Shown here piece by piece: positions 1-64,000 of a stretch of 64,000 bases of DNA (positions within the stretch are counted from its first letter, which is position 1; the number at the start of each line of letters is the position of its first letter). The DNA lies in the NCBI RefSeq assembly GCF_040938485.1, contig NW_027271164.1, forward strand, positions 2,144,064 through 2,208,063, written 5' to 3'. The notes under the pieces are model-generated. The model was not told where the DNA came from. It saw only the letters and a program-made list of their open reading frames with translations, and ran no database searches. The DNA comes from Diadema antillarum. Taxonomy: Eukaryota. The position numbers were made by a program, and so were the translations under genes.

Positions 1-572
1 AAACAAGGTCAGTTCTGGGGAAATGATGATGCCAATGTCTCCATAGAAGTTCAGGCTTCGGTGAAGAGGGTTTTACTGTGGTTACAACATGACTACATAA
101 GTAAGCTTATTTTGTAACTGAAATACATCCCAAGCAATTTCACCTCATTGGTAAACTTGTCTGATTTGATTCAGTGTTTTACCAGTCGACTCTATTAGGT
201 ATTTTTTTTTTTTTTTTTTTTGGAAAATGGAGATAGAATCGAGTGGGTCGTAGGGCTGTCATTTTCTGTAAGTTAAGTCTTCTCTATCATTTACTGTCTA
301 TTCGGCATTCCAACACCTCACTCAACGCGCTGCACGAATGTCCCCTAGTGTGCTAAGAAGGAAGAATGTATTCTAGTGTATAGGAAGTAAGGTTACGTAT
401 ACATACTTATGAACCAAAGGTAAATATGTATAGATACTGTGTACTAAGAGGTATAAAAACGTACAGATACTGCATGGTGTACTAAGAAATAAGAATGGTT
501 ACTAGTGTGCTCAGTGGAATTCAAATTGGCCTACGACTCCACTTGAAAAAGCTGGCCCTTTTTTCAACTCAC

Positions 573-734
573 CAAGAAAACGTCGACATCTCGAGTCTTG
601 TTGATGAACTTGTTTTCACTGAAAGTCACCGTCTTTCCTACCAGAGTTCCTTCTTTCACCGTAACTCTCGGATTCTCGGCATTCAGTGGCTCGAAAATGG
701 CAAATATTGCCAACAAAGTCCACAAAAGCCTCAT
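573..734 (-). CDS. Cholinesterase-like carboxylesterase, exon 1 of upstream tandem copy A (signal peptide MRLLWTLLAIFAIFEPLNA, then ENPRVTVKEGTLVGKTVTFSENKFINKTRDVDVFL). The remaining exons lie left of the window.
   Basis: ATG at 734-732. Hydrophobic signal peptide. GTGAGT donor immediately after ...DVDVFL. About 85% identical to 11956-12120. Confidence 0.6.
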
Positions 735-3700
735 TGTTTGAGAGGAACCGCGCTTGTCTTGTTTTCTTAATTGAAAAGTTACTGATTTATCCAGAGAGTC
801 CAAGTCAATTGACTTCGTGCAATCACTTGTCCTTTTAGAATGAACTTGATCTATACTTGACTATTAAAGGTTGTCATACGCAAGGACTGCTTGTACAGCG
901 CAAGATATTCAGACTTTGGTCACAATTTGCAGACGGACCAATAAGTGAGCCAATGACAAAATGACGTCAAAGTTTAAGCAGGGATATGAACGCATGGAAA
1001 CGTAGTCTAGTATCTATAACTGACACAACTTCAAGCAACAAATGTCTTCAAATAGTTGGGAGTAGTTGTTGAAGCTGATCAATAAAATAAATGCATGCTG
1101 CACTTGAATGAGAAAGATTATTAATGACGACTTTTCGTTTTCGTTTCCCCTCCTTTTTTTTTGCAACTGGTCTATCATGGCAAGACTATTTTTAGTCCGA
1201 GTAGATGGTCGATTTAAGCAGAGGCGTACTTCTTTACAAAAGTTGTTTTGAAAAAAAAAGAAAACCGAATCTCAAACGGTCGTGAGAATAAATAAGTTTC
1301 ACAAAGGTCGAAGTCCGAAAATTGTTTGAATACTGACAACGCTCAAGCACATCCGAATCGGGCGCATACAGACTGTCGTCTTCTTTGATCACACTACAGA
1401 AATGGAAAATTTTACGGGCTCTGCGGCTTTGTCTGCCTCAGAAAGCATGACAATATTTTGAAACACTACATCATGCATGCAGTTAGTTGTAAGCTTTTTA
1501 CTTTGTCATTCCATGGGTGGGCTTTATTACACTGACATTGCAAGAAAACCAGCTTGCATACTGACAGTTATAGTTTAAATGTCAAACTATCAAATGAATC
1601 TAAACTGATGAAATGGTTTAAGACGACTTACGATATGTCCTACTACGTAGAACCGGTGTATGTATTCTAAAATATTCAGGTTTTATACACTTTGATTCTT
1701 GTAATTCTAATGAAGAGATATTCCAACAGCAGGCATCCAACATTGGTGCGCATCGTTATGGAATCATAGTTTTATAAGGCGACTACGATCTTAACAAAGG
1801 GAAGTTCCTGCCCGTTTTCTCTTGTTTGCATGGCTGTAGACCCTAATGTGCAATGATCTACTTCACTGTTTTATTGCTTGGTTATAGAAAAGCAACCTTG
1901 ATATTAAAAAGGACAACAGTATCCATAAGACTATGCAATGAGGACTTTGTAACTTGGATAGAAGAATTTATGCAAGCATTTATATTGATGTATATAGGGT
2001 AATTTGTCAAACAGTTGCAATTTATCGGGAGAAACCATAAAGCTAGTATATATGCTTTTTTTTAGAAGAGGGAAGAAGAAAGAAGAGAGAAGGATGGGAG
2101 AAAGACAAAAACAAGGAAAAAATATAGAAACCCACTTACTTAGGTGAACTTACCTATATATACACAAACAAACAAACAAACACGCACACACAGAGAGGAC
2201 AGTACAGTACACATTTCGCTAGCCTTCAATTAGATTGTGAATTTATTGAAAGAAACTCAAAACAACATCATACATAAACCCATATTCCATAATGTTTCCA
2301 CCTGCCCGCATGTATATTACACACTAATTGATTGTCTCATTTAAAGATGCACAATATGATACTCATTGATGAGCTGATCATTGCGGGGTGGGAAGAATGG
2401 TAAGGAAAAGAATCCCTGTCTAAAGCAACACGAAAAGACAGCAGTTGCCTTGGTTATGATTGATCTTAATGAGGATCACGATCAACTAGCAAAGTGACCA
2501 GTGATCTGGGCGTCTGATCGCAATAGTCAATATCAAAGTGAAGGTTCGCCATCATGCAGAAACTCTAGTTTTTCTTGTAAAGTTCTGAATACCCCGATGA
2601 GTTTTAATAAAGTCAATTAATGCAGTTGTAGTTTAAAGTTGTAATTCATAGCGTTCTCATTTTATCACTGTTTGATTCATTCATTATTCGTTCACGCATT
2701 TTATATTCATCGGAATACGATAGTGAATACATAACGCTAACAGACAATATCACCCATTCTCTTCTGTTCTACATTGTAAAGTCTGATGACTACTTTTCCA
2801 CCAAGGCAAATTTCCAACCACGTTAGAGTTGGCAACTGCAAATATAAATGTGTTTATTACAATTGTCATGGTTGAAATAAATATGATCTGGTATACTCCC
2901 TCTGCGACTACTCTCTGTGTAACAACGTTAAATTCTATGTATCATCATGAAAGATGTGATGGTGACCAGGTGTATATCATTCTGCATCTTATTGTTCCAG
3001 TCTTAAAGAATCGATGCAGGTTTTAATAGTGTATGACGTTATGGGAAATATATAATGTAAGAAAGTTTAATTTGTTGTGATCATGAATGTTCACATATCT
3101 TAGTTTTTTTTCTCTCTTTCTCTGAAAGGTGTTTACCTTTTAACCATTCATTCTACTATTTTAGCAAATTATGACATCAACAAACTTCAATGTAAATTGG
3201 ACATAATTATTATGTTGCATTACACAGTGAATAATTGCTGGACAAAATCAAAATAAAAACAAAACTCTCTAAGAAAACTGCTAGATGAAAAGGAAGAGGA
3301 AAGTATATTGACAATTCCTTTGGAATATCACCGTTGCAGAAGTTCTGTTTCTTTTTTTAGGATACTCCTTGTCAAGAAGAGATTTAGATTACTCTTCAAT
3401 CATTTGATACGTCGATCATTTCCACAAGTTCTGAAGTCTGAATAAAAAATACTTCGCGGTAGAATTTATTTCTCAGTTTATTTGCTCACTCAGGCCTTCG
3501 TTTAGAATTGTAATCTAAGAAATCTATTGACGTACTTTTATTCAATATACCAGAATGACCGCATGATGGTCGCGTAGCCCAGTTGTTAGAATCAGAAGGA
3601 CTTACAACTTATAGATAACTCATCAAATTTGAATAAAGATCAAGAAATTAAAAAAGAAGAAACTTAGTCATAGATGAGGAGGTACAGCCATGCAGAGATA

Positions 3701-4078
3701 ATTATGACCCATTATGACACATTACGACCAGTAAAGTCATGTTACTAAAACAATGGCTCGGGCTTGAACAGTGAAGGTTTATCATTAACTTTAGACTTTA
3801 GATTGCAATTTACATTACAACGGGGAGCTCATGAAACGTGTGATTGCTGATCTATGATAATAGGTCAATATCATTTATCGTTATTTCAGGCACTATTGTC
3901 TATTATACACTTTATGGATTGGAAGGTAATTCTGTTTTGTAGTTTTTTAATGCAAAAGTCAATAAGGAAACTAATTTAGGTACGTGAAAAAGTGGCTTTA
4001 TCATTCAAGTAAAGACATGTAGATGTACTTCGCTTTAATCGGCGAAGTGCATTCGAGGATAGTTGTAACTAATCAAGA

Positions 4079-4194
4079 TTAATTACAGGTAGGTTCATTC
4101 TTGTATTCCTCGAACGCCTGCTGCCATGCTGTCATCTCAGTCTTCCAGTCATCATAACTTTCCCGCCATTCCTTCTCAGTGTCACTAATGTCGC
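4079..4194 (-). CDS. Cholinesterase-like terminal exon: T-peptide/WAT-like tail GDISDTEKEWRESYDDWKTEMTAWQQAFEEYKNEPTCN, then stop.
   Basis: W-x6-W-x6-W heptad with F28, Y31 and Cys37, the same spacing as the vertebrate AChE T peptide (…RQWKAEFHRWSSYMVHWKNQFDHY…RC…). ctctttccag acceptor. Stop TAA at 4081-4079. Confidence 0.65.
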
Positions 4195-4919
4195 CTGGAA
4201 AGAGAGGGAGACAGGATGAAGCAAAGATGTGATTATCAAAATTAGCGCGCTTTCCTTTTATAGCTCACACTCGCATTCTGGTTTGTCAACCTGTGCGCCA
4301 ACCAATGACAAAACTAAAAAACGTTTTGGAGTTGCTTTTCTGCCGACACATCTTTTTTTTTAATGCATCTCATATTCTGAACGAATTCTGTGATTGATGA
4401 CATCTAAACTCTATTTCATAAAAACCAAGATGGCACATTCTGACTCTTTACCTTAGGAGACAATGTCGATGTTGAAGAAAAAATCGAAAAGGCGAAGATG
4501 CATTACATTATTCCAATTATTGGTGTGTTTCGAACTTGAATCAATGTTAGAACTCGATCATTAGCCTTTTTATACCATCTGTGCGATTACAGTCTGATTA
4601 ACGAATAAAGACAGAAGTCCAGTATCGAGAATCTACCTGATGCACTGCTCATCAGCCTTTCAGTCTTACACGTTTATAAAAAAAAGAAAATTTATTGTAA
4701 CGTGCAAAGGGGAGTCATCTACACTTAGCTATAGGGTTGATTGCTTAACGATATGGTAATAGCTTCAGATTATTGGATAAATATTAGTAAACATTTATGG
4801 AACATACGCACAGACACACCCACAGCATACAACCGCTTTCTACAGTTGAGATTCTCGAACACAACCTGTTAAATCTAACATATAGTATAATGAAGTGATT
4901 ATTCCCTCGAAAAAAATAC

Positions 4920-5101
4920 CTGTAAAAGCCACGAGGGATGGGAAGTAGTGGTTCCAGAAATGACACTGTCTTGCTCTGACAGCCCTCCCTGTAGGCAATC
5001 CTATGGCTATCTCCTTGTATGTGAGTTCAGGGATCGTGTACTCTGGCCAGGCGTACTGTCCTTCCAACGGGTCTGAATCCATGCTCGGCTTACTCGGATT
5101 T
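4920..5101 (-). CDS. Cholinesterase-like exon 9 (NPSKPSMDSDPLEGQYAWPEYT...RARQCHFWNHYFPSLVAFT).
   Basis: Follows TG with NPS (compare TGDPN). Conserved third-disulfide Cys in RxxxCxFW. tgtag acceptor and ACAG|GTATTT donor. Confidence 0.7.
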
Positions 5102-5361
5102 CTACAATACATATAATAGTTGCAATCCATTAATGCATTAAGTTATTGTTGTTTAAGTGCCTTCCTTAAACTGTCACATGCAAAATTGAATCAGTGCTTC
5201 TAAAGGCACTCAGAATTTAACTGATAAAGAATTTTGTCTCCAGTACAATACAAAAAAGAATAACATCTATCCAGAACTTTTCATCACAGTTTAGAAGTAT
5301 TTGTAACTTTTTAAGATATTAGTAAACTATTTCATTTTAGTGAATCAAATGGCTGGCTTAC

Positions 5362-5556
5362 CCGGTCTTGGCAAAGTTGGTCCAGAATTGCATCATTATA
5401 ACGGAGAGGGCGTTCTCCTCGTCCGTCATGTTGTGTCCTTTGACGTGGTAGAGCTCATCAATGAAAGGGACGCCCCACACAAAAGTCATTTCTTCTCCAT
5501 GTGCTGCGCCAAGCCAAGGAGTGTTGGGAGTAAGCCCTTCATACTCATAGAAGCTC
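5362..5556 (-). CDS. Cholinesterase-like exon 8 (SFYEYEGLTPNTPWLGAAHGEEMTFVWGVPF...MMQFWTNFAKTG), carrying the catalytic His.
   Basis: HG(E/D)E..FVFG motif and W.NFAKTG motif. GG|GTAAGC donor. Two adjacent candidate acceptors within 2 nt. Confidence 0.75.
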
Positions 5557-6051
5557 CTAGTATCAATCAATTGAGAAAAAAAAATAGTGACAGAAAAACA
5601 ACTGGTAGAAATGAACACACTCTGCTAAAGTGAGTTTAGAAAGTTTCTTACTGAACTTAAGTCTCTTACCCGTCAACCGTCACCCCCCATACTCTCTCTC
5701 TCTCTCTCTCTTAAAAAACAAACAAAAAACAAACAAAAACAAAAACAAAAAGAAAACATTTTGAAAATCATTATTGTCCACTTTGGGTTTAGGTTGCATC
5801 TGCTTAGGCTTTGAGAACGGCAACTTTTAGTTTGGCAATGTTGTATTCATGTGTTACGAATAAGTAATTTATGTATTGAAACAAGGCGCATTATGAACAT
5901 ATTTATATTTCATGAAATGATAATCCTCATTAAAAATGCTTTAGTACGTTCTGTAAGATCAAAATGCTTCACATTTCGGATATGAGGTAGGCATACTCAT
6001 GTTTCTGTATAACTATCACCGAAATGCAAGGAAGTAGTGGTAAGTCCATAC

Positions 6052-6497
6052 TTCGTAGGTACGTGGGTCATAAAGTACTGGTAGACGGGGCCGCCGTGTG
6101 ATGTATGTTCTCTAATGACGTAATCAGTTGGACAACCGAACATCAAATCTCCAAAGAAATCCACCACCGAGTTAAAGTAATCCGCAGTAATGTTGTCTGC
6201 AATACTCCAGTCAGTATACTCCTGATCTACAGAGTCGTATATGATCGCATCATCCAGGCCGTTGTAGAAAGTTAGCTGGAATTGAATGGAAGCAAGGTAG
6301 GTGGCTCGGTCGTAAGGGGGCGGTGTTTCGCTACCCCAGTAGTCAGAAAAAGATGCGTATGGTATCAAAGACCCCTCGTCCTTGTTGAAGCCCGCAACGA
6401 TTGGTACATGGGCAAAGTCCCCGTTGCTGTAGAGGTTTTTTGGTGTATCTTCGAGAAACGTACCGTCAACAGTCACTCGATACACAGCATCATATAC
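6052..6497 (-). CDS. Cholinesterase-like exon 7 (VYDAVYRVTVDGTFLEDTP...GFNKDEGSLI...FGCPTDY...YQYFMTHVPT).
   Basis: VDG(D/T)FL and KDEG (acidic triad residue) motifs. FGCP disulfide Cys. cccag acceptor and AA|GTATGG donor. Confidence 0.75.
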
Positions 6498-6801
6498 CTG
6501 GGCATTATGATATTGATAGTATGAAGAGAGGTCCAATTTACAAAGCAAAATTAGTAATGTGCGAACATCTTGTTGGACAAAGCATATCTCATAGCCATGG
6601 ATGGAACAGTACCAATGGCTGATAATCGTTTAAACATGATTTTAATGAAACTGTACAGGCAGCATTGTGGGTCGATGTATAACTATTCATCACCTCTCCG
6701 TCTATCTCATATCTTAATACTTCACATCACCTCTCCGTCTATCTCATATCTTAATACTTCACTAGCACCCCGATTGTTTAGGCAGAACTTACAGACACAC
6801 A

Positions 6802-6845
<44 letters not shown>
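6802..6845. repeat. (CA)n microsatellite in a cholinesterase intron. Others in the window: 15036-15065 (CA)n; 31197-31228 (GT)n; 45049-45108 (CA)n; 60893-60934 (CA)n; 8935-8972, 9625-9660, 31497-31562, 49845-49880, 52841-52882 and 59055-59125 (AT)n; 36823-36878 (ATCATT)n; 54465-54500 (TAA)n; 62103-62150 (GTCT)n/(GGCT)n.
   Basis: Read directly. Confidence 0.9.
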
Positions 6846-6847
<2 letters not shown>

Positions 6848-7359
6848 TATCCATTGACTCTTGTAAATGAGTGTTAATGTTGAACAGGGGCTTGGAAATT
6901 TAGCCGAACCTGAAAGCTATAATCTAGAAATTAAGCATGGAATTATGCACAACTAATTTGTGATCATATTGAAGCCACCTCCTAACATTACGTTGAATAC
7001 AGTACGTTTCAGTTCCCTATCAACAATGTCACTATAGTATAGCTGATTTTCTGAACATCTTGTATAGATGTAAACGGAAATTACTGTTGATTGCTAGCAA
7101 AGGAGGACTTTCACTAGGGGTGGAATGTTGTTGGTAATCAAGCCAAAATAGTTTTCAGTATTTTTTTTTTTCATATGAAGCGATGACATCATCTCGTCAT
7201 GTTGTATGAATGTTTTATGAGAAAATCTGAAATTGCATACTTTTTGCCATCCTGTTGGTTTTTAGCTACCCTATACATTGTAGTAAATTATACTGTGATA
7301 TTTGTCTTTGGTAGATGAGGGCAGTACATGGGTGCAACGCGTTGCCATGGCAGCCATAC

Positions 7360-7527
7360 CTCATCAGCGGCCTTCCTTAGTTTTTCAGCATCCTTCTCTC
7401 TGAGACATTCCACCAGAGCCTCAGACGTCGACGTGCTGCAATTCATGGCCACACCCAAGTTTCTCGACTTCTCAAGCTCTCTCTCCGGATCGTTGATGAA
7501 CGCCCAGTCAGCCAGGGCTGTTCCACT
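7360..7527 (-). CDS. Cholinesterase-like exon 6 (SGTALADWAFINDPE...NCSTSTSEALVECLREKDAE...).
   Basis: Conserved SG after the active-site exon. C...C disulfide loop with CLR motif. tattcag acceptor and GAG|GTATGG donor. Phase 0. Confidence 0.7.
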
Positions 7528-8119
7528 CTGAATAAGTAAAAGAGACTCAATTAGGTCACTAGAATGTATCCACAGGAAACATGAACAGAAAACAGCAGAT
7601 GAACTAGTGAGCAATACGAACAAGAATATCCGTAGCAACTGACATGACCCACATGTAACTCACATCACGAAACACCCACCAAACATTGCGAAGATGCATC
7701 AGCAGGCTAATTAGCTTGTTCTAGTGAATGAAACAATGTGCACATGCAAATGTTCACATTGGCAAGTATACATGTACCTTTAAAAGATATCCTGGCTCGT
7801 GAGAACATGACGCTAAAGGAGAGCAGTTTGTCAATTACTAGTATTATTTCCCAATACATTTTATCAACATTTGATGCCGCCATTTAGCTTTCTCAATAAG
7901 TAAATTTTGATACTGAACACTATCAATGAAATTAATTGAAGTCGTGTCATGGTACTTGCAGTCTAATACCGTGGAAGTTCTCAGACTGGCTAATTCTTAG
8001 ACCTATATAACATTATGTACGTATGTCATTCTTATACAAACTCTGATGGTGCACTTGATTCTTTTTGATTTTTTGTCACAGTAGTTTTTTTTTTCTGGTC
8101 AAATAAACAAGTATGATTA

Positions 8120-8389
<270 letters not shown>

Positions 8390-8930
8390 TCATAATAAAT
8401 GCACGGATAGATCCTGTAAAGATTAACTGGCAGACTTTATAAAGAGAAAGGAAATAGAAAAACAGATATATATAGAGAGATAGTAACTTGTTATCAAGCT
8501 CTTTACCGAGCTCTTTTCCTTCCATTTGTTTTGGGAGTTAAAGGAATATGTTTATGATAATAAACTAATAGTTTTGTAAGAAAATTTCGGAAGAAGAATT
8601 AACATCTCGGAGTTCAAAGATGTCATTCCATTGTTCTTCGAATAAATCTCGATTCAATGAAAAAAAAAAATTGTTATCAAAATTATGAGACTCAATATTC
8701 AAAATGCATGGCCGAATTCAGAAAGATTCAGTAATCATGCTTTAAAGCCAACAGAAAGTTTATGCTTTAGGTGCATTTCACAGAGTGAAATCATTGACTC
8801 GAGGTATCTTGATATAACTACTAGCCAGTATGATGCTAAGAGAGCGTTATAACTCACGTCTGATCATTAGAACGTCAGTTTGGATGAGAACTGCAGTAGT
8901 GACTACATTTTTATTGAAGTACATGTGCGC

Positions 8931-8977
<47 letters not shown>

Positions 8978-9382
8978 AAATATAATGTTAACATAAACAT
9001 TATATATATCTATATAATTATTATGTTCAGAGCAAATGCACTTCAATAAAACTGTAAATATATATACCTTGATTACAATTTAAAGCATTGTGTATAAACT
9101 ATGTATGTGTTTCTGTTTAGTCTTACCATGGAGGTACAAAAATTTTGTACCTCTATGGTCTTACATTCTTAAGGAAATCAGTAGACATATATTTTTTTTT
9201 TATTACGGATGATATCTGAGATATTACCATTGAATCCTGCCACATCTTGCCACCCTACTGAACTGCATTCAATGTAATTATTTAAACAAAATTCTAGTTG
9301 ATACATGAAATCAAAGCATACATGTTATATCAAAATTTAAATACCAGATACCAATTTCATTCTGATACCTGGGTATTATTAC

Positions 9383-9460
9383 CTTCAATGTTAGTATAGA
9401 CCCACTTGAGAGCTGCCACCTGATCCAGCATACCAACATTACCAGGAGCTTCTTCATCAC
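9383..9460 (-). CDS. Cholinesterase-like exon 4 ([26 protein letters not shown]).
   Basis: PGN(x)G(L/M)LDQ...AL(K/Q)WV motif. ccag acceptor and gtaata donor. Frame continuous with exons 3 and 5. Confidence 0.75.
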
Positions 9461-9623
9461 CTGGTAGAAAATGGAATTGAAATGAGTTATTACTTGAAAT
9501 ACAGGCGTAGAAAGCAATGTCAGGAATGACTGGTTAGCTTTATTTCTGAATTGATTCGTATAACTTGCGAAAATCTCTCCGTTTTTATATTTATTAACAG
9601 CTGTTTATTATATTGAAGTACTG

Positions 9624-9669
<46 letters not shown>

Positions 9670-9908
9670 TTTTTTTTTTTGGAGTGGGGGATATATGCCT
9701 TGATTTTGCTTGTAGTCTTTTTTTTTTGTTTCCTTTGAGAGACAACAATGGCTGTTTTAGATCCATTGGCAGGCTGTATGTACATACTGTATTTTAGTCT
9801 TTGGCTTCTATATTCCATTCTGAATGTACTGGTCATGCATGATATAAACAATTGTGACAAAAAGCATCATTCTTTTCTTTTCTATTCATATAAGAGATAA
9901 GAACTGAC

Positions 9909-10068
9909 CTGTGGTGAAAAAAGAAAAAATGTTCAGGCGGTAGTTGATAGTTACGATTATGACGTCACCAACAGAAACCAATGGGACGCCGCTGAGTTCC
10001 ACTGTCATCGCGGTTCCAATGGAGAAACCGCCACCATGAATAAAGACCATGACCGCCGCATCGTTAAT
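9909..10068 (-). CDS. Cholinesterase-like exon 3 (INDAAVMVFIHGGGFSIGTA...VIIVTINYRLN).
   Basis: Oxyanion-hole HGGGF motif and NYRL motif. aag acceptor and CAG|GTCAGT donor. Confidence 0.75.
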
Positions 10069-10656
10069 CTTTATCAGTCAAAAAGATATTGATAATTCAT
10101 GTCTATAACTTTGTATTTCTTGTGGAATTATTATTCATATCGCAGTGAATAACATTTACCACAGACAAAAGTATCACAAACGAATTTCGATTTTATATCT
10201 CTTTAAGATCTATAATGTTTGTTCCATGTTATAAGTGCTGTCTGGGGCAAATTATTTGTATAGGGCCCCATTTCTCTCTCTCTCTCTTCTTTCGTTCTTT
10301 AAAACAACAACAACAACATAATTTCGAAGACGTTGATCTAGAGGGTTGACATTATATGATAAAAAAAGAATGATTAATTTCCTCTCCATAGTGTCTAACA
10401 AGACAATATAGTTTAATATGGCATCAACAGAACATATCTGTCCTACTGAGTGGACGAAAAGTGATTGAAAAAAGGAATCTCTGAGACAAATCCATTCACT
10501 CTGAATGAAATCCTGAGTATCCAACGAAGGGCGATATGCTTCTAAAGCTGTAACCCCGCCGTTTTGACACCGGCGAAAAGTGAAGCCAACAATATTGATC
10601 ATAATTATTATCATACAGAGAGAGAGAAAAAAATAATTGTCCTAGATGAATCCTAC

Positions 10657-10842
10657 CTTTGGATTAGGAGCAAATACGTTTAGATACAGACAGTCTTCTG
10701 ACATTTTCTCGGGAGCCGGGAAAAAGTCAAATACGCCTTGTTGACACACAGCTTCAAATTCCGTAGCGTTCCTTTCTCCTTCCCATGACGTCATATTTGT
10801 AGGCGGGGCGAATCTCTCAGGAGGGGCTGCATAAGGTACCCC
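10657..10842 (-). CDS. Cholinesterase-like exon 2 (GVPYAAPPERFAPP...EAVCQQ...EDCLYLNVFAPNPK).
   Basis: Canonical carboxylesterase type-B N-terminal motifs GxPYAxPP and EDCLYLN(V). cag acceptor and gtagga donor. Phase 0 to 0. Confidence 0.8.
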
Positions 10843-11204
10843 CTGTACATTTATAGACATTAAAGACGAATTACAACTAAACAAAGTCTGAGGTAATGAT
10901 AATGCCCATGCCTCCATAGAAGTTCAGTCTTACCGTGAGGAGGGTTTTACTGTGGTTACAACATGACTAGATAAGCTTATTCTTCAACTCTAATGCATCC
11001 CAAGCAATTTCACCTCATTGGTAAACCTGTTCGCTATGATTCACTTATTTACCAGTGCTGTAGTAATTGCAACGACTAGCATGAAACATCTTTAGTCATC
11101 ATGACTATTTACAAATGTAAACGATGCTTAAAGAAAATGGAGAGACTGTTGCATGGATCACTCGCCTGTAAGATAAGTCTTCTCAATGGGGCATTCTTAC
11201 GGGT

Positions 11205-11690
11205 GCTGTTCGTTATTCCGAAGGTCCGTTATTCCAAAGGTTCGTTTATTTCGAATGTTCGTTAATCCGAAACACACAAATTTCCTATACCTAGAGGTTC
11301 GTTAATCCGAAAATGAAATAGGGTTCGCTATTCCGAAGGCTCGTTTATCCGAAAATGAAATAGGGTTCGTTATTCCGAAGGTTCGTTAATCCGAAAATGA
11401 AATAGGGTTCGTTATTCCGAAGGTTCGTTGATCCGAAGTGATATAGGGTCCGTAACGATCGAACCTTCGGAACGACGAGATTTGTTTCATTTTCGGATTA
11501 ACGAACCTTATTTCATTTTCGGATTTACGAACCTTCGGAATAACAAACCTCACCACATTTTCGGATTAACGAACGCTCGGAATAACAAATCTTCGGAATA
11601 ACGAACCTTCGGAATAACGAACCTTCGGACTAAAGAACCTTCGGAATAACGAACCTTCGGAATAACGATCTGTAACCCATTCTAACACCT
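11205..11690. repeat. Palindromic minisatellite. Tandem ~21-22-bp units (ggttcgttattccgaa / ggttcgttaatccgaaaatgaaatag) are followed, from about 11455, by the same units in reverse complement (cgaaccttcggaataacga).
   Basis: Read directly. Absent from the homologous position of copy A (about 190-300), so it is an insertion specific to copy B. It can form a long hairpin. Confidence 0.7.
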
Positions 11691-11955
11691 GCTGCAAGAA
11701 TGTATACTACATGCAGTGTGCTTAGAAGTAAGAATGTATACTAGTATATTTGGAAGTAAGCATGGTAAGGCTGTATTACTGCGCTAAGGGTTAAAAATGT
11801 AAACTGGTGTACTAAGAAGCACATAAGAATGTAGAGATACTACATGGTGTACTAAGAAATGAGAATGGCTATCAGTGTACTCAGTGGAAGTCAAATAGAC
11901 CTACAACTCCACTTAACAAAGCTGGCCCTTATTTTGTTTTTGTTTTTCAACTCAC

Positions 11956-12120
11956 CAAGAAAACGTCGACATCTCGAGTCTTGTTGATGAACTTGTTTTC
12001 ACTGAAAGTCACGGTCTTTCCTACCAGAGTTCCTTCTTTCACCATAACTCTCGGATTCTCAGCATTCACTGGTGCGAAAATGGCAAAAATTGCCAACAAA
12101 GTCCACAATAGCTTCATCAT
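11956..12120 (-). CDS. Cholinesterase-like gene copy B, exon 1 (MMKLLWTLLAIFAIFAPVNA signal peptide plus mature N-terminus).
   Basis: ATG at 12120. GTGAGT donor after ...DVDVFL. Phase 0. Confidence 0.7.
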
Positions 12121-12167
12121 TTGAGAGGAACCGCGCTTATCTCGTTTTCCTAATCAAAAATCACTGA

Positions 12168-12174
12168 TTTTATA
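12168..12174 (-). promoter_or_regulatory. Possible TATA box (TATAAAA on the minus strand) about 50 nt upstream of the copy-B cholinesterase ATG.
   Basis: Reverse complement of 12161-12180 reads tctgaatataaaatcagtga. Copy A has GATAAAT at the homologous site. Confidence 0.3.
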
Positions 12175-13354
12175 TTCAGAGAGTCCAAGTAATGTGACTA
12201 CGTGCAATCAGTTGTCCGTCTAGAATGAACGACAACTATGCTTGCCTAGGATTGTCCTACACCCAAGAACTGTTTGTATAGGGCAAGATATTCAGACTTT
12301 GGTCACACTTTGCAAACGGACCAATAAGTGAGCCAATGACAAAATGACGTCAGTAAGTTTTAGCAGAGATATGAAGACATGGAAACGTATAGTCCAACGT
12401 TATGATTATCTGAAGCAACTTTAAGCCACAAATGTCTTTAAACAGTTCGGAGTAAATTTGCAGCTTATCAATTCCAAAAAGATACTGCAGTCGAATGAAT
12501 AAGATTGTTCAAATAATTATGTCGAGTTTTTTTTTTTTTCAGTTCTGTATTACTGGACTTATTTCAGTCTGACCACAATTATGGTCAATTTAAGCAATGA
12601 CCTTCTGCTTCACAAAGATTGTTTGAACAAAAAAAAAGAAAAAAAGAGGAATCACAAGAGTATGGAAACAGTCGTGAGAATAGATATGTTTTGACAAAGG
12701 TCGAAGTCCGAAGATTGTTTATATACTGACAAAGCACAAAGCTATAGAGGAACTGAATAGGGTCCATTTATTATTGTCATCTTCTTTGATCACGCCACAG
12801 TTGTGAAAAATTTTGCAGGCTGTGTCCTTCTCTGCCTCAAAAGGCAAGCAGGAACATTACATGACTTTAATCATATGGGGGCTCTTCATGTAACTGACAT
12901 TACGAAACTAGCGTTCATAGTTTTACTGACAACTCTCAAATGCGTCCCAAATGATGAAATCATTTATGATGACTCATAATATGCCCTACCACGTGGAACC
13001 AGTGTATGTATTTTAATATATTCATTCAGGTCTTATATGCGTTGATTCTTGTAACTTTGATGAAGAGATATTCCAACGGCAGGCATACAGCATAGGTGCT
13101 CATCGTAATGGTATCATAGTTTTATAAGGTTTTTACGATCTTGGCAAAGTAAAGTTCTGCTTATTTCCTCTTGTTTACATGGCTGTAGTCCATAGTGTGC
13201 AATGATGTACTTCATCATTTTGTTGTTCCATTATATAAATATTACCTTGATATTCAAAAGAAAAAAAACCGTATTTATGTAAAATTATGAAAAGAAAATG
13301 TGATATCTGAAGTGGGAGAGACGTACTAAAAGGCTAATAAGCGTACATAGAATG

Positions 13355-13630
13355 GGTGTACGTCATGAGACCGACGCCCACGAGGTAGACAGCCCATGAG
13401 TTCAACTCTAAGCAAAAATTGCCCACGAGACCGACACTTTAAGCCCCGTGTTGTAATGTCGAACTCGTTGGCTGTTTTTACCTATAGTGTCGAACTAATT
13501 GGCCTTATTTGCGTAGCGTCAAACTCATGGGCTGTATGGTTTGTGGGCTGAATGACTCTTGGACCTTATTTCAATGTCAAATTCGTGAGCTGTATGACTC
13601 ATGGATGTCGGTCTCGAGGGATGACCCTCA
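13355..13630. mobile_element. MITE-like element with terminal inverted repeats (catgagaccgacgcc ... gatgtcggtctcgag) and four internal ~30-bp direct subrepeats (gtcgaactcgttggctgt-type).
   Basis: TIRs and subrepeats read from the sequence. Present only in the copy-B upstream region. Confidence 0.4.
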
Positions 13631-15030
13631 TTATAGAGTGAGTCCCTCAGTATAGAGAGAATGGCGGAAAGACAGACAGAAACAAAGCGAAAAGTAAAAC
13701 ACAATATGTAAATTCACGTACTTTGGTATACATGCAAGAACACATATAGTACACACACCCATAGACAGTACAGTACACATCATAGTAGTATTCAACTAAA
13801 CTAGGCAAAGAGACTCAAAGCATTAACAGCATCATACATAAACCCATATTCCATAATGTCTCCATTTGCCCACGTATACCCACACTCATTTCCTGTCTTA
13901 TCTAAAGATGCACAGTATAATACTCATTTTTTTTAATGAGAGTCCTTGCTTTGTGGGACTCAGACTGGCAAAGAAAAGAATCCCTGGCTATTGACCAACA
14001 TGAAAAGACAGCAGCTATCATGCATAGTTATGAAACAGTTGGTCGTAGAGATGTCTGGCGATACCCACAGCTGCTTGGAACTCTTCATCATCATCATCAT
14101 CTTCTTAATCTTCTTCTTTTTCTTGACGACGTTGTTGCTAATTGTTTGTTTGTTCGTTTTGAGGTGGTTTCAGCAATATCTCTATAATCCACAACAGTGT
14201 ACAGTATATCACTTCACGGTAAAGTCTGAGAATTTTCGCGTGTGGTAGTGCAACAATGATATTTGTGGTAGTGTGATATAATTTTAATGATAAAATGGGG
14301 CTCTTGTTTTCTAGGGCCCCATTTTTTCCCTCTCCTTCTTTCTTTAAAACACATCTCCTGTTAGGTCGTGTATAACGTTTGTTGCCTTCTCGCAGAAAGC
14401 AGGAAAGAGCAGTACGGATTAAGCAACCCGTAGCTGTGTTGACATACACGGTTTTTAAGGAATTGACATCAGAACTGTGGGTGGGTTCATGCAAATAATG
14501 TAGAATTAAACTCGAATTGAAGTTGGCGTCCCTCATGCTCTGTATGGCATCAGTACGAGCACCCTCTAGCGTTCAGTAAAAGCACAGTTTTCATTTCATT
14601 TATCAGATTCTAGCGGCACAGACTATCCCACACGTACCATATCTCTACGGGATAGCGATCCCACACGTCTTGTGTATACACGCTTATTATTTTTTTTTAT
14701 TACACTCTGTATCCTCTTTATACAGTCAAATAATGCAGCTCGAATTCTATACAGATCTGTACAATTCTGCTTTCGTTATTTGTACTAATGATACGTGTTG
14801 TTTTGTTAATTGGGGTCATTTGTGATTTTCAATAAAAATGAAATAAATGAATCGAATACGAAATTAGAAAAATATATTGTCAAATCAGCTCTGAAATACA
14901 TAGACCTCCTGATCCAACAATAAGCCCCAATCTCAATGTTAGAGTTAAAAGGTTAAAGAAACATGAAGTAAACGCAAATTAATTGATATACGTACATCTC
15001 TAATTTCAGTATATGTGAAACCATCCAGGT

Positions 15031-15067
<37 letters not shown>

Positions 15068-15716
15068 TCTTCTTTTCATGTGCACGCACATGATACGAGT
15101 GATCATTATGAACAAACGAATGGTTGGGTTTACATTTCACAGAACTGACCCATCCCTTTAAGAGAGAGCGAAGCGTTAAAACAATGTCGATCAGCCCTTG
15201 ACATTTTGTCAATGACGTTGATTTTAATTGATTGACTGGCCAGATTCATTGTTGCTGGTATCTCCATCGAAAAGGATCGACTATACACCAGGACTTTCGG
15301 TCAACGAGTTCCTGATGACTGATCACAGCGCTGTGTGCAGTTGGTAGATGTTGCAATCTCGATTTACCATGACTGCAGGATGAGTTATGCCGTCAAAGAA
15401 CCAATCATGGATCATTTCAAAGTCAATGCCACGGCCTCGAGGCTTCTGAGCAAATCATCTCAAGTTTAGTGTATCTGCATGGCGGCGGTTATAACTCCTG
15501 TAGGTAATTAAACGCTTCCTGCCTCAACACACCGGCGTTTTGGGAAGTTTATCAAGTCCATACTTGTTCGCAGAAAGTTATTGATACTGAGTTGTGCAAC
15601 ACCACAAGCTGCTCTACTTTCACTTTTCTATATCACTGTTAACGCAGTGTCATAATCCGGCTTTTAGTGCAACGAATTCCATCGAAGTGGAGAGAGCTTA
15701 GAAGTTTTCAATCCCT

Positions 15717-15770
15717 ATGGACATTCTATTTCTGAGGATCGCAGTCTGGTCAGTTGGAATTATAGGACAG
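15717..15770 (+). CDS. Candidate first coding exon MDILFLRIAVWSVGIIGQ (signal-peptide-like) ending at a GTGAGT donor. Gene unknown.
   Basis: ATG, then a hydrophobic stretch, then CAG|GTGAGT. No downstream partner exon identified. Confidence 0.2.
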
Positions 15771-16425
15771 GTGAGTTTGAAGTTCATGCCTATACTTTAC
15801 TGTTGCCATTTCTTTCTCCCCCTCTTTTTTTTCTCTCGTTTTTAAGCCCTATCTCAAACCTATTGTTCTGAAACAAAAGAGAAAAATGTCAATTGCCTTT
15901 TACTAGTATTAACCATCTTTCAGCGATTATAGCTGTAGTCTTGCGGAACTGGAACTAAAGTTTGTAAATGCTATGCTCTACTTTTATCTTTTGCATTATA
16001 GGAGAAAAAACAAACACTCGACTGTTCAATCACCTTTGTTTCATCAGCGTTTAGAATATTGACACTATTAGAGTGAACGCATACTTGGGTGTTACTGTGT
16101 CATTAGATATTTTGTTCTATGAAAACTTGCAAACAGCTTTGATATTCAAATAGAATGTGATTAGAGATTAGAAGGTTTATATTTCATTACCATGAAACGT
16201 GATGAAGAACTAAGATTGAATTAATTTTTTACGATACTCTTAAAGATTGTCATCATTTTTGGTGGAAATTAGAAGTGTAGCTTTAAAATGACGTAAGTCC
16301 TAATTTTGTTTTGTGCGTAGAATATGCATCCTATTGAGAATACACCTTGAATCATGTTAACGCAATTAGGTTCGGCTTGAAACAAGAAAAGCGACACTCT
16401 GCCCTCATGTCCTTAAAGAGTAGGT

Positions 16426-16622
16426 CTACAGTCAAACCTGTCTATAGCGGCCACCCAAGGGAAACGAAAAGAGTGGCCGTGATAGACAGATGGCCGCTAT
16501 AGACATGTGGCCGCTACACACAGGGTCTACAATATGGCTTTCCTCATGGGGGGATTTTTCAATGGCCGCTATAGACAGGTGGTCGCTATAGACAGGTGGC
16601 CGTTAAGGCAGGTTTGACTGCA
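16426..16622. mobile_element. MITE-like element. It has ~22-bp TIRs (cagtcaaacctgtctatagcggccac ... gtggccgttaaggcaggtttgactg) and internal ggccgctatagaca subrepeats in both orientations.
   Basis: Inverted termini and subrepeats read directly. Possible TA target-site duplication. Confidence 0.5.
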
Positions 16623-17198
16623 TAGAGTCAATGTGAGTTACATTAGAGCGCTTAACTGCTTATCCGTCTATTTCAAATAATGATATGAGTTATGTCTTCG
16701 TCAGAGACACACAAAGTATGTGCATGATGACATATTGGTTGTAATCATTAATATTTCACGATCAGTGTAGAGATTGTTTTCATTCAACTTTCAACTTTAG
16801 ATTTTATTTTTCATTTCCATGAAATAAACAGGAGAAATTATATAGAATGCATAGACAAAGAAAATTTGTAGTAATTTCAAAAAACGTACAGTAACAAAAT
16901 ACATGTGATGATGAGTAACAACATAATTGCATTTATATAAGGTATATACATATGCATATCACACGGATGGGAATGGAAGTGGAGGGTCCCACTAAAAAGC
17001 CAAGCTTGTACGATATGGGACCCTCAGAAATACATAAAAAACGAATAATGACTTCATGAAACTACAAACAAATATAAAAAATTATGAAGCATTATTACAT
17101 CATTAATCTCAGTTCAGTATGAATACTTGGAAATTTACTACATAATTGCTGGTACCACATACAAACCATTTCTCCTATTCTTCTTTTTTTTCTCACAG

Positions 17199-17380
17199 TC
17201 TTATTGGGCACAGCAAGCTCAATGTATGACTTTTGTTTGAAAAAGTATCATCCACCTAAAAATCCTGAACAACATGATAGTTCAATGTTTTCTTGCACAT
17301 TATACTTTTCTTCTGTTCCTTGCAAAGCTTTATGTGATAATCTACCACATAGCAAAACAAACAAAACCTCTGGTAGACAG
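17199..17380 (+). CDS. PARP4: Candidate upstream exon of the PARP4-like gene (…MYDFCLKKYHPPKNPEQ…FSCTLYFSSVPCKALCDNL…), possibly a degenerate BRCT-region exon.
   Basis: F-x-C-L-K-x-K-Y-x-P and FS..L....C..L.DN resemble the recalled vertebrate PARP4 N-terminus (FCLKVKYLP…FSFSLNPQCTHIILDN). Splice sites are unclear. Weak. Confidence 0.2.
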
Positions 17381-18384
17381 ATATGAGTGCATGCTGAATA
17401 TTTTTTCCTCTTTTTTTTTCATATCATCATCACAATATTTTCAGTGGTATTTTTTTTATTTTTTTTTTTAGCGTCGCCCGTGAGTAGAAATAATGATTCA
17501 TGGAACAGCAGGATAGGTAGTTATGGACATCAATAATCTCGGCAAATGGTAAATGAGTGTGACGAGAATACCCTCGGTATTCTTGCTTGAGAGAGAATTG
17601 TGTTATTGTTGAGTGATATTAAAGTCACCAATTACTGGGACCTGCTTATCATATGTGCTTACTTTACCAATCTTGAACAGCATGTCGTTAATTGTTGTGT
17701 AATTGATTGTGCTCTAGTTGTAGTTTGTGGACCAGGAAACAAAAATGTCATACTAGACTCATAGTGAACTATAATAGTGTTAGAAGAGAGGTCGTGCGGT
17801 GTATGTGACCTGCCTTGATTATAAAGGAAGCAGGTGTTTATCTGAAAAAGGAAGCACAATGTGATAAGGTATCGTCTAACATCAAAGTTAAATGTACGTA
17901 TGGTGGCATTCTCTTCTTCAGTTTTCTCTTGTGTTCTCTAGTACTCAGTTCGTAAGATGTGATATCTTCTGTATACACTACAGAACAATTGCTTCAATCA
18001 CTATCCATTGTACCATCATGTAAGATGCCCAATGACCTCCATTGACCTGATGTTGCGTCTCTATTTTTCCAACTCCTCTAGATCCGACAGGAAACAATCT
18101 CTTTGACTACTAAAGATTAGCTCCTGTGGCAAAGTCCTAACATACCTGCATGAGGGAAATACCAAAAGATTATAGATCGGAAGCACATTATCCCCACCAT
18201 TAGGATGTCCCTCCAGGAACCTCGCTCCGAGCTGGAAGCCGACAGCTCCGATGGAAAGAATGAACAGGATGGCTTTGAAGAGGACAAGTGTGAACTCGTC
18301 AAATACGTCATACTCCAGGTAGAACAATTACAATCCATGTTTTCTAGCTTTATGGAACTAAATACGATATAAGTAGACGCACAG

Positions 18385-18690
18385 ACCATGGCACTATGCT
18401 ACTTACATTCGATCTCGCTTTGGAGTGATAGGCAATGGTACTATATGCTACTAACATTCTATCTCGCTTTGGAGTGATAGGCAATGGCACTAAATGCTAC
18501 TAACATTCGATCTCGCTTTGGAGTGATAGGCAATGGCACTAAATGCTACTAACATTCGATCTCGCTTTGGAGTGATAGGCAATGGCACTAAATGCTACTA
18601 ACATTCGATCTCGCTTTGGAGTGATAGGCAATGGCACTAAATGCTACTAACATTCGATCTCGCTTTGGAGTGATAGGCAATGGCATTTCT
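18385..18690. repeat. Satellite/minisatellite: about five tandem copies of a ~60-bp unit (cactaaatgctactaacattcgatctcgctttggagtgataggcaatgg).
   Basis: Near-identical direct repeats visible at 18400-18690. Confidence 0.85.
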
Positions 18691-19697
18691 TCCCAAAGCT
18701 CCTTTTTAACGTGCTCGCAGATGTCAAAGTTTGAAGACGAATTACCCTGTTTTGAATTCGCATCGTTAAAGATTATCTTGGCAAAGGACCCCCCCCCCCC
18801 CCAAAAAAAAAAGGGGGGAATGTACTAACATTTGCGTGGTTTTATTAAAAAGACGATATTAATTTTATGGCGTATATTTGTGTTGTAACCATGCTTCCGG
18901 TAAAGTACTTTGTATGTTATGAAGGGAAAGTTCGCTCAAGTACGCTTGTCGTGGGAACAAAATCTTACACGTTACTGGCTTTGCTCATTACAATGTGTAA
19001 TTATGGTGTATAAGCCCAAGGTTGGAAGGAAGCTGGTCAGGATTGTTGTTAGTAAACGAGATCACTTCCTACTTCCTTACCTTGACACAATTCGTCCCTT
19101 CTGACAAACTATTATTAGTATCTAAGTTTTTATGTTCAATCATTCCTCGGTAATTCATTATGCAACATAGATTAATACCAAATCACGAACCACAGTCTTG
19201 AATATAGAATGTTAACCAAGTTCCTGTAATAATTCATTATGATAATAGATCGGTCTCGTAACTTGAACAAGCCAGATTGCAATACAGCTATAAGAAAATG
19301 AGGAATTCAAAAAATTCTCGAAGTGTCTCGTTACTTTGTTTTTTTGTTTCATTTTAAAGTGTGGCTGAATGCGACTTAAATATGTCCCTGTGCTGAGATG
19401 AGATATAGACCGTACCAGGGTCCTGGTATCAGATAGCTAATTTGCTATAAAAAGTGTAATAATTGTTATCTGATCATTCAATCAAAGATTTATTATCCAT
19501 AAACATCCAACTCCGGTTTGTTATACAACTTTTTTATGTGTTCAAGTATTTTGCACATTTAATATTAGCGTATTGTAATGTGTAATCACATGGTAATAAA
19601 GAAGATAATCCTTAGGCCACATTTGATCATGTGGTATCTCAACCAGGTGATATAGTAGTCAGCATTTGTCAAATGAACTTTTTGGTTTGGTCGACAG

Positions 19698-19856
19698 AAA
19701 GAGCTAGAAGATGGGGATGTCGAGTTCACATCTATCGAGCTGCACACCAGTGTTGGAGTACCATCGGCCGTTCTGAGCCAAGGACCCCGGAAGTCTCCGA
19801 CCACGAGACCCAAGTTTAGGGTCTATACTCACCATGGCACGGTGTCTGGAACAAAG
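19698..19856 (+). CDS. PARP4: PARP4-like exon A (KELEDGDVEFTSIELHTSVGVPSAVLSQGPRKSPTTRPKFRVYTHHGTVSGTK).
   Basis: tcgacag acceptor and AAG|GTAGTA donor. Phase 0 to 0, in frame with the next exon. Weak similarity to the pre-helical region. Confidence 0.4.
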
Positions 19857-20178
19857 GTAGTACTTACAGTTTGGCATGCATACTGTATGCACACTATGGG
19901 ACTTTAGTGACGATTACTTGATGAACTGCTATTATTTCACTATCTTTTAGAGATGATACTCGCTCCGACTGAACGAACATTGACATCGAAATATTTTAAA
20001 CCATTTCTGAGATAGAAATATCAGTAGAGTAACATTTCTAAAAACAAAAACAAAGAAAACAGGAAATGCGTATTCATGAAATACTTTTTAGTACATAAAT
20101 TGTTGCTCTTTTTGGGGTGGCATTTTAAGACATTAGAATAGTATAATCCTAAAGTCAGGAATTTGGCACTTTTTGCAG

Positions 20179-20334
20179 GATGAAAATTCTGGGACGAAAT
20201 CGAGTCGCTTTGCTCAGGCTGCCCCAGCCGCCCTGAAGATGTACAATGAGGAGTACAAAGCGTGGACGTCTAAAGGGATGACAAGAACGAAGAAAATGCT
20301 GTCACGTTGGCTTGGATCCAACATTCTGACCAAG
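20179..20334 (+). CDS. PARP4: PARP4-like exon B (DENSGTKSSRFAQAAPAALKMYNEEYKAWTSKGMTRTKKMLSRWLGSNILTK).
   Basis: ttttgcag acceptor and AAG|GTAAGA donor. Phase 0. Confidence 0.5.
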
Positions 20335-21045
20335 GTAAGACAGAGGACGAATACTTTCAAATTCGCATTCCCGATCTCATTTCCCTTCTCCTTCATTAGT
20401 TGGTTTTAGATTGGTTAATTACCTCTTATTTCTATCGTATAATCAACTACTATGTACTCAAGATCATTTATGATTTTATTACATTATGTTACGGTCTGTG
20501 ATAGAAAAAAAGAATCACTTTGAGATCAATTGAATTGAATTGAACTGAATTGAATAATTCTCCGCATATCTGCTACTTTTCTCTTTCTAAAATTGCCGGT
20601 CTCGTTTCTAATCCTGGGCAGTGACCGAACTACTCCTAGGGTTGGTAGAGATGAATTGATATGTATTTAACGTTTTGATTGTAAAATGAAACATTGATAA
20701 TCATGATGCTGATGAAAAATGTTATCAGATAGTGGAAATATGATAATGTGAGAACAGCTAGAGTCTGTATCCTTCCCCTTTCCCGATTTTATGTACATTG
20801 AAGTACAACTGCTGGGGTAGAAAACTGTAGCGATAAATTTTGATCAGGAGCTATGAATCGTATGACAAACCAAATGCAGTGACCTAGTCGACATAGGCGA
20901 TGAAAAACGTACATAATGAAGGTTATATGACCAAGTTGTGTTTATTCAGTGACTTTCCACTGCAGCTACAGGTAGGTATCTTGTCAAATGCTGAACACAT
21001 TGTCTGATCGTGTCGCAACAAGAACGTTACTTTTTAACTCGACAG

Positions 21046-21183
21046 CGCCTCCTCGAGTCGCAGACAGCGAGTGGGGAAGTATCCGAAGCAGTTGCCATGC
21101 TAGCAGACAACTTGTGGAAGGAAGCGATGGGCGAACTCTCCAGGATACTCACTGTACCCATCAAGAACATCCCACCGGGAAAG
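21046..21183 (+). CDS. PARP4: PARP4-like exon C, PARP regulatory helical domain (RLLESQTASGEVSEAVAMLADNLWKEAMGELSRILTVPIKNIPPGK).
   Basis: Aligns to the PARP alpha-helical domain (…MIWAEALGHLEHMLLKPVNRISL…). cgacag acceptor and AAG|GTAAAG donor. Confidence 0.7.
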
Positions 21184-21645
21184 GTAAAGCCATTGAACTA
21201 CAATCCCCTTAAAAGGCTCTGCTATAGAACTCAAGTCCATCACCATGATGGACTTACCTTCCCCACCCATCTCCAACCGCTTTATTTCCCAGCTTGTTTG
21301 ATTCTATTTCAGCTTTTGGTTTATTTTCGATGTTTTAAAAGATCGTTATAACTTCCCTGGCTATACGTTATCACTTATACCTCCGTGGGAACTTCACACA
21401 AAAATTTGTTGCAAGATATTATATATTTTTGATGAAAAGCGTCTAGTTAGATTTTATGTGTAACACTATGATCAAGATTATTCACAAGGAAATGGGAAAT
21501 TACAACGACACTGCTAAAACATTAAGTAAACAATTTTTTTCACGTAAAAATTAGATACGAATTCAACATTCATGTCTTTACGATGCCCGTCATTAGTGAT
21601 TGAGCAGTATTACAATTTTGCCTGGTTTTCGTGACATGTCTACAG

Positions 21646-21828
21646 GTTGAGAAAGCGGAGGCAGTCCTGCTTCAAATCAAGCGAGCCTTGCTGAGCCCCG
21701 ACTCTGAGGACGCAGCGTCGATCGAAGCTCTGAGCAAGCAGTTTCACGAGTTAATTCCACACAGGAACGACGACACACATCAGCTTGACAGTATGAGAAA
21801 GGTTGCCGTCAAGCAAGACCTTTGTCAG
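21646..21828 (+). CDS. PARP4: PARP4-like exon D, helical domain (VEKAEAVLLQIKRALLS…LSKQFHELIPHRNDDTHQLDSMRKVAVKQDLCQ).
   Basis: EFYRLIPH-like motif (FHELIPH) and KKADLCQ-like motif. tctacag acceptor and CAG|GTATTA donor. Confidence 0.75.
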
Positions 21829-22364
21829 GTATTATGCGATGTGTTTACAAAGAACAGTTTAAACAACTCCTAAACGCATCTACTTTATCTCGAGATAGGC
21901 TCTTTGATTAAACCCTTATGTATCTCATGTATACTCTACCGACGACTTTTGAGGTATCCTTTGCTAAAAGTGTGTATGAGTTCTATCAAACAATGATATA
22001 TTTTGTTATACAATGAATGTCTGAGATGATTGTTAGCTGTTTACTCATAAGGCACAAAGCATAACAAATAAGAGATTGCGTTTGAGCTTATTTCAGTTTA
22101 TTTTTTTTACATACTAGTAGTTAGTATGAGTGTGCTTTAACAAATGAATGAAATCATTACATGTGAGCGATCATTGTTATGAAAACATCAGGCTATGATA
22201 TTCACGAATCTGAGCTCTTCAGCAATAAAGTCTATCCACTGCTTGCAGACAGTTTAGTCAATGTCTGTCACAAAACCACGAATGACTTGTGTTCCATATC
22301 TAAGCGATAGCCTAAATTGTCAGTGATAAAAACTCTTTCATACCGCAACCTATCTCGGCTTCAG

Positions 22365-22525
22365 CTAATCCTCGATGTGATCAACGTGAATGAGGCCCTA
22401 GGATGGAAGAAACGGCCGACTGCTGAGTCTAAATACCGCGCCATGCGCTGCTTCATTGAGCACCTAGACCAGGACCATCCTGAGTACCGCCAAGTAGAGG
22501 AACTGGTCCTCTCAACTGCACCCAG
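22365..22525 (+). CDS. PARP4: PARP4-like exon E (LILDVINVNEALGWKKRPTAESKYRAMRCFIEHLDQDHPEYRQVEELVLSTAP).
   Basis: KYRALRC.IEH motif preceding the catalytic domain. ttcag acceptor and CAG|GTAAAA donor. Confidence 0.75.
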
Positions 22526-22912
22526 GTAAAACAAGGAGCGATAATCGGTGTCTACTCGACCTGTTCATTGGTCTTTCTCATCTCATCTCTGCGACACGAA
22601 TAATAAGTTTAATGGATGTATATGAAATATCAAGATGGTTTGATAGGTAAAAACTCTTGTAGTGAATATTCCACTGAAACTTTAATTTCGTATTCTGTTT
22701 ATTTCATTTTGCGTTATAAATGATAGCATACCCGAAGGTAAGATTCTATCTGCAAGATTGCCCTGAACGACCATAATACATTATTTTTATATCAGAAACT
22801 ATGTTGAAGTTGAAACAAATAATTTCCCATTTTGTAAGGAATCATATACGTCTTAAATCATTAATATTATCGTTGCGATAATAAAATATTTTTATTGTTT
22901 ATATCACTGCAG

Positions 22913-23050
22913 ACACCAGGATTTGACGATTTTGAATATCTTTGCTGTGAGTCGGGCGCTGGATGAGTTCAAGTTTGATCGTTCTATCGGCAACGAACGG
23001 CTTCTTTTCCATTCGTCCAAGGCTCGCAACTTTCTTGGCATCCTATCACG
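22913..23050 (+). CDS. PARP4: PARP4-like exon F, start of the catalytic domain (RHQDLTILNIFAVSRALDEFKFDRSIGNERLLFHSSKARNFLGILSR), carrying the catalytic His.
   Basis: LL(W/F)HGS-type motif, here HSS. ctgcag acceptor and CG|GTAACT donor. Phase continuous. Confidence 0.8.
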
Positions 23051-23390
23051 GTAACTCATGTCAAATCATATCAGTCTATATTCGGCGAAAGAATATGAAT
23101 TTGAAAAGAATGCTCACTTTTGTCAACATTGCACACCACTATAAAGTTATGACGATTAACCCTTTCCAGTTGATATCTGACTAATGCAATAATAAACAGA
23201 TATGGTTTGCTCTACCGTGCAATGACTTTAGTTCTGTTGTTTTAACAGTCACTCGTTTAGCTTAGTTCCATTTCTATGATCTAGTAGCCTATTTCTGCCT
23301 TTGTCAATATGAGTTTTCGACTAATTGGTTAACTGTATGTCAAAGTATGGATTTATTATAATGAAACATTGCAATGGTTAACTCTTTCAG

Positions 23391-23489
23391 TGGTATCCTA
23401 CTCCCGAAAATTGTGGTGGAGATGTTTGGAATCGAAAGATGGGACGCAGGGATGCTGGGAAGTGGAATTTACTTCGGAGATTCAACAAG
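23391..23489 (+). CDS. PARP4: PARP4-like exon G (GILLPKIVVEMFGIERWDAGMLGSGIYFGDST), carrying the catalytic Tyr.
   Basis: G.GIYF(A/S)D motif. ctttcag acceptor and AAG|GTAAGA donor. Confidence 0.8.
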
Positions 23490-23699
23490 GTAAGAACTCT
23501 CTATAAGGGATCAATTTCAAAATAACTTGGTTTGGGTTCGCATAATACGCAATCAAAATGACAATAACAGGCATGTGTAGTTGAAATTTCACAGTTTGCT
23601 TGAGCATACAGAATAATATTCCTTAGCGTAAGCAACAGTTAAACAAATACCTTAGATTTTAAATCAGATGATGAAAGTTTGTTTGGGTCTAACCGTGTT

Positions 23700-24440
23700 T
23701 TATCGTCCTCCAGATGTTTTTGATGATTTTACTCTATTTCGAGGTGCTGAATCGTAAGGTGGATGATGCAACTCTTGCATCCTTGAAGGTTCTACGATTT
23801 AGGTGGCCATCAAAATGATTGCCAAAATGGCCGGCAAAATCTGAAATCCTATATTTTGCATTTCCCTGTAAATGATAAAAAACCGGAAAAAATCTTGATT
23901 TAACTGTGCTCCCAGGAAGCTAAATCCGAATCTGGATGATTCAATTCTTGCATCCTTAAGGATTTTAAGATATTGATAATAGATAATATGGCCGCCAAAA
24001 TCTGAAATTTTCTATCTATTTTCTCATAAGTGGAGAAAAGTCATGCTCTGAAATGATTTTGGAGATTGAATCAAGGACAGAGGGAAGAAAGAAAAAACAC
24101 ACACACACACACAAAAATCACATTCATTTCAGGTGAGCGAATTTGTCAAATCAGCCAAAATGGTATCCCAAATGGCCGCCACAGTGGTAATCTATACTAA
24201 ACTAAAATATTCCAGAAATGCATGTCTCATTGAACGTTTTCACGCGTTTTGAAAAGGATGATATTAATATCCCCTCTGGAAGATATGAAAGTTTGACTCA
24301 TATACGAACACAAAGATATTTCTGATAATTCTATCATGCAAAAAGAAAGAAAGAAAGAAAAGAAAAAGATGGTTATGAATTAATGGCCGCCAATATGTGC
24401 AGAAAACTTTGTTAGCCTGAATACAAAACTACAGGTCGAC
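23700..24440. repeat. Intronic dispersed repeat family of ~100-130-bp units containing ggatgat(g/t)caa(c/t)tcttgcatcctt(g)aagg… and atggccgcc(a)aaatctgaaat. At least four copies here and diverged copies at 30000-30260.
   Basis: Visible recurrences at 23760, 23930, 24150 and 24380, and 30010/30190. Confidence 0.45.
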
Positions 24441-24719
24441 AACGATATATGTTTATATGTTCATATCACCATGAATACTTGTCTTACTCTGAAAGGATAA
24501 ATTTTAGCACAACACATGAGTTCGGTTGAGTTTATCTTATACAGTATATATACACACGGATTAAAAGCGTGCTGTAGCCGGACAGCTGTTTCGTGAAACT
24601 TTTAGTGCCCTTGATGGTTCTTAAATCTACGGGAGAATAATTAAAAGTTTTAAATGCAATATAAGATGCACTGTTCTGGGGAGAATTAGATTTTGGCATC
24701 ACAATTTCAGTATAATAAG

Positions 24720-25293
24720 TTTAAAGGACAAGTTCACCTTCATAAACATGTGGGTTTTGTGAATGCAGCAATATTAGTAGAACACATCAGTGAAAGTTAG
24801 AGGAAAATCGGACAATCTGTTTCAAAAGTTATGAATTTTTTAAGTTTCTGCTCAGTCACGCCTGGATGAGAAGACTACTGTAGCTTGTGATGTCACATGT
24901 GTACAACGATATAAAGAAATAATAAAGAAAATTCAACACATTTTCACTTTTCTTGCATAACAAGAGAACACTTGACTTCTCTCTTTCAGAAAGCAGGGGG
25001 AAAAATATTACCCTCAACATACGTCAGTAAACAAGTCGAAGAAATGTGCACTTTATTCAAAAAGTAAAGTTTTGTGAAATTCTCTTTTTATTTTCCTCAT
25101 ATCGTTGAACGCATGTGACATCATACACTGTGGTAGTCTTCTCATACAGCAGTGACTGTGCAGATACTTTAAAATTCATCACATTTTAACGGATTGTCCG
25201 ATTTTCCCCAAACTTTCACTGATGTGTTGAACTAATATTGTTGCCTTAACTCAATCCACATGTATATGAAGGTGGACTTGTCCTTTAATAGGC
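24720..25293. mobile_element. Foldback/MITE element: about 225-bp near-perfect terminal inverted repeats (24725-24950 and 25085-25290) around a ~130-bp loop.
   Basis: The sequence aggacaagttcaccttcataaacatgtgggtt… recurs as an exact reverse complement (…aatccacatgtatatgaaggtggacttgtcct). It is flanked by TTAA on both sides (gtTTAAaggacaag … cttgtcctTTAAtagg). Confidence 0.65.
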
Positions 25294-26989
25294 TGTAATC
25301 ATCAGATGACGTGAATTGAATACTAGAGGACAGAGCTGTTGGGGCAAGGTCATGCAAGAGTTGAATGTAAAGATTAAGGTTTGTTTCCTCTTTTTTCCTT
25401 GAGCTGATCAACCTGTAGAGAAAAATAGAGAGTTTCCCTATTGTAACAACCTAATACCATTGTGAAACAATCTGTTCTGACTGACTTGCAGTCGATTTAG
25501 TTGACCCGCCGAGTGACCAGTCCTCTAGATTACACTAAAGTAGTGCAAGTTAAGTGGGGCTGAATTAGGGTTTTGTATGACAATGGGAAGGTATCCTTAT
25601 CAATGAACTTTCTTATACTCTTGGCTGCATGAAAGACTTTGAGCATTTTGCTTCTAACACGTTCAATTTGTGGAGTCCATGTTTGGTGTTAATCGAGAAT
25701 GACCCCAAGATATTTACTTTTTACTATTTATTTTTAAAATAACGCAAATTCATTTTAGATCCAATCAACATAAACTGACATTTGTTTACGTTTAACAATA
25801 ATAAATGGCTTTTGAACCATCTAAAAGAAGTGACATTAGGTCATTATTGTTTTGTCGACGGGAGGGGGGGGGGAGGTAAAAAAAGCCTATCATCTACGCA
25901 TTAGGAGAGCAAACACTTCTTAAGAGATTTATGCAAATAGTTAAGAGTGAGGATCAATAAAAGAGGCCCAACATTGATTATGTAATGATATTTGGTCAAA
26001 TCCAATATCTCAATTTCTCAACTGCGTTAAAGGATAAGGGCCATAAAGCAGTGTGTTCACTTCGACCCCATTTTACAGAGCAAACACACACACCTTTTGA
26101 TTTGCCCCCCCCCCCCCAAAAAAAAAAAAAAAAAATCTGATGAAATCACAATACTATTAATTTCAATTTGCATAGATTCTGCCTTGGATTTTCCCCTTCT
26201 ATAGGCGTGGTGGTGGCGACGGCGGCGGCGGCAGCGGCGGTGGTGGTGGTGGGGGGAAAGGTGTGCCATTGATCTTGACCCCCCCCCCCCCCCCCCCCAC
26301 ACACACACAAAGTGAAAGACGTTCAACTTTATACATCATGACTCCACTTGTATCTACATAGACATATCCATAGTCTTACACATAGTTTATAAAAATACTT
26401 GAATGAATGAAAATGAATTACATTATCTGTATTTTTTTATTAGTAATGCGATTTTTTATGATGTGTCACAGAGTTCATGGCAGACCTCTGCGGGCAATCC
26501 TCGCGTCTCAACCGGAACAATTTGTGACCATGCTCAAGGGCTGTCATACCTTTCTGGGAAATGAATTTTAGAGAGGGATATTAGAGCCTTGCTTTGTGTT
26601 GTATAGTTAATAGGTGGGGCGTGACACTTTTATTCATACATTATTGCGTTCATGCCTGCCCTGCCGCAAATACGGAGCATTAAGAACGGACAGAAAGCCT
26701 CGAAGTATTACGTAATTTGTATAGAAATCGTCTCGCTAAGTCCATTGTCCACTCAAGTCTTTTTGAACTTCAATCCCCGATTGCACACATATTGGAAGAA
26801 TACTTGGCGTCAATGTCCCTTTTCAGTAATGATTAAGGTCTACCAACAGGTGTATTGAAACTGCTACCACAATTCAAAACATGTTGTATGCATAATCACT
26901 GAACATCTGAGAATGAGGTTTCGAGGGGTTAAACCTTCATTTTGTTGATACACTATTAGCGCTTGATCTGGACAATAAAGGGTTTGGTC

Positions 26990-29215
26990 TCCGGGCGGAA
27001 GTTTTGTTTTTGTCGTTGTTGTTTTTTGTTTTTTGTTTTTTTAAATCACCCAACATAATGTGGTTGTGTTGTTTTGGACGCTGTCCTCTCTAGATTTTAG
27101 AGAAAACGGATGGTAAGGAAAGACGAGGCTACCTTGCGAATCATTCATGCGGAACACCAAGAAGTCAATAAAAGAGATACAACCCCCGGATGGTCGGGCG
27201 GAATTTTCCCTGGTGGTCGCCATAAATGGACGTACACTTCAAGTCCCTCCGACCTCCGACACACCCCAGTAATTTTCACAAACTCTATTAAACTTGAAAA
27301 ACCGGAGATAAAAATAAATGATAATGTAGTGAAATATCAACAAAGTCAGAAATTTTTAGGTCTCACTTTTGATCAAAAATTAACATGGAATACACACATA
27401 AATGATGTTGTTGATCGTTGTAAGCCCAAAATAAATATTTTAAAGAGTCTGGCGGGAACTACATGGGGTAACTTTTCTAAAACCCTTCTTATGGTGTACA
27501 GAGCACTGATCAGGTCTCTTCTCGACTATGGATGTGAAGCTTATGAGTCCGCCTCCGAAAGCTCAAAAAACCCACTGGATTCCATCCAATATCAGGCTCT
27601 TCGAGTATGTGCTGGTGCAGCTCCCGCCACATCTCTAGAATCCCTTCAAGTAGAAATGGGAGAACTCCCCTTATGCATCAGAAGAAAGATGCTGACTACA
27701 AAATACCATGCGTCTTTGACGAGAATCGCAAACCATCCGGTATCACAAAGCACAAAAAACTGCTGGCAATACGAGTATATGAAAGAGAAAAATTCACGTA
27801 AACCTTTCGGAGTTAGAATTCAAAGCGCAAATATCACAACAAAACTCGAACCTCTCACTCCCCCAGAAATCCCCTTCTGGCACTTAAGCGAAATCAAAAT
27901 CTCCTTAGAGCTAACTGAGTGGCTCAATAAAGACGACAACCCCTTAATTCAAAAACAATGGAGCCTAGAACTGATCAATTCCAAATGGAAACATCAACTT
28001 CACATATTTACTGATGGATCCAAATTGCCAAACGAAGGCAATTCAGCTGCCGCCTTTTACGTGCCATCACTTCGTTATTCCCAATGCAAAAGATTACGTG
28101 ATCACACATCATCATATCGAGCAGAACTATCTGCAATCATCCTCGCCCTAAACTGGCTTGAGCAATTAGACCTCCACACAGGAGCTGTCATATTCAGCGA
28201 TTCGCTGAGCTCACTTAAAGCCATCAAATCACAACCGTACGACGACAACTTCATCACTGAAATCAGGACAATTGTCACTCGTCTAGAATATAAAGGCACG
28301 GACATCTCACTCGAATGGATTCCGTCACACTGTGGAATTCACGGCAATGAAGCCGCTGATTCCCGAGCTAAAAAAGCCTTGACGAAACCTATCGAAATCT
28401 ACAACGACCTTAGTTTTTCAGAGATAAAGTCAGTCCTTGTAACTAAGTATAAAGCAGAATGGCAAAGTAAGTGGAACAACTCAACCTCCTTTCTAAAAAC
28501 CATCCAATCATCTGTAAATTTTCAGCCATTCACATGTCATCTTTCCAGACAACATGAAATGATTATACACAGGTTGAGAATGGGCTGTCTCGGCCTTAAC
28601 TATGATTTAGCAAAAATAGCAAAACACCCCACAGGAAACTGCCCCTATTGCCCCACCCCTGAAACAGTTAAACATTTTCTAATAGAATGCCCGAAATATA
28701 CAATAGAAAGAGCCATGTTAATGGCAGAAACCAACACAAATCGTGACTCTGATATTATGAAACTTTTAGCGTCTCAAAATCGAAATATTCAAAATTCCAT
28801 AATCACATTTGTGTACAGGACAAATCGTTTGAGTCAAGGATAAGCTTGACGAACCTTAAAGATTACAATGTAGTATTTTCATAATGAAGTGTAAAGTAGA
28901 AAATTTATTTTGTAAAATTTGTAAAACAGTGAATTATTGATATTATGTGAATGTGTATTTGTATGATCTCAGATGTATACATGAGTAGGTATGTGTGTGT
29001 ATATAGGCATATACACACATGCATATTACTGAGTATATTATATGCCGCAGTATGTTAAGTATTACTGTATATTAGTATTTGGAAGATTAGTGTATGTCTT
29101 ATTATATCAACATTAGAATATGTTGAAGGTATAGGCCTACCACCAGTGCACCTATCTTCATCATTTGCACCCTTGATTCTGCCCACAAATGTTCGCTACA
29201 TACATATTAAAAAAA
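26990..29215 (+). mobile_element. 5'-truncated non-LTR retrotransposon (LINE) in the PARP4-like intron. It keeps the RT C-terminal region, RNase H, a CCHC knuckle and the 3' UTR.
   Basis: The 577-aa ORF at 27110-28843 has RT motifs (FLGLTFDQKLTWNTHI…, YRALIRSLLDYGCEAY), an RNase H motif (HIFTDGSK…YRAELSAI…IEWIPSHCGIHGNEAAD) and a C-terminal Cys/His motif (CPYC…HFLIEC). The upstream RT motifs and any ORF1 are missing. Confidence 0.75.
27110..28843 (+). CDS. Retrotransposon pol-like ORF (partial RT, RNase H, CCHC).
   Basis: See the mobile element above. Single uninterrupted ORF. Confidence 0.75.
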   Translation: MVRKDEATLRIIHAEHQEVNKRDTTPGWSGGIFPGGRHKWTYTSSPSDLRHTPVIFTNSIKLEKPEIKINDNVVKYQQSQKFLGLTFDQKLTWNTHINDVVDRCKPKINILKSLAGTTWGNFSKTLLMVYRALIRSLLDYGCEAYESASESSKNPLDSIQYQALRVCAGAAPATSLESLQVEMGELPLCIRRKMLTTKYHASLTRIANHPVSQSTKNCWQYEYMKEKNSRKPFGVRIQSANITTKLEPLTPPEIPFWHLSEIKISLELTEWLNKDDNPLIQKQWSLELINSKWKHQLHIFTDGSKLPNEGNSAAAFYVPSLRYSQCKRLRDHTSSYRAELSAIILALNWLEQLDLHTGAVIFSDSLSSLKAIKSQPYDDNFITEIRTIVTRLEYKGTDISLEWIPSHCGIHGNEAADSRAKKALTKPIEIYNDLSFSEIKSVLVTKYKAEWQSKWNNSTSFLKTIQSSVNFQPFTCHLSRQHEMIIHRLRMGCLGLNYDLAKIAKHPTGNCPYCPTPETVKHFLIECPKYTIERAMLMAETNTNRDSDIMKLLASQNRNIQNSIITFVYRTNRLSQG

Positions 29216-30394
29216 AAGATGAATAAAATGAATATATTTGGATTTGGATTATATCGGAATATTGTTCTCCACACGCTCAGGCATGACGGTCGCCACCATC
29301 CTTCTCGAGTTACCTAGGGCGCACGCCTGAGAAGCCTGCGAAACGCACTTCGCCGGGTTGGTAAGACAGAACCGAGGGTGGCAACGTGGCCGTTTTGACT
29401 GAGCGAGGAAAACAATACAATTTTTATAATTAAAATGAAAATATGGTTGGAATAAAACAAATATGGATATTATGATAGAATTTGAATTTGTTAAGAAATA
29501 TTGATGATTAATCTATAGGGAAATATATATATTATATAGTCTGGCAAAAATAGTCAAAATTATGACTGATTGCCATTAAACCTAAAACAACAACGACAAC
29601 AACAGCAACCCATTGACACACCCAAGGAACAAACACACACACACACACACACCATCACAACCATCCACACCCACGCCCAGCAACCACACACCACACACCA
29701 CCACCACCACAATCTCGAACAAACCCAGAGGCAAAACACATTGTACAGTCCTCTCCAACACCATCATGCACCACCACCACCTCTACCACCACTATCACGA
29801 ACAACAGTACCAGAGACACGCAATATCTCACCTTTCATATACATTCACTTTACATTACTCTCCAGCTCAATGACGAGTTACATTGTTCAGTCTTCTCCAA
29901 CAGTTATTTGTTAACGATACAACAAAATCAACCTAGGATTGTTTATTACATGTTTTCATTTGTGACGGATATAGAACACATGATTATAGTCAGATTACCT
30001 TAATAAGGGGACGTTAAATCCGGGTGTTGAATCAGAATCTGGAATTCGCAACTCTTGAATTCTTAAGGAATATTCATATTCAGCACTCTCGAAATAGGAC
30101 AGAAATTGTTAATAATATGATAATAATTCATTTATATTATAATAGTATAATATAAACGAATTTACCTTCTTTTAGGGATGCTGAATCAGAATATGGAATT
30201 CGCAGCTCTTGAATTCTTAAGGATTTTGAGATATTCAAGATGGCAGTCCAAATCATCCATATTCGTTTTCAGCACTCTTGAAATAGGATAAAATCATTAT
30301 TTGGCGGATGGTAAAACATGGTTCAGCCCCTGACACCAAGGCTAAAAAGAATACAATTAGAAGAGTCATACATTACTGCATATTGAAATACAGC

Positions 30395-30580
30395 GAACGG
30401 TATAATATAAACGAACTTACAAAGAGAATAAGGGTAAAGAGAAGATGTAAATATTAATGAGGGCTCTTGCAGCCATAATATAAACGATTTTTTTTTAAAT
30501 ATAATATAAACGAACTTACAAAGAGAATAAGGGTAAAGAGAAGATGTAAATATTAATGAGGGCTCTTGCAGCCTTAACCG
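30395..30580. repeat. Tandem duplication of an ~80-bp unit (tataatataaacgaacttacaaagagaataagggtaaagagaagatgtaaatattaatgagggctcttgcagcc).
   Basis: Two near-identical copies, 30398-30473 and 30497-30577. Confidence 0.8.
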
Positions 30581-30716
30581 ACTGCTGACTGTTAATTCAA
30601 TATAGTGTGTGCGTGACAGTGACAGTAAATGGTGTATAATTCTTTGTTTATGGCGATATCTTATTACATTCTCTTAAATATATATATATACGTATTCTTT
30701 TTTTTTTTGTCACCAG

Positions 30717-30900
30717 TACCAGCGCCAAATACTCTACTGCGGGAGAGTTTACCGGTACGCGTTTTATGGCTGTCAGTAACGTGGCGCTTGGAAGAATTAA
30801 AGACGTTTACGAGAAGAGGCTAGACCTTGAGAGCGCCCCCATTGGTTTCGACAGTGTACATGGCGTCCGGAAATCCAAGGAGATCGAGTCGTTTTTTAAG
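30717..30900 (+). CDS. PARP4: PARP4-like exon H, catalytic (STSAKYSTAGEFTGTRFMAVSNVALGRIKDVYEKRLDLESAPIGFDSVHGVRKSKEIESFFK).
   Basis: Aligns to …LLICDVALGKCMDLHEKDFSLTEAPPGYDSVHGV. caccag acceptor and AAG|GTAAGA donor. Confidence 0.8.
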
Positions 30901-31190
30901 GTAAGACCAACTTTTATCTGGTATCAATTGTAAAGTTTCACATATCCCTCGGATACGACATGAAGTGGAAGTGCCAAGTATTAGAGTGTCAAACCGACGC
31001 GTGAAAAAAAAAATCCCGCTTTATCAATTGATCGTAAAGAGCACAGTGCATGACTCTATGAAGTGGTCCGCGACGTACATACAACTGGACCTAATGGAAG
31101 ACCAGCTATAGTGCAGCTGAATATGAGCTATCCAGCCATCTTAGCAGACTGAAAATGAAAAAAAAAAAACCAGACAAACAAACAAATAAG

Positions 31191-31231
<41 letters not shown>

Positions 31232-31507
31232 TTAAATAATCTAACCATATAATTATGCAAATCAGATGAGATGCCGATGATGTCATGGCCTCACAAGTCA
31301 CCTTCGACCTAAGGCTAATCATTCACAAAATCTTGGTACGTTGGTTAGTTTCTTAGTTTCTTAATCACAAAAACACTTATTACAGTTACATTTTATATAT
31401 ACTGTATTACAATTTAACATCATTGGGGGGTATCATTGAATTATCCAAACACATTGTCACGTCATAAATTTTGAATATTCTGTAGTTAAACAGTTGAAAT
31501 ATATATC

Positions 31508-31545
<38 letters not shown>

Positions 31546-31753
31546 GCATATATATATATATAACATATGTATATACATTTATATAAATCCATGGCTATTT
31601 TGTTTTTTAGAGCTCCGAATTTAATGAAATGACGTGACATTCCGTTAATCTGACCTCTGTCTAATTACTCTGAGTCGAACATTTATCTTTTCGTCAGCAT
31701 GTAAAGCTACGAATATTGACGATAAATGCACATACTGGTATAATTCTCACCAG

Positions 31754-31937
31754 GAGGATGAGTACACTGTGTATCAGGCCAACCAACACTGTCTCCGGTT
31801 CCTCGTCGAATTCAAACTGACTGAGAGGAACGAGGATGGACACGATGGGAGTGTGAGCTCACCGAGCGCATTGATGTCCAGTGATGATGACAGCGATGAC
31901 ACCACTGACAGCGACAGTGACGATGATTTCGAGATCG
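31754..31937 (+). CDS. PARP4: PARP4-like exon I, end of the catalytic domain with the catalytic Glu (EDEYTVYQANQHCLRFLVEF), followed by an acidic Ser/Asp linker.
   Basis: (Y)NEY(I/V)VY-type motif, here EDEYTVY. ctcaccag acceptor and ATCG|GTATAA donor. Confidence 0.75.
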
Positions 31938-32440
31938 GTATAATACAATTCGAATGATTTATCTCGGGGAAGTACGCATCTAAAAGTCCATAAGTCCTCA
32001 AAATATGAAAATACTTGGAGAAGAATCACAAGTTGATAAACGACAGCGGCCAGATAACCGGTACCTAAAACAGTGTAGAAGGAAAGGGAGCATGTACAAC
32101 TTACGACATCCCGGGTAATTACGTTGCAAACATTGTTAGGATCTCACACAAAAATTGTGAGCAAAATCTTTTTGAAATTTGATATCTAAGATTAATTGGA
32201 AATGAAGATTTGTAGGTCAATGACAATTTTAAAGAGTAAATAAACAGGTCACTGTATTTACTTCTTCCTTGGCTTTGTCAAGAAAATAGTCAAAATACTT
32301 GATGTTGTATGACTTTTGTATGTGCCTTGTTAACACTGATGACCTTTGAACTATGGGGTGCTGATGAATCTCTTTCTTTGGCCCTGTTCCCACTGTCATG
32401 GCAAGACAGCTTAATGTATGGTATCTCGTCTTGTCTAAAG

Positions 32441-32571
32441 ATACAACGGACATACAGGGCATCTTGTATCCAGAGGCCAGAATTAAAGCAGGTCTCACCG
32501 GCGGGGACGGGGCGGGCATCGAACTCAAGGACGTCCATGTCCGAGCTAAAATAATAGATCTTGCTGCTGAG
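32441..32571 (+). CDS. PARP4: PARP4-like exon J1, start of the VIT domain (DTTDIQGILYPEARIKAGLTGGDGAGIELKDVHVRAKIIDLAAE).
   Basis: Aligns to …LVPLEDVHIKGRIIDTVAQ. tctaaag acceptor restores the phase-1 frame. GAG|GTAAGT donor. Confidence 0.65.
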
Positions 32572-32861
32572 GTAAGTTTACCAGTAAAACTAACGAATTT
32601 CAATTATTTTTCGTGACTGTAACAATCGTATACGTGTTCACTGTGATCGTATGTACTTAGTGATTATGATAGCACACTGTTGCCTCCATCGACATTCTAT
32701 AAATTTGAACGAAGTCAGTAGATTATTTAGGTTTACGGTTCCAATATTCATCATAAAATATTTTTTAGGGTAATATGGTTATGAAAATTTAGTGGAATAA
32801 CATAATGTGCTCATTGTCAAGATGTGTTGTCCATGCTTCCATTGTTAATTCCTCACCACAG

Positions 32862-33080
32862 GTAACGGTCCTCCAGAAGTACGAGAACATCGGGAGAGAC
32901 TCGGCTGAGACGAGGTACGTCTTTCCGCTGGACGAATGCGCCGCTGTATGTGGATTTGAAGCATACATCAATGGTAAACACGTGGTGGGCGTGGTCAAAG
33001 AGAAGGAAGAGGCGAAGACGTCTTACCAGAAGGCGGTACGGGAAGGCCATGGAGCGTATCTCATGGAGGAGGAGGCATCG
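32862..33080 (+). CDS. PARP4: PARP4-like exon J2, VIT domain (VTVLQKYENIGRDSAETRYVFPLDECAAVCGFEAYINGKHVVGVVKEKEEAKTSYQKAVREGHGAYLMEEEAS).
   Basis: Near-identical to the vertebrate PARP4 VIT core (…AAVCGFEAFINGKHIVGEIKEKEEAQQEYLEAVTQGHGAYLM…). caccacag acceptor and TCG|GTAAGA donor. Confidence 0.85.
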
Positions 33081-33538
33081 GTAAGATAATACATTCGATT
33101 ATCTCATGGCATTTCGTCATGCATGGTAAACACGCTGACTGAAATAGAAGAACCGGCGATCCCATGTCTCTGGTCCAATTCACTAGTATTTTTAATTTTC
33201 CCAATGACCGTCACATACGGATTCTTTTTAAAAATAAATTCACATTGCTGTCCATCGCAAATATTAAGAGGAGACTTGGTTTTGGCTGGATCATGCATAC
33301 TCCGCGGATGTGGGGGTGGGGAGGGGAGGGGAGGGGAAGGGGGGGGGGGACTGAGGACCCAGCCACAGAAAGACTTACAAACCCAGTGTCCCTTTCCATG
33401 GTCACTCCTTCTTCACACGAGATCGACAGTTATAGCTGAACCTCCTTTTTATTGATGTATTATGCATCCTAAGCATATCGAAATTTCGATAATCGATATA
33501 CGCAGGATAAATTGTTTCCTCTTCTTGCTAAATGACAG

Positions 33539-33750
33539 AACATTTTCTCCATCACCGTTGGGAACCTTCCACCAGGGTCGAGTGTGATCGTTCGAATCAC
33601 CTATGTTACCGAGCTCGTGGTTGAAGGGGATCGGATCGCTTTCAATCTCCTCGGCAGCGTGGCGCCGTGGAAGAGGAATGAGATTTTGGCGGCAAAGTAT
33701 GACGAAAAAGGCCAATCGGTGACCGCCGTGCGCCAAAACGACCGTGACAG
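33539..33750 (+). CDS. PARP4: PARP4-like exon K, VIT domain (NIFSITVGNLPPGSSVIVRITYVTEL…SVAPWKRNEILAAKYDEKGQ…).
   Basis: Aligns to FTVSVGNLPPKAKVLIKITYITEL…ATVAPW. tgacag acceptor and CAG|GTATGT donor. Confidence 0.85.
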
Positions 33751-34010
33751 GTATGTGACGTCATAATCACTCGTGATTTTACGATGTTGGTTTACGGCGT
33801 TTCCCTTTACGACTTCACTGGTCATTATCTTATGAACTAACCGACGAGCTTTTTTTTTCCTTTGGAAAGTTGAGTTAAACTTGCATTTGTTTTTAAAAAG
33901 CCGCATTTTTTCGCAATTTAATCTTTGGTGGTGAAAATGTTAACCTAAGGTCTTTTTGGTGAACAAAAGAAAAAAAATGACAAAACATAAAGGTGTGATT
34001 TGCTTTACAG

Positions 34011-34092
34011 GAACGAGTCATTCGTGGCTTCGATTGAAATGCCAGGGAAGATCAGGCGGGTAGACTGCCCGACGCACACCGTCAAATTTCAG
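34011..34092 (+). CDS. PARP4: PARP4-like exon L (RNESFVASIEMPGKIRRVDCPTHTVKFQ).
   Basis: Aligns to …SIEMPYVIEF…; tttacag acceptor and CAG|GTAATC donor. Frame continuous. Confidence 0.7.
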
Positions 34093-34789
34093 GTAATCGC
34101 AGCTGACACTTGGATTTAGACTCAATAAATTTACAAAGTTATCTTAGCCCCATACTGCTCGTACGAGATATTTCACTGCCGTGTCTTTCTATGGGATAGG
34201 ATTTCTATGTTATCATGTTTTTTTGACGAAAGTTTTCTTTTGCAACTCCTTCACTCTCTTTCACTCTATTCTCGACCTCCGCACGAAAGGTGTCCTTAGT
34301 TAATATGAAAACTTTATGTCAAAAAGATTCTAAGCACTAATATCTTTTCTTTCCTTTTGTATAATTCTAATATATTGTATATTGTTTCATTGTGTCAAAG
34401 TTGCTGAGATATACGTATTCTGTCAATGTCTGTATGTAAGTTTTACAGATTGTTCTTACGTAGTCCTTAGGAGTATGATGCCTTGTAGGTTGTAACAAGA
34501 ATCGGGATATTAAATGATAGAAATAATCAGACTTCATTGAATAAAAAATCAAGTAATGATAATAACAGTAACGTTGGCGATTTCCTATACGAAAGCTCGA
34601 TGTTCATTTCATTTCATTTCATTTCATTTCATTTATTTCCACTTTCATAATTGGTTTACAAACTTCGCATTAAAAACAAACAGGCAGACAAACAAACAAA
34701 CAAAAATACATGGTGTCAAATATGATAGTGGCGGAATCATGATGTTCTCTCTGGCCTTGGTTCTTCCGCCATTCTTTCCATTGTTACAG

Positions 34790-34927
34790 AGGAAGAATGA
34801 CAGACATGTATCCGTTGCCATGAGCGACGGAGACCGGCTCATTGATGGTATCCAGCTCCTTATCGACATGGAGGATGCCCACAAACCACGGCTTTGGCGG
34901 GAAAGGCACCCTGATGGCGGAAAAGAG
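34790..34927 (+). CDS. PARP4: PARP4-like exon M (RKNDRHVSVAMSDGDRLIDGIQLLIDMEDAHKPRLWRERHPDGGKE).
   Basis: Aligns to …KAVISTMEGSS…LPRMWVEKHPEKESE. ttacag acceptor and GAG|GTAAGA donor. Confidence 0.7.
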
Positions 34928-35403
34928 GTAAGAAAATAGCCGATTCATGGGATCTTCTCACTTGAGAATGACAGTATGGGTTATTCAACCGCATACCTCG
35001 CTAGTGTGTACGTTTTAGTGATTCTAGTTTGTAATTGATTTGAATGCAGTATAAATGTAAATTTTAGTTTCCTTTAGAGCTTCAGGTGGAGCCCGCAGGT
35101 GGAGAGGCACAATTTTGAATCTAGTTTCATATAAAATGGTCACGTCAGTTTATAACATAAACGTATGAAAGTTGTTTCTAGTGGAGGTGACGAAAATTTA
35201 GCTAGATAAACCATGTAGCTTTTCAAAAGAAAGTTTACAGATCTCTCTGATAATGTTGACATTTGTTACTTTCTTGTGAGGATATTTGCTCCTTTACGGA
35301 AGCATTGTTCCACACATTTTTTCTTGAAAAACCAAATCACATCGGGATAAAAGTAGCAGTGGGAATAAGTTCACAAGATATGTTGTTATTTTCAACCCAA
35401 CAG

Positions 35404-35590
35404 GCTTACATGGTGGTGTTTTACCCAGAATTCCAAGTGAGTGCAATCAAGAGCCCGGAAGTTGTCATTATGTTGGATCGCTCTACGTCAATGAAGGGAG
35501 AACCTATGAAAGACGCAAAGAAACTCGTTCACATGATCCTGGAAAATCTACCCCCGGGAAGTCGATACAACCTCATCGTCTTCGGAAATG
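35404..35590 (+). CDS. PARP4: PARP4-like exon N, start of the vWA domain (AYMVVFYPEF…VVIMLDRSTSMKGEPMKDAKKLVHMILENLPPGSRYNLIVFGN).
   Basis: MIDAS-like D.S.S motif (DRSTSM). Aligns to …VIICLDCSSSMEG. caacag acceptor and ATG|GTATTT donor. Confidence 0.85.
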
Positions 35591-35842
35591 GTATTTGACA
35601 TTCCCTAATTCCTGATCAAATTATTTGTTGTACCTTTTATTACGTTGTTGATGTAAAGCAATGGTACATTTAACGCAGTCTTCCTTGATAATGCAATGTG
35701 GATTAAATATTCAAACGAGTTCAATTTCATTCCAAAGAATTGTTTATTACAGATCTAAAAAAAAAAATGAATGAAAAAAATGTGATTAAAAGTGTGCATG
35801 GCTGAACGACACTTATCCTTCAACATATCCTCTGTGTCACAG

Positions 35843-36110
35843 ATTTCGAAGAGCTGTACCCCGCCAGCGTGGTTGCCAGTGACACAAATATCCGAAACAC
35901 GGAAACATACCTGAAATCAGTCAGCTGGGAACGTGGGGCCACTGAGGTGTGGCGCCCTCTACGGGCAATGGCTCTCTTGGCGTCGGATGATGCTCGTCTC
36001 ATCCGGAATGGATTTCTCATCTCCGATGGTCACGTGAGTAACGAGCAGGATACCCTAATCGAAGTGGCCACCAACCGACACATCAACCGCCTCTTTACCT
36101 TCGGTGTCAG
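35843..36110 (+). CDS. PARP4: PARP4-like exon O, vWA (DFEELYPASVVASDTNIRNTETYLKSVSWERGATEVWRPL…GFLISDGHVSNEQDTLIEVATNRHINRLFTFGV).
   Basis: Aligns to …NILLVSDGHLQDESLTLQLVKRSRPHTRLFACGIG. tcacag acceptor and CAG|GTAAAA donor. Confidence 0.85.
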
Positions 36111-37058
36111 GTAAAAGATATGGAATACGACTATATTTATGATACAGAGTGAACTAAATTGTGTTCAGGTCTACCGCGGCAACGTAATTGTACAGTGAAT
36201 CCAATTTTGCGTCGCTTACATCCATCACAAGCAAAAGGAAAGTTGCTTCTAGTCATGTAGCAAGAGAAATAAGTGCAGTGTACATTTTGTCTTTTCGCAA
36301 AAAGAAAGCAATGTCTATAACTGATTAAAAACAAGAACTCTCAACCAGTCCTGACAACAGACAGACTCTCATGATTTTAGAACATGGCGAAGGCTCTAGA
36401 CTCTGACGAATTTTTAAGAAGGTTGATATTGTGATCATTTCCATTGCAAGAATCTGATGCAGCTACATTGTACGCCTCAACTAATTTATTCAAGATGGAA
36501 TCTTTTTCGACTTTAATATTGTAACGGACCAATGCTAAACACTTTCTTGGATGAAACTCGAAAATTCTAAAACGGAGGTAAGCATTGGTTTTTTATCCTG
36601 AGAAATCAAAGCAACGACAAAAGGAATAAAGTTGATCTTTCCTTAATCAAGAATTTTACCCAAACATGTTTCTTGTATGTGTTAAGATGATTATAAGGAC
36701 AAGCTTAACAAGGCTGATTGATTTTGAGAGCATGTGAACCTTCTTGAGCTTATTATCGTTTCTGCTGTTTAATTATTTTTCCTCATTTCATTTCCTATTT
36801 CTCTCATTTTCATTATCATCATTATCATTATCATTATCATTATCATTATCATTATCATTATCATTATCATTATCTTTTTATATAGACCCAGACTTGCTAA
36901 TCATGAGTGCATAACATAAGGGGAGGGGTGATTATCCATCCGTGAAAGCATTTTTAGTGTTGTGTCATATTGACATGGCAAAGTATGTTTTTCTCACTTA
37001 AATATCAATTAGTTTGATTATTTTCTGTTGTCGGTCACACTAATACTTCACATTGCAG

Positions 37059-37158
37059 CTCTGATTCTAACCGCCATGTGCTGCGAACCCTTGCCGACAC
37101 GGGTGGTGGAGCTTACGAGCAGTTTGATCCGAGGAGCAAGTCAACTTGGGAAGCAAAA
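37059..37158 (+). CDS. PARP4: PARP4-like exon P, end of vWA (SSDSNRHVLRTLADTGGGAYEQFDPRSKSTWEAK).
   Basis: Aligns to STANRHVLRILSQCGAGVFEYFNAKSKHSWRKQ. attgcag acceptor and AAA|GTAGGT donor. Confidence 0.8.
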
Positions 37159-37735
37159 GTAGGTGACCAACTCACCATTCTATAATATGTGAACATTAGT
37201 TTCGTTGCTGTTTGAATAACTTCCAATGAAAGGGAACATATCATCAGTGGAAACCAAATGTTGAGTTTTAACTTATTGATAGTATTACAAGTTTTTGGAA
37301 ACCATTTGCAGTCATGAGACGAATTCAATCTGTACGAAACGCTCCCTAGCAAACGATGTTTCATATTATCAAACAAAGACAATCTATACAAACCCCGTAC
37401 ATTGGAAGAACACTGAAGTCTACCGTATCGATATAGGCAACTATATGCAACTTTGACGCTTGTTTCCATCCGTAAGCAGCATAAGTAGGGTGAGCTCGAT
37501 TGAGCCATTATTCATCATGAAAACATGAAATAGACCTGTGGTAGTGTAGGCCGATATACATAGGGTACAACGTCACAAACAATGACAAAAGGAGTCCCCT
37601 GAATACATGTACTATACTAACCGAAAATGTGTAAGACGGTTAATTTCGGAGCGGGTGTTTGTTGTACAGCATGTTTTCTGCCCAACCTCTGGTTTACATG
37701 AATGTACTGAAGAGTTCTGTGAATGATTTTCTCAG

Positions 37736-37924
37736 GTGAAGGCCCAGGTGCGGCGATCGTGTCAGCCAGCGGCGACGTCCATCAGAGTTGACTGGAGGGC
37801 AAAAGGGCCGGAGAGTCACGTGACCCTGACGAGGAAGCAAGTCATTCAAGCCCCTTCACAGATCGCATCTCTTTTCACTGGCACCAGACTTGTGCTCTAC
37901 GCTCTGGGACCTGACATTGCTGAA
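37736..37924 (+). CDS. PARP4: PARP4-like exon Q (VKAQVRRSCQPAATSIRVDWRAKGPESHVTLTRKQVIQAPSQIASLFTGTRLVLYALGPDIAE).
   Basis: Aligns to IEDQMTRLCSPSCHSVSVKWQQ…QVPSLFLNDRLLVYGFIP. ttctcag acceptor and GAA|GTAAAT donor. Confidence 0.75.
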
Positions 37925-38528
37925 GTAAATAAAATCCTCACAGATGCTTATCACTAGCTGTTTTATTCTTGATTGAACTCGAACTTGGGAGGGGTTGTTA
38001 AAAATGTCAAAGATTTATATGCGATTATAAGAACGGTGATGTAGTTAGTTCATTCTGAAATATCGACCTGGGGCCCGTTGCATAAAAGTTACTATTATGG
38101 TAACTTTGCCATCCAATGGTAACTTCCATGGAATTCTTGATTTTGATTGGCTGTTGAGTATTGTTCCCATGGTAGTTACCATTGGATGGCAAAGTTACCA
38201 CAATGGTAACTTTTATGCAACAGGCCCCTGGAAGAGGCATGGTGCACGGCGATTAATGGTTATATACCTGCCTGCATAAGAAGAAGTTTATCTTTATGTC
38301 ACGAACCAATGAAGTTGGACGTTGATTATGAAAGCTAAAAGCCCAAATCTTGAAAGCAACTCGTTGTTAGTTCGGATTTCTTTCGCTCTAAATTGAAATA
38401 TGTACACTGTATATATATATATTTTATCTCCATGAATAATCCATGATGAAGTTTATAATTCAGTTGCATTTCCACAGTAGGTAATATCTTCCATAGATGT
38501 CAACCAGGATTGTTTTTCATCCCTTCAG

Positions 38529-38609
38529 GTTGTTCTTAGCGCCGACATTGAAGGTCGAGAAGTAACGTGTAAGGTGACGTCGGAGAACTGCGCCACCAAC
38601 GCCGGTCTG
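38529..38609 (+). CDS. PARP4: PARP4-like exon R (VVLSADIEGREVTCKVTSENCATNAGL).
   Basis: ccttcag acceptor and CTG|GTGAGT donor. Phase 0. Positionally matches …ATLCALIQEKEFRTMVSTTELQKTTGTM. Confidence 0.6.
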
Positions 38610-39587
38610 GTGAGTATATTATGCTATGTTAGAAGCTGATAAGCTCTGTTGTCAGCATGACGCTGTTGTAGGTTTCGTCAAGCCAGTTTGACAAAAGAAA
38701 AAAGAAAGGACACACAAAACACCATCACCACCGCGAAAAAACAACCTACAAACGAAACGATCAAGACAAAGACTCAATGTAAAAATCTGGATAAACTATG
38801 TCTGTCAACAAAGAGTTGGATTCTCTACACATTGACGAGAGACAAAACACTATAATTGTAGTAGTTGACTTTCAATATACGGCAATGGTAAAAAAAGAGG
38901 AAACTTTATGTGCTCTAGAATCATTGAGATTTTAAATGTTTTGGATAGTGTAATGTGCTATGTACATAATGGAAAAAAAGAACAAAACAAAAACAAAACA
39001 AACAAACTAGGTTGAATAGTTTACACCTTTATCTAGGCGTTAGATATGTATGCTATACCAAATGTGACATGTTTAAGCACATCTTAGATTGGTTACTACC
39101 ACTGCATTTCAGTCATTCGCGATAGGAAATACGTAGTTTTAGAATGATCACATTAATTAAAAAAAAAAACCTTAGAAATGAGTGATATTAAGCGGGATCT
39201 TTCTTGATTAGATCCCGTAAGTTTCTAAAGTAAGGAACCAGAGTCTAGAGTTTACATGTCATGCCCATTTTCCCTGTATACTAATTACTGTACAAACATA
39301 GCTAGCATCCACGTTATGTTTTCGTCTTTTGTGAAGTTTTAAGTGTGAAATTACCATTGGCAACATGCTCGAACATATTTTGAGATGGTATTTACCTTCC
39401 AGGGCAGTTAAAAACCGACAACAATGACAACAACGACACAGAATAGTACATATAGCCAGTTCAGACATGTAAATGCATACTTTCTGTATAGCACTGCTGG
39501 ACAATCGGCTTGCATTGCTTTTTAGACCTGATATAAATGATTAAAGTATTGCATCGCTATCTCCGCTGTATCGTTTATATCTGGAAG

Positions 39588-39770
39588 ACGCTTCATCGCC
39601 TAGCAACGAGGGGAGTGGTCAGGGACTGGGAGGTTGGATCTGTGCACGCGGATAGGTTGGAAAATGACGCCATGATGGATGACGTCCGGCGAATGCTGGT
39701 CCAACTGGGCATCGAGTTCAACATCATTTCTCCTCTAACGAGTTTTGTCGCAATTGAGGAGCGATCTGAG
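39588..39770 (+). CDS. PARP4: PARP4-like exon S (TLHRLATRGVVRDWEVGSVHADRLEN…LVQLGIEFNIISPLTSFVAIEERSE).
   Basis: Aligns to IHKLAARALIRDYEDG…ITQFTSFVAVEKRDE. ctggaag acceptor and GAG|GTAGAG donor. Confidence 0.8.
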
Positions 39771-40380
39771 GTAGAGCACGTGTAGAGACCTACATAATAA
39801 CATGACGATCTTTATCACTCTCTCTTGTTTGCGCCAACCTGATTTATACCGTACTCACATTGAGGACATTTCGTTTATTGTTATAATTCCCTATCATCTG
39901 AAATAATACTTTTACATATCATTACGTTATTAATGAACATCCCACATTATATTTTCCTAATACCTTATCTATGGATATACATAACACACCATGATTGGTC
40001 ATGATTTAGTCAATCATAATAATGTTCATTTTTAAAGTAATAAAGACATAATATTACGTATACAATAATCAAAGATTGGCCACAGTATTGGCACAGTATC
40101 TTTTCAATCGGCTGAAATGTCGCCAAGTAACTTCGGAATTCGAAGCCCATTATGCTGCATGAGGATATTCAATGGCCTATATGAAAAGACAAGACACAAG
40201 TTATTCTACTTATGGTTTATAGTTTGGTAATCTCGGGCCACCTTTCATCATGATGGTAACATCAGGCCCAAAAGACCAAATTTAAAAAAAGTGAAAACTC
40301 CGACAAAAATAAGGCAGATGAAATACAATGAATATAAAGAAGCAATCACAGTAACTGGTAGTCTATATTTATTCTGACAG

Positions 40381-40500
40381 GATGACACAAAGAAAGACGA
40401 TCCATCGATGTCAAGTCTACTGGCCGAGATGAGTCCTGGGGGCCGTGACACGCAGCATGGAACGTGGCACAGCCAGCCTGCCTCCACGGGCACGGAATCG
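40381..40500 (+). CDS. PARP4: PARP4-like exon T (DDTKKDDPSMSSLLAEMSPGGRDTQHGTWHSQPASTGTES).
   Basis: ctgacag acceptor and TCG|GTATGG donor. Phase 0 to 0. Low-complexity linker region. Confidence 0.5.
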
Positions 40501-41055
40501 GTATGGTTACCATAACAACTATGGCTCATCTTCCTCCGGGATGAATTCTGCGTCTAATAATGAGCAGTTCACTGGAAAGAAAGATGTGCCCTTCCGGCTT
40601 AAAGCTGATACAGGCATCGACAAGAAACATGAAATGAATTTGGGCTGAAGCAGGTCGAGGCAGTCAGCGGATGATCATTTTGAGGAGGAAATTTAATGTT
40701 TTATTTATTTATTCAAATATTTTGGGATTTTCAGTGAGGATCTTGTAGAATAAAATATGCATATTGCGCGATAGATGGGATAAACTTTCATTCCTGCTAT
40801 CTCTGTTAACACTATTTCTTATCCTTCGTCATTACTAATGATATTAACATTATCGTTGGAGATATCAAGGGTGATAAATGTTGAATAGATTTTTAAAAAA
40901 TGATCAGTCTCAGAGTACATTGGATTGTAGTGATAATTAGTAGAGATGGGCACATCACACTTATAAAAAGAATCGTAAAAACGTGTTCAATTTCCCCGTT
41001 AACATTGTAAATTAAATTATATGAAACATGTTTTTCCTGTAACTTTGGTCCTCAG

Positions 41056-41205
41056 AGTGATGCTATCACTAGACTGGAGGATATTCTGTCTCGAGCACAG
41101 GGAGCGCAGAATACTTTCTCCTTCGTGACCGCTGAGAACCAATACCAGCGTGCGATGGAGCTCGCCTCGGAGTCTCTGCCTCCAACGCACCCTTGTGTGC
41201 AAGAG
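41056..41205 (+). CDS. PARP4: PARP4-like exon U (SDAITRLEDILSRAQGAQNTFSFVTAENQYQRAMELASESLPPTHPCVQE).
   Basis: tcctcag acceptor and GAG|GTAACC donor. Phase 0 to 0. Confidence 0.5.
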
Positions 41206-41896
41206 GTAACCCTTCAGATGAATTTTTGTCGTCATTTTACCATACAATTTCCACAAGAAAGACAACGAACACAGAAAATTGAAGATAAGGTAAATAATTT
41301 AATTTTGAAACAACGGTGACACGGGAAACCAAATCTACATCATGGACCCTGACCCGCTAGCCTGGTGACTCCATGAAGTGTGAAGGCTGGCCCGGCTATA
41401 CTCGGATATATTCGAGAATTTCCGTAACGATCGACTTGTTTTAAACTTAACACTAATCTCCATGTCAGTAGGGCTTACACACACAGCCAAAGAATCTCGG
41501 CTCAAGTTGACCATTGCCGATGAGCATACGCTTCGATGCACATATTCGCTGACTAGCGCTATTCGTGGTTTTCGAACGTACCCCGGTGGGTATTGAATGA
41601 TTTAATTGGGCCATCCATTTCTTCCCATGTCTAAAACCTCTGCAAAAACCATCGTCAATGGCTTTTGTGGTGCATTCTGCAAATAATTTGGATCAATGTA
41701 GCGTTAGGAAGACTCGAATACATCCTGATTTAAACAAACTTCATTAAATAGTGCAACGGTATGAAAGACTATATAAAATTTCAGCCATTCATATCGCACA
41801 AGGCTACTTATATGATCACATTAACTGGAAAAAAAATGCTGAGAATAATGGTGCGATTTATCGCCATGAATGCATGGTTGTCTTATTATCGTGTAG

Positions 41897-42056
41897 GCAT
41901 TCCTGGCAGTGGCTAACTTCTACCTTCACATCAAAGGCGAGGCGACCAAGGCTAAGGATGTTCTTGATGACATCCTCCAACGAGTCAAAACGTCAACATC
42001 CGCTGAGATTGATCGAAGGCTCCCTAACATGTCTAAGATGTTAGTATTCGAGTTCT
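41897..42056 (+). CDS. PARP4: Possible PARP4-like exon V (AFLAVANFYLHIKGEATKAKDVLDDILQRVKTSTSAEIDRRLPNMSKMLVFEF).
   Basis: tgtag acceptor and T|GTGAGA donor. Its phase (1) does not match the best acceptor of the following large exon, so membership is uncertain. Confidence 0.3.
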
Positions 42057-42583
42057 GTGAGAAGGGGTGAAGACGCATGCGCAATATTCAGTTGAGCAAT
42101 CTGCTGTAGCAGCTAAAATATCTGACAGCAAGCTTCCTTGAGAAGCCTTGTGTTATCTTTTCAAATGATTGTGTCGATAAAAGCAGATTGCGGTTGGAAA
42201 CTCCATAGAACATGTAGAATGTTTATGCAAACTACCGGTCTGCCCGTTCGTAAGTTGATTTATATCTATATAAAGAAACACTGCTCTTTATTATGCTCTC
42301 TTTTGTTCCTTACGCTGTCTCGTAGCCTCTGTAAGATGTACCAACACCGCAAAGCGTACGTTTCATACAGTTTGTTCGATTTCTGCGCATTGTGTATTTA
42401 GTAAAAAGGAGCAACTAAAGTACATCTAATTATTGGTGGCAGATTTTAGATTTGGTTGTAACATCAATTGATTTCGAAACCCCTTCCTAGCTCTTTTAAA
42501 AGTTTTATTCTGTTCGCTCTTCATCGCGATGAACTGGCATAATTATATTTTATTGTTGTTATTTTTGTTAATCCCTACCACAG

Positions 42584-44330
42584 CTGTCAATGTGTTATTG
42601 ATGAAGGATTCCAAGGGAGAGAGCGGCAGCTCAAACCACCGAGTGAATCACAAAAACACGATCGCATGGTTCGCATAGAATCTCGAGAAACACAGCAGCC
42701 CTGCGATGCTCCGATACCATCGGCTAAAGCCATGGACGCTACACAGACTCTAAAGACGGAGGAGCTAGTTTCCCCAACACTCCGAGATGTTGATATGGAT
42801 CAACTTGCAGATCAGCTGGAATTGTTGTCTCCGACGGAAGACACACAAAAATCATTTCTTGCACATGCAGAAGAGGCGTGTGCGCTCAAAGAATCACCTG
42901 TCGACGTCATGGAGCTTTCGGAGGAGGTTTACTCTGCCGATGAGCCTGAACCTGCCTACATGGTAGAATCTATTCAAGAAATTCAGCTAGTTGAAGATGT
43001 AATGTCTCCTGTCCTCTGCTTAGCTGAACCAGCTAGTAGGTCGTTGGCCTTTTCATATGAAACCGAAGCTGCATACCTTGAGCCCGTGGAAGAACTTCAG
43101 ATCTGTGAGGAGGTACAGGAAGTGTTGTCTCCTGTCCTGGAATCGAGCGTTGATTCGTTACCTTTGATGCTAGCAGAAGTTGAGTCTGTCACAGAGCTGA
43201 GGAAAGAAGTGGCAGAACCTATGAGATTGGAGCAACGCATGGAGAAAAGGTTAGAGTTGGCAGAACCTGTATTAATGGCGAAAAAGTTAGAGTTGACAGA
43301 ACCTGTAATGCTTCAAGAACGAATGGAGACACGGGCAAAAATGGCAGAACCTGTTATGATGGCGAAAAAGTTAGAGTTGGCAGAACCTGTGATGCTGGAG
43401 GAGAAATTGGCGTTCGCAGAACCTGTGATGCTGGAAAAGCATGTAGAAGAAAAGTTAGAGTTGGCAGAACCTGTAATGCTTCAAGAAAGAATTGAGACAC
43501 CGTTAAAGATGGCAGAACCTGTAATGATGGCGAAAAAGTTAAAGTTGGCAGAACCTGTAATGCTGGAAGCTCGAATGGAGACACGAGTGAAAATGGCAGA
43601 ACCTGTAATGATGGTACAACACATGGAGGAAAAAATGGCGTTGGCAGAACCTGTGATGATGGAGCAACATATTGAGGAAAGTTTAGAGTTGGCAGAACCT
43701 GTAATGATGGAGGAAAAGTTGGCGTTGGCAGAACCTGTAATGCTTCAAGAACGAATGGAGACACGGGTAAAAATGGCAGAACCTGTAATGATGGTACAAC
43801 ACATGGAGGAAAAATTGGCGTTGGCAGAACCTGTGATGATGGAGCAACATATTGAGGAAAGTTTAGAGTTGGCAGAACCTGTAATGATGGAGGAAAAGTT
43901 GGCGTTGGCAGAACCTGTAATGCTTCAAGAACGAATGGAGACAAGGGTAAAAATGGCAGAACCTGTGTTGATGGCGAAAAAGTTAGAGTTGGCAGAACCT
44001 GCGATGCTGGAAGAACGAATGGAGACAAGATTAAAGATGGCAGAACCTGTAATGATGGTACAACGCATGGATGAAAAAACGGCGTTGGCACAACCTGTTA
44101 TGATGGAGGAAAAGTTAGAGTTGGCAGAACCTGTGATGATGAAGGCACATATAGAGGAAAGATTAGAGTTGGTAGAAGCTCCCGAGTTGGATCAAGTACT
44201 TGATGCTACCCCAGCTTTGGAAGCCGATGACATCCTGCCAAAACAACAGAAGCTCGCTCCAGCAAAGGAAGATCTCGAAAAGACAGAGGCCTTCGACATA
44301 ATCACAAGAATTTTGCAAGTAGGGCATCAG
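42584..44330 (+). CDS. PARP4: PARP4-like giant exon W. Acidic N-terminal part, then about 30 tandem 12-aa repeats of the form (K/E)(L/M)(E/A)LAEPVM(M/L)(E/Q)E(K/R), then …ILQVGHQ.
   Basis: Continuous ORF (42666-44396) with ccacag acceptor and CAG|GTAAGG donor at 44330. The 36-bp DNA repeat has a 180-bp higher-order period. Confidence 0.6.
43230..44160. repeat. Coding minisatellite: 36-bp unit (gcagaacctgtaatgatgg…), about 25-30 copies. The 180-bp higher-order units are near-identical (for example 43560-43740 versus 43740-43920).
   Basis: Read directly. It produces the long artefactual antisense ORF 43354-44091. Confidence 0.85.
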
Positions 44331-44735
44331 GTAAGGAGCAAGAGCAGTGGGAAAAAAAATCGATTTCAAATTGCAGAGTATGTGCACCCATCTTAAGTCA
44401 TTAACATTGGAACAAACAGAAGCAGAGCTAGAAATTCCTTCATGAATTGTATCTTCCTAACAAGAATCAGTTCACGGAGTAACCGTCATACTTTACTCTT
44501 TGTACCACCGAAACAATAACCATGTAACCATCGTATTCAGTACCATGGCTCACTTAGTGCAACTCTGGCTCCCATGATCATTCATGAGCTGTACCATCAC
44601 GTCTGCTTCGAACAGCAAATGCTCTCTAAATATTTCATGACTGCAGAAGTTTTTCATTTACCGCATATAGACAGTGCACATAATATTGAATGAAAATACG
44701 AATCCAAACTTGATTATCCTGTACCATTCATGCAG

Positions 44736-44919
44736 AAGAACGTGACTTTATATATAACTTTCACCACGTCCCGTCACTATTATCAGGACGAGCAGTCCCG
44801 CTGGTGTTGGGAGGTCGCTGACATCGAAGGAGAATTCGGCATCGACTGCAGCAAAGTAACCGATGCACTTCAGCAGCCTGACCAATACCTGGACATGGAT
44901 GACACGCTGCTTGAAACTT
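44736..44919 (+). CDS. PARP4: PARP4-like exon X (KNVTLYITFTTSRHYYQDEQSRWCWEVADIEGEFGIDCSKVTDALQQPDQYLDMDDTLLET).
   Basis: Resembles …IQHWQDAVPWTELL… of the PARP4 C-terminal region. The acceptor at 44735 or the alternative at about 44784 are both in frame. T|GTAAGT donor. Confidence 0.5.
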
Positions 44920-45066
44920 GTAAGTTTCTCTTCCCGCTTCTTCCCCTGTTAACTTATCAAATTCAACTGGGTCCGAGTGTCAGAGAGAGAGAGAAATTAT
45001 GGACAAGTCGTTACAAATCAGCGAGTAGTGAAAGAGGATCATATGAAAAATACAAACACACACACA

Positions 45067-45105
<39 letters not shown>

Positions 45106-45573
45106 CACCACAAATCATACACTTCATTGAAGACTGCTGGGCACTTTCAGCTTGAATATAGTGTTTATGGTATAGACTCTAGACCCAATAGCTAAAATAG
45201 ACGTAAGATATAAGACGTTGTTCAAATGCACTTATCAGGTCATAACTTGAAAACGTCTTTTTGTGTGTGTACGGGAGAATGTGGTCTTCCAAATGTTGAA
45301 AGCGACACCCTCCAATAAAACTGATTCACATTAGACTATGAAAGAATTTTGCCCTTAGTCTCGCTACTGATCTACTTTACATTGCTTGGATGATTCGGCA
45401 GTCAACAGGTGACAAACAAAATGTACCATGATGTGCTTCCATCCTGTTTCATTGATAGAGCAAGAAAGTCATTTTGCCATAAGTCTGACAAGCGACTTGG
45501 GCAACCTTAGCAGCAAAGGGTGACCAACTGTTAACTCCAAGTTTGACTCTCTGTTGTCTTCGTCCTGCTATAG

Positions 45574-45836
45574 GGATGTCAAGCCTCGGCCTCATCAAGA
45601 GGATTGTTGCAACTCTCCTTGTCACCGGCCTGCTCTCATGCCTGGAATCGACACTCCACTCAACCGACATCGACGTCGACAAGGTTCGTTTGTCGTGGGA
45701 GAAGACTTACCAACCGCCGTCTGAGTTATGTACCCTGGCTGTGAAGTGTGGTCTGGACGTAACCTGGAAGGACGCCCTCACCGTATTTCAATTGGAGAAC
45801 GCCCTAGATGACATCATCAATATAGTTTCAAGTTAG
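45574..45836 (+). CDS. PARP4: PARP4-like terminal exon (WMSSLGLIKRIVATLLVTGLLSCLESTLHSTDIDV…LENALDDIINIVSS, then stop), an MVP-binding-like C-terminus.
   Basis: Aligns to …GRECLLDLIATMLVLQFIRTRLEKEG… of the vertebrate vPARP C-terminus. ctatag acceptor completes the phase-1 codon. TAG stop at 45834-45836. Confidence 0.65.
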
Positions 45837-48800
45837 GCCTTTAATTTGGAAAAAACAGGCTTCCTTGTAGAAGGCCGATATTCTTTTTTTTTTTCTTACG
45901 AAGAATGTCTTGAGATAAATAATTCTATGAAGTCAATGTTTTACATTCAGCTTTATTGTAACTAACTGTAGGAAGAGGTAGTGTAGTAAATATAATGCCA
46001 CAAGTTGTAACTATAAAGTAATTGTTGTGACTATAAAGTAATTGTTGCAATTTTGCTGAGTTCAGCTTTTTCCCATATATAATGAAAGATGTATATTGAT
46101 GGATTGACATTGCTACTGCTGCTAAAACAAAAATATGCATTGACATGATTCTGAGAATCTTCAGTTCAGCCTAATATGATTTGTTTGGTTCTCACAACTC
46201 TGACATACAGACCCCAAACATTTAAGTGCCTAGATTTATTACGTCGAGAGAGCCAGATAAAGCCTATTCAAGGTAGTGATGTAGCAGAGGCAGTATGAAC
46301 TAAATGACGTCATTTACTTGCATTCATGATGTCACATAGAGATCTAGGGATAGCATTGTTGAATCTTTGTCTGTTTTAGTATTGAAATCGTGCAACCGCT
46401 AAGCAGCTTCAGGATCCAGTGTTGCGCTGCTGAATGCAACAAAATATGTGACGTTTACACTTCGAGAGATTTTATCATAAAGAAGAATCGTCGAGTAATG
46501 TAAAGAAGGTGGCAACGTCTCGTACTCGCATCCACATTCCAAAGGAAACATGATTCCTGCATTTATCACTTATCGATGATTATCTCATTGATAGGAATGT
46601 CCTTGACCTTATAAATGACATTAAAAAACATTTAACACATGTCAATGATTACGTATATTTAGTTACTTTTCTACCCGGATTTTCTTACCTTTAAACCGTT
46701 ACATTATACTGATATTGAATAATGGTGAATTCTGAATTGGCTGGCCTGACAGTTTAGAATTCAACGGAACTAAGAAACAGTGAATGGATTATCAATGAAT
46801 TCCTTGATTCCAGAAACAATGTTAACTTTAAATTAACTTTAAGCTGAATTACTATGGCCCGAAATTGACTGGCTACTTGTACAGTAAAGAACCAAAAGAA
46901 TATGACAATTTGCGTATATTGTGAGGGCTGGCGAAAGAAGAAAAAAAAATGTGTACAGTGTATAAGATACTTATTTCATTACGACCTGAATGACACTTTG
47001 ATGATTTAGAATATATACTTTAATTTTGCTTAACTGAACATATTTTGCATAACAGCCACATCTTTATAATATAAAAATATAAATATGATATAATACATCA
47101 ATTTATAAAGCGCAAAACCTATAGCCATAATTCTTCTGCGCTGAAAGCGCATCATTAGCAAGATTTGGATTTTGCAATTCCGTAGAGACGATTAAAAATG
47201 ATTTAAAGAGTTTGAAGCTAATAGAGAAGTGCAAGCGCGCCCGAACACTTCTGTCTTTTTTTTTCTCTCTTTTTTATTATTATTATTATTATTTTTTTTT
47301 TTTGGGGGGGGGGGTGGCAAAATCTCGACAGGGGCACATTTATGTGACGATGTGAGATCCTCAGTGAGGGAGCGAAGCGACCGAGCCTGGGAGGGTGTGG
47401 AAGGGGATACCCCCCCTCCCACGGTAGGGACTTTTTGTAAAAACAGAGTACAAAAGTCGCGTTAATAGAGCATTTTGAATTAAATTTCTAGGGAATAAAA
47501 CATAATAAAAGAAATCACTGCAAAGGCATGGAAGGACTATAATCATAACTTAGGAAAACTATTCATTTTACTATAAGTACGGGCAGAGCGAGCGAGTCAC
47601 TTTCACTTTGCCATTCGTCTGAAATGCGTTCATTAAAAGCTTAAACGTGATCGCATTGTTCGAGCAATAAAAAAAATATTCTTATTCTGCTAGAAAGCAG
47701 AGAAGAAAAGGAAAAATGCAAGGATTACTAAAGGTATGTTTCAGCGGGCACACTCGAGGATACGAGGCTACCATGTATACACTAAATTCACTCATAAGGT
47801 AATATTAGTGTATACACATATGTAATAATGTATATTGTTAGTGTAGTGTAATTTTTTTTTTCGTTTTGCCCCCTCAACATTTTATTTGGAGGGGGGGGGG
47901 GGCAAGTCCCCCCCCCCCCCCTTTCCGGCGCCCTTGGAGAAGTGTGCCTCTGGATACTACCATTGGTCATACGTTCGTTAATGGTGATTGAAAAAAATAA
48001 ATGTCAATTCAATTTCTCATCGACGTCACCTGTGAAGAAGATAATGAGGAGTATGATTTTGCTGTCTGTGATAAGGTGATAAGATGAAGATGATTACAGT
48101 CAGTCCTCTGAACACTGTGGTAGAATGAACGAGAGTCTTGACTCTTGAACAGGTTCAAATTGGTCATCGTAGGAATATCCATCTTGGCCCAGAGTTTCGA
48201 AAACAGGTACTATGCAATGTTCGCAGAGTGATAAAAACAAACCCTTCAGGCAGAATTCTACAAGTAGCACGAAAGACGCTACTTAGTGGGTCAGACCATG
48301 TTTTTCATAATGATATCATTTGTTGTGACGAGGATAGCGGAGACGAAGGTGATATCATGATCGATGTGCGGTTTTTAGAGTGGACAGTGTGGCTTTCTGT
48401 GCCAATCGGAAAAGCGCGCAAAGGGTTAAAATCAACAGATGCCATTTTCCCCTTGGCCACTGTACCCACACTGATCTTTTAGATCTATAAATCTTCGACG
48501 GAGACCACGTTGTCTACGAATTGTATTGTGGAGTGGAAGTCACTAAATACGGCGTATCTAATAGTGATACAGGTATCCAAATATGAAATTTTGCGTGCAT
48601 TGAATAAGTGTGCTTGTGCGTGTATGTGTGGGGGCTTATTACTCTCTTTTTGCGTTTAGAATGGCGGCGGTGACATAGGCCCTAACCGGTATGTGTGTGT
48701 GTGTGTGGGGGGGGGGGGGGTGCATGTGTGTATGTGTGTGCGTGTGTGAGTGTGTTGTGATTATGTAACTGCACTTTTTAATGTATCAACAATGAATGGT

Positions 48801-49841
48801 GTAGGTAATCTCCCTTAACCACTGTCTCTATATCAAAATACCATTGGCGACTAATAAATCACCTGCACTTTTCTCGACGGCTACCATAATTGTTATCTTG
48901 TCATTATCTCCGAGTGTTGTTCTCTAAAATGTTGCATTATATCAAATATTATGAACACTTATGTGTAATCAAAATACGATTTAATCCCGTGCATGTATGT
49001 TATCATAGGCGTACATGATTTCCACTTATTAAGGATAGTTATTATTATACATGTTATAATATGTCATTACCTTCTTAAAATTTGTTGTTGTACTATTAGC
49101 TTAACCCATAATATTCTGATAGGGATATCAATCACTAAATGAAGTGTTGAGACTAGAGTTTGCGTTGCCTCATCTAGACTGGTTTTTTTTTTTTTTTGTT
49201 GCAATATTTGTTTGACCTCGTAGTAGTTCCTATCCTGTTAAAGAATACTGTATTGTGTAAATGAGTATAATGATGTTGGTATTCTAAACTGTCATCTAAT
49301 ACCTAGAGCGTCTGTTTGCTGGCAGTGGCTTGGTCGAACTTGCGAGTGATAAACTGCCGTGATTTATTTCTTTGGTAGGATTCCAAATTTGACTTTCCGA
49401 GATAGCAACTATCGTAATTGGGTATGGAGATTCGACCAGGAGAGAACACTCAAGCTGTGCAAACTTGGCCCGCTGCGGCCGGTATATGAACGACTGTCGG
49501 AGGTGTGACATCTAGCGGCTGGGCGAGAGAAACGGGAAAACGTCCAAATACCGAGAACTCACGAGGCGCGCCAAATGAAAATGAGGGTGTCTGCTAGCTG
49601 GAGATCTTAGGTTCAAAACAAGGCTTTATTATCACGCCGCAATAAACCAGTACTCTGTCTTTGACACTATTGATAATTTGCACCATATTGGCATAAATTT
49701 CGCACGAAGGAAAGTGTCTAGAGAAAGCACTTTCCGGTTTCAACGTTTTATGTTACTGACCTCAATACCACACAAGTCAAAATTAAACAAGAAATCATAA
49801 TATAGAAGTACGACACAAAGACAATTTGTATCTCATTACCA

Positions 49842-49871
<30 letters not shown>

Positions 49872-49881
<10 letters not shown>

Positions 49882-50032
49882 AGTAGAAACAGTTGTATAA
49901 ACACAGCAGGATAAAATAAATACTTATTTATATAGTATACTTATCTAAACGCTTTGATAAAGGTCTTTGACCGAAACGTCAGTCCAATTTTTTGGCTCCT
50001 GCGGTGTTTATACGACTGTTTCTACTCTTCAT
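49872..50032. mobile_element. Small MITE with 25-bp TIRs (agagtagaaacagttgtataaacac … gtgtttatacgactgtttctactct), inserted within an (AT)n microsatellite.
   Basis: Inverted termini read directly. Flanked by (AT)n on the left and an atgactatat minisatellite on the right. Confidence 0.55.
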
Positions 50033-51279
50033 ATTTTGATGACTGTATATATATATATATGACTATATATGACTATATATATATATGACTATATATGACT
50101 ATATATATATATGACTATATGACTACATATATACATAGATAAAGATAAAGGTTTCCCTCTTTTGATCCTTAATAGTTCCAAAACTATATATCAAAGGACA
50201 CAAATATTGATATGAGCAATACCACCTTAATAGTCTACAATTTTTTTTTTGGATGAAATGTAAAAATGAAAGCATAATTTAGTTTCCTTATTCAAGATTT
50301 ATTTTGAAGTTAGGGTTCAGATTTTGCTTTATTTTCAACCCTCTGTACAAAACTTTAATTTTGCACAGGGGTCAATTGGTGTGTATGGGAGTGTGTGGTT
50401 TACACCCAGACAATGGTCCTGAACAATGGCCAGCCGGGTTTGAATGTTCTATTACATATTCATGAGAAATTCCATTATCACAGCTAATCTGTATTCATCC
50501 TAAAATGTAGTGTATGCAAGCACATGAAAAACATTATGTGCTTAATCTTTTCTTGTCAATGCATTTTACCCTTTACCATGAATTCAGACTAACAGTGCCC
50601 AGTGTCCTGCGTAAAGTTCAATTTTGTACCGAGAGTTCAAATTTGATGAAAACCTTAAACATAACTTTAGAATTAATCATGGATTTAATGAAACTGATTC
50701 ATGCTTTCATTATCCAAATCACCTCCAACTAAGCTGTACTCTGTTCACACTTTTCAGCTTGTACTCATATCAATGACAGTGTTATCTGATGTATAGTTTT
50801 TGCACCAAAAGTGGGAAATGTTTTTTTGTAACACCAATACCTGTACACATACATGCACGATTAACCCAAGTGTAGCATACCGTGGTATTTGAAAATCTCT
50901 CTTTAAAAAAAGGGTGAGAAAAAGATACACTGTAATACATTTGAAATTCTCTCTTTTATAATACGGAGTGAAAGACATTATACCGCGTATACAACACACA
51001 CAAAGTCGCAATCACTCTTTGGGGAAATTATGAGAAGGAAACATCTATACAATCTGAAATAGCTTGAATAAATGAACAGTGGCTTTCGTTCTCTACCCTC
51101 CTCAAAATATTATATAACCACGAAGGACTGAAGAAAGCGTTAATGCATTTTGAAGTAATGTGCGCGTTTTGGCGCCACTCTTGCGTAGAGCAGGCATATT
51201 AGATAGTGTAGAATATCAGATAATGTATGTACACAAAAGAGTCCTCGACCACCATGATTGTCGCCTGATGAACTCCCCC

Positions 51280-51560
51280 CCCCCCTTCCCTCTTCCCCGT
51301 CTTCTCGTCACTAGCTGGTGAATCACATCACTGTCTTCCCGCCTTCACTTCCTGGCCCTCATTGAAGACTGGACGCCTGACTTGGCACGAAGCTAACACG
51401 TTGGGATGATGCACCTGCCGTAGCTCACTCCTACCATTGATCGACTCGTCCGCCGATATGTAGCGATCTACGGCAGCTTGCTTCATGTCGGGCGAGGGTG
51501 CGGCCAGAGGGGACCGTGTGGGCGAAGCTAATCAGAAGGCTGTTGACGACTACGGCCAGC
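51280..51560. other. CpG-rich island (unusually dense CG for this window), function unknown. The minus strand has a 52-codon ORF MKQAAVDRYISADESINGRSELRQVHHPNVLASCQVRRPVFNEGQEVKAGRQ.
   Basis: Many CG dinucleotides (cgcc, cgga, cgtc, gcgg…) in about 280 bp, against a CpG-poor background. Confidence 0.3.
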
Positions 51561-52837
51561 GTTACTCTTATTTTTCATTATTTTTCCCCATTCCGTCAAG
51601 GGGATCTCATTTGGGTCATATTTGGTCTAGTATGATTAAGTTTCCTTTTCAGTCGTGACTGTCCTCTGCCTGTACACTCGTTCGCAGAGCTTCCTATGCG
51701 ATACTTCTAGCATCACCCTTAAAGATTTCTGATTTTCCCGTCTTCCAAATTTTCATGAGCAATGATAGATGGAAACACATGGAAAACGATGAGAAAAAAA
51801 TATTGTTGTTTCACTAAAAATGTTGACACTTATTTCTTAATCTTAATTTTTTTTTTAAAACAAAGCTATACATCTAAGGCACACATACACACACACACAT
51901 TATACGTGATGTTACAAATCTATATTTAAGCATATCATATACAGTAGTATAATACTTGTACACTAATGTATTTTCTATATAGATCTAACACGTTTAATGT
52001 ACTCTTCCAGTGGATTGATTAAAGGAATCAATTTCGCATGTTATAAAGTCATGATATTACATCGTGATTGCTAGTGATTTCTCGATTTTTAAGAGGGTAT
52101 TCTGTAAGCTTACATGTTGGATGCGCATTTAAGGAGACCGCATATGACAAACAAGATGAAGGGTAATAATTTACTTCCAAACTAATACTGGTGATATCCC
52201 TACCAAAAACATGATAACAAAACAGATCAGTATTGAAGGAAGTGAAAGATGTGTAGCGGATGCTCCTCTAGTCCCGTTCTCCTCTCGCTCCTTGTCGCTA
52301 TTATAAAGCATGTTATGAGTTCTTGGGACCCTTTTTTTCTTGGTACGTAAAACATAAGTTGTTACTATCGATATCATTACCGCAGCTGTCATTATATTAT
52401 CACTTGTTTGAGATGTGGTATTATAATTCTTCACCGCGTTTTCCTCTAACAGTATTAACTTTTATATTCTTTGACGTACAGTTTAAAAACACATCTTTAC
52501 TGTCATAATTATCTGAATCAGTACAACCGCTATTTTAAGCACACATTGTGTATACGTAGGAAGTTCAAAGTTTGAAACTGTTCTTTTTTACATCTTAAAT
52601 ATCAGGTCGATGAACTTGAACCACAGGCAACACTCTTTGACATTTTCTCTATCAATATTGTGAGAGTGAATAACAAAGGGGAAAAATGTTATAAGTGATA
52701 TTACTATCGCGATGTCGTTATAGACAATAGGAAGAGAGTTGCTCCAGAATGGAATCCGAAGTGAACTCTGCAAAAGATTTGAGTTGGCACCTTTCAAAAT
52801 CTGTTTATAAGTCGGTATATGATCATATACTATGACA

Positions 52838-52888
<51 letters not shown>

Positions 52889-54468
52889 TTAATACATACA
52901 TAAATCAAACAAAGATTACAAAATGGATGGATTGCCCATTTCAGATCCATTTTCACAATGAAGTGAATTGTGTGAACTATAATTTACCATAAAACTTGAT
53001 CAAGTCATAAGAGATAAATTTAGGGTAGTCAATCGCAATGTGCTTGAGCTGATACTTTAATTTATTGCTACACTAATTCCTGTCAAAATGTCAGTCTGTG
53101 AATGCCCCCTATTGATGCATGTAAACTGGGCGAGCAGAGAGCCATTATATGCTTAATCCATACCATGTTTCTTGATACCAGTTATTTTTTTCGAATCTGT
53201 GATGGGAAAGGCCTAGATAATGATTAAGATATTTAAACAATTAGCATGCCCCAAATCCGAAGGTAATTTCGGCACCTCATCAGAATTGAGAGGTGAATGG
53301 TAACAGTCATTTGGATTTCATGAACCAGTGATGTCACCTTTAAAAAATGTCATTCCACAAGGTGTTTTAAAAGCTCAACTTGCACCAGTACATAGATAGA
53401 TGTTGTAAAAGGGTGACAGTCAAACATGTTGTGAAGCTCCTTAGAATCAGTCTAGCCCGTATGGGATTAATTGTCTTAACCTTTGAGGAACAATTTAAAT
53501 AGCCATAAATTTCAAACTGAGATGGCAACAATCATCGTTATGTCTGGTTATATTTTTTTATGAGTTTAAATACAAGGGATATAAAGAAATCATAACTGAA
53601 TTTACCACTGAAAATGAAAAAAAAAAACTCCTTCAAGCCAGCCCACCAAGGCGGACCCTAATCCTTCAAAATGTCACGTAAGATAACTGACCTAGTTTCT
53701 TCTTATCGGGATCATGATGTTCTGTAATTTGTACTCACGACTTAAAGTTGTCAGGCTTAATCAAGACAATGAATCAGTAATTACCGGGGTTTAGAATGAG
53801 ATATATATTTGAAATAAAGAAAACGTTCTAGTGTTCCATTTTGAACATATTCATCAACATTGAGTCGTTGTGGTAACAATATACAAATTAATTGTTAGCT
53901 GAGTTTATATTCTCGGTGTTTGACACATTGAGTGATAGTTTTAGTTTTGATTTGTACACATGTGCTTCATTTTCATTTTTACGCTGACGACAATGATGAT
54001 TATGTCCTAAGAGGTTAGAGGCTTAGGGTTGGGGGTAGGGTGGAAATCCAGGAATCTTCTACATTTATGTTGACGTATTTATTTCAGTTTTTGAAATCAA
54101 TGTATGAATATATTTATAAATGAAGTCATGGGTTGGATGATTATATTGGAATAGTATAGTGTTTTTTTATGTTTTGAAGTTTGATAAGGATTATGGAGTT
54201 AAGGGATGGGGATCAGGGGTTGAGTGATACTTTTTTAATGATTGTTAAATGTTTCTTAGGGGCAACATGTGTGGGTTCACATGCCTACGGGCAATAGTAA
54301 ATGTATTTACTTTTGTATGCCCTGACCCTCATGTAGTCTCCATTCATTTCATTTTCACATTATGTAACGTGTACAGTACAGTGTATCTTTTGTAATGTTC
54401 ATTCTGGTTTTTGTTTCATGTTTGTGATGTTAATGATATGTATCCTATAGTTACCTGGTCGAATAAAC

Positions 54469-54499
<31 letters not shown>

Positions 54500-54949
54500 T
54501 CGCCATGTGAGCATTCTAAAAAACGAAAAAAAAACAAAAACAAAAACAAAAACAAAAAACCAGATGATGGTTGTGTTTCTATTGTTTCAATATTTACAAG
54601 AAGATGGTTACATTGACTTTTTATGACTTTCGGAATGGATGAAAATACTCTTTGGCGCTAGAAAAGTTTACAAAGAAGATACAACTACAGTCAGTTTTCA
54701 TAAGGTCATCCGTAAGTTTTTATCTTAGGTTTAATTCTTTGATGACTAGCAATTATTATATGACTAGTGAACCGAAAAGTTCAGGCTAAACCAGAATACA
54801 AAAGTCTTCAATTAAGTCCTAAAGTACCATCGAGAAAACAATAGATGTGTGCATTTTCCCAAATGTAAAGCCTTTTGTCTTAAGAACGCCACAAGCTTTA
54901 CTCAACCGCACAGACTTTTGTTGTAAATTATTTCTTCCTTTTTGTACAG

Positions 54950-54956
54950 TGATTGG
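54950..54956 (+). promoter_or_regulatory. Inverted CCAAT box (gattggc) about 190 bp upstream of the TATA box at 55138. A second attgg lies at 55022.
   Basis: Sequence gtgattggctgg. Confidence 0.3.
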
Positions 54957-55137
54957 CTGGTGATATTACAGATAATACAATCCCACATTTAGTCCCCTCC
55001 CACCCAGTTCACGCAGCGCGCATTGGTCCCGTTGCAACTACAAGTGAGCGAATCTTGCCACAGTCATCACTCCGTTCTGATATTTTTTTTTCACGAATAT
55101 GTTAGCATCTAAGTCAGATAGCACCAGCGGAGCCAGC

Positions 55138-55145
55138 TGCTATAT
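55138..55145 (+). promoter_or_regulatory. TATA box (ctgcTATATAAGccgag) for the decarboxylase-like gene.
   Basis: Consensus TATATAAG. A non-coding exon with a CA|GTAAGT donor (exon end about 55483) follows downstream. Confidence 0.55.
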
Positions 55146-55169
55146 AAGCCGAGCTCCACTCGACCAGCT

Positions 55170-55483
55170 CGTCTGTCTTTTGCCTAGCGAGGGTACAGAC
55201 AGGGGGTTCTAAGCAGCGGTCGAGACCACCACAGATTAGCATCAACTCGTGACGACAGGAGCGGGACAAGCGACAGGTCTTCAACACACTATAGCCGGTG
55301 GTGCTAAGAAATCCCTATTCTGTTTGTTTAGTTCTCATTGCAACACGAAACTTCGCGCTTAATTCGAATATTTTTAAGAATGCACGTAATGCGATAACAT
55401 CAAATATATTCACGCATACTGGAAGATCATCTAGACAACTGATAGAGAGCACTGACAGCTAAAAAGTAGCTAATGAGTCCTCA
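55170..55483 (+). other. Putative non-coding first exon (5' UTR) of the decarboxylase-like gene.
   Basis: It lies between the TATA box (TSS expected about 25-30 nt downstream) and a strong donor tca|gtaagtaagt at 55484. No long ORF in any frame. Confidence 0.4.
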
Positions 55484-55739
55484 GTAAGTAAGTTACGGCA
55501 TAGTTAGATCTTTATCGCGAACATTCTCCGCAACTTATTTCATCTGTACATTTCCAGCTGAAAAGGTGCATAAGGAAATGTCACCGATAGGAGTCTTTTC
55601 TTTCTAGGTCCTCTTAAAGACTCGCTCACTCAAAGAGGATATCATTCAACCTCAAGATAAGGACAGAGACAAAATTGAGAAGAAAGACAACGTTTTTGTT
55701 TTCTCATGTAACTCTCGGAGATCGACACAGCGCTCGACC

Positions 55740-55767
55740 ATGGACGCTGAGGAATATCGAAAGCGAG
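55740..55767 (+). CDS. Start of a group-II PLP-dependent amino-acid decarboxylase-like CDS (MDAEEYRKRG) within exon 2 (exon from about 55608).
   Basis: Strong Kozak context (gaccATGG). M-D/N-x-E-E-F/Y-R-x-R-G is the conserved N-terminus of DDC/HDC/TDC (for example MNASEFRRRG, MEPEEYRERG). GAG|GTGAGT donor at 55768. tttctag acceptor at 55607. Confidence 0.45.
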
Positions 55768-58700
55768 GTGAGTTGCAATTCTGAATGGTCTCTACTTATC
55801 TACTTTCAGAAACAATGAAAGCTTTAACATTTCATCTGGTCTGCGGATCGCCAGCGGCATTATCATGTTTTTATCCTACTTGCATTCTGTCAAATTGTCT
55901 GTGCATTTCTCTCAGAATATCATATCGGTGTAAATGCATTTTCGATTCCTCTCTCCTTTTTTTTTTTGCAAGGCTGTTGAATGCAATGAACAGTTGTTGT
56001 TGTTATATAATTCATCTGCATTTGAAGTTAATCATTAATCACATTTGTTTGTTACACCTACTTTCGATTTGCGACATATGTTCGCAATGGTTTGATAGTA
56101 CAACAATGCGGGTCTGTGAGATACAAAAGAACTGACGAAGTGTATAACTGATAAGAATTGATATTCTCTCTACAAGTTGGAAGGGCGTATTTTCAAGCAC
56201 TTCAAGTGAGTGTTAATTATGATGTATATTATAAACTATTCACACTTAATGAACATATTAAACATGTAACACTGAGTGAAAGCATGGCAGGAGTTATTGG
56301 TGCCCTTAAGTCTTCAATTTGAAGGAAACACTGTGCTCCACTGGATTTTTTTTCAGAATGAAATTTAGGATCTAGTGTTTCTTACGTCTGGACACGTGGC
56401 TGGAAAATGAGAGTAGATGCTCTAAGGGACAATCCAGCAAACCATAGGGCGTGAAGCCAAGGTAGCCGCTCATGCCTGATAAAACAAATGTCGTTGGGAG
56501 GCGGGTATGAAGGGTGATCAATACCAATGAAAAGACCGTCAGCCAGCCAGCCATGTTAATGCTTCATACTCATATATCGTATCCCTACCACTCGGGGATT
56601 GCGAGAGCTGTTTGACACCCTCTCTTCTTGTAGCAAACTGTGGCTGTATGTGTAGAAATAAGATGACACAATTGCAGTTGAATAACTTGGGAAGCATGGT
56701 TTACATTTACGGTTTGTGTCATGCTACGGCCTCCTTATCTTTTTTGTTCCACAGGAAACTGATCATGAGCATCTCGTACTTCGAACTCTCGAACTAAGAT
56801 ATATCACTTCGAAATGTCCTCGTTTAGGCAAATCATAGTGCCAACAAATATTGGTATGTTGTGTTTTGAGAAATTTCACACTCATGTAAGTCATGACAAA
56901 ACTTTCAATAGATCTTAAGAGATTTTAACGCACAATTATACACACCGAAGTTTTTATCACGTATTCTCTATAGCACATGAGTTATTTATTCTCCCAGAAA
57001 TATGATCATGTGACTGTCCTCATGTCGAAGTGTGATGGAATTCAAATTGTGCTCACACAAGGAAAACTATTCGATAGCTTAACCAATCCATTTCTCAAAA
57101 AGAATGGAATTGATCAATAGCCATCACCACATTTTATAAGACAAAGGCCATTATCAATAAACAGGTAATTATTCTATAGGAGATTAAGTTCCGGTATAGT
57201 ATAGATGAAGATCTAAATGGATCAAAATAGCAGGAGCACAGGATATGATTAATGCTTCGGATATGACCATGCACTTAAACGTTAAGTGGTTTAAGTGTCT
57301 GAAGGGCAACGTACAATAACCGAGAGTTATGAAGTTTATAATTGAGCACCACAACAACAACAACGAAAAAAGCAGAGCAGTGAAATTTAGAAAAAAAAAT
57401 CGGAAGGGTTGTGGTAATCTGAATATCATGAGTGAGCTAATGTAGCGTCGAACATTACATTTTAAATGAGTCATTGTAGTGAACAGCCATTTTGTTAAAT
57501 GACACCCCTAATACACTTCTTGTAAAAACAGTCTTTCTTTACCTTATTCAATTTTTATCACATTTTTATATTACATAGTAATTGCAAGCCTTGTAACTTC
57601 AATGATTTTTTTCTCTCATAGACATTGATTATCATCTACGGATCTTATCTGTGATATCATCAGATAGACAGCATTTGCAATCATGAAAAAAAACAAACAA
57701 TGTAAGCACGAATAAACCTCCTTAATGTTAAGAAGATGTGTATGGATATTTTGACTATTGAATAGAAAAATAGGAAGGGAGGAATATATAAGATTATGCA
57801 CCTGTTTCCGGTACCCCTGCTACTGCCTTCTCATAATATCAAAATATGTTCAATGACTGCTGTTCTACCATAGATCGATATGTGTGTATCATATGACATT
57901 CTTTCTTTCTTTTCTTTCTTTTCACTCCCTCTCTCTACCTCCTATATTATTTCCTAGTTTGATACATTTAAGCGAACACTAAATGACACTAGATGTTATA
58001 AATCGCACAATTTCATAATCAAATGGCGCCAAGGGCGTTGTGTATGAATGAACGATACCTGCATTCTGTGCGCGATTTATACATGTTTAATTGCCTTTGA
58101 ATGAACAATACCTAACTCATATACCAGTGTGTGTGTGTTGTATGTATGTGTGTGTGCGTGTGTGTGTGTGTATTTGTGTATTTTAATTTGAGGATGTTAC
58201 ATTGCATGCAGGCCTGAAGATTACATGCTCTATGGATACGCCAGAATATATGCTGCCAAATATGAAAATTGCCACAAATCAGCTTTAATCTGCGATCCTA
58301 AATCCATTCGGACGCGGTATGACTAATTTATGCTGAACGTCAGTCTGACGAGCTTAAATCCTTGGTTGACGGTAATCTGTGTTAGGTTATAGGTCTCTCC
58401 CCCCCCCCCCCCCCCCCGTCGCAAAACGTGTAATAAGGGATATTTATAATTGCACTTAAATCAAGTATGTATGAGTGTTTCCAAAAATGAAATCGGAAGT
58501 CACAGTGCATATCCAAACACTGATTAAGATACGAGTAGCATCATCCGTGATAGGACGTGGTATCGGCCTGAGGATATATCCATCTAATATTAAGGAACAC
58601 AGATACAGCTCACAATATTTGCGATTAAATATAAATAAGCATATTGAGAAACAAATTGTGTACGTTGTATTCTCGACACCGCGGTTTCAGTTGCTTCATG

Positions 58701-59066
58701 TTCAAATCTAACCAGTCTAAGATAGCTGACCATGATAATTCTTCAGTCGCCATAAGCTATCCCGCAAAATCGAATCCCCTCCTTGAGTGACCCTACCACC
58801 ACACCCCACCCTTCCAGGTCTTTCGCCTGCATCCATGTAAAATACATTAAAGATTTTTTTTTTTTTTGGGGGGGTCACTTCTCTAAATCTCAAGATCTAA
58901 ATCCAAAGATACCAAGGTGGACATTATTTGATATTACTTCGTGACTGCCTTCGTCATGACATTCACAACACGCTCATAAAAGTGATTAACTCCTACCAGA
59001 TACCAACACGAAGACACATAATTCATCAAGATAGATATGACATATGATTTCTATATATATGTATAA

Positions 59067-59122
<56 letters not shown>

Positions 59123-60885
59123 TTCTCATAAGAAGATCATATGAAAGAAAACTAAGGAGAATCCAGTTGGATACTATAGCTTCGAGGAAACAAAGTTACA
59201 CATCGTATACAAAGGACTACACCCCCAAAAATTTTGCCGCTGAATAAAAACGTGAACCATCAGAATGTGAAATCCATCGGTCGTAAGGGATTGTTTCAAA
59301 ACTACAGCTGTACAAAGTATTTCATCTCGTCACAAGACTATTTAAGTCGACTGTTACAATACGACTTTAAACGAAGTGATAGAACTGGCAGAGTAAAATA
59401 GATGACTGAAATGACAGAAGTAGTGGCTATACGAATCGGTTCCATGACGTTGCTCCTGCAACAATTCCCATGAAATAAGATCTGCATGCTAGGCCAAACC
59501 CACAAACATAACCCTAACTCAAATCCTCACATCAAACTAAACCTCAAACACTAACACAACTCTAACCCTAAGTGCTTGGAGAAAGCAAGACTGGAGCAAT
59601 TGTCGCAGGAGAATATGTGTCGCCGTACGAATCAATGTCATTGTTATATGCGTACCACCATCATCTCCATCAATATAAACAATTTACTCGTTGTCTTGAG
59701 CAATTTCTACTGTCCTCTGAGTTTTGGATTGATCGATGCTATAAGAGTACACAATAGATAAGGGAAAATGTATGGCTGGGAAGTTCAACGAGGTAACAAA
59801 CACTGAAAGGTCCTTCCTGCTCTGTGAGTATATAGAAGAAGACTTCCATTTGTAAGTAATCATGGTACCCGATGGAATGATTCAATGTGAGGGAAAGGTT
59901 TATGTCACCTACATGGCAGGGACTGACAAAAAAGGGCGGTGCCTTGTGGTTCAAGGGCATAAAGTTTCAAGTTGATAAGCTGCTGAGAAGAATAAAGCCT
60001 TAAGGTAAGAGTGTAAAGCGTTGAGAAAACAGAAATCAGTCAGTTTTTCATCTTTGAAAGGTTGTAACTGATTCTAACATATCATGATTTAGTCATCTTC
60101 GTCTGCTCTTACCGTTGCGACAGCTATTGCTTTCGTAATTACATCATAATAATGTCATGGAAAAACTTCCGTTGTTCACTGCATGATCCCATGTTATACG
60201 TTACGTAAAGCTCTGTGAATCAGTCACAGCATGGTGCTTTCGTTAAAGGGAGATTGTAACTGATTTTAAATAACGTGCTCTCATTTACTTCTGTTATTAC
60301 TGGTACAACCGTATAAGCCCTTTCTTGTAATATCATAGTAGGTCATGGATTTTTTTCCCCTGGGGTACTGATCCCATGTCAGATATTCGGTAAAGGAGAA
60401 TAAGAAGATGGAAGAATCTTTTATGCGCATCAGAACCATAATGTTCAAAAAGTAGCCACTTGGACAGGTCCTTACACGTGCTTACGTCACTCTTTGAAGT
60501 TATCTTGATCACTGCACTACAGCAGAGGAATCTCTTGAACAGACTCATCACACTAAGTGACTGGATGTTTGCTTGTAAAGTTGGTGGTATTTTATTTCAG
60601 TTGGCACTTGTAATATTGACTATTTGTGATGCCAGTTTCTACACGTTTTTTTTTTAATTTTTGTTCTTGTATTAGCCAGTTCATTCCAATTGAGACCTTT
60701 CAGTCAATCACTGTCAATGTACGCACACACCATACTGTTGTTTTTCGTTCGTTCGTTTGTTTGTTTGTTTGTTTTCACTTTCCATCTGACGAGAGGGCTG
60801 GGTATTCCATATTCAGCTGCATTAGCTGGTCTTCCACGGGGTCCAGTTGTTAGTACTTGGGGCAGACCACTTCACCGAATATATA

Positions 60886-60938
<53 letters not shown>

Positions 60939-62105
60939 GATATATGTATACATATATATGTATATATGTATATATGTATATATATATATACATACATATG
61001 TTTGTTATAATAATAATAATAATAACAATAATAATAGTAATTGACTGTTCTTATATAGCGTATGACACAAAGTGATAATGCCCCTATATATGCGCTCAAT
61101 GCTAAAGAACGCTATTATAGAATTTGTGGGAGACAATCGATGCTGAAATCATAATACACATTGATATACATGGTATTTCTGCAAGTATATTTGCCGTTCA
61201 ATATTCTCAAAAGCACATGGAATAGGACATAACTTTGGATATTTGAAAGATTTTGTGAAAAATATGCATGACTATAAATCTTAACCCTCAGGGAAATTTG
61301 TAATTCACAAAATTTTTTCAAGATATCCTCTAAAACCGCAGAAAAACAAGATGATACACGTTGTTTTTTAACAACAATTCATATATAGGATTTCACTTTT
61401 AATGAAAAAATCGAACACTGTGGATTAAATGGATGCAGAAAGATTAGTCTGAAGAAAATTGGATAATAATTCCGAAAATGATGATTTGTTCAGGTTTTGT
61501 CTAAAAGCAACTTCATTAAGTTTTTATGTCATAAAAGAATTCACATTCCCTTGACTTGCTAGAGAGATATAATGAAGAAAGTGTGTGCTGTTTCAATGTC
61601 CTAGAAAGACAAAATTTACTTTATTTTTTGGCATTCATTGAGTTGACGTAATTATGTTTGGAGAAACTTAGCCTTTCTCTCAAAACTCAAGTGACGCTCA
61701 AATGACCATTTTGTCACATGGCAAAAGCGGTATGGATAGGAGCTCTTTATATCATTTCTGTGTCAATATTCTTTTCATGAGGGTAAACTTTTCTGTTGTT
61801 TTTGAGATTCTCACAAACTTGAATTTATGCGATGTGATGGTTTGATCTTTTATGCAACTTACTCATCTGGTATAGGTCGACTCTGCAAAGATTTTTTGCT
61901 GTTGGTGTACTGATCCAAGCTGTTGGTATTTCTCTCTGTCAAGACAAAGAATACAATAGAAGGACTGGTCAATGAGTGTTTACAGCGGGAAAATATTACA
62001 CAAAAATCAAACATTACTCTTCTCGTCGAAAGATGGCAAGATACAAAGTGTATTCGTTTGGTTGCACCTCTCTTCAGAAACAACTGTCAACTACGTTTAC
62101 CTGAC

Positions 62106-62138
<33 letters not shown>

Positions 62139-64000
62139 GGCTGGCTGGCTCTCTGCTTCTCTCTCTGTCTCCCATCAAGAATTCACGACTTTTGCTATTC
62201 ACGCTTTCCCCATGACTCTCCTATAAAGTGTCAAAGTTCACCAAAAGACTTTACGGACTGCTCTCCATAACAACATCTGAACCAACCAGCATCTCTACCT
62301 GAGCAGTGGGTGGGGTGGGTGTTCATGCTCATGGTTGGTTGGGTCAAGGGTCAATATTCCTCTAATTCCCCCCCCCCCCCCCCCCCCCCATGGCATTGCA
62401 AGCAAACATCACCTGCTGACTGTCGGCAGCACTCATGTTATACTTCCCTATGAGATACAAGAATTTCAGAAAAGGCCGTCCTCAACTCTCCGGAAATAAC
62501 AAGGCCAAAATAAAATGTGCCGCAAGATGTTGCACCCGTATCTTTAGAAATGTTTCTTTACATTTTTAAACCGATCAAAATGCCATTACGCTGTGTTTTA
62601 CATATCATTCATATTTCAGATTTTATTTTTTTTCTCCTGAAATCAGCTCACTAGATATTGCAAAGATTAAATAAGATTACAAACCCATCACTAAAATTTA
62701 CTACTAAGTTAACAAAATCACTTCCTGTGTCATTTTAGATCAAGATGCAATTTCATCAGAAATATATAGTGAGGAAAATTAGATTTTTTTTAGTGATATA
62801 TATGTACGCTGTATAAAAGATAATAACTGCACACATTAAATAGACGTTCATATTTCGTAGGACAATTAAAGATCCAATCCCTATCTAATTTGCATTTGCA
62901 TATCCAGATATCTAAAAAATCAGATATCCAGAAAACCCATCTCTCTCTCTCTCTCTCTTATTTACTTTCATTCGCCACATACCTCTCAGTTTTCGTCCTG
63001 AAAATTACGTCGCCGAATCGTTAAAGTGATGCGCTACAAAATTTAGCAACTAAGAGATCAATCGAACGTCATATTACCAAGTATACTTTTTTTCGTATTT
63101 CCGGGCTGCCGTCGATGCAAAAGTAACTCCACCACTAGTAAGGCACCACCTTCCAGTTTGATGGCATTTCATTACCTTCCGAGATCATATGGACAGTCAT
63201 AATCAAATTAGTTTTGAAATTTGCTGCTGCAATAACCCAATAAATGTATCCAGTTTCTCGAGGATTTAAGATAAGGGAATCGCACTTTTGCAAATGAAAA
63301 AGTGGAAAACACTGGAGGAAAATGCCAGCACAACGGAAGAAATGCGGCGGGAGGGGAAAAAATAGACAGCTGAATAGCTGGAAGGATAGGAAGATGAATA
63401 GCTGAGTATATGTAACAATATAGATTAATATGAAGATAGAGAAATTGGTATAATTGAAGAGAAACGTGTGTTCATTATGCGATGATGGCCGAAAATCAGA
63501 AGGAAGATACAAGAAATAGGAATTATTCTTCCAAAAGCTCGTAAGCCTGCATTGAAGCAAAGAGACAGATGAAGTATGATATAACACTTTGACGACTGTT
63601 AGACGGACTCAGCAAGAACTATGATCAAAAGTAATTGCATTACCATGGGGATGTGACGTAACGTGAGCTTAACGGTGTGAATCTCGCCAGAGCATATTTT
63701 GATTGCTAATTATGCGTACAAAATAACTGTATTCCCCTGAGCTTTGATTGTAGGAGTTTAATGAAGACTTCTGGCTATTTTGCATGTAATTATGTGCACG
63801 TGTTCCAGTTTAAATTCTCCCAATACAATAAACTAGACTTAACAGTGGCGGATCCAGAGGGGGCGCACCGGGCTCGTGCCCCCTCTTTATTTTTATTTTT
63901 TTGCTAAAACAAAAGAAATACAAAGAAAAAATGGGGGGGGGGGCGTGCGCCCCCCTTTAATTTTGTAAAAGCGCCTCCCCATTACTGAATTCCTGGATCC

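Follow-up and report, generated by a model that had tools for sequence, protein, structure and literature searches.

A cholinesterase-like gene of Diadema antillarum is predicted to join a vertebrate-type T-peptide tail to a probably non-cholinergic carboxylesterase

Introduction

Vertebrate AChE-T and BChE end in a tetramerisation and anchoring tail, the T peptide (WAT domain, PF08674, 1VZJ). A T-type C-terminus also occurs in nematode ACE-1, an invertebrate enzyme that is a genuine AChE and has the choline-binding Trp. The CES enzymes lack a T peptide and carry an HXEL ER-retention signal at their C-terminus, and CES1 reads HGDE at its His-Gly acidic site. The cholinesterase-like family of echinoderms was reportedly surveyed by Johnson & Moore in 2012. 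No partner of the ColQ or PRiMA type, with a PRAD, is known to us from these animals. The gorge of AChE holds 14 aromatic residues, 8 of which are kept in BChE (PMC3045457, Table 1), and echinoderm 'cholinesterase' activity serves as a pollution biomarker (PMC7922589). Here we describe a cholinesterase-like gene in a 64,000-nucleotide stretch of Diadema antillarum DNA (the window) and compare it with these systems.

Results

The gene occupies positions 12120-4079 on the minus strand of the window. Its 10 exons assemble as a first-pass annotation of the sequence had claimed, with all introns GT...AG, and the CDS of 1815 nt translates to 604 aa plus stop, not to the 603 aa given there. The product is predicted to be a secreted type-B carboxylesterase. 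Its features are as follows.

4079..12120, minus strand: entire coding region of the cholinesterase-like gene, 604 aa in 10 exons (assembled and translated)
11956..12120, minus strand: exon 1, putative signal peptide and start of the mature protein (translation)
12061-12120, minus strand: putative signal peptide (aa 1-20) in exon 1, hydrophobic N-terminus MMKLLWTLLAIFAIFAPVNA, by inspection only
10657..10842, minus strand: exon 2, holding the shortened omega loop Cys88-Cys106 without Trp (translation and alignment)
10690-10746, minus strand: omega loop Cys88-Cys106 in exon 2 (alignment to Torpedo AChE)
9909..10068, minus strand: exon 3, oxyanion-hole motif IHGGGF with Gly130 and Gly131 (translation and alignment)
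9383..9460, minus strand: exon 4 (translation)
8228..8346, minus strand: exon 5, FGESAG (translation and alignment)
8303-8305, minus strand: codon of the nucleophile Ser211 in exon 5, aligning with Torpedo Ser200
7360..7527, minus strand: exon 6, Cys266 and Cys277 (translation)
6052..6497, minus strand: exon 7, Glu333, Cys414 and SLIPYASF, a variable segment lining the gorge (translation and alignment)
6375-6377, minus strand: codon of the acid residue Glu333 in exon 7 (translation and alignment)
5362..5556, minus strand: exon 8, AHGEE (translation and alignment)
5499-5501, minus strand: codon of His460 in exon 8 (translation and alignment)
4920..5101, minus strand: exon 9, Cys552 and the final helix of the catalytic domain; donor G/gtattt, phase 1 (translation)
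4079..4194, minus strand: exon 10, T-peptide (WAT-like), 38 aa and stop codon (translation, Pfam, alignment and tail profile)

Judged from its sequence, the product is a member of the type-B carboxylesterase/lipase superfamily, and the resemblance goes far beyond chance. A Pfam COesterase (PF00135) search, which the first-pass annotation had proposed as a check, matched at E = 1.7e-131 (440.2 bits, cut-off 27), with residues 22-555 covering profile positions 2-515 of 515. The top PDB sequence matches are AChE and BChE. With Torpedo AChE (E = 6.6e-98, 34% identity), the alignment extends through the T peptide to its Cys. Foldseek hits included AChE/BChE (31-35% identity) and human CES1 (32%), their E-values being near equal. 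The hallmarks read from the sequence beforehand (HGGGF, FGESAG, KDEG, HGEE and three Cys pairs) were all found at aligned positions, the motifs as IHGGGF, FGESAG (Ser211), NKDEG (Glu333) and AHGEE (His460). Ser211, Glu333 and His460 align with Torpedo S200, E327 and H440, so that the triad is intact, as is the oxyanion hole, where Gly130, Gly131 and Ala212 align with G118, G119 and A201; Torpedo Glu199 is also retained in the alignment. There are seven Cys (88, 106, 266, 277, 414, 552 and 603), including the three conserved pairs 88/106, 266/277 and 414/552, whose bonds are predicted. The AF2 model has a pLDDT of 94.9, with low values at residues 15-19 within the putative signal peptide, and shows a helix at residues 549-567, in exon 9.

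Exon 10 encodes exactly the peptide that had been read from it, GDISDTEKEWRESYDDWKTEMTAWQQAFEEYKNEPTCN, with W10, W17, W24, F28, Y31 and C37 as claimed and Y14 in addition. Against a gathering cut-off of 25 bits, the AChE_tetra model (PF08674) gave the tail alone 22.3 bits (E = 1.1e-4) and the complete protein 16.4, and 30/30 tails of the echinoderm family match it at E <= 0.01 (best 1.7e-9). A tail-only profile built from 30 echinoderm tails and searched against the PDB found the WAT chain 1VZJ (E = 3.3e-10), human AChE (4.3e-8), Torpedo AChE (2.5e-7) and BChE (2.6e-6); nothing in the PDB beyond AChE/BChE T peptides was found, the next match lying at E = 0.33. Among 1.84 billion representatives the same profile found 61 proteins; wherever name or sequence allowed a hit to be placed, it was an echinoderm esterase or a vertebrate AChE/BChE T exon. 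The tail shares 6/7 aromatic positions, plus the Cys, with the AChE T peptide. On a helical wheel its aromatics fall within 120-220 degrees, and its hydrophobic moment is 0.366, compared with 0.368 in Torpedo and 0.15 +/- 0.08 in shuffles; AF2 predicts a single helix at residues 571-598. Furthermore, a phase-1 intron splits T-peptide codon 1 in Diadema (aca g/gt...ag/gc gac), in S. purpuratus (gca a/gt...ag/aa acg) and in a mammalian T exon (ccgcag/ACACGCTGGAC; ccgcag/AC ACG CTG). Exon 10 is intact with a good acceptor, ctctctttccag, and its peptide is identical in the model of the other D. antillarum haplotig and differs by one residue in a D. setosum homologue. By these comparisons the tail is a genuine homologue of the vertebrate AChE T peptide (WAT); tail-only profile, intron position and phase, and aromatic spacing all agree with the AChE-type T peptide proposed in the first-pass annotation.

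The omega loop, CQQGVFDFFPAPEKMSEDC, has 19 residues and no Trp. The alignments give no Trp at the choline-binding position, which bears out the earlier claim about the Trp84 region. The corresponding loop of Torpedo AChE, Cys67-Cys94, has 28 residues, 9 more than that of Diadema. By alignment, 3/14 gorge positions of AChE are aromatic in the product (F114, W233 and Y432), and Phe288/290, Tyr70/121, Trp279, Phe330/331, Tyr334 and Tyr130 (Torpedo numbering) are replaced or deleted. The short loop retains Phe95/Phe96, and in an ungapped count Phe96 lies 10 residues ahead of the closing Cys, the same as Trp84; one MAFFT alignment also puts a Phe at position 84. Given this register, some choline-ester activity may remain, and loss of the Trp alone does not prove its loss. 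As far as the aligned residues tell, the substrate pocket is unlike that of AChE/BChE, with the acyl-pocket Phe residues and peripheral-site aromatics missing and a short, Trp-less loop.

We found that an equivalent of Trp84 is absent from all 120 best homologues (echinoderms, hemichordates and amphioxus) and that the same tail occurs in 83/116 homologues, all 83 of them from echinoderms. The Trp-less, tailed form is thus the family norm and not the rarity that the first-pass annotation had implied, and the gene is typical of its family, a large group of secreted, cholinesterase-like esterases in sea urchins. Dozens of paralogues are present per genome, with hypervariable pockets; their omega loops range from 11 to 24 residues, varying freely in length and sequence. 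Among 31 echinoid paralogues variability at the gorge positions exceeds that of random columns (P = 0.005), and the set shows no variation at the nucleophile Ser, at the His or at one oxyanion Gly. Tandem arrays exist in S. purpuratus and in this window, where a second copy begins near the edge.

573..734, minus strand: first exon of the neighbouring tandem paralogue, the remainder lying beyond the window edge (tblastn, 92.6% identity to exon 1)

The translation of this exon is identical to the N-terminus of XP_071499740.1, and promoter, exon 1 and intron 1 have 81-84% nucleotide identity to those of the present gene. The neighbouring paralogue reads HGGSF and FGVSAG; this gene has the canonical HGGGF and FGESAG. 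In addition, two Patiria relatives (P0071 and P0079) carry Ser to Ala and His to Asn changes plus a transmembrane anchor, an Apostichopus relative (P0144) has Arg at the position of the nucleophile Ser, some hemichordate relatives terminate in xDEL/xxEL, and in Amphiura relatives a T-like peptide is combined with ...RDEL.

The locus is already in RefSeq under the names 'cholinesterase-like' or 'acetylcholinesterase-like'. The model from the other haplotig, XP_071499741.1, is identical at 593/604 residues (98%, no gaps) and uses exon 10. The model of the exact locus, XP_071492945.1 (P0126), equals aa 26-567 of the window product and then continues into intron 9; it contains no exon 9-exon 10 splice and lacks both the T exon and the signal peptide.

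4840..4919, minus strand: intron-9 sequence read past the exon-9 donor, (G)IFFEGIITSLYYMLDLTGCVRESQL and stop, the C-terminus of XP_071492945.1 (model comparison)

The use of exon 10 at this locus therefore rests on the allelic model and on conservation in the family.

Discussion

Our analysis makes it probable that this gene encodes a secreted, non-cholinergic, oligomerising carboxylesterase with a diversified pocket and an exon orthologous to the vertebrate T exon. A true T-peptide homologue on a protein that lacks Trp84 and most of the gorge is best read as the retained oligomerisation tail of an esterase unlikely to be a dedicated cholinesterase. The first-pass annotation had offered a non-cholinergic esterase or an adhesion-type protein; the former gains from the missing Trp84 and the depleted gorge, and the latter loses from the intact triad and oxyanion hole and from the lack of a membrane anchor. 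The product would be a secreted, N-glycosylated type-B carboxylesterase, predicted to be catalytically competent, from a tandemly duplicated echinoderm 'cholinesterase-like' family, and it probably hydrolyses non-choline esters with a specificity diversified between gene copies. Its last exon, the putative orthologue of the AChE/BChE T exon, would form an amphipathic helix, with Trp and other aromatics on one face and a Cys close to the C-terminus. Such a tail would give disulfide-linked dimers, and tetramers or anchored forms may arise, perhaps around a proline-rich partner.

An unlikely reading is that the protein is a working cholinesterase in which Phe95 or Phe96 of the short loop takes over from Trp84 the cation-pi contact with choline. 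It draws on AChE and BChE as the best PDB sequence matches, the retained Glu199, the T peptide itself, and Phe96 in the register of Trp84 from the closing Cys together with the Phe at 84 in one MAFFT alignment; that aromatic substitutions of Trp86 in human AChE are far better tolerated than aliphatic ones also counts for it. However, the gorge aromatics are down to 3/14 and the loop is free to vary among paralogues, and so many copies with hypervariable pockets form a pattern that fits esterases of detoxification or metabolism and does not fit an enzyme of the synapse. That the tail resembles the T peptide by convergence or chance is very improbable: the single-sequence AChE_tetra score does fall under the gathering threshold and the tail has few residues and a skewed composition, but ChE T peptides are all that the tail-only profile retrieves from the PDB, the Cys and 6/7 aromatic positions match, and the intron position and phase are those of the mammalian T exon.

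XP_071492945.1, with its intron-9 peptide after aa 567, raises the further possibility that the T exon is unused or rare here and that the main product is a read-through form analogous to vertebrate AChE-R. This seems improbable, since the absence of the signal peptide from the same model suggests thin or partial evidence behind it, the other-haplotig model uses exon 10, this exon is intact with a good acceptor and a peptide conserved in the other haplotig and D. setosum, and the tail is modelled in 83/116 homologues. A non-catalytic role in adhesion or structure, like that of neuroligin, gliotactin or thyroglobulin-ChEL, is the route that some relatives took, those of Patiria and Apostichopus named above. 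For the present product such a role is extremely unlikely, as it retains Ser211, Glu333, His460 and the GGG/Ala oxyanion hole and has neither a hydrophobic segment past residue 566 nor a membrane anchor.

As a single gene, already in RefSeq and typical of its family, the locus is of little importance. Of wider interest is a T exon with the same intron position and phase in echinoids and a mammal. The T-type tails retrieved from echinoderms all sit on enzymes unable to be classical cholinesterases, and the tetramerisation/anchoring tail therefore does not mark an enzyme as cholinergic. The question that follows is what, if anything, such tails bind in animals without known ColQ or PRiMA. It is conceivable, though on balance we doubt it, that assembly of T peptide and proline-rich partner predates and is independent of cholinergic function, with echinoderms routinely tetramerising or anchoring non-cholinergic carboxylesterases through a PRAD-like partner and using alternative T-type and read-through 3' ends per gene, like vertebrate ACHE. 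The name 'acetylcholinesterase-like' is misleading for echinoderm genes of this type, and the 'cholinesterase' activity used as a biomarker may come from a mixed enzyme population.

The secreted esterase proposed here shares with vertebrate AChE-T/BChE the alpha/beta-hydrolase fold, the Ser-Glu-His triad, three disulfide positions and a tail of 38-40 aa that has a 3' exon to itself, preceded by a phase-1 intron, and that shows W-x6-W-x6-W, F/Y at the same positions, Cys at 37 and an equal hydrophobic moment. It differs in lacking Trp84, the acyl-pocket Phe residues and the peripheral site, in its omega loop (9 residues shorter) and gorge (3/14 aromatics), and in overall sequence (~34% identity); within the tail, Tyr20 of the vertebrate T peptide is Glu20 in Diadema, and one residue follows the Cys instead of three. 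Nematode ACE-1 likewise has a T-type tail outside vertebrates, but with the choline-binding Trp that the Diadema protein lacks. Human CES1 is at a comparable distance in both structure and sequence (32% identity, Foldseek E = 2e-54) and shares the absence of that Trp, multigene tandem arrays and an acidic residue after His-Gly (HGEE in Diadema), whereas the Diadema C-terminus, unlike that of the CES enzymes, is a WAT-like helix. Closest are the echinoderm 'cholinesterase 1 / cholinesterase-like' paralogues, such as S. purpuratus cholinesterase 1 (P0007), which belong to the same family (60-98% identity within echinoids) and share the exon-10 boundary, the short Trp-less loop, the tail and the tandem arrangement; the differences are confined to details of the residues that line the pocket.

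Gene structure and encoded protein

Joining ten intervals read from the minus strand of 3500-12800 gave an unbroken CDS of 1815 nt, in which all donors are GT and all acceptors are AG. The ten exons (12120-4079) proposed by the first-pass annotation thus hold, and its product of 603 aa is lengthened by one residue to 604 aa. The product opens with a typical signal sequence (MMKLLWTLLAIFAIFAPVNA) and contains six N-x-S/T sequons, seven Cys and the hallmarks that had been pointed out: IHGGGF, FGESAG (Ser211), NKDEG (Glu333) and AHGEE (His460). The Pfam COesterase search that the annotation had proposed matched residues 22-555 (E = 1.7e-131). The closest solved structures were Torpedo AChE (E = 6.6e-98), BChE and human AChE, and alignments to T-form chains extended through the tail as far as its Cys. 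Together, these results show a predicted alpha/beta-hydrolase with a signal peptide, glycosylatable and with a complete catalytic apparatus, which on its sequence belongs to the COesterase superfamily and the echinoderm cholinesterase-like expansion.

We found that the product aligns without gaps to the RefSeq protein XP_071499741.1 ('cholinesterase-like') at 98% identity (593/604). Agreement at this level with an independent model, an intact frame over ten exons and all-canonical splice sites rule out a pseudogene or a chance ORF. A second model, XP_071492945.1 ('acetylcholinesterase-like'), matches the product at 100% identity over residues 26-567. It sits on a different contig within the same assembly, and the two D. 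antillarum contigs appear to be haplotigs of a single locus. The window also holds the start of a tandem paralogue:

734-573, minus strand: exon 1 of the tandem paralogue, 3.3 kb downstream of the studied gene and identical to the first exon of XP_071499740.1

Promoter, exon 1 and intron 1 of the two copies share 81-84% nucleotide identity (paralogue region 573-1122, minus strand), and an upstream block common to both contains TGACGTCA. In the protein of this paralogue (XP_071499740.1), HGGSF replaces the HGGGF of the studied gene and FGVSAG replaces its FGESAG; in Torpedo numbering these changes are G119S and E199V. S. purpuratus carries a tandem array of at least three genes of this kind.

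Repeats were found in the introns of the studied gene, and the window holds three ORFs or fragments unrelated to it:

11200-11680, intron 1: foldback element of ~480 bp, two inverted halves of 16-nt units (TTCGGAATAACGAACC)
6805-6850, 8940-9020 and 9620-9680, introns 6, 4 and 3: long (TG)n and (TA)n microsatellites
27110-28843, plus strand: retroelement fragment encoding RNase H (domain E = 7e-15)
35263-35598, plus strand: exon-like ORF, start of a von Willebrand A domain
42666-44396, plus strand: 576-aa ORF built from repeats (e.g. AEPVMM...KLELAEPVML), unmatched in Pfam

The arms of the foldback element reach 98 nt with 85% complementarity. The element is missing from intron 1 of the paralogue, suggesting that it is probably a MITE-like insertion.

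The substrate pocket

Trp84 of Torpedo AChE lies in a 28-residue loop, Cys67-Cys94. The corresponding loop of the product, Cys88-Cys106 (CQQGVFDFFPAPEKMSEDC), has 19 residues and no Trp, which bears out the earlier claim that the choline-binding Trp is missing. Gap placement within this omega-loop alignment is arbitrary, and Phe96 coincides with the Trp84 position when counted ungapped from the closing Cys, as one MAFFT run agrees. For these reasons the lack of a Trp is certain, and the lack of any aromatic residue at that place in three dimensions is not equally so.

AChE has 14 aromatic gorge residues, of which BChE retains eight (PMC3045457). Only three of the 14 positions are aromatic in the product (Phe at 114, Trp at 233 and Tyr at 432). 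Replaced or deleted are Y70, Y121 and W279 of the peripheral site, F288 and F290 of the acyl pocket, and also F330, F331, Y334, Y130 and Y442. Among the 31 closest echinoid paralogues, pocket-lining positions are more variable than average (P = 0.005), while the nucleophile Ser, the catalytic His and one Gly of the oxyanion hole do not vary. The catalytic domain, whose placement rests on similarity in structure and sequence, is by both about equally distant from AChE/BChE (31-35% identity) and human CES1 (32%). These comparisons show a predicted pocket without the determinants of choline-ester specificity. On its predicted sequence, the product lacks the features that define either a strict-sense cholinesterase or an adhesion protein of the neuroligin type.

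The C-terminal tail

The 38-residue tail reported by the first-pass annotation is the exact translation of exon 10 (4194-4079). Absence of a match to Pfam AChE_tetra (PF08674) had been named there as evidence against a T peptide, and by this measure the single-sequence match is borderline: 22.3 bits for the tail alone and 16.4 for the whole protein, at a cut-off of 25. Since this is below threshold, the tail was tested independently of the catalytic domain, using a tail-only profile built from an alignment of 30 echinoderm tails (A1). Against all PDB sequences, this profile found cholinesterase T peptides exclusively: the WAT chain of the WAT/PRAD complex 1VZJ (E = 3.3e-10), human AChE (4e-8), Torpedo AChE (2.5e-7) and BChE (2.6e-6), with the next match at E = 0.33. 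PF08674 was matched by all 30 echinoderm tails and was the sole family common to them. Searching 1.84 billion representative proteins retrieved 61, and those that could be placed by name or sequence were either vertebrate AChE/BChE T exons or esterases of echinoderms. Unrelated repeat proteins accounted for two of the high-scoring matches.

Of the seven aromatic positions in the Torpedo T peptide, the Diadema tail retains six, and it also has the Cys at position 37. Its aromatics share one helical face, and its hydrophobic moment (0.366) is close to that of Torpedo (0.368), compared with ~0.15 for shuffled sequences. Furthermore, AlphaFold2 with an 89-sequence alignment (mean pLDDT 94.9) modelled residues 571-598 as a single helix. 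At the level of sequence, the tail behaves as a T peptide in every comparison except the single-sequence Pfam gathering score, and these data show it to be, as predicted, a bona fide T-type tail. Our literature search on the WAT/T peptide in echinoderms and on cloned sea-urchin AChE found nothing specific.

Origin of the T exon

Such a tail could have arisen by convergence or share its exon with the vertebrate T peptide. In Diadema, a phase-1 intron ahead of the tail falls within the codon that corresponds to T-peptide residue 1 (aca g/gt...ag/gc gac; slashes mark the splice sites). S. purpuratus cholinesterase 1 (P0007, at locus L001) has an intron at the same position and in the same phase (gca a/gt...ag/aa acg). 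On one mammalian contig the AChE T exon reads ccgcag/AC ACG CTG GAC, and its read-through ORF departs from the known protein directly ahead of Asp1. This divergence makes phase 1 in codon 1 the sole AG-compatible mammalian junction. In keeping with this, the T, H and read-through C-termini of vertebrate ACHE each open with a codon that has G as its first base. The same phase-1 intron in codon 1 in echinoids and in the mammalian T exon contradicts a convergent origin, and indicates that the tail is homologous at the exon level.

In two S. purpuratus tandem paralogues, the T exons at L001 (7742-7858 and 21059-21175) differ at 1 of 117 nt, and the adjoining upstream introns have strongly diverged. 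Such a pattern suggests that the T exon has undergone gene conversion or is very strongly constrained. Likewise, the two Diadema tandem copies are 95-100% identical in the C-terminal third of the protein, compared with ~72% in its middle.

A possible read-through alternative at exon 9

XP_071492945.1, the RefSeq model of the studied locus itself, begins at Met26, and so has no signal peptide. It also omits exon 10: the exon-9 donor is left unspliced, and the frame continues into intron 9 to end in ...TGIFFEGIITSLYYMLDLTGCVRESQL:

4920-4840, minus strand: intron-9 read-through end of XP_071492945.1, peptide GIFFEGIITSLYYMLDLTGCVRESQL

This end could be a weakly supported gene model, or a real isoform paralleling AChE-R. 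In either case it leaves the T form unrefuted, because exon 10 is intact with a strong acceptor and is used by the other-haplotig model XP_071499741.1, and because its peptide is conserved, being identical in that model and different at one residue in a D. setosum homologue.

C-terminal variety in the family

Among the best 120 homologues from 5.8 billion proteins, no normal-length match from echinoderms or other deuterostomes has Trp84, and their omega loops span 11-24 residues. A W-x6/7-W-x6/7-W tail is present in 83 of 116 homologues, and these 83 come from all five echinoderm classes. Other members end in hydrophobic H-like peptides, transmembrane anchors or xDEL-type signals. This variety indicates a modular set of C-terminal exons, like that of vertebrate ACHE. 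A survey of the S. purpuratus cholinesterase-like family by Johnson and Moore in 2012 is said to have analysed oligomerisation domains and reportedly found the carboxylesterase/cholinesterase boundaries blurred.

Several variants were observed. Four Amphiura filiformis proteins (P0050, P0058, P0062 and P0063) carry a T-like peptide followed by an extension to ...SRDEL or ...SRNEL, uniting a tail of cholinesterase type with an ER-retention-like signal of carboxylesterase type. Asteroid, ophiuroid and crinoid tails (e.g. homologues P0040, P0047 and P0074) read W-x6-W-x7-W, with a one-residue insertion (WKYTDMADW) that would turn the third Trp about the helix axis. A terminal Cys is also missing from the asteroid tails. 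The catalytic Ser or His is gone in P0071 and P0079 (Patiria miniata), P0144 (Apostichopus) and P0170. Both Patiria sequences further contain a transmembrane segment plus a cytoplasmic tail, which marks them as neuroligin-like derivatives inside the same family.

Proposed function

Three points may be new or under-appreciated: the generality of a T-type tail on echinoderm esterases that lack Trp84, the exon-level conservation between echinoids and a mammalian T exon, and the possible T/read-through alternative at one locus. We propose that the product is probably a secreted carboxylesterase acting on non-choline esters, one among many paralogues with diversified pockets, a pattern resembling arrays of detoxifying or metabolic esterases. 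Its tail helix and Cys603 would support disulfide-linked dimers, and may also support tetramers around a proline-rich peptide, on the model of BChE and AChE.

Follow-up and report, generated by a model that had tools for sequence, protein, structure and literature searches.

A PARP4-like gene of the sea urchin Diadema antillarum with a half 14-3-3 module and a fast-evolving C-terminal tail

The sequence analysed here (the window) is a 64,000-nucleotide stretch of the Diadema antillarum genome (contig NW_027271164.1, positions 2,144,064 to 2,208,063). Its + strand carries a gene of 27 exons with a coding sequence at 18205-45836, a span of 27.6 kb, and all 26 introns have GT-AG boundaries. Exon junctions were chosen by enumeration and by scoring against an HMM built from 26 orthologues. 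The resulting 5.9 kb coding sequence has no frameshifts or premature stops: it is a single uninterrupted frame of 1953 codons that ends in TAG (45834-45836), and the predicted product is an acidic protein of 1953 aa (approximately 219 kDa). Splice sites are weak at three positions in the gene (31938, 39588 and 42040). Pfam searches of the spliced protein recover PARP (PF00644, 2.1e-27, aa 290-450), VIT (9.8e-37, aa 534-644) and VWA_3 (2.7e-17, aa 785-938), giving the domain order PARP catalytic, VIT, vWA. A preliminary description of this DNA had proposed a complete PARP4 orthologue of at least 26 exons at 19698-45836, whose domains, in order, are helical, H-Y-E catalytic, VIT and vWA. This identification is borne out by Pfam, the homologues, the tree and the D. 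setosum orthologue described below. The coding blocks are at the positions proposed, on the + strand, with 19698 being the exon 2 acceptor and 45836 the stop codon. The gene is also intact, but its first coding exon, which carries the ATG, is found upstream of that interval at 18205-18318 and is included in the 27 exons modelled.

The N-terminal region is encoded by exon 1 (18205-18318, aa 1-38), exon 2 (19698-19856, aa 39-91) and exon 3 (20179-20334, aa 92-143), which are collinear with the WGR region of the orthologues (HMM iE=2e-5 for exon 3, only 0.6-1 for exons 1 and 2). Exon 1 has an in-frame stop upstream at 18151, a weak collinear HMM match at 18250-18354 and the donor CAG/gtagaa (slashes mark exon boundaries). 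It is 97.4% identical to D. setosum, in which the coding sequence starts at the same Met; the probable placement of exon 1 and of the 5' UTR leans on homology to the computational RefSeq model of that species. Exon 2 has collinear tblastn matches from five orthologues, aligns with the starfish protein P0004 ('...CRVFTHTGMLSEMK') and is 94.3% identical to D. setosum, while exon 3, where the WGR-like region ends, is bounded by the acceptor tttttgcag/GAT and the donor AAG/gtaaga. The Pfam WGR profile was not detected in the window protein; the WGR domain of human PARP4 likewise lacks the W-G-R residues (PMC10711553). No BRCT domain, which in human PARP4 binds vault RNA (PMC10711553), was found on either strand of the window, be it with the HMM of the orthologues, with a second HMM dedicated to the N-terminus or by tblastn of 120 proteins. 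A candidate BRCT exon previously suggested at 17199-17380 is not upheld by these searches, and the D. setosum protein starts at the exon 1 Met. BRCT is present in 25 of the 30 orthologues scanned and absent from the models of sea urchins (Diadema and S. purpuratus), a starfish (Asterias) and a brittle star (Amphiura). It is very unlikely that an unannotated BRCT exon lies farther upstream, beyond the carboxylesterase gene.

Exons 4 (21046-21183, aa 144-189, iE=5.7e-9 and junction scoring) and 5 (21646-21828, aa 190-250, iE=3.5e-17) and the start of exon 6 (22365-22525, aa 251-304, iE=9e-16) encode the helical domain (HD). On a rough concatenation of the exons, PARP_reg (PF02877) scores 26.0 bits, just under the cut-off of 26.8. 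Other bona fide PARP4 proteins are equally borderline, with 26.7 bits for D. setosum and 24.8 for the S. purpuratus model P0002. With the HMM of PARP4 orthologues the HD exons reach 31.7, 58.9 and 54.2 bits, so this region is orthologous. The catalytic (ART) domain begins in exon 6 and continues through exon 7 (22913-23050, aa 304-350, iE=2.5e-14; His337-Ser338-Ser339 in LLFHSS), exon 8 (23391-23489, aa 350-383, iE=5e-14; Tyr377 in GSGIYFGDS), exon 9 (30717-30900, aa 383-444, iE=1.9e-22, total junction score 158) and exon 10 (31754-31937, aa 445-506, iE=1.1e-7), which holds Glu447 (EDEYTVY) and then an acidic Ser/Asp linker. The exon 10 donor (TCG/gtataa) is weak; nevertheless, the junction is as in the D. 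setosum protein. The three catalytic motifs noted previously are thus all present, as is the MIDAS motif DRSTSM described below. His337, Tyr377 and Glu447 occupy columns conserved in 120, 120 and 119, respectively, of the 120 PARP4 orthologues listed. The residue following the catalytic His is Ser in 95 of these, Ala in 24 and Gly in one: H-S-S, singled out in the preliminary description as a notable substitution, is the norm of the PARP4 family in these sequences and no peculiarity of this gene.

The VIT domain is encoded by exon 11 (32441-32571, aa 506-549, iE=6e-9), exon 12 (32862-33080, aa 550-622, iE=1.8e-42), which contains the core motif (AAVCGFEAYINGKH...GHGAYLM), and exon 13 (33539-33750, aa 623-693, iE=1.2e-23). 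Near-identity to vertebrate PARP4, as once proposed for this domain, holds for the core motif, in which approximately 22 of 25 residues agree with the orthologue consensus, but not for the entire exon, which is 51-52% identical to vertebrate and 52-62% identical to invertebrate proteins. Exons 14 (34011-34092, aa 693-720, iE=8.4e-5, 97.6% identical to D. setosum) and 15 (34790-34927, aa 721-766, iE=1.2e-7) precede the vWA domain, which is encoded by exons 16 (35404-35590, aa 767-829, iE=3.4e-22), 17 (35843-36110, aa 829-918, iE=4.3e-25) and 18 (37059-37158, aa 918-951, iE=4.5e-13). Its MIDAS residues (D791, S793 and S795 of DRSTSM, in exon 16) fall in invariant columns of the orthologue alignment. 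A conserved post-vWA region follows in exon 19 (37736-37924, aa 952-1014, iE=1.6e-13). Next is exon 20 (38529-38609, aa 1015-1041), which is bounded by the best acceptor and donor pair for this segment (ttcag/GTT and CTG/gtgagt) and is 100% identical to D. setosum. Exon 21 (39588-39770, aa 1042-1102, iE=7.9e-21) encodes the final block conserved across all PARP4 proteins (...FVAIEERSE); its acceptor (ctggaag/) is weak, and the junction agrees with D. setosum.

A linker in exon 22 (40381-40500, aa 1103-1142, phase 0-0, ctgacag/GAT and TCG/gtatgg, 96.7% identical to D. setosum) leads into a module that the first reading of this DNA had missed and that belongs to a kind described for urchin PARP4-like proteins in 2014. 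It is encoded by exon 23 (41056-41205, aa 1143-1192, ...YQRAMELASESLPPTHP..., with collinear tblastn matches from six orthologues) and exon 24 (41897-42039, aa 1193-1240). When spliced, these exons match 14-3-3 (PF00244) at E=7.2e-6 with 26.2 bits, below the cut-off of 33.2, over profile positions 133-192 of 223 only, with the N-terminal half absent; 14-3-3 chains from the PDB match the window protein at only E=0.1-1. Judged by these profile matches, exons 23-24 are a 14-3-3-derived half module within PARP4 and not a full nine-helix 14-3-3 protein. A scan of five vertebrate orthologues did not recover the module. Exon 24 ends at a phase-2 donor (AAGAT/gttagt, position 42040). An alternative phase-2 donor exists at 42067, and retention of the intron would meet an in-frame TGA at 42068-42070; 42040 is the preferred donor through homology to the computational D. 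setosum RefSeq model, and is probably the one used. Joined to the phase-2 acceptor at 42584, this donor removes the single break in phase reported earlier near the 3' end of the gene, and D. setosum reads ...NMSKICQCV... here.

Exon 25 (42584-44330, aa 1240-1822) is a 617-codon open segment encoding an acidic region and then approximately 22 Glu/Met-rich 'LAEPVMM' repeats, whose basic unit is 36 or 48 nt long (TRF periods of 36, 48, 84 and 180). There are 22 AEPV-type motifs in the window and 19 in D. setosum, and the window protein exceeds its counterpart by 44 aa. The tail comprises exon 26 (44787-44919, aa 1823-1867, tatcag/GAC and CTT/gtaagt, phase 0 to 1, 97.7% identical to D. setosum), with tail motif 1 (HQDEQSRWCW), and exon 27 (45574-45836, aa 1867-1953 plus the TAG), with motifs 2 and 3 (IKRIVATLLV and CGLDVTWKD) and a possible MINT-like helical domain. 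Exon 27 and the C-terminus of XP_072174381.1 share 91% identity.

XP_072174381.1 (P0121), a protein mono-ADP-ribosyltransferase PARP4-like of Diadema setosum, was found by exhaustive search and is 93.4% identical to the window protein. The two share their start (MSLQEPRSE...), their end (...VSS), the order of their domains, which are 96-100% identical, and their exon junctions, save for one tandem acceptor: in D. setosum, exon 16 begins at an AG located 18 nt farther upstream (adding six residues, LFSSQQ), where the window has TG. Synteny is also common to both, with a carboxylesterase gene upstream on the opposite strand, whereas a retroelement in the 7.2-kb intron 8 is present in the window only, where it is 5'-truncated. 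Between D. antillarum and D. setosum, identity is 93-100% in exons and 84% in introns, and dS, at approximately 0.13-0.15, points to distinct species. The dN/dS ratio is 0.20 for the whole gene, and the gene is therefore functional. By region it is 0.05 in VIT-vWA, 0.13 in HD and ART, 0.15 in the 14-3-3-like part, 0.24 in exon 25 ahead of the repeats, 0.34 inside the repeats and 0.31 in the tail. Purifying selection acts on every part of the gene.

All 120 homologues listed (of 468 matches) are metazoan PARP4 or PARP4-like proteins, which together with the 93.4% identity to the independent D. setosum model lies far beyond chance, and the tblastn and HMM matches run collinear along the exons. 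A neighbour-joining tree places the window protein within the echinoderm PARP4 group, with D. setosum as its sister, joined next by S. purpuratus and after that by starfish. The branch leading to the echinoids is a long one: Diadema and S. purpuratus PARP4 are only 44% identical. We conclude with high confidence that the locus is a single-copy, functional echinoid PARP4 gene (vault-PARP family, PARP clade 5, 'PARP4-like') from a diadematoid urchin with D. setosum as a close relative. It is an ordinary, intact sea-urchin PARP4 of a known kind, already annotated in D. setosum.

Three other readings of the locus were weighed against this one. The region could hold two genes, a PARP4 that stops after the 14-3-3-like module at the TGA and a separate Glu/Met-rich repeat gene made of exons 25-27. 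Such a split would suit the in-frame stop only nine codons past the exon 24 donor, the 576-aa ORF that opens at ATG 42666, the S. purpuratus PARP4 model (P0002, 1255 aa), which stops approximately 26 aa after the equivalent block, and the fact that among the orthologues Diadema alone matches exons 25-27. However, the donor at 42040 and the acceptor at 42584, both of phase 2, match exactly and carry one frame to 45836, and the frame of exon 25 is open for 82 nt upstream of ATG 42666, to a good acceptor. Both parts are joined in the D. setosum RefSeq model, and in the starfish protein, too, a tail with the three shared motifs follows the 14-3-3-like module. We consider two genes highly improbable. 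A decaying, non-functional copy that keeps recognisable exons might account for the retroelement in intron 8 and the weak splice sites at 31938, 39588 and 42040; the retroelement is, however, intronic and 5'-truncated, and the catalytic triad and MIDAS are intact. Together with the 5.9 kb coding sequence free of frameshifts and stops, the dN/dS values (0.20 overall, 0.05 in VIT-vWA) effectively rule out a pseudogene.

The gene might instead be a lineage-specific, BRCT-less and 14-3-3-bearing paralogue, with a second, BRCT-bearing PARP4 elsewhere that would serve vaults. In favour of this, Perina et al. 2014 report that PARP4 was independently duplicated in sea urchin, and they include S. purpuratus in a separate 'third type' to which a 14-3-3 domain is appended. 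BRCT is lacking here, and the echinoids sit on a long branch (Diadema and S. purpuratus are only 44% identical). In amphioxus and Ptychodera, however, a single protein carries both BRCT and the 14-3-3 module, which suggests that the form with 14-3-3 is the ancestral PARP4 rather than a side branch. The window protein also clusters with the NCBI-named PARP4 of other echinoderms, and no second echinoid paralogue occurs among the 120 matches listed (of 468). A separate paralogue thus seems unlikely, and we retain the reading of a single-copy echinoid PARP4.

The human linker that precedes the C-terminal domain is Pro/Ser-rich; that of the window protein consists of Glu/Met-rich repeats. The window protein resembles human PARP4 (vault PARP, ARTD4; 1724 aa), which has WGR-like, HD, ART (H-Y-E), VIT and vWA regions in the same order, followed by a long low-complexity linker and a helical C-terminal domain. 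Identity is approximately 36-38% across the conserved core, and three short ordered motifs are common to the window tail and the human MINT domain. In contrast, BRCT is present only in the human protein, and the half 14-3-3 module after the post-vWA region is found in the window protein but not in the five vertebrate orthologues mentioned above. Perina et al. 2014 described 'PARP4-like with appended 14-3-3 domain' in amoebae, Capsaspora, Branchiostoma and S. purpuratus, and the window protein shares with this type a PARP-VIT-vWA core followed by a 14-3-3-related segment. The amphioxus match (P0003, 102 bits, positions 122-223) is stronger than that of the window (26.2 bits, positions 133-192). 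Unlike this type, the window gene as annotated drops the would-be last 14-3-3 helix by splicing and continues for approximately 710 residues of repeats and tail past the module, where the type described in 2014 ends. The starfish Asterias amurensis protein (P0004) likewise has a BRCT-less N-terminus, starting approximately 40 aa before the block it has in common with the window protein, a 14-3-3-like module and a tail in which the three MINT-like motifs of the window recur in unchanged order. Its core is only approximately 41% identical, it lacks the Glu/Met repeat expansion, and the two tails are too diverged for significant pairwise alignment.

The last exon had been equated with the vertebrate C-terminus that binds major vault protein (MVP). 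Here the short motif alone aligns (IKRIVATLLV with ILRLVATLLVLQL). Against a vertebrate MINT HMM the tail scores 3.3-3.4 bits, a value short of significance and matched by three of 1000 shuffles (lamprey scores 92), and at a limit of E<=10 phmmer does not match the tail with the human MINT chain of solved structure. Using hhalign, the tail aligns with vertebrate MINT over 26 columns (score 27.2, P=0.001, probability 21%), a score that none of 60 shuffles reaches, and for the starfish tail the alignment spans 118 columns (P=0.0012). The P value for the resemblance of the tail to vertebrate MINT is approximately 0.001-0.004. When vertebrate MINT is compared with 25 invertebrate PARP4 proteins, none is significant (E<=0.01) and two are marginal, the best being Asterias (E=0.39). 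AF2 models the D. setosum tail as entirely helical, but with low confidence (pLDDT 44.5), and the model is unusable for a fold search. The likeness of the tail to vertebrate MINT is only marginal, at most suggestive. This fast-evolving tail with its faint MINT likeness is the gene's only mildly interesting feature.

In order, the predicted protein comprises a WGR-like N-terminus without BRCT, a helical regulatory domain, ART (H337-Y377-E447), an acidic linker, VIT, a vWA domain whose MIDAS is intact, the conserved post-vWA region, the half 14-3-3 helical module, a long Glu/Met-rich repeat linker and a helical C-terminal domain of approximately 150 aa. By analogy with human PARP4 (PMC10711553, PMC12280208), ART would mono-ADP-ribosylate itself or partner proteins from NAD+, VIT-vWA would mediate protein-protein contacts and the C-terminal helical domain would tether the enzyme to a partner. 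The most plausible partner may be the inner MVP vault shell, as for vertebrate MINT, although this is weakly supported. Purified S. purpuratus vaults contain bands of approximately 200 kDa attributed to VPARP/TEP1 without identification, and the predicted 219-kDa product fits these bands (PMC550661). Tentatively, the echinoderm PARP4 tail (exons 26-27; the last approximately 150 aa in starfish) could be a highly diverged MINT homologue that still docks on vaults, with the Glu/Met repeats as a flexible tether. Lodwick et al. 2025 found the PARP4-contacting residues of MVP to be conserved in vertebrates only, and suggest that PARP4 came to occupy vaults only in 'higher-order organisms'. Docking of the echinoderm tail on vaults would run counter to that suggestion; if the tail is indeed a vault-docking MINT homologue, the association of PARP4 with vaults would predate vertebrates.

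The PARP4 (vault PARP) gene was modelled on the forward strand as 27 exons (coding sequence 18205-45836), separated by 26 introns that are all of the GT-AG type and joined in one open frame. The surrounding sequence is eukaryotic in character, with a GC content of approximately 0.38, microsatellites, and short coding blocks amid non-coding DNA. For each pair of neighbouring blocks, every frame-compatible GT/GC...AG junction was enumerated, and the joined peptides were scored against an orthologue HMM together with a simple splice-site score; exon 20 and the 5' and C-terminal exons were placed by the same procedure or by inspection of the DNA. Translation is predicted to start at an ATG at 18205, with an upstream in-frame stop at 18151, and to end at a TAG at 45834-45836, giving a product of 1953 amino acids (219 kDa, pI 4.85). 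The preliminary description considered the gene complete within 19698-45836. That start is the exon 2 acceptor, so coding exon 1 (18205-18318) falls outside the range. Two simple repeats, a (TC)/(TTA)-type repeat in intron 17 (36773-36916) and an (AC)n microsatellite in intron 26 (45052-45112), carry spurious open frames beside real exons.

The locus is an ordinary echinoid PARP4 (PARP4-like) gene, as had been recognised correctly from the sequence alone. In a rough concatenation of forward-strand blocks from 21-40 kb, Pfam matches PARP_reg (26.0 bits, just under the 26.8 cut-off), PARP (1.4e-26), VIT (1e-35) and VWA_3 (2.5e-15), in that order. All 120 matches listed from a search of the protein universe are metazoan PARP4 proteins, and the best of those listed (from echinoderms, amphioxus, hemichordates, corals and molluscs) are approximately 44% identical. 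Using tblastn with 12 orthologues and an HMM of 26 sequences, collinear matches were obtained on the forward strand from approximately 19.7 to 39.8 kb, and none on the reverse strand. In a neighbour-joining tree of 1075 conserved columns, the predicted protein pairs with Diadema, then with Strongylocentrotus purpuratus, and then with starfish.

The catalytic triad proposed earlier is present as His337, Tyr377 and Glu447, in columns conserved in 120, 120 and 119 of the 120 orthologues, respectively. The serine following the histidine had been singled out as a substitution that might affect nicotinamide positioning. Among PARP4 orthologues, this residue is Ser in 95/120, Ala in 24/120 and Gly in 1/120: H-S-S is the norm for the family and provides no grounds for expecting nicotinamide binding to differ from that of other PARP4s. 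The MIDAS of the vWA domain is intact (D791-x-S793-x-S795, all in invariant alignment columns). The VIT domain had been called almost identical to that of vertebrates; this holds for the core motif, which matches the orthologue consensus at approximately 22 of 25 residues, but over the full VIT exon identity to vertebrate sequences is 51-52%.

This gene is already annotated in the congener D. setosum. When the last exon was used as the query in an exhaustive HMMER search, a single strong match emerged (1.8e-40, 91% identity), to residues 1824-1909 of the 1909-residue protein XP_072174381.1, [quoted passage not shown]. This protein shares both its start (MSLQEPRSE...) and its end (...VSS) with our model and is 93.4% identical to it overall (96-100% in the domains). 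The differences lie in repeat copy number and in six residues at exon 16, where D. setosum has a tandem acceptor: the AG located 18 nt upstream in that species is TG here (35386-35404, compared to 26053-26071 of the D. setosum locus L001), so only the downstream acceptor is usable, while the D. setosum RefSeq model uses the upstream AG and gains LFSSQQ. The two loci align over their whole length. Exons are 93-100% identical, and introns, of which 73% of the length is alignable, are 84% identical. With dS at approximately 0.11-0.15, dN/dS is 0.20 overall, 0.05 for VIT-vWA, 0.13 for the helical and ADP-ribosyltransferase domains, 0.15 for the 14-3-3-like part described below, 0.24 for the acidic region preceding the exon 25 repeats and 0.31 for the tail encoded by exons 26-27. 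The gene is intact, expressed-looking and maintained by purifying selection. The urchin carrying it is a diadematoid that is related to D. setosum yet distinct from it.

A BRCT domain was not found anywhere in the window by the orthologue HMM, by a dedicated N-terminal HMM of 93 sequences or by permissive tblastn of 120 proteins. The segment at 17199-17380, which had been put forward as a candidate BRCT exon, has no forward-strand match and is 84% identical to D. setosum, a value typical of non-coding DNA; the space upstream of PARP4 is bounded by a carboxylesterase gene. Of the 30 orthologues scanned, 25 contain BRCT; neither urchin has it, nor do the starfish and the brittle star, and the starfish protein starts at a position equivalent to the start of our model. 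A BRCT-less PARP4 thus appears, from these proteins, to be typical of the urchins, starfish and brittle star examined. Exons 1-3 probably correspond to a divergent WGR domain, by homology with human PARP4 (PMC10711553).

The break in phase previously reported between exons V and W is the exon 24/25 junction, where phase-2 donors and a phase-2 acceptor at 42584 fit together. Two donors suit this acceptor, 42040 (AAGAT|gttagt) and 42067 (GGG|gtgaag), and an in-frame TGA at 42068-42070 is intronic with either. The second, which gives ...MLVFEFCEKG before exon 25, was dropped following comparison with D. setosum; donor 42040 was adopted because the protein of that species reads NMSK-I-CQCV across the junction. 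Past this donor (42040-42070), the frame remains open for nine codons (MLVFEFCEKG) before the TGA. Reading through would add a peptide that completes the final helix of the 14-3-3-like module, and of the three substitutions that D. setosum has in this stretch, two are synonymous in the read-through frame. These features hint at a possible alternative donor or short isoform.

The module in question, overlooked in the preliminary description, is encoded by exons 23-24 (SDAITRLEDIL...YQRAMELASESLPPTHPCVQEAFLAVANFYLHIKGEATKAKDVLDDILQRV...) and matches the C-terminal half of Pfam 14-3-3 (positions 133-192 of 223) with E=7.2e-6 and a score of 26.2 bits, under the cut-off of 33.2. At the same place, scores are 102 bits in amphioxus, 76 in Ptychodera, 22 in starfish, 20 in brittle star and 21 in D. 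setosum, and coral orthologues match by BLAST. This architecture is not new: PARP4-like proteins with an appended 14-3-3 were described in amoebae, Capsaspora, amphioxus and S. purpuratus by Perina et al. 2014 (PMC4245714), who also reported a PARP4 duplication in sea urchin.

A ubiquitin-like domain was detected in 5 of the 30 orthologues scanned (Pfam ubiquitin, best E=1.7e-24); in the gastropod models P0009, P0015, P0017 and P0019, the ubiquitin-like sequence is located in the tail, after the conserved body. These tails suggest that the C-terminal part of PARP4 is a hotspot for lineage-specific domain swaps, and such seems to be the case for 14-3-3, ubiquitin-like and MINT (the MVP-interaction domain of vertebrate PARP4, MVP being major vault protein). 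At the end of the Amphiura (P0001) and Ptychodera (P0005) models, Pfam Actin matches part of an actin N-terminus (1.7e-10 and 2.1e-6, respectively); an actin gene next door was probably fused into each gene model. The window contains no actin sequence.

Exon 25 encodes an acidic region followed by approximately 22 Glu/Met-rich LAEPVMM-type repeats, compared to 19 in D. setosum (TRF periods of 36, 48, 84 and 180 nt). An antisense open frame of 247 codons (43357-44097, reverse strand) and several forward-strand off-frames overlap the array; these are most likely tandem-repeat artefacts and not genes.

Exons 26-27 encode approximately 130 residues. The last exon had been said to match the vertebrate C-terminus that binds MVP. 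Against an HMM built from 68 vertebrate C-termini, IKRIVATLLVTGLL aligns with ILRLVATLLVLQL, but this is the only motif that does so, and the spliced tail scores 3.3-3.4 bits, a value reached by 3 of 1000 shuffles. Left unspliced, the last ORF comes second among 3468 open segments (E=3.2). With hhalign, the tail scores 27.2 against vertebrate MINT (P=0.001, probability 21%), which is above all 60 shuffles (maximum 23.2) and above the reversed sequence (13.6). A phmmer search of all PDB chains gave no PARP4 MINT match at E<=10. A protein homologue search with the spliced 182-residue tail likewise returned nothing at E<=10, using a method whose negatives do not indicate absence: given a 980-residue query, it also missed the 93%-identical D. 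setosum protein in its own collection. The vertebrate HMM recognises MINT in lamprey (92 bits); among 25 invertebrate PARP4s no match is significant and two are marginal (E of 0.39 and 4.4). Precomputed annotation of vertebrate PARP4s lists PF26156/PF26166.

The starfish tail contains, by eye and by alignment, three motifs in the same order as in vertebrate MINT (FIQGQDGSW, IFQLVATIMA and LGFELDWGS). It scores 6.3 bits against the vertebrate HMM, reached by none of 1000 shuffles, and aligns over 118 columns in hhalign (P=0.0012). The corresponding motifs here are HQDEQSRWCW, IKRIVATLLV and CGLDVTWKD. Pairwise Smith-Waterman comparison of the two echinoderm tails is not significant, and a profile of three echinoderm tails, misaligned when built without vertebrates, scored lower. 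Single-sequence AF2 prediction for the D. setosum tail produced ten helices at a pLDDT of 44.5, too low for fold comparison. On this evidence a diverged MINT-like domain is plausible, and homology to MINT may be put at a little under an even chance. Retained MVP binding would be less likely still. Two published observations point opposite ways: according to Lodwick et al. 2025, conservation of the residues through which MVP contacts PARP4 is confined to vertebrates, and purified urchin vaults contain unidentified proteins of approximately 200 kDa (PMC550661).

The carboxylesterase gene lies head-to-head with PARP4 on the reverse strand (4843-12121), as it does in D. setosum, with Pfam COesterase exons at 6000-6629, 7291-7659, 8120-8389 (containing the GESAG serine motif) and 10645-10923. 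A segment at approximately 486-860 (567-860, reverse strand) resembles approximately 11816-12121 by eye, with shared peptide stretches; it may be the first exon of another esterase gene, a tandem copy that continues beyond the left end of the window. Within intron 8, a forward-strand open frame of 580 codons (27101-28840) matches RNase H (Pfam, 7.4e-15) and, weakly, RVT_3; it resembles a retroelement that has lost its 5' part and reads in the same direction as PARP4. The block at approximately 27254-29808 is missing from the orthologous D. setosum intron, indicating a lineage-specific insertion.

Four non-exonic blocks (15085-15780, 49200-49780, 51100-51780 and 54930-55400) are 93-95% identical to D. 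setosum and are thus conserved like exons, compared to 84% for introns. Higher values of 99-100% were an artefact of window maxima and were replaced by direct alignment. The first block sits between the divergent carboxylesterase and PARP4 genes, approximately 2.5-3 kb ahead of the PARP4 start codon. None of the four has a long ORF, Rfam match or tRNA, and Rfam and tRNA scans of the whole 64-kb window found nothing. The blocks may act as enhancers, belong to a promoter or UTR, or encode non-coding RNAs that lack annotation.

Beyond annotation, the locus is of little significance: it provides an exon-accurate PARP4 model for a diadematoid urchin and corrects three tempting misreadings, namely a special H-S-S, a hidden upstream BRCT exon and a V/W frame break. 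The possible homology of its tail to MINT is the sole thread of wider interest. Echinoderm PARP4s appear to have retained a helical domain at the C-terminus, with motifs echoing the vault-docking MINT of vertebrates; biochemical confirmation of this would help to date the entry of PARP4 into the vault.

Follow-up and report, generated by a model that had tools for sequence, protein, structure and literature searches.

In-frame coding minisatellites and tandem-repeat linkers form a general class in eukaryotic proteins, and the exchangeable apolipoproteins carry proline-punctuated amphipathic helical repeats of 11 and 22 residues. The closest described counterpart of the locus reported here lies in vertebrate PARP4 (vault PARP). 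In the human protein, the C-terminal all-helical MVP-interaction domain (MVPID/MINT) spans residues 1562-1724, the stretch linking the ITIH-like region to this domain is intrinsically disordered (PMC10450202), and the vault cryo-EM structure resolves only the MINT domain of PARP4 (PMC12280208). Daugherty et al. (2014) described a disordered segment of about 360 aa encoded by the largest PARP4 exon, human exon 30, whose sequence and length are highly variable among vertebrates; the exon is under positive selection (dN/dS 1.75 for human versus rhesus), and the authors argue for its role as an interaction surface (PMC4038475). Among the components of the vault machinery, only this large disordered exon carries a strong evolutionary signal in vertebrates. 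Vaults of the sea urchin Strongylocentrotus purpuratus yield bands of about 200 kDa, and the genome of this species contains a VPARP homologue (PMC550661).

We analysed a stretch of 64,000 nucleotides from Diadema antillarum (hereafter the window) that carries a PARP4-like gene on the + strand. The exons were mapped by tblastn with XP_072174381.1 of the sea urchin Diadema setosum, a RefSeq automatic model of 1909 aa named 'protein mono-ADP-ribosyltransferase PARP4-like', which gave 27 exons over 18205-45833 and placed residues 1247-1778 at 42585-44330. The main features are listed below.

18205-42039, + strand: exons 1-24 of the PARP4-like gene, encoding the PARP1-homology region (WGR/HD/ART) and the ITIH-like region (VIT, vWA), placed by Pfam, the exon map and the human PARP4 alignment.
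42584-44330, + strand: exon 25 of 27, by far the largest of the gene (1747 bp), made up of an acidic 5' segment, the array and a short 3' segment, placed by tblastn.
42585-43211, + strand: 5' part of exon 25, non-repetitive and acidic by composition (209 aa, net charge -32).
43212-44171, + strand: AEPVM(M/L) repeat array, delimited by unit parse, TRF and core-motif scan.
43590-43966, + strand: four-unit block of 180 bp (16+16+16+12 aa) present in two copies through recent duplication, found by self-comparison at a 180-bp offset.
44787-44919, + strand: exon 26, which opens the C-terminal tail (DEQSRWCWEV...), placed by tblastn and splice sites.
45574-45836, + strand: exon 27, the last coding exon, with stop codon TAG at 45834-45836, placed by tblastn and splice/stop sites.

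Pfam matches on the + strand appeared in the order PARP_reg (21604-21870), PARP (30640-30930), VIT (32793-33086 and 33536-33763) and VWA (35260-35595 and 35806-36111), with VIT at 3.9e-25. In the D. setosum protein, Pfam PARP matched at 8.3e-28, the catalytic region of human PARP4, as present in PDB chains, matched with E = 1.8e-71, and HMMER aligned residues 136-1141 in one piece to human PARP4 240-1215 (E = 8e-194); beyond residue 1141, nothing aligned with human PARP4. Judged by the Pfam order and the collinear human alignment, the gene is the PARP4 (vault PARP) orthologue, and the same evidence bears out the PARP4-like gene named in a preliminary description of this DNA. XP_072174381.1 contained no Pfam match to BRCT, and human PARP4 residues 1-239 were without an aligned counterpart. 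The urchin model begins about 135 aa ahead of the human-aligned region (residues 1-135; exons 1-3, 18205-20334). The urchin lineage may lack the N-terminal BRCT, or the model may have missed an exon further upstream.

The splice sites of exon 25 were canonical (acceptor AG 42582-42583, donor GT 44331-44332), as were the AG (44785-44786) and GT (44920-44921) of exon 26. An Ile codon is split at the exon 24/25 junction, with AT at 42038-42039 and C at 42584, and the codon phases of exon 25 join exons 24 and 26 exactly; exon 27 is also in phase. The + strand holds an open frame of 617 codons (42543-44393), which runs on through the 209 and 53 non-repetitive codons flanking the array, up to the canonical splice sites. 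The preliminary description had proposed an exon of 1.75 kb, now delimited as 1747 bp at 42584-44330, and an exonic, in-frame repeat located after the vWA/ITIH-like region, with which the 617-codon frame and the splice sites agree. The minus strand likewise carries an open frame of 247 codons, and nothing besides its openness speaks for it. (S/E)-P-V motifs are dispersed through the acidic 5' part of exon 25, which also has a single LAEP near 43020. A scan of this part for decayed units, using a PSSM of the repeat units, gave a borderline result (p ~0.05-0.08).

The C-terminal tail (44172-45836; the end of exon 25 together with exons 26-27) comprises the last 184 aa, and a stretch of approximately 150 aa formed by the end of exon 25 and exons 26-27 is predicted to be helical. 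Its exons 26-27 showed about 91% amino acid identity between the two urchins, with a pN/pS of 0.32. The tail had been described as MVP-binding, a designation that none of the comparisons bore out. The 184-aa tail had no Pfam match, and a search of the PDB sequence set did not match human PARP4; a fish PARP4 tail matches there at 4.4e-14. BLASTP and hhalign comparisons of the urchin tail with the fish PARP4 tail were not significant (hhalign probability 0.05%); hhalign paired the W-containing EQSRWCWEVAD with fish EATEGYWELTA at the expected place, again without significance. Single-sequence AF2 modelled the D. setosum tail as all helices in an unreliable prediction (pLDDT 45.6), and Foldseek of this low-confidence model against the PDB returned no match. 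Across Pfam, PDB sequences and a word-indexed protein search, relatives of the tail outside the two urchins were not detected. As for the position of the array, which had been given as between the vWA region and an MVP-binding tail in the manner of the vertebrate linker, its placement after the vWA/ITIH-like region stands, and an MVP-binding nature of what follows is putative.

The array spans 960 bp and encodes 320 aa. Parsed on the AEP anchor, it resolved into 22 consecutive in-frame units, every one of which starts with A-E-P-V-M-(M/L); 14 of the 22 units are 16 aa long (48 bp) and eight are 12 aa long (36 bp). TRF reported overlapping periods of 36, 48, 84, 96, 132 and 180 bp across 43210-44156, which agrees with the tandem repeat previously placed at 43230-44160, and the AEP-anchor parse replaces the earlier count of about 30 units of 12 aa. 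The core GCAGAACCTGTNATG occurred 20 times at no more than one mismatch, all within 43296-44138, against an expectation of 0.06. The peptide contained 21.6% E, 15.3% M, 13.1% L, 10.9% A and 7.2% P, matching the Met/Glu-rich character first noted, and it has a net charge of -28 and 11 MM pairs. Over the 41 units of both Diadema species, the A-E-P core was almost invariant while the remainder of the unit varied. Synonymous changes were found within the core (GTA/GTG/GTT/GTC, GCT, CCA).

Self-comparison of the array showed that 43590-43786 and 43770-43966 differ by 2 mismatches in 197 bp (99% identical), located at 43635/43815 (Met/Leu) and 43764/43944 (synonymous Arg). An older copy of the four-unit block lies upstream at 60-90% identity, and in the rest of the array the identity at a 180-bp offset was just 0.2-0.6. 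Because the 180-bp identity is confined to 43590-43966, we read it as a single recent four-unit duplication and not as an array-wide period. A higher-order period of 60 aa (180 bp) had been proposed; what remains of it is this one duplication, since identity elsewhere in the array falls to the values just given. The register suggested for it, 43560-43740 against 43740-43920, left 7 mismatches in 180 bp and gives way to the better register above. No 180-bp period was found in the D. setosum array. In the unit-level alignment between the species, the duplication corresponds to units 13-16, of which units 13-15 are unpaired and unit 16 pairs weakly (0.78) with D. setosum.

Relatives of the array were sought exhaustively with HMMER, the exon peptide being compared with 1.84 billion cluster representatives. 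A single match was strong, XP_072174381.1 (E = 1.6e-247); the remaining matches were weak, unrelated low-complexity repeats. As far as this search reaches, the array is lineage-specific, as the preliminary description had it, with the D. setosum orthologue as the sole relative found. The array is already present in the automatic RefSeq model of this sister species, which translates the orthologous array. Word-indexed protein searches gave no match for the repeat exon or for the 184-aa tail. With a conserved-exon composite as query, the matches listed by this method were all at most 830 aa long and the 1909-aa orthologue was absent among them, so the negatives of this method carry little weight. 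In a protein of the snail Physella acuta (XP_059151665.1, residues 1139-1371), we observed a Met-rich 12-aa tandem repeat, MLADPKAMESRY, with 15.9% Met; it resembles the urchin array weakly (E = 3e-6) and is probably convergent low complexity.

Over 37.6 kb, the D. setosum locus (OZ188199.1) and the window shared about 85% identity, and in the coding flanks 95%, with a pS of about 0.11-0.16; the 5' part of exon 25 showed 95.4% nucleotide identity and a pN/pS of 0.24. Translation of the matching genomic exon in D. setosum gave 19 collinear units over 807 bp, nine of 16 aa, nine of 12 aa and one of 17 aa (48, 36 and 51 bp). All length differences between the two arrays (960 versus 807 bp) were multiples of 3. 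The unit-level alignment was collinear, with the first unit and the last five pairing across species at 83-96% nucleotide identity, and a few single units were gained or lost outside the duplication. A comparison of orthologous exons from related species had been proposed, and the 19 against 22 collinear units obtained from it show that copy number is labile between species. Since the units align collinearly and D. setosum lacks the 180-bp period, the comparison establishes that most units predate the split between the two species and that one block is recent, as far as unit order and identity can date them. The recent expansion initially suggested therefore applies to the four-unit duplication and not to the array as a whole.

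The individual unit types have behaved differently. The B-type units of D. setosum (n = 4, AEPVMLEERMETRVKM) were 94-100% identical to one another and on average 88% identical to the B units of the window. Of the six B units in the window, four non-adjacent ones share a CTT-CAA (Leu-Gln) variant that D. setosum lacks. Other units found their best match across species (W5-D3 97%, W2-D5 97%, W10-D17 98%). Read from these identities, concerted evolution is partial, with some unit types homogenised within each species. Homogenisation by unequal exchange, as proposed earlier, is accordingly upheld for some types such as B and not for those that match best across species. Since the split, whole units have been added to the array or dropped from it, each time in a multiple of 3 bp. 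The D. antillarum lineage has also acquired one recent four-unit duplication, and some unit types have been homogenised within each of the two species; unequal exchange or gene conversion are the likely mechanisms. In these respects the array resembles other coding minisatellites, which have unit lengths in multiples of 3, copy numbers that differ between related species, and partial concerted evolution alongside recent block duplication. It differs from them in that the AEPVM unit family has no detectable relatives, the nearest look-alikes, such as the P. acuta 12-mer, being unrelated. The array is otherwise an ordinary coding minisatellite in a linker and no new kind of element.

For the array, single-sequence AF2 gave long helices of low confidence without tertiary packing (pLDDT 51, pTM 0.15), which is no evidence for a compact fold. 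The mean helical hydrophobic moment was 0.223, compared with 0.272 +/- 0.020 for shuffled sequences. An amphipathic helix, which the preliminary description had read from the peptide, was rejected because the moment lies below that of the shuffles. The array shares with the exchangeable apolipoproteins short helix-prone units with a proline at the start and a richness in E, K, L and M. It differs from them in having no amphipathic periodicity and in its units of 12 and 16 aa instead of 11 and 22, and no sequence similarity was found.

We favour the reading that the array is a translated, in-frame peptide repeat in the linker of urchin PARP4, where it probably acts as part of an acidic tether, and three other explanations were weighed against it. 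Under one of them, the repeat would be a minisatellite outside the coding sequence, removed by splicing or open by mere chance, or the 180-bp duplication would be an assembly artefact. Repeats may hold several frames open, as the 247-codon frame on the minus strand illustrates. Because the units fall into subfamilies, constraint was assessed within subfamilies and between orthologous units; differences from a single consensus were distributed 52/29/48 over codon positions 1/2/3, a weak third-position excess. Paralogous window units compared within subtypes, as non-independent pairs, gave a pN/pS of 0.34 in frame; the two shifted + frames gave 1.84 and 1.63. Orthologous unit pairs (n = 14, likewise non-independent) gave a pS of 0.229, a pN of 0.066 and a pN/pS of 0.29 between the species, compared with 0.24 and 0.47 in the exon 25 flanks and 0.20 in the rest of the gene. 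A dN/dS-type comparison among units had been recommended at the outset, and these paralogue and orthologue ratios supply it. The constraint is thus specific to one frame, the indels are all multiples of 3, and the frame stays open through the 209 and 53 non-repetitive codons to canonical splice sites, with the conserved exons joined in phase. The array also occurs in the independent assembly of D. setosum, and the 180-bp copies differ at 2 sites and so are no verbatim assembler stutter. These results make a non-coding or artefactual origin very improbable. They demonstrate, at the level of sequence comparison, that the array is coding and that its peptide is under purifying selection. An equally improbable explanation makes the array a module, rich in Met, for redox buffering or metal binding. 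Its Met content of 15.3% and its 11 MM pairs point that way. The 320 aa contain 0 MxM, 0 MxxM, 0 Cys and 6 His, counts on which Mets-motif metal binding of the Ctr1/CopC type was rejected and which lend no support to the metal-binding module suggested in the preliminary description. No Pfam family matched, and the cited PARP4 and vault literature draws no link to metal handling.

Our preferred reading, the tether, takes its cue from position: the array lies in the gene's largest exon, equivalent to human exon 30, and is therefore read as part of a connection between head and tail. By position and composition, the array would belong to a long acidic, helix-prone and proline-punctuated tether without a compact fold. 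This tether would join the catalytic/ITIH-like head to whatever anchors the C-terminal tail, which by analogy with vertebrates would be the inner vault wall, and how far the head reaches would then depend on the number of units. The urchin segment and vertebrate exon 30 belong to the same gene family, lie after the vWA/ITIHL region and before a C-terminal helical tail, are each encoded by the exon that is the largest in its gene, and both lack conservation beyond a narrow lineage and vary in length. They differ in that the urchin segment is built of a tandem 12/16-aa repeat that turns over by unit gain, loss and conversion under purifying selection (pN/pS ~0.3), whereas vertebrate exon 30 is described as disordered, with dN/dS above 1 (1.75), and the cited papers report no tandem-repeat structure for it (PMC4038475, PMC10450202). 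The vertebrate segment had been characterised earlier as a non-repetitive Pro/Ser-rich linker; it is better described as an exon for more than 300 disordered residues that evolves fast and differs in length (PMC4038475). The positionally equivalent urchin exon is thus also lineage-specific and length-variable, yet through repeat turnover under purifying selection.

The constraint on the array is as strong as that on the folded domains, which exceeds what a pure length spacer would need and hints at a sequence-specific role, and the near-invariant A-E-P core suggests that sequence counts, not length alone. A rather unlikely alternative to the tether builds on these points: the array may be a multivalent docking platform in which 22 copies of (L/M)-A-E-P-V-M-(M/L) recruit a partner, a cargo or a pathogen factor to PARP4 or the vault. 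Such a platform would be the urchin analogue of the specificity interface proposed for vertebrate exon 30 (PMC4038475). It is favoured by the near-invariance of the A-E-P core over 41 units while the rest varies and synonymous changes occur inside the core, and by a pN/pS of ~0.3, as low as in folded domains. However, no known motif or partner corresponds to the core and a homologous repeat was found nowhere else, homogenisation of repeats could equally produce an invariant core, and vertebrate exon 30 has a dN/dS above 1, the opposite of the urchin array. The narrower proposal that the array is a multivalent A-E-P-V-M display, and not a passive spacer, and that it captures one particular cargo or a factor from a pathogen within the vault, is more doubtful still. 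If it were true, urchins and vertebrates would have independently built a recognition surface in the same PARP4 exon, one lineage varying it by repeat turnover and the other by point substitution under positive selection. For the tether and the docking platform alike, the 19 versus 22 units of the two species offer a natural series in length and valency for asking whether the linker only tethers the head or binds something.

Several observations concern the surroundings of the exon. The introns at 29570-30000 (+ strand) and at about 45090-45130 contain His/Thr/Pro-rich low-complexity open frames with (CA)n microsatellites, seemingly ordinary simple sequence. Downstream of the PARP4-like stop, long blocks within 46430-56545 are 84-89% identical to D. 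setosum, and the open frames at 48129-48479 within them had no Pfam match. The 7.2-kb intron that separates the PARP4-like exons 23392-23487 and 30694-30900 contains an open frame of 580 codons (27101-28840, + strand) with Pfam matches of RNase H and RT-like type; the surrounding 3.4 kb (27254-30704) are without a counterpart in the D. setosum locus and appear to be a lineage-specific retroelement insertion. On the 5' side of the PARP4-like gene, carboxylesterase-type exons lie on the minus strand at about 5300-10900. This esterase gene is flanked by two segments of about 1.2 kb each (559-1777 and 11938-13127), both of which match positions 1475-2633 of the OZ188199.1 locus at 76-77% and represent a dispersed or duplicated element. 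The COesterase neighbour is also present in the D. setosum locus OZ188199.1 (1-1650, minus strand), and gene order is therefore kept between the two species.
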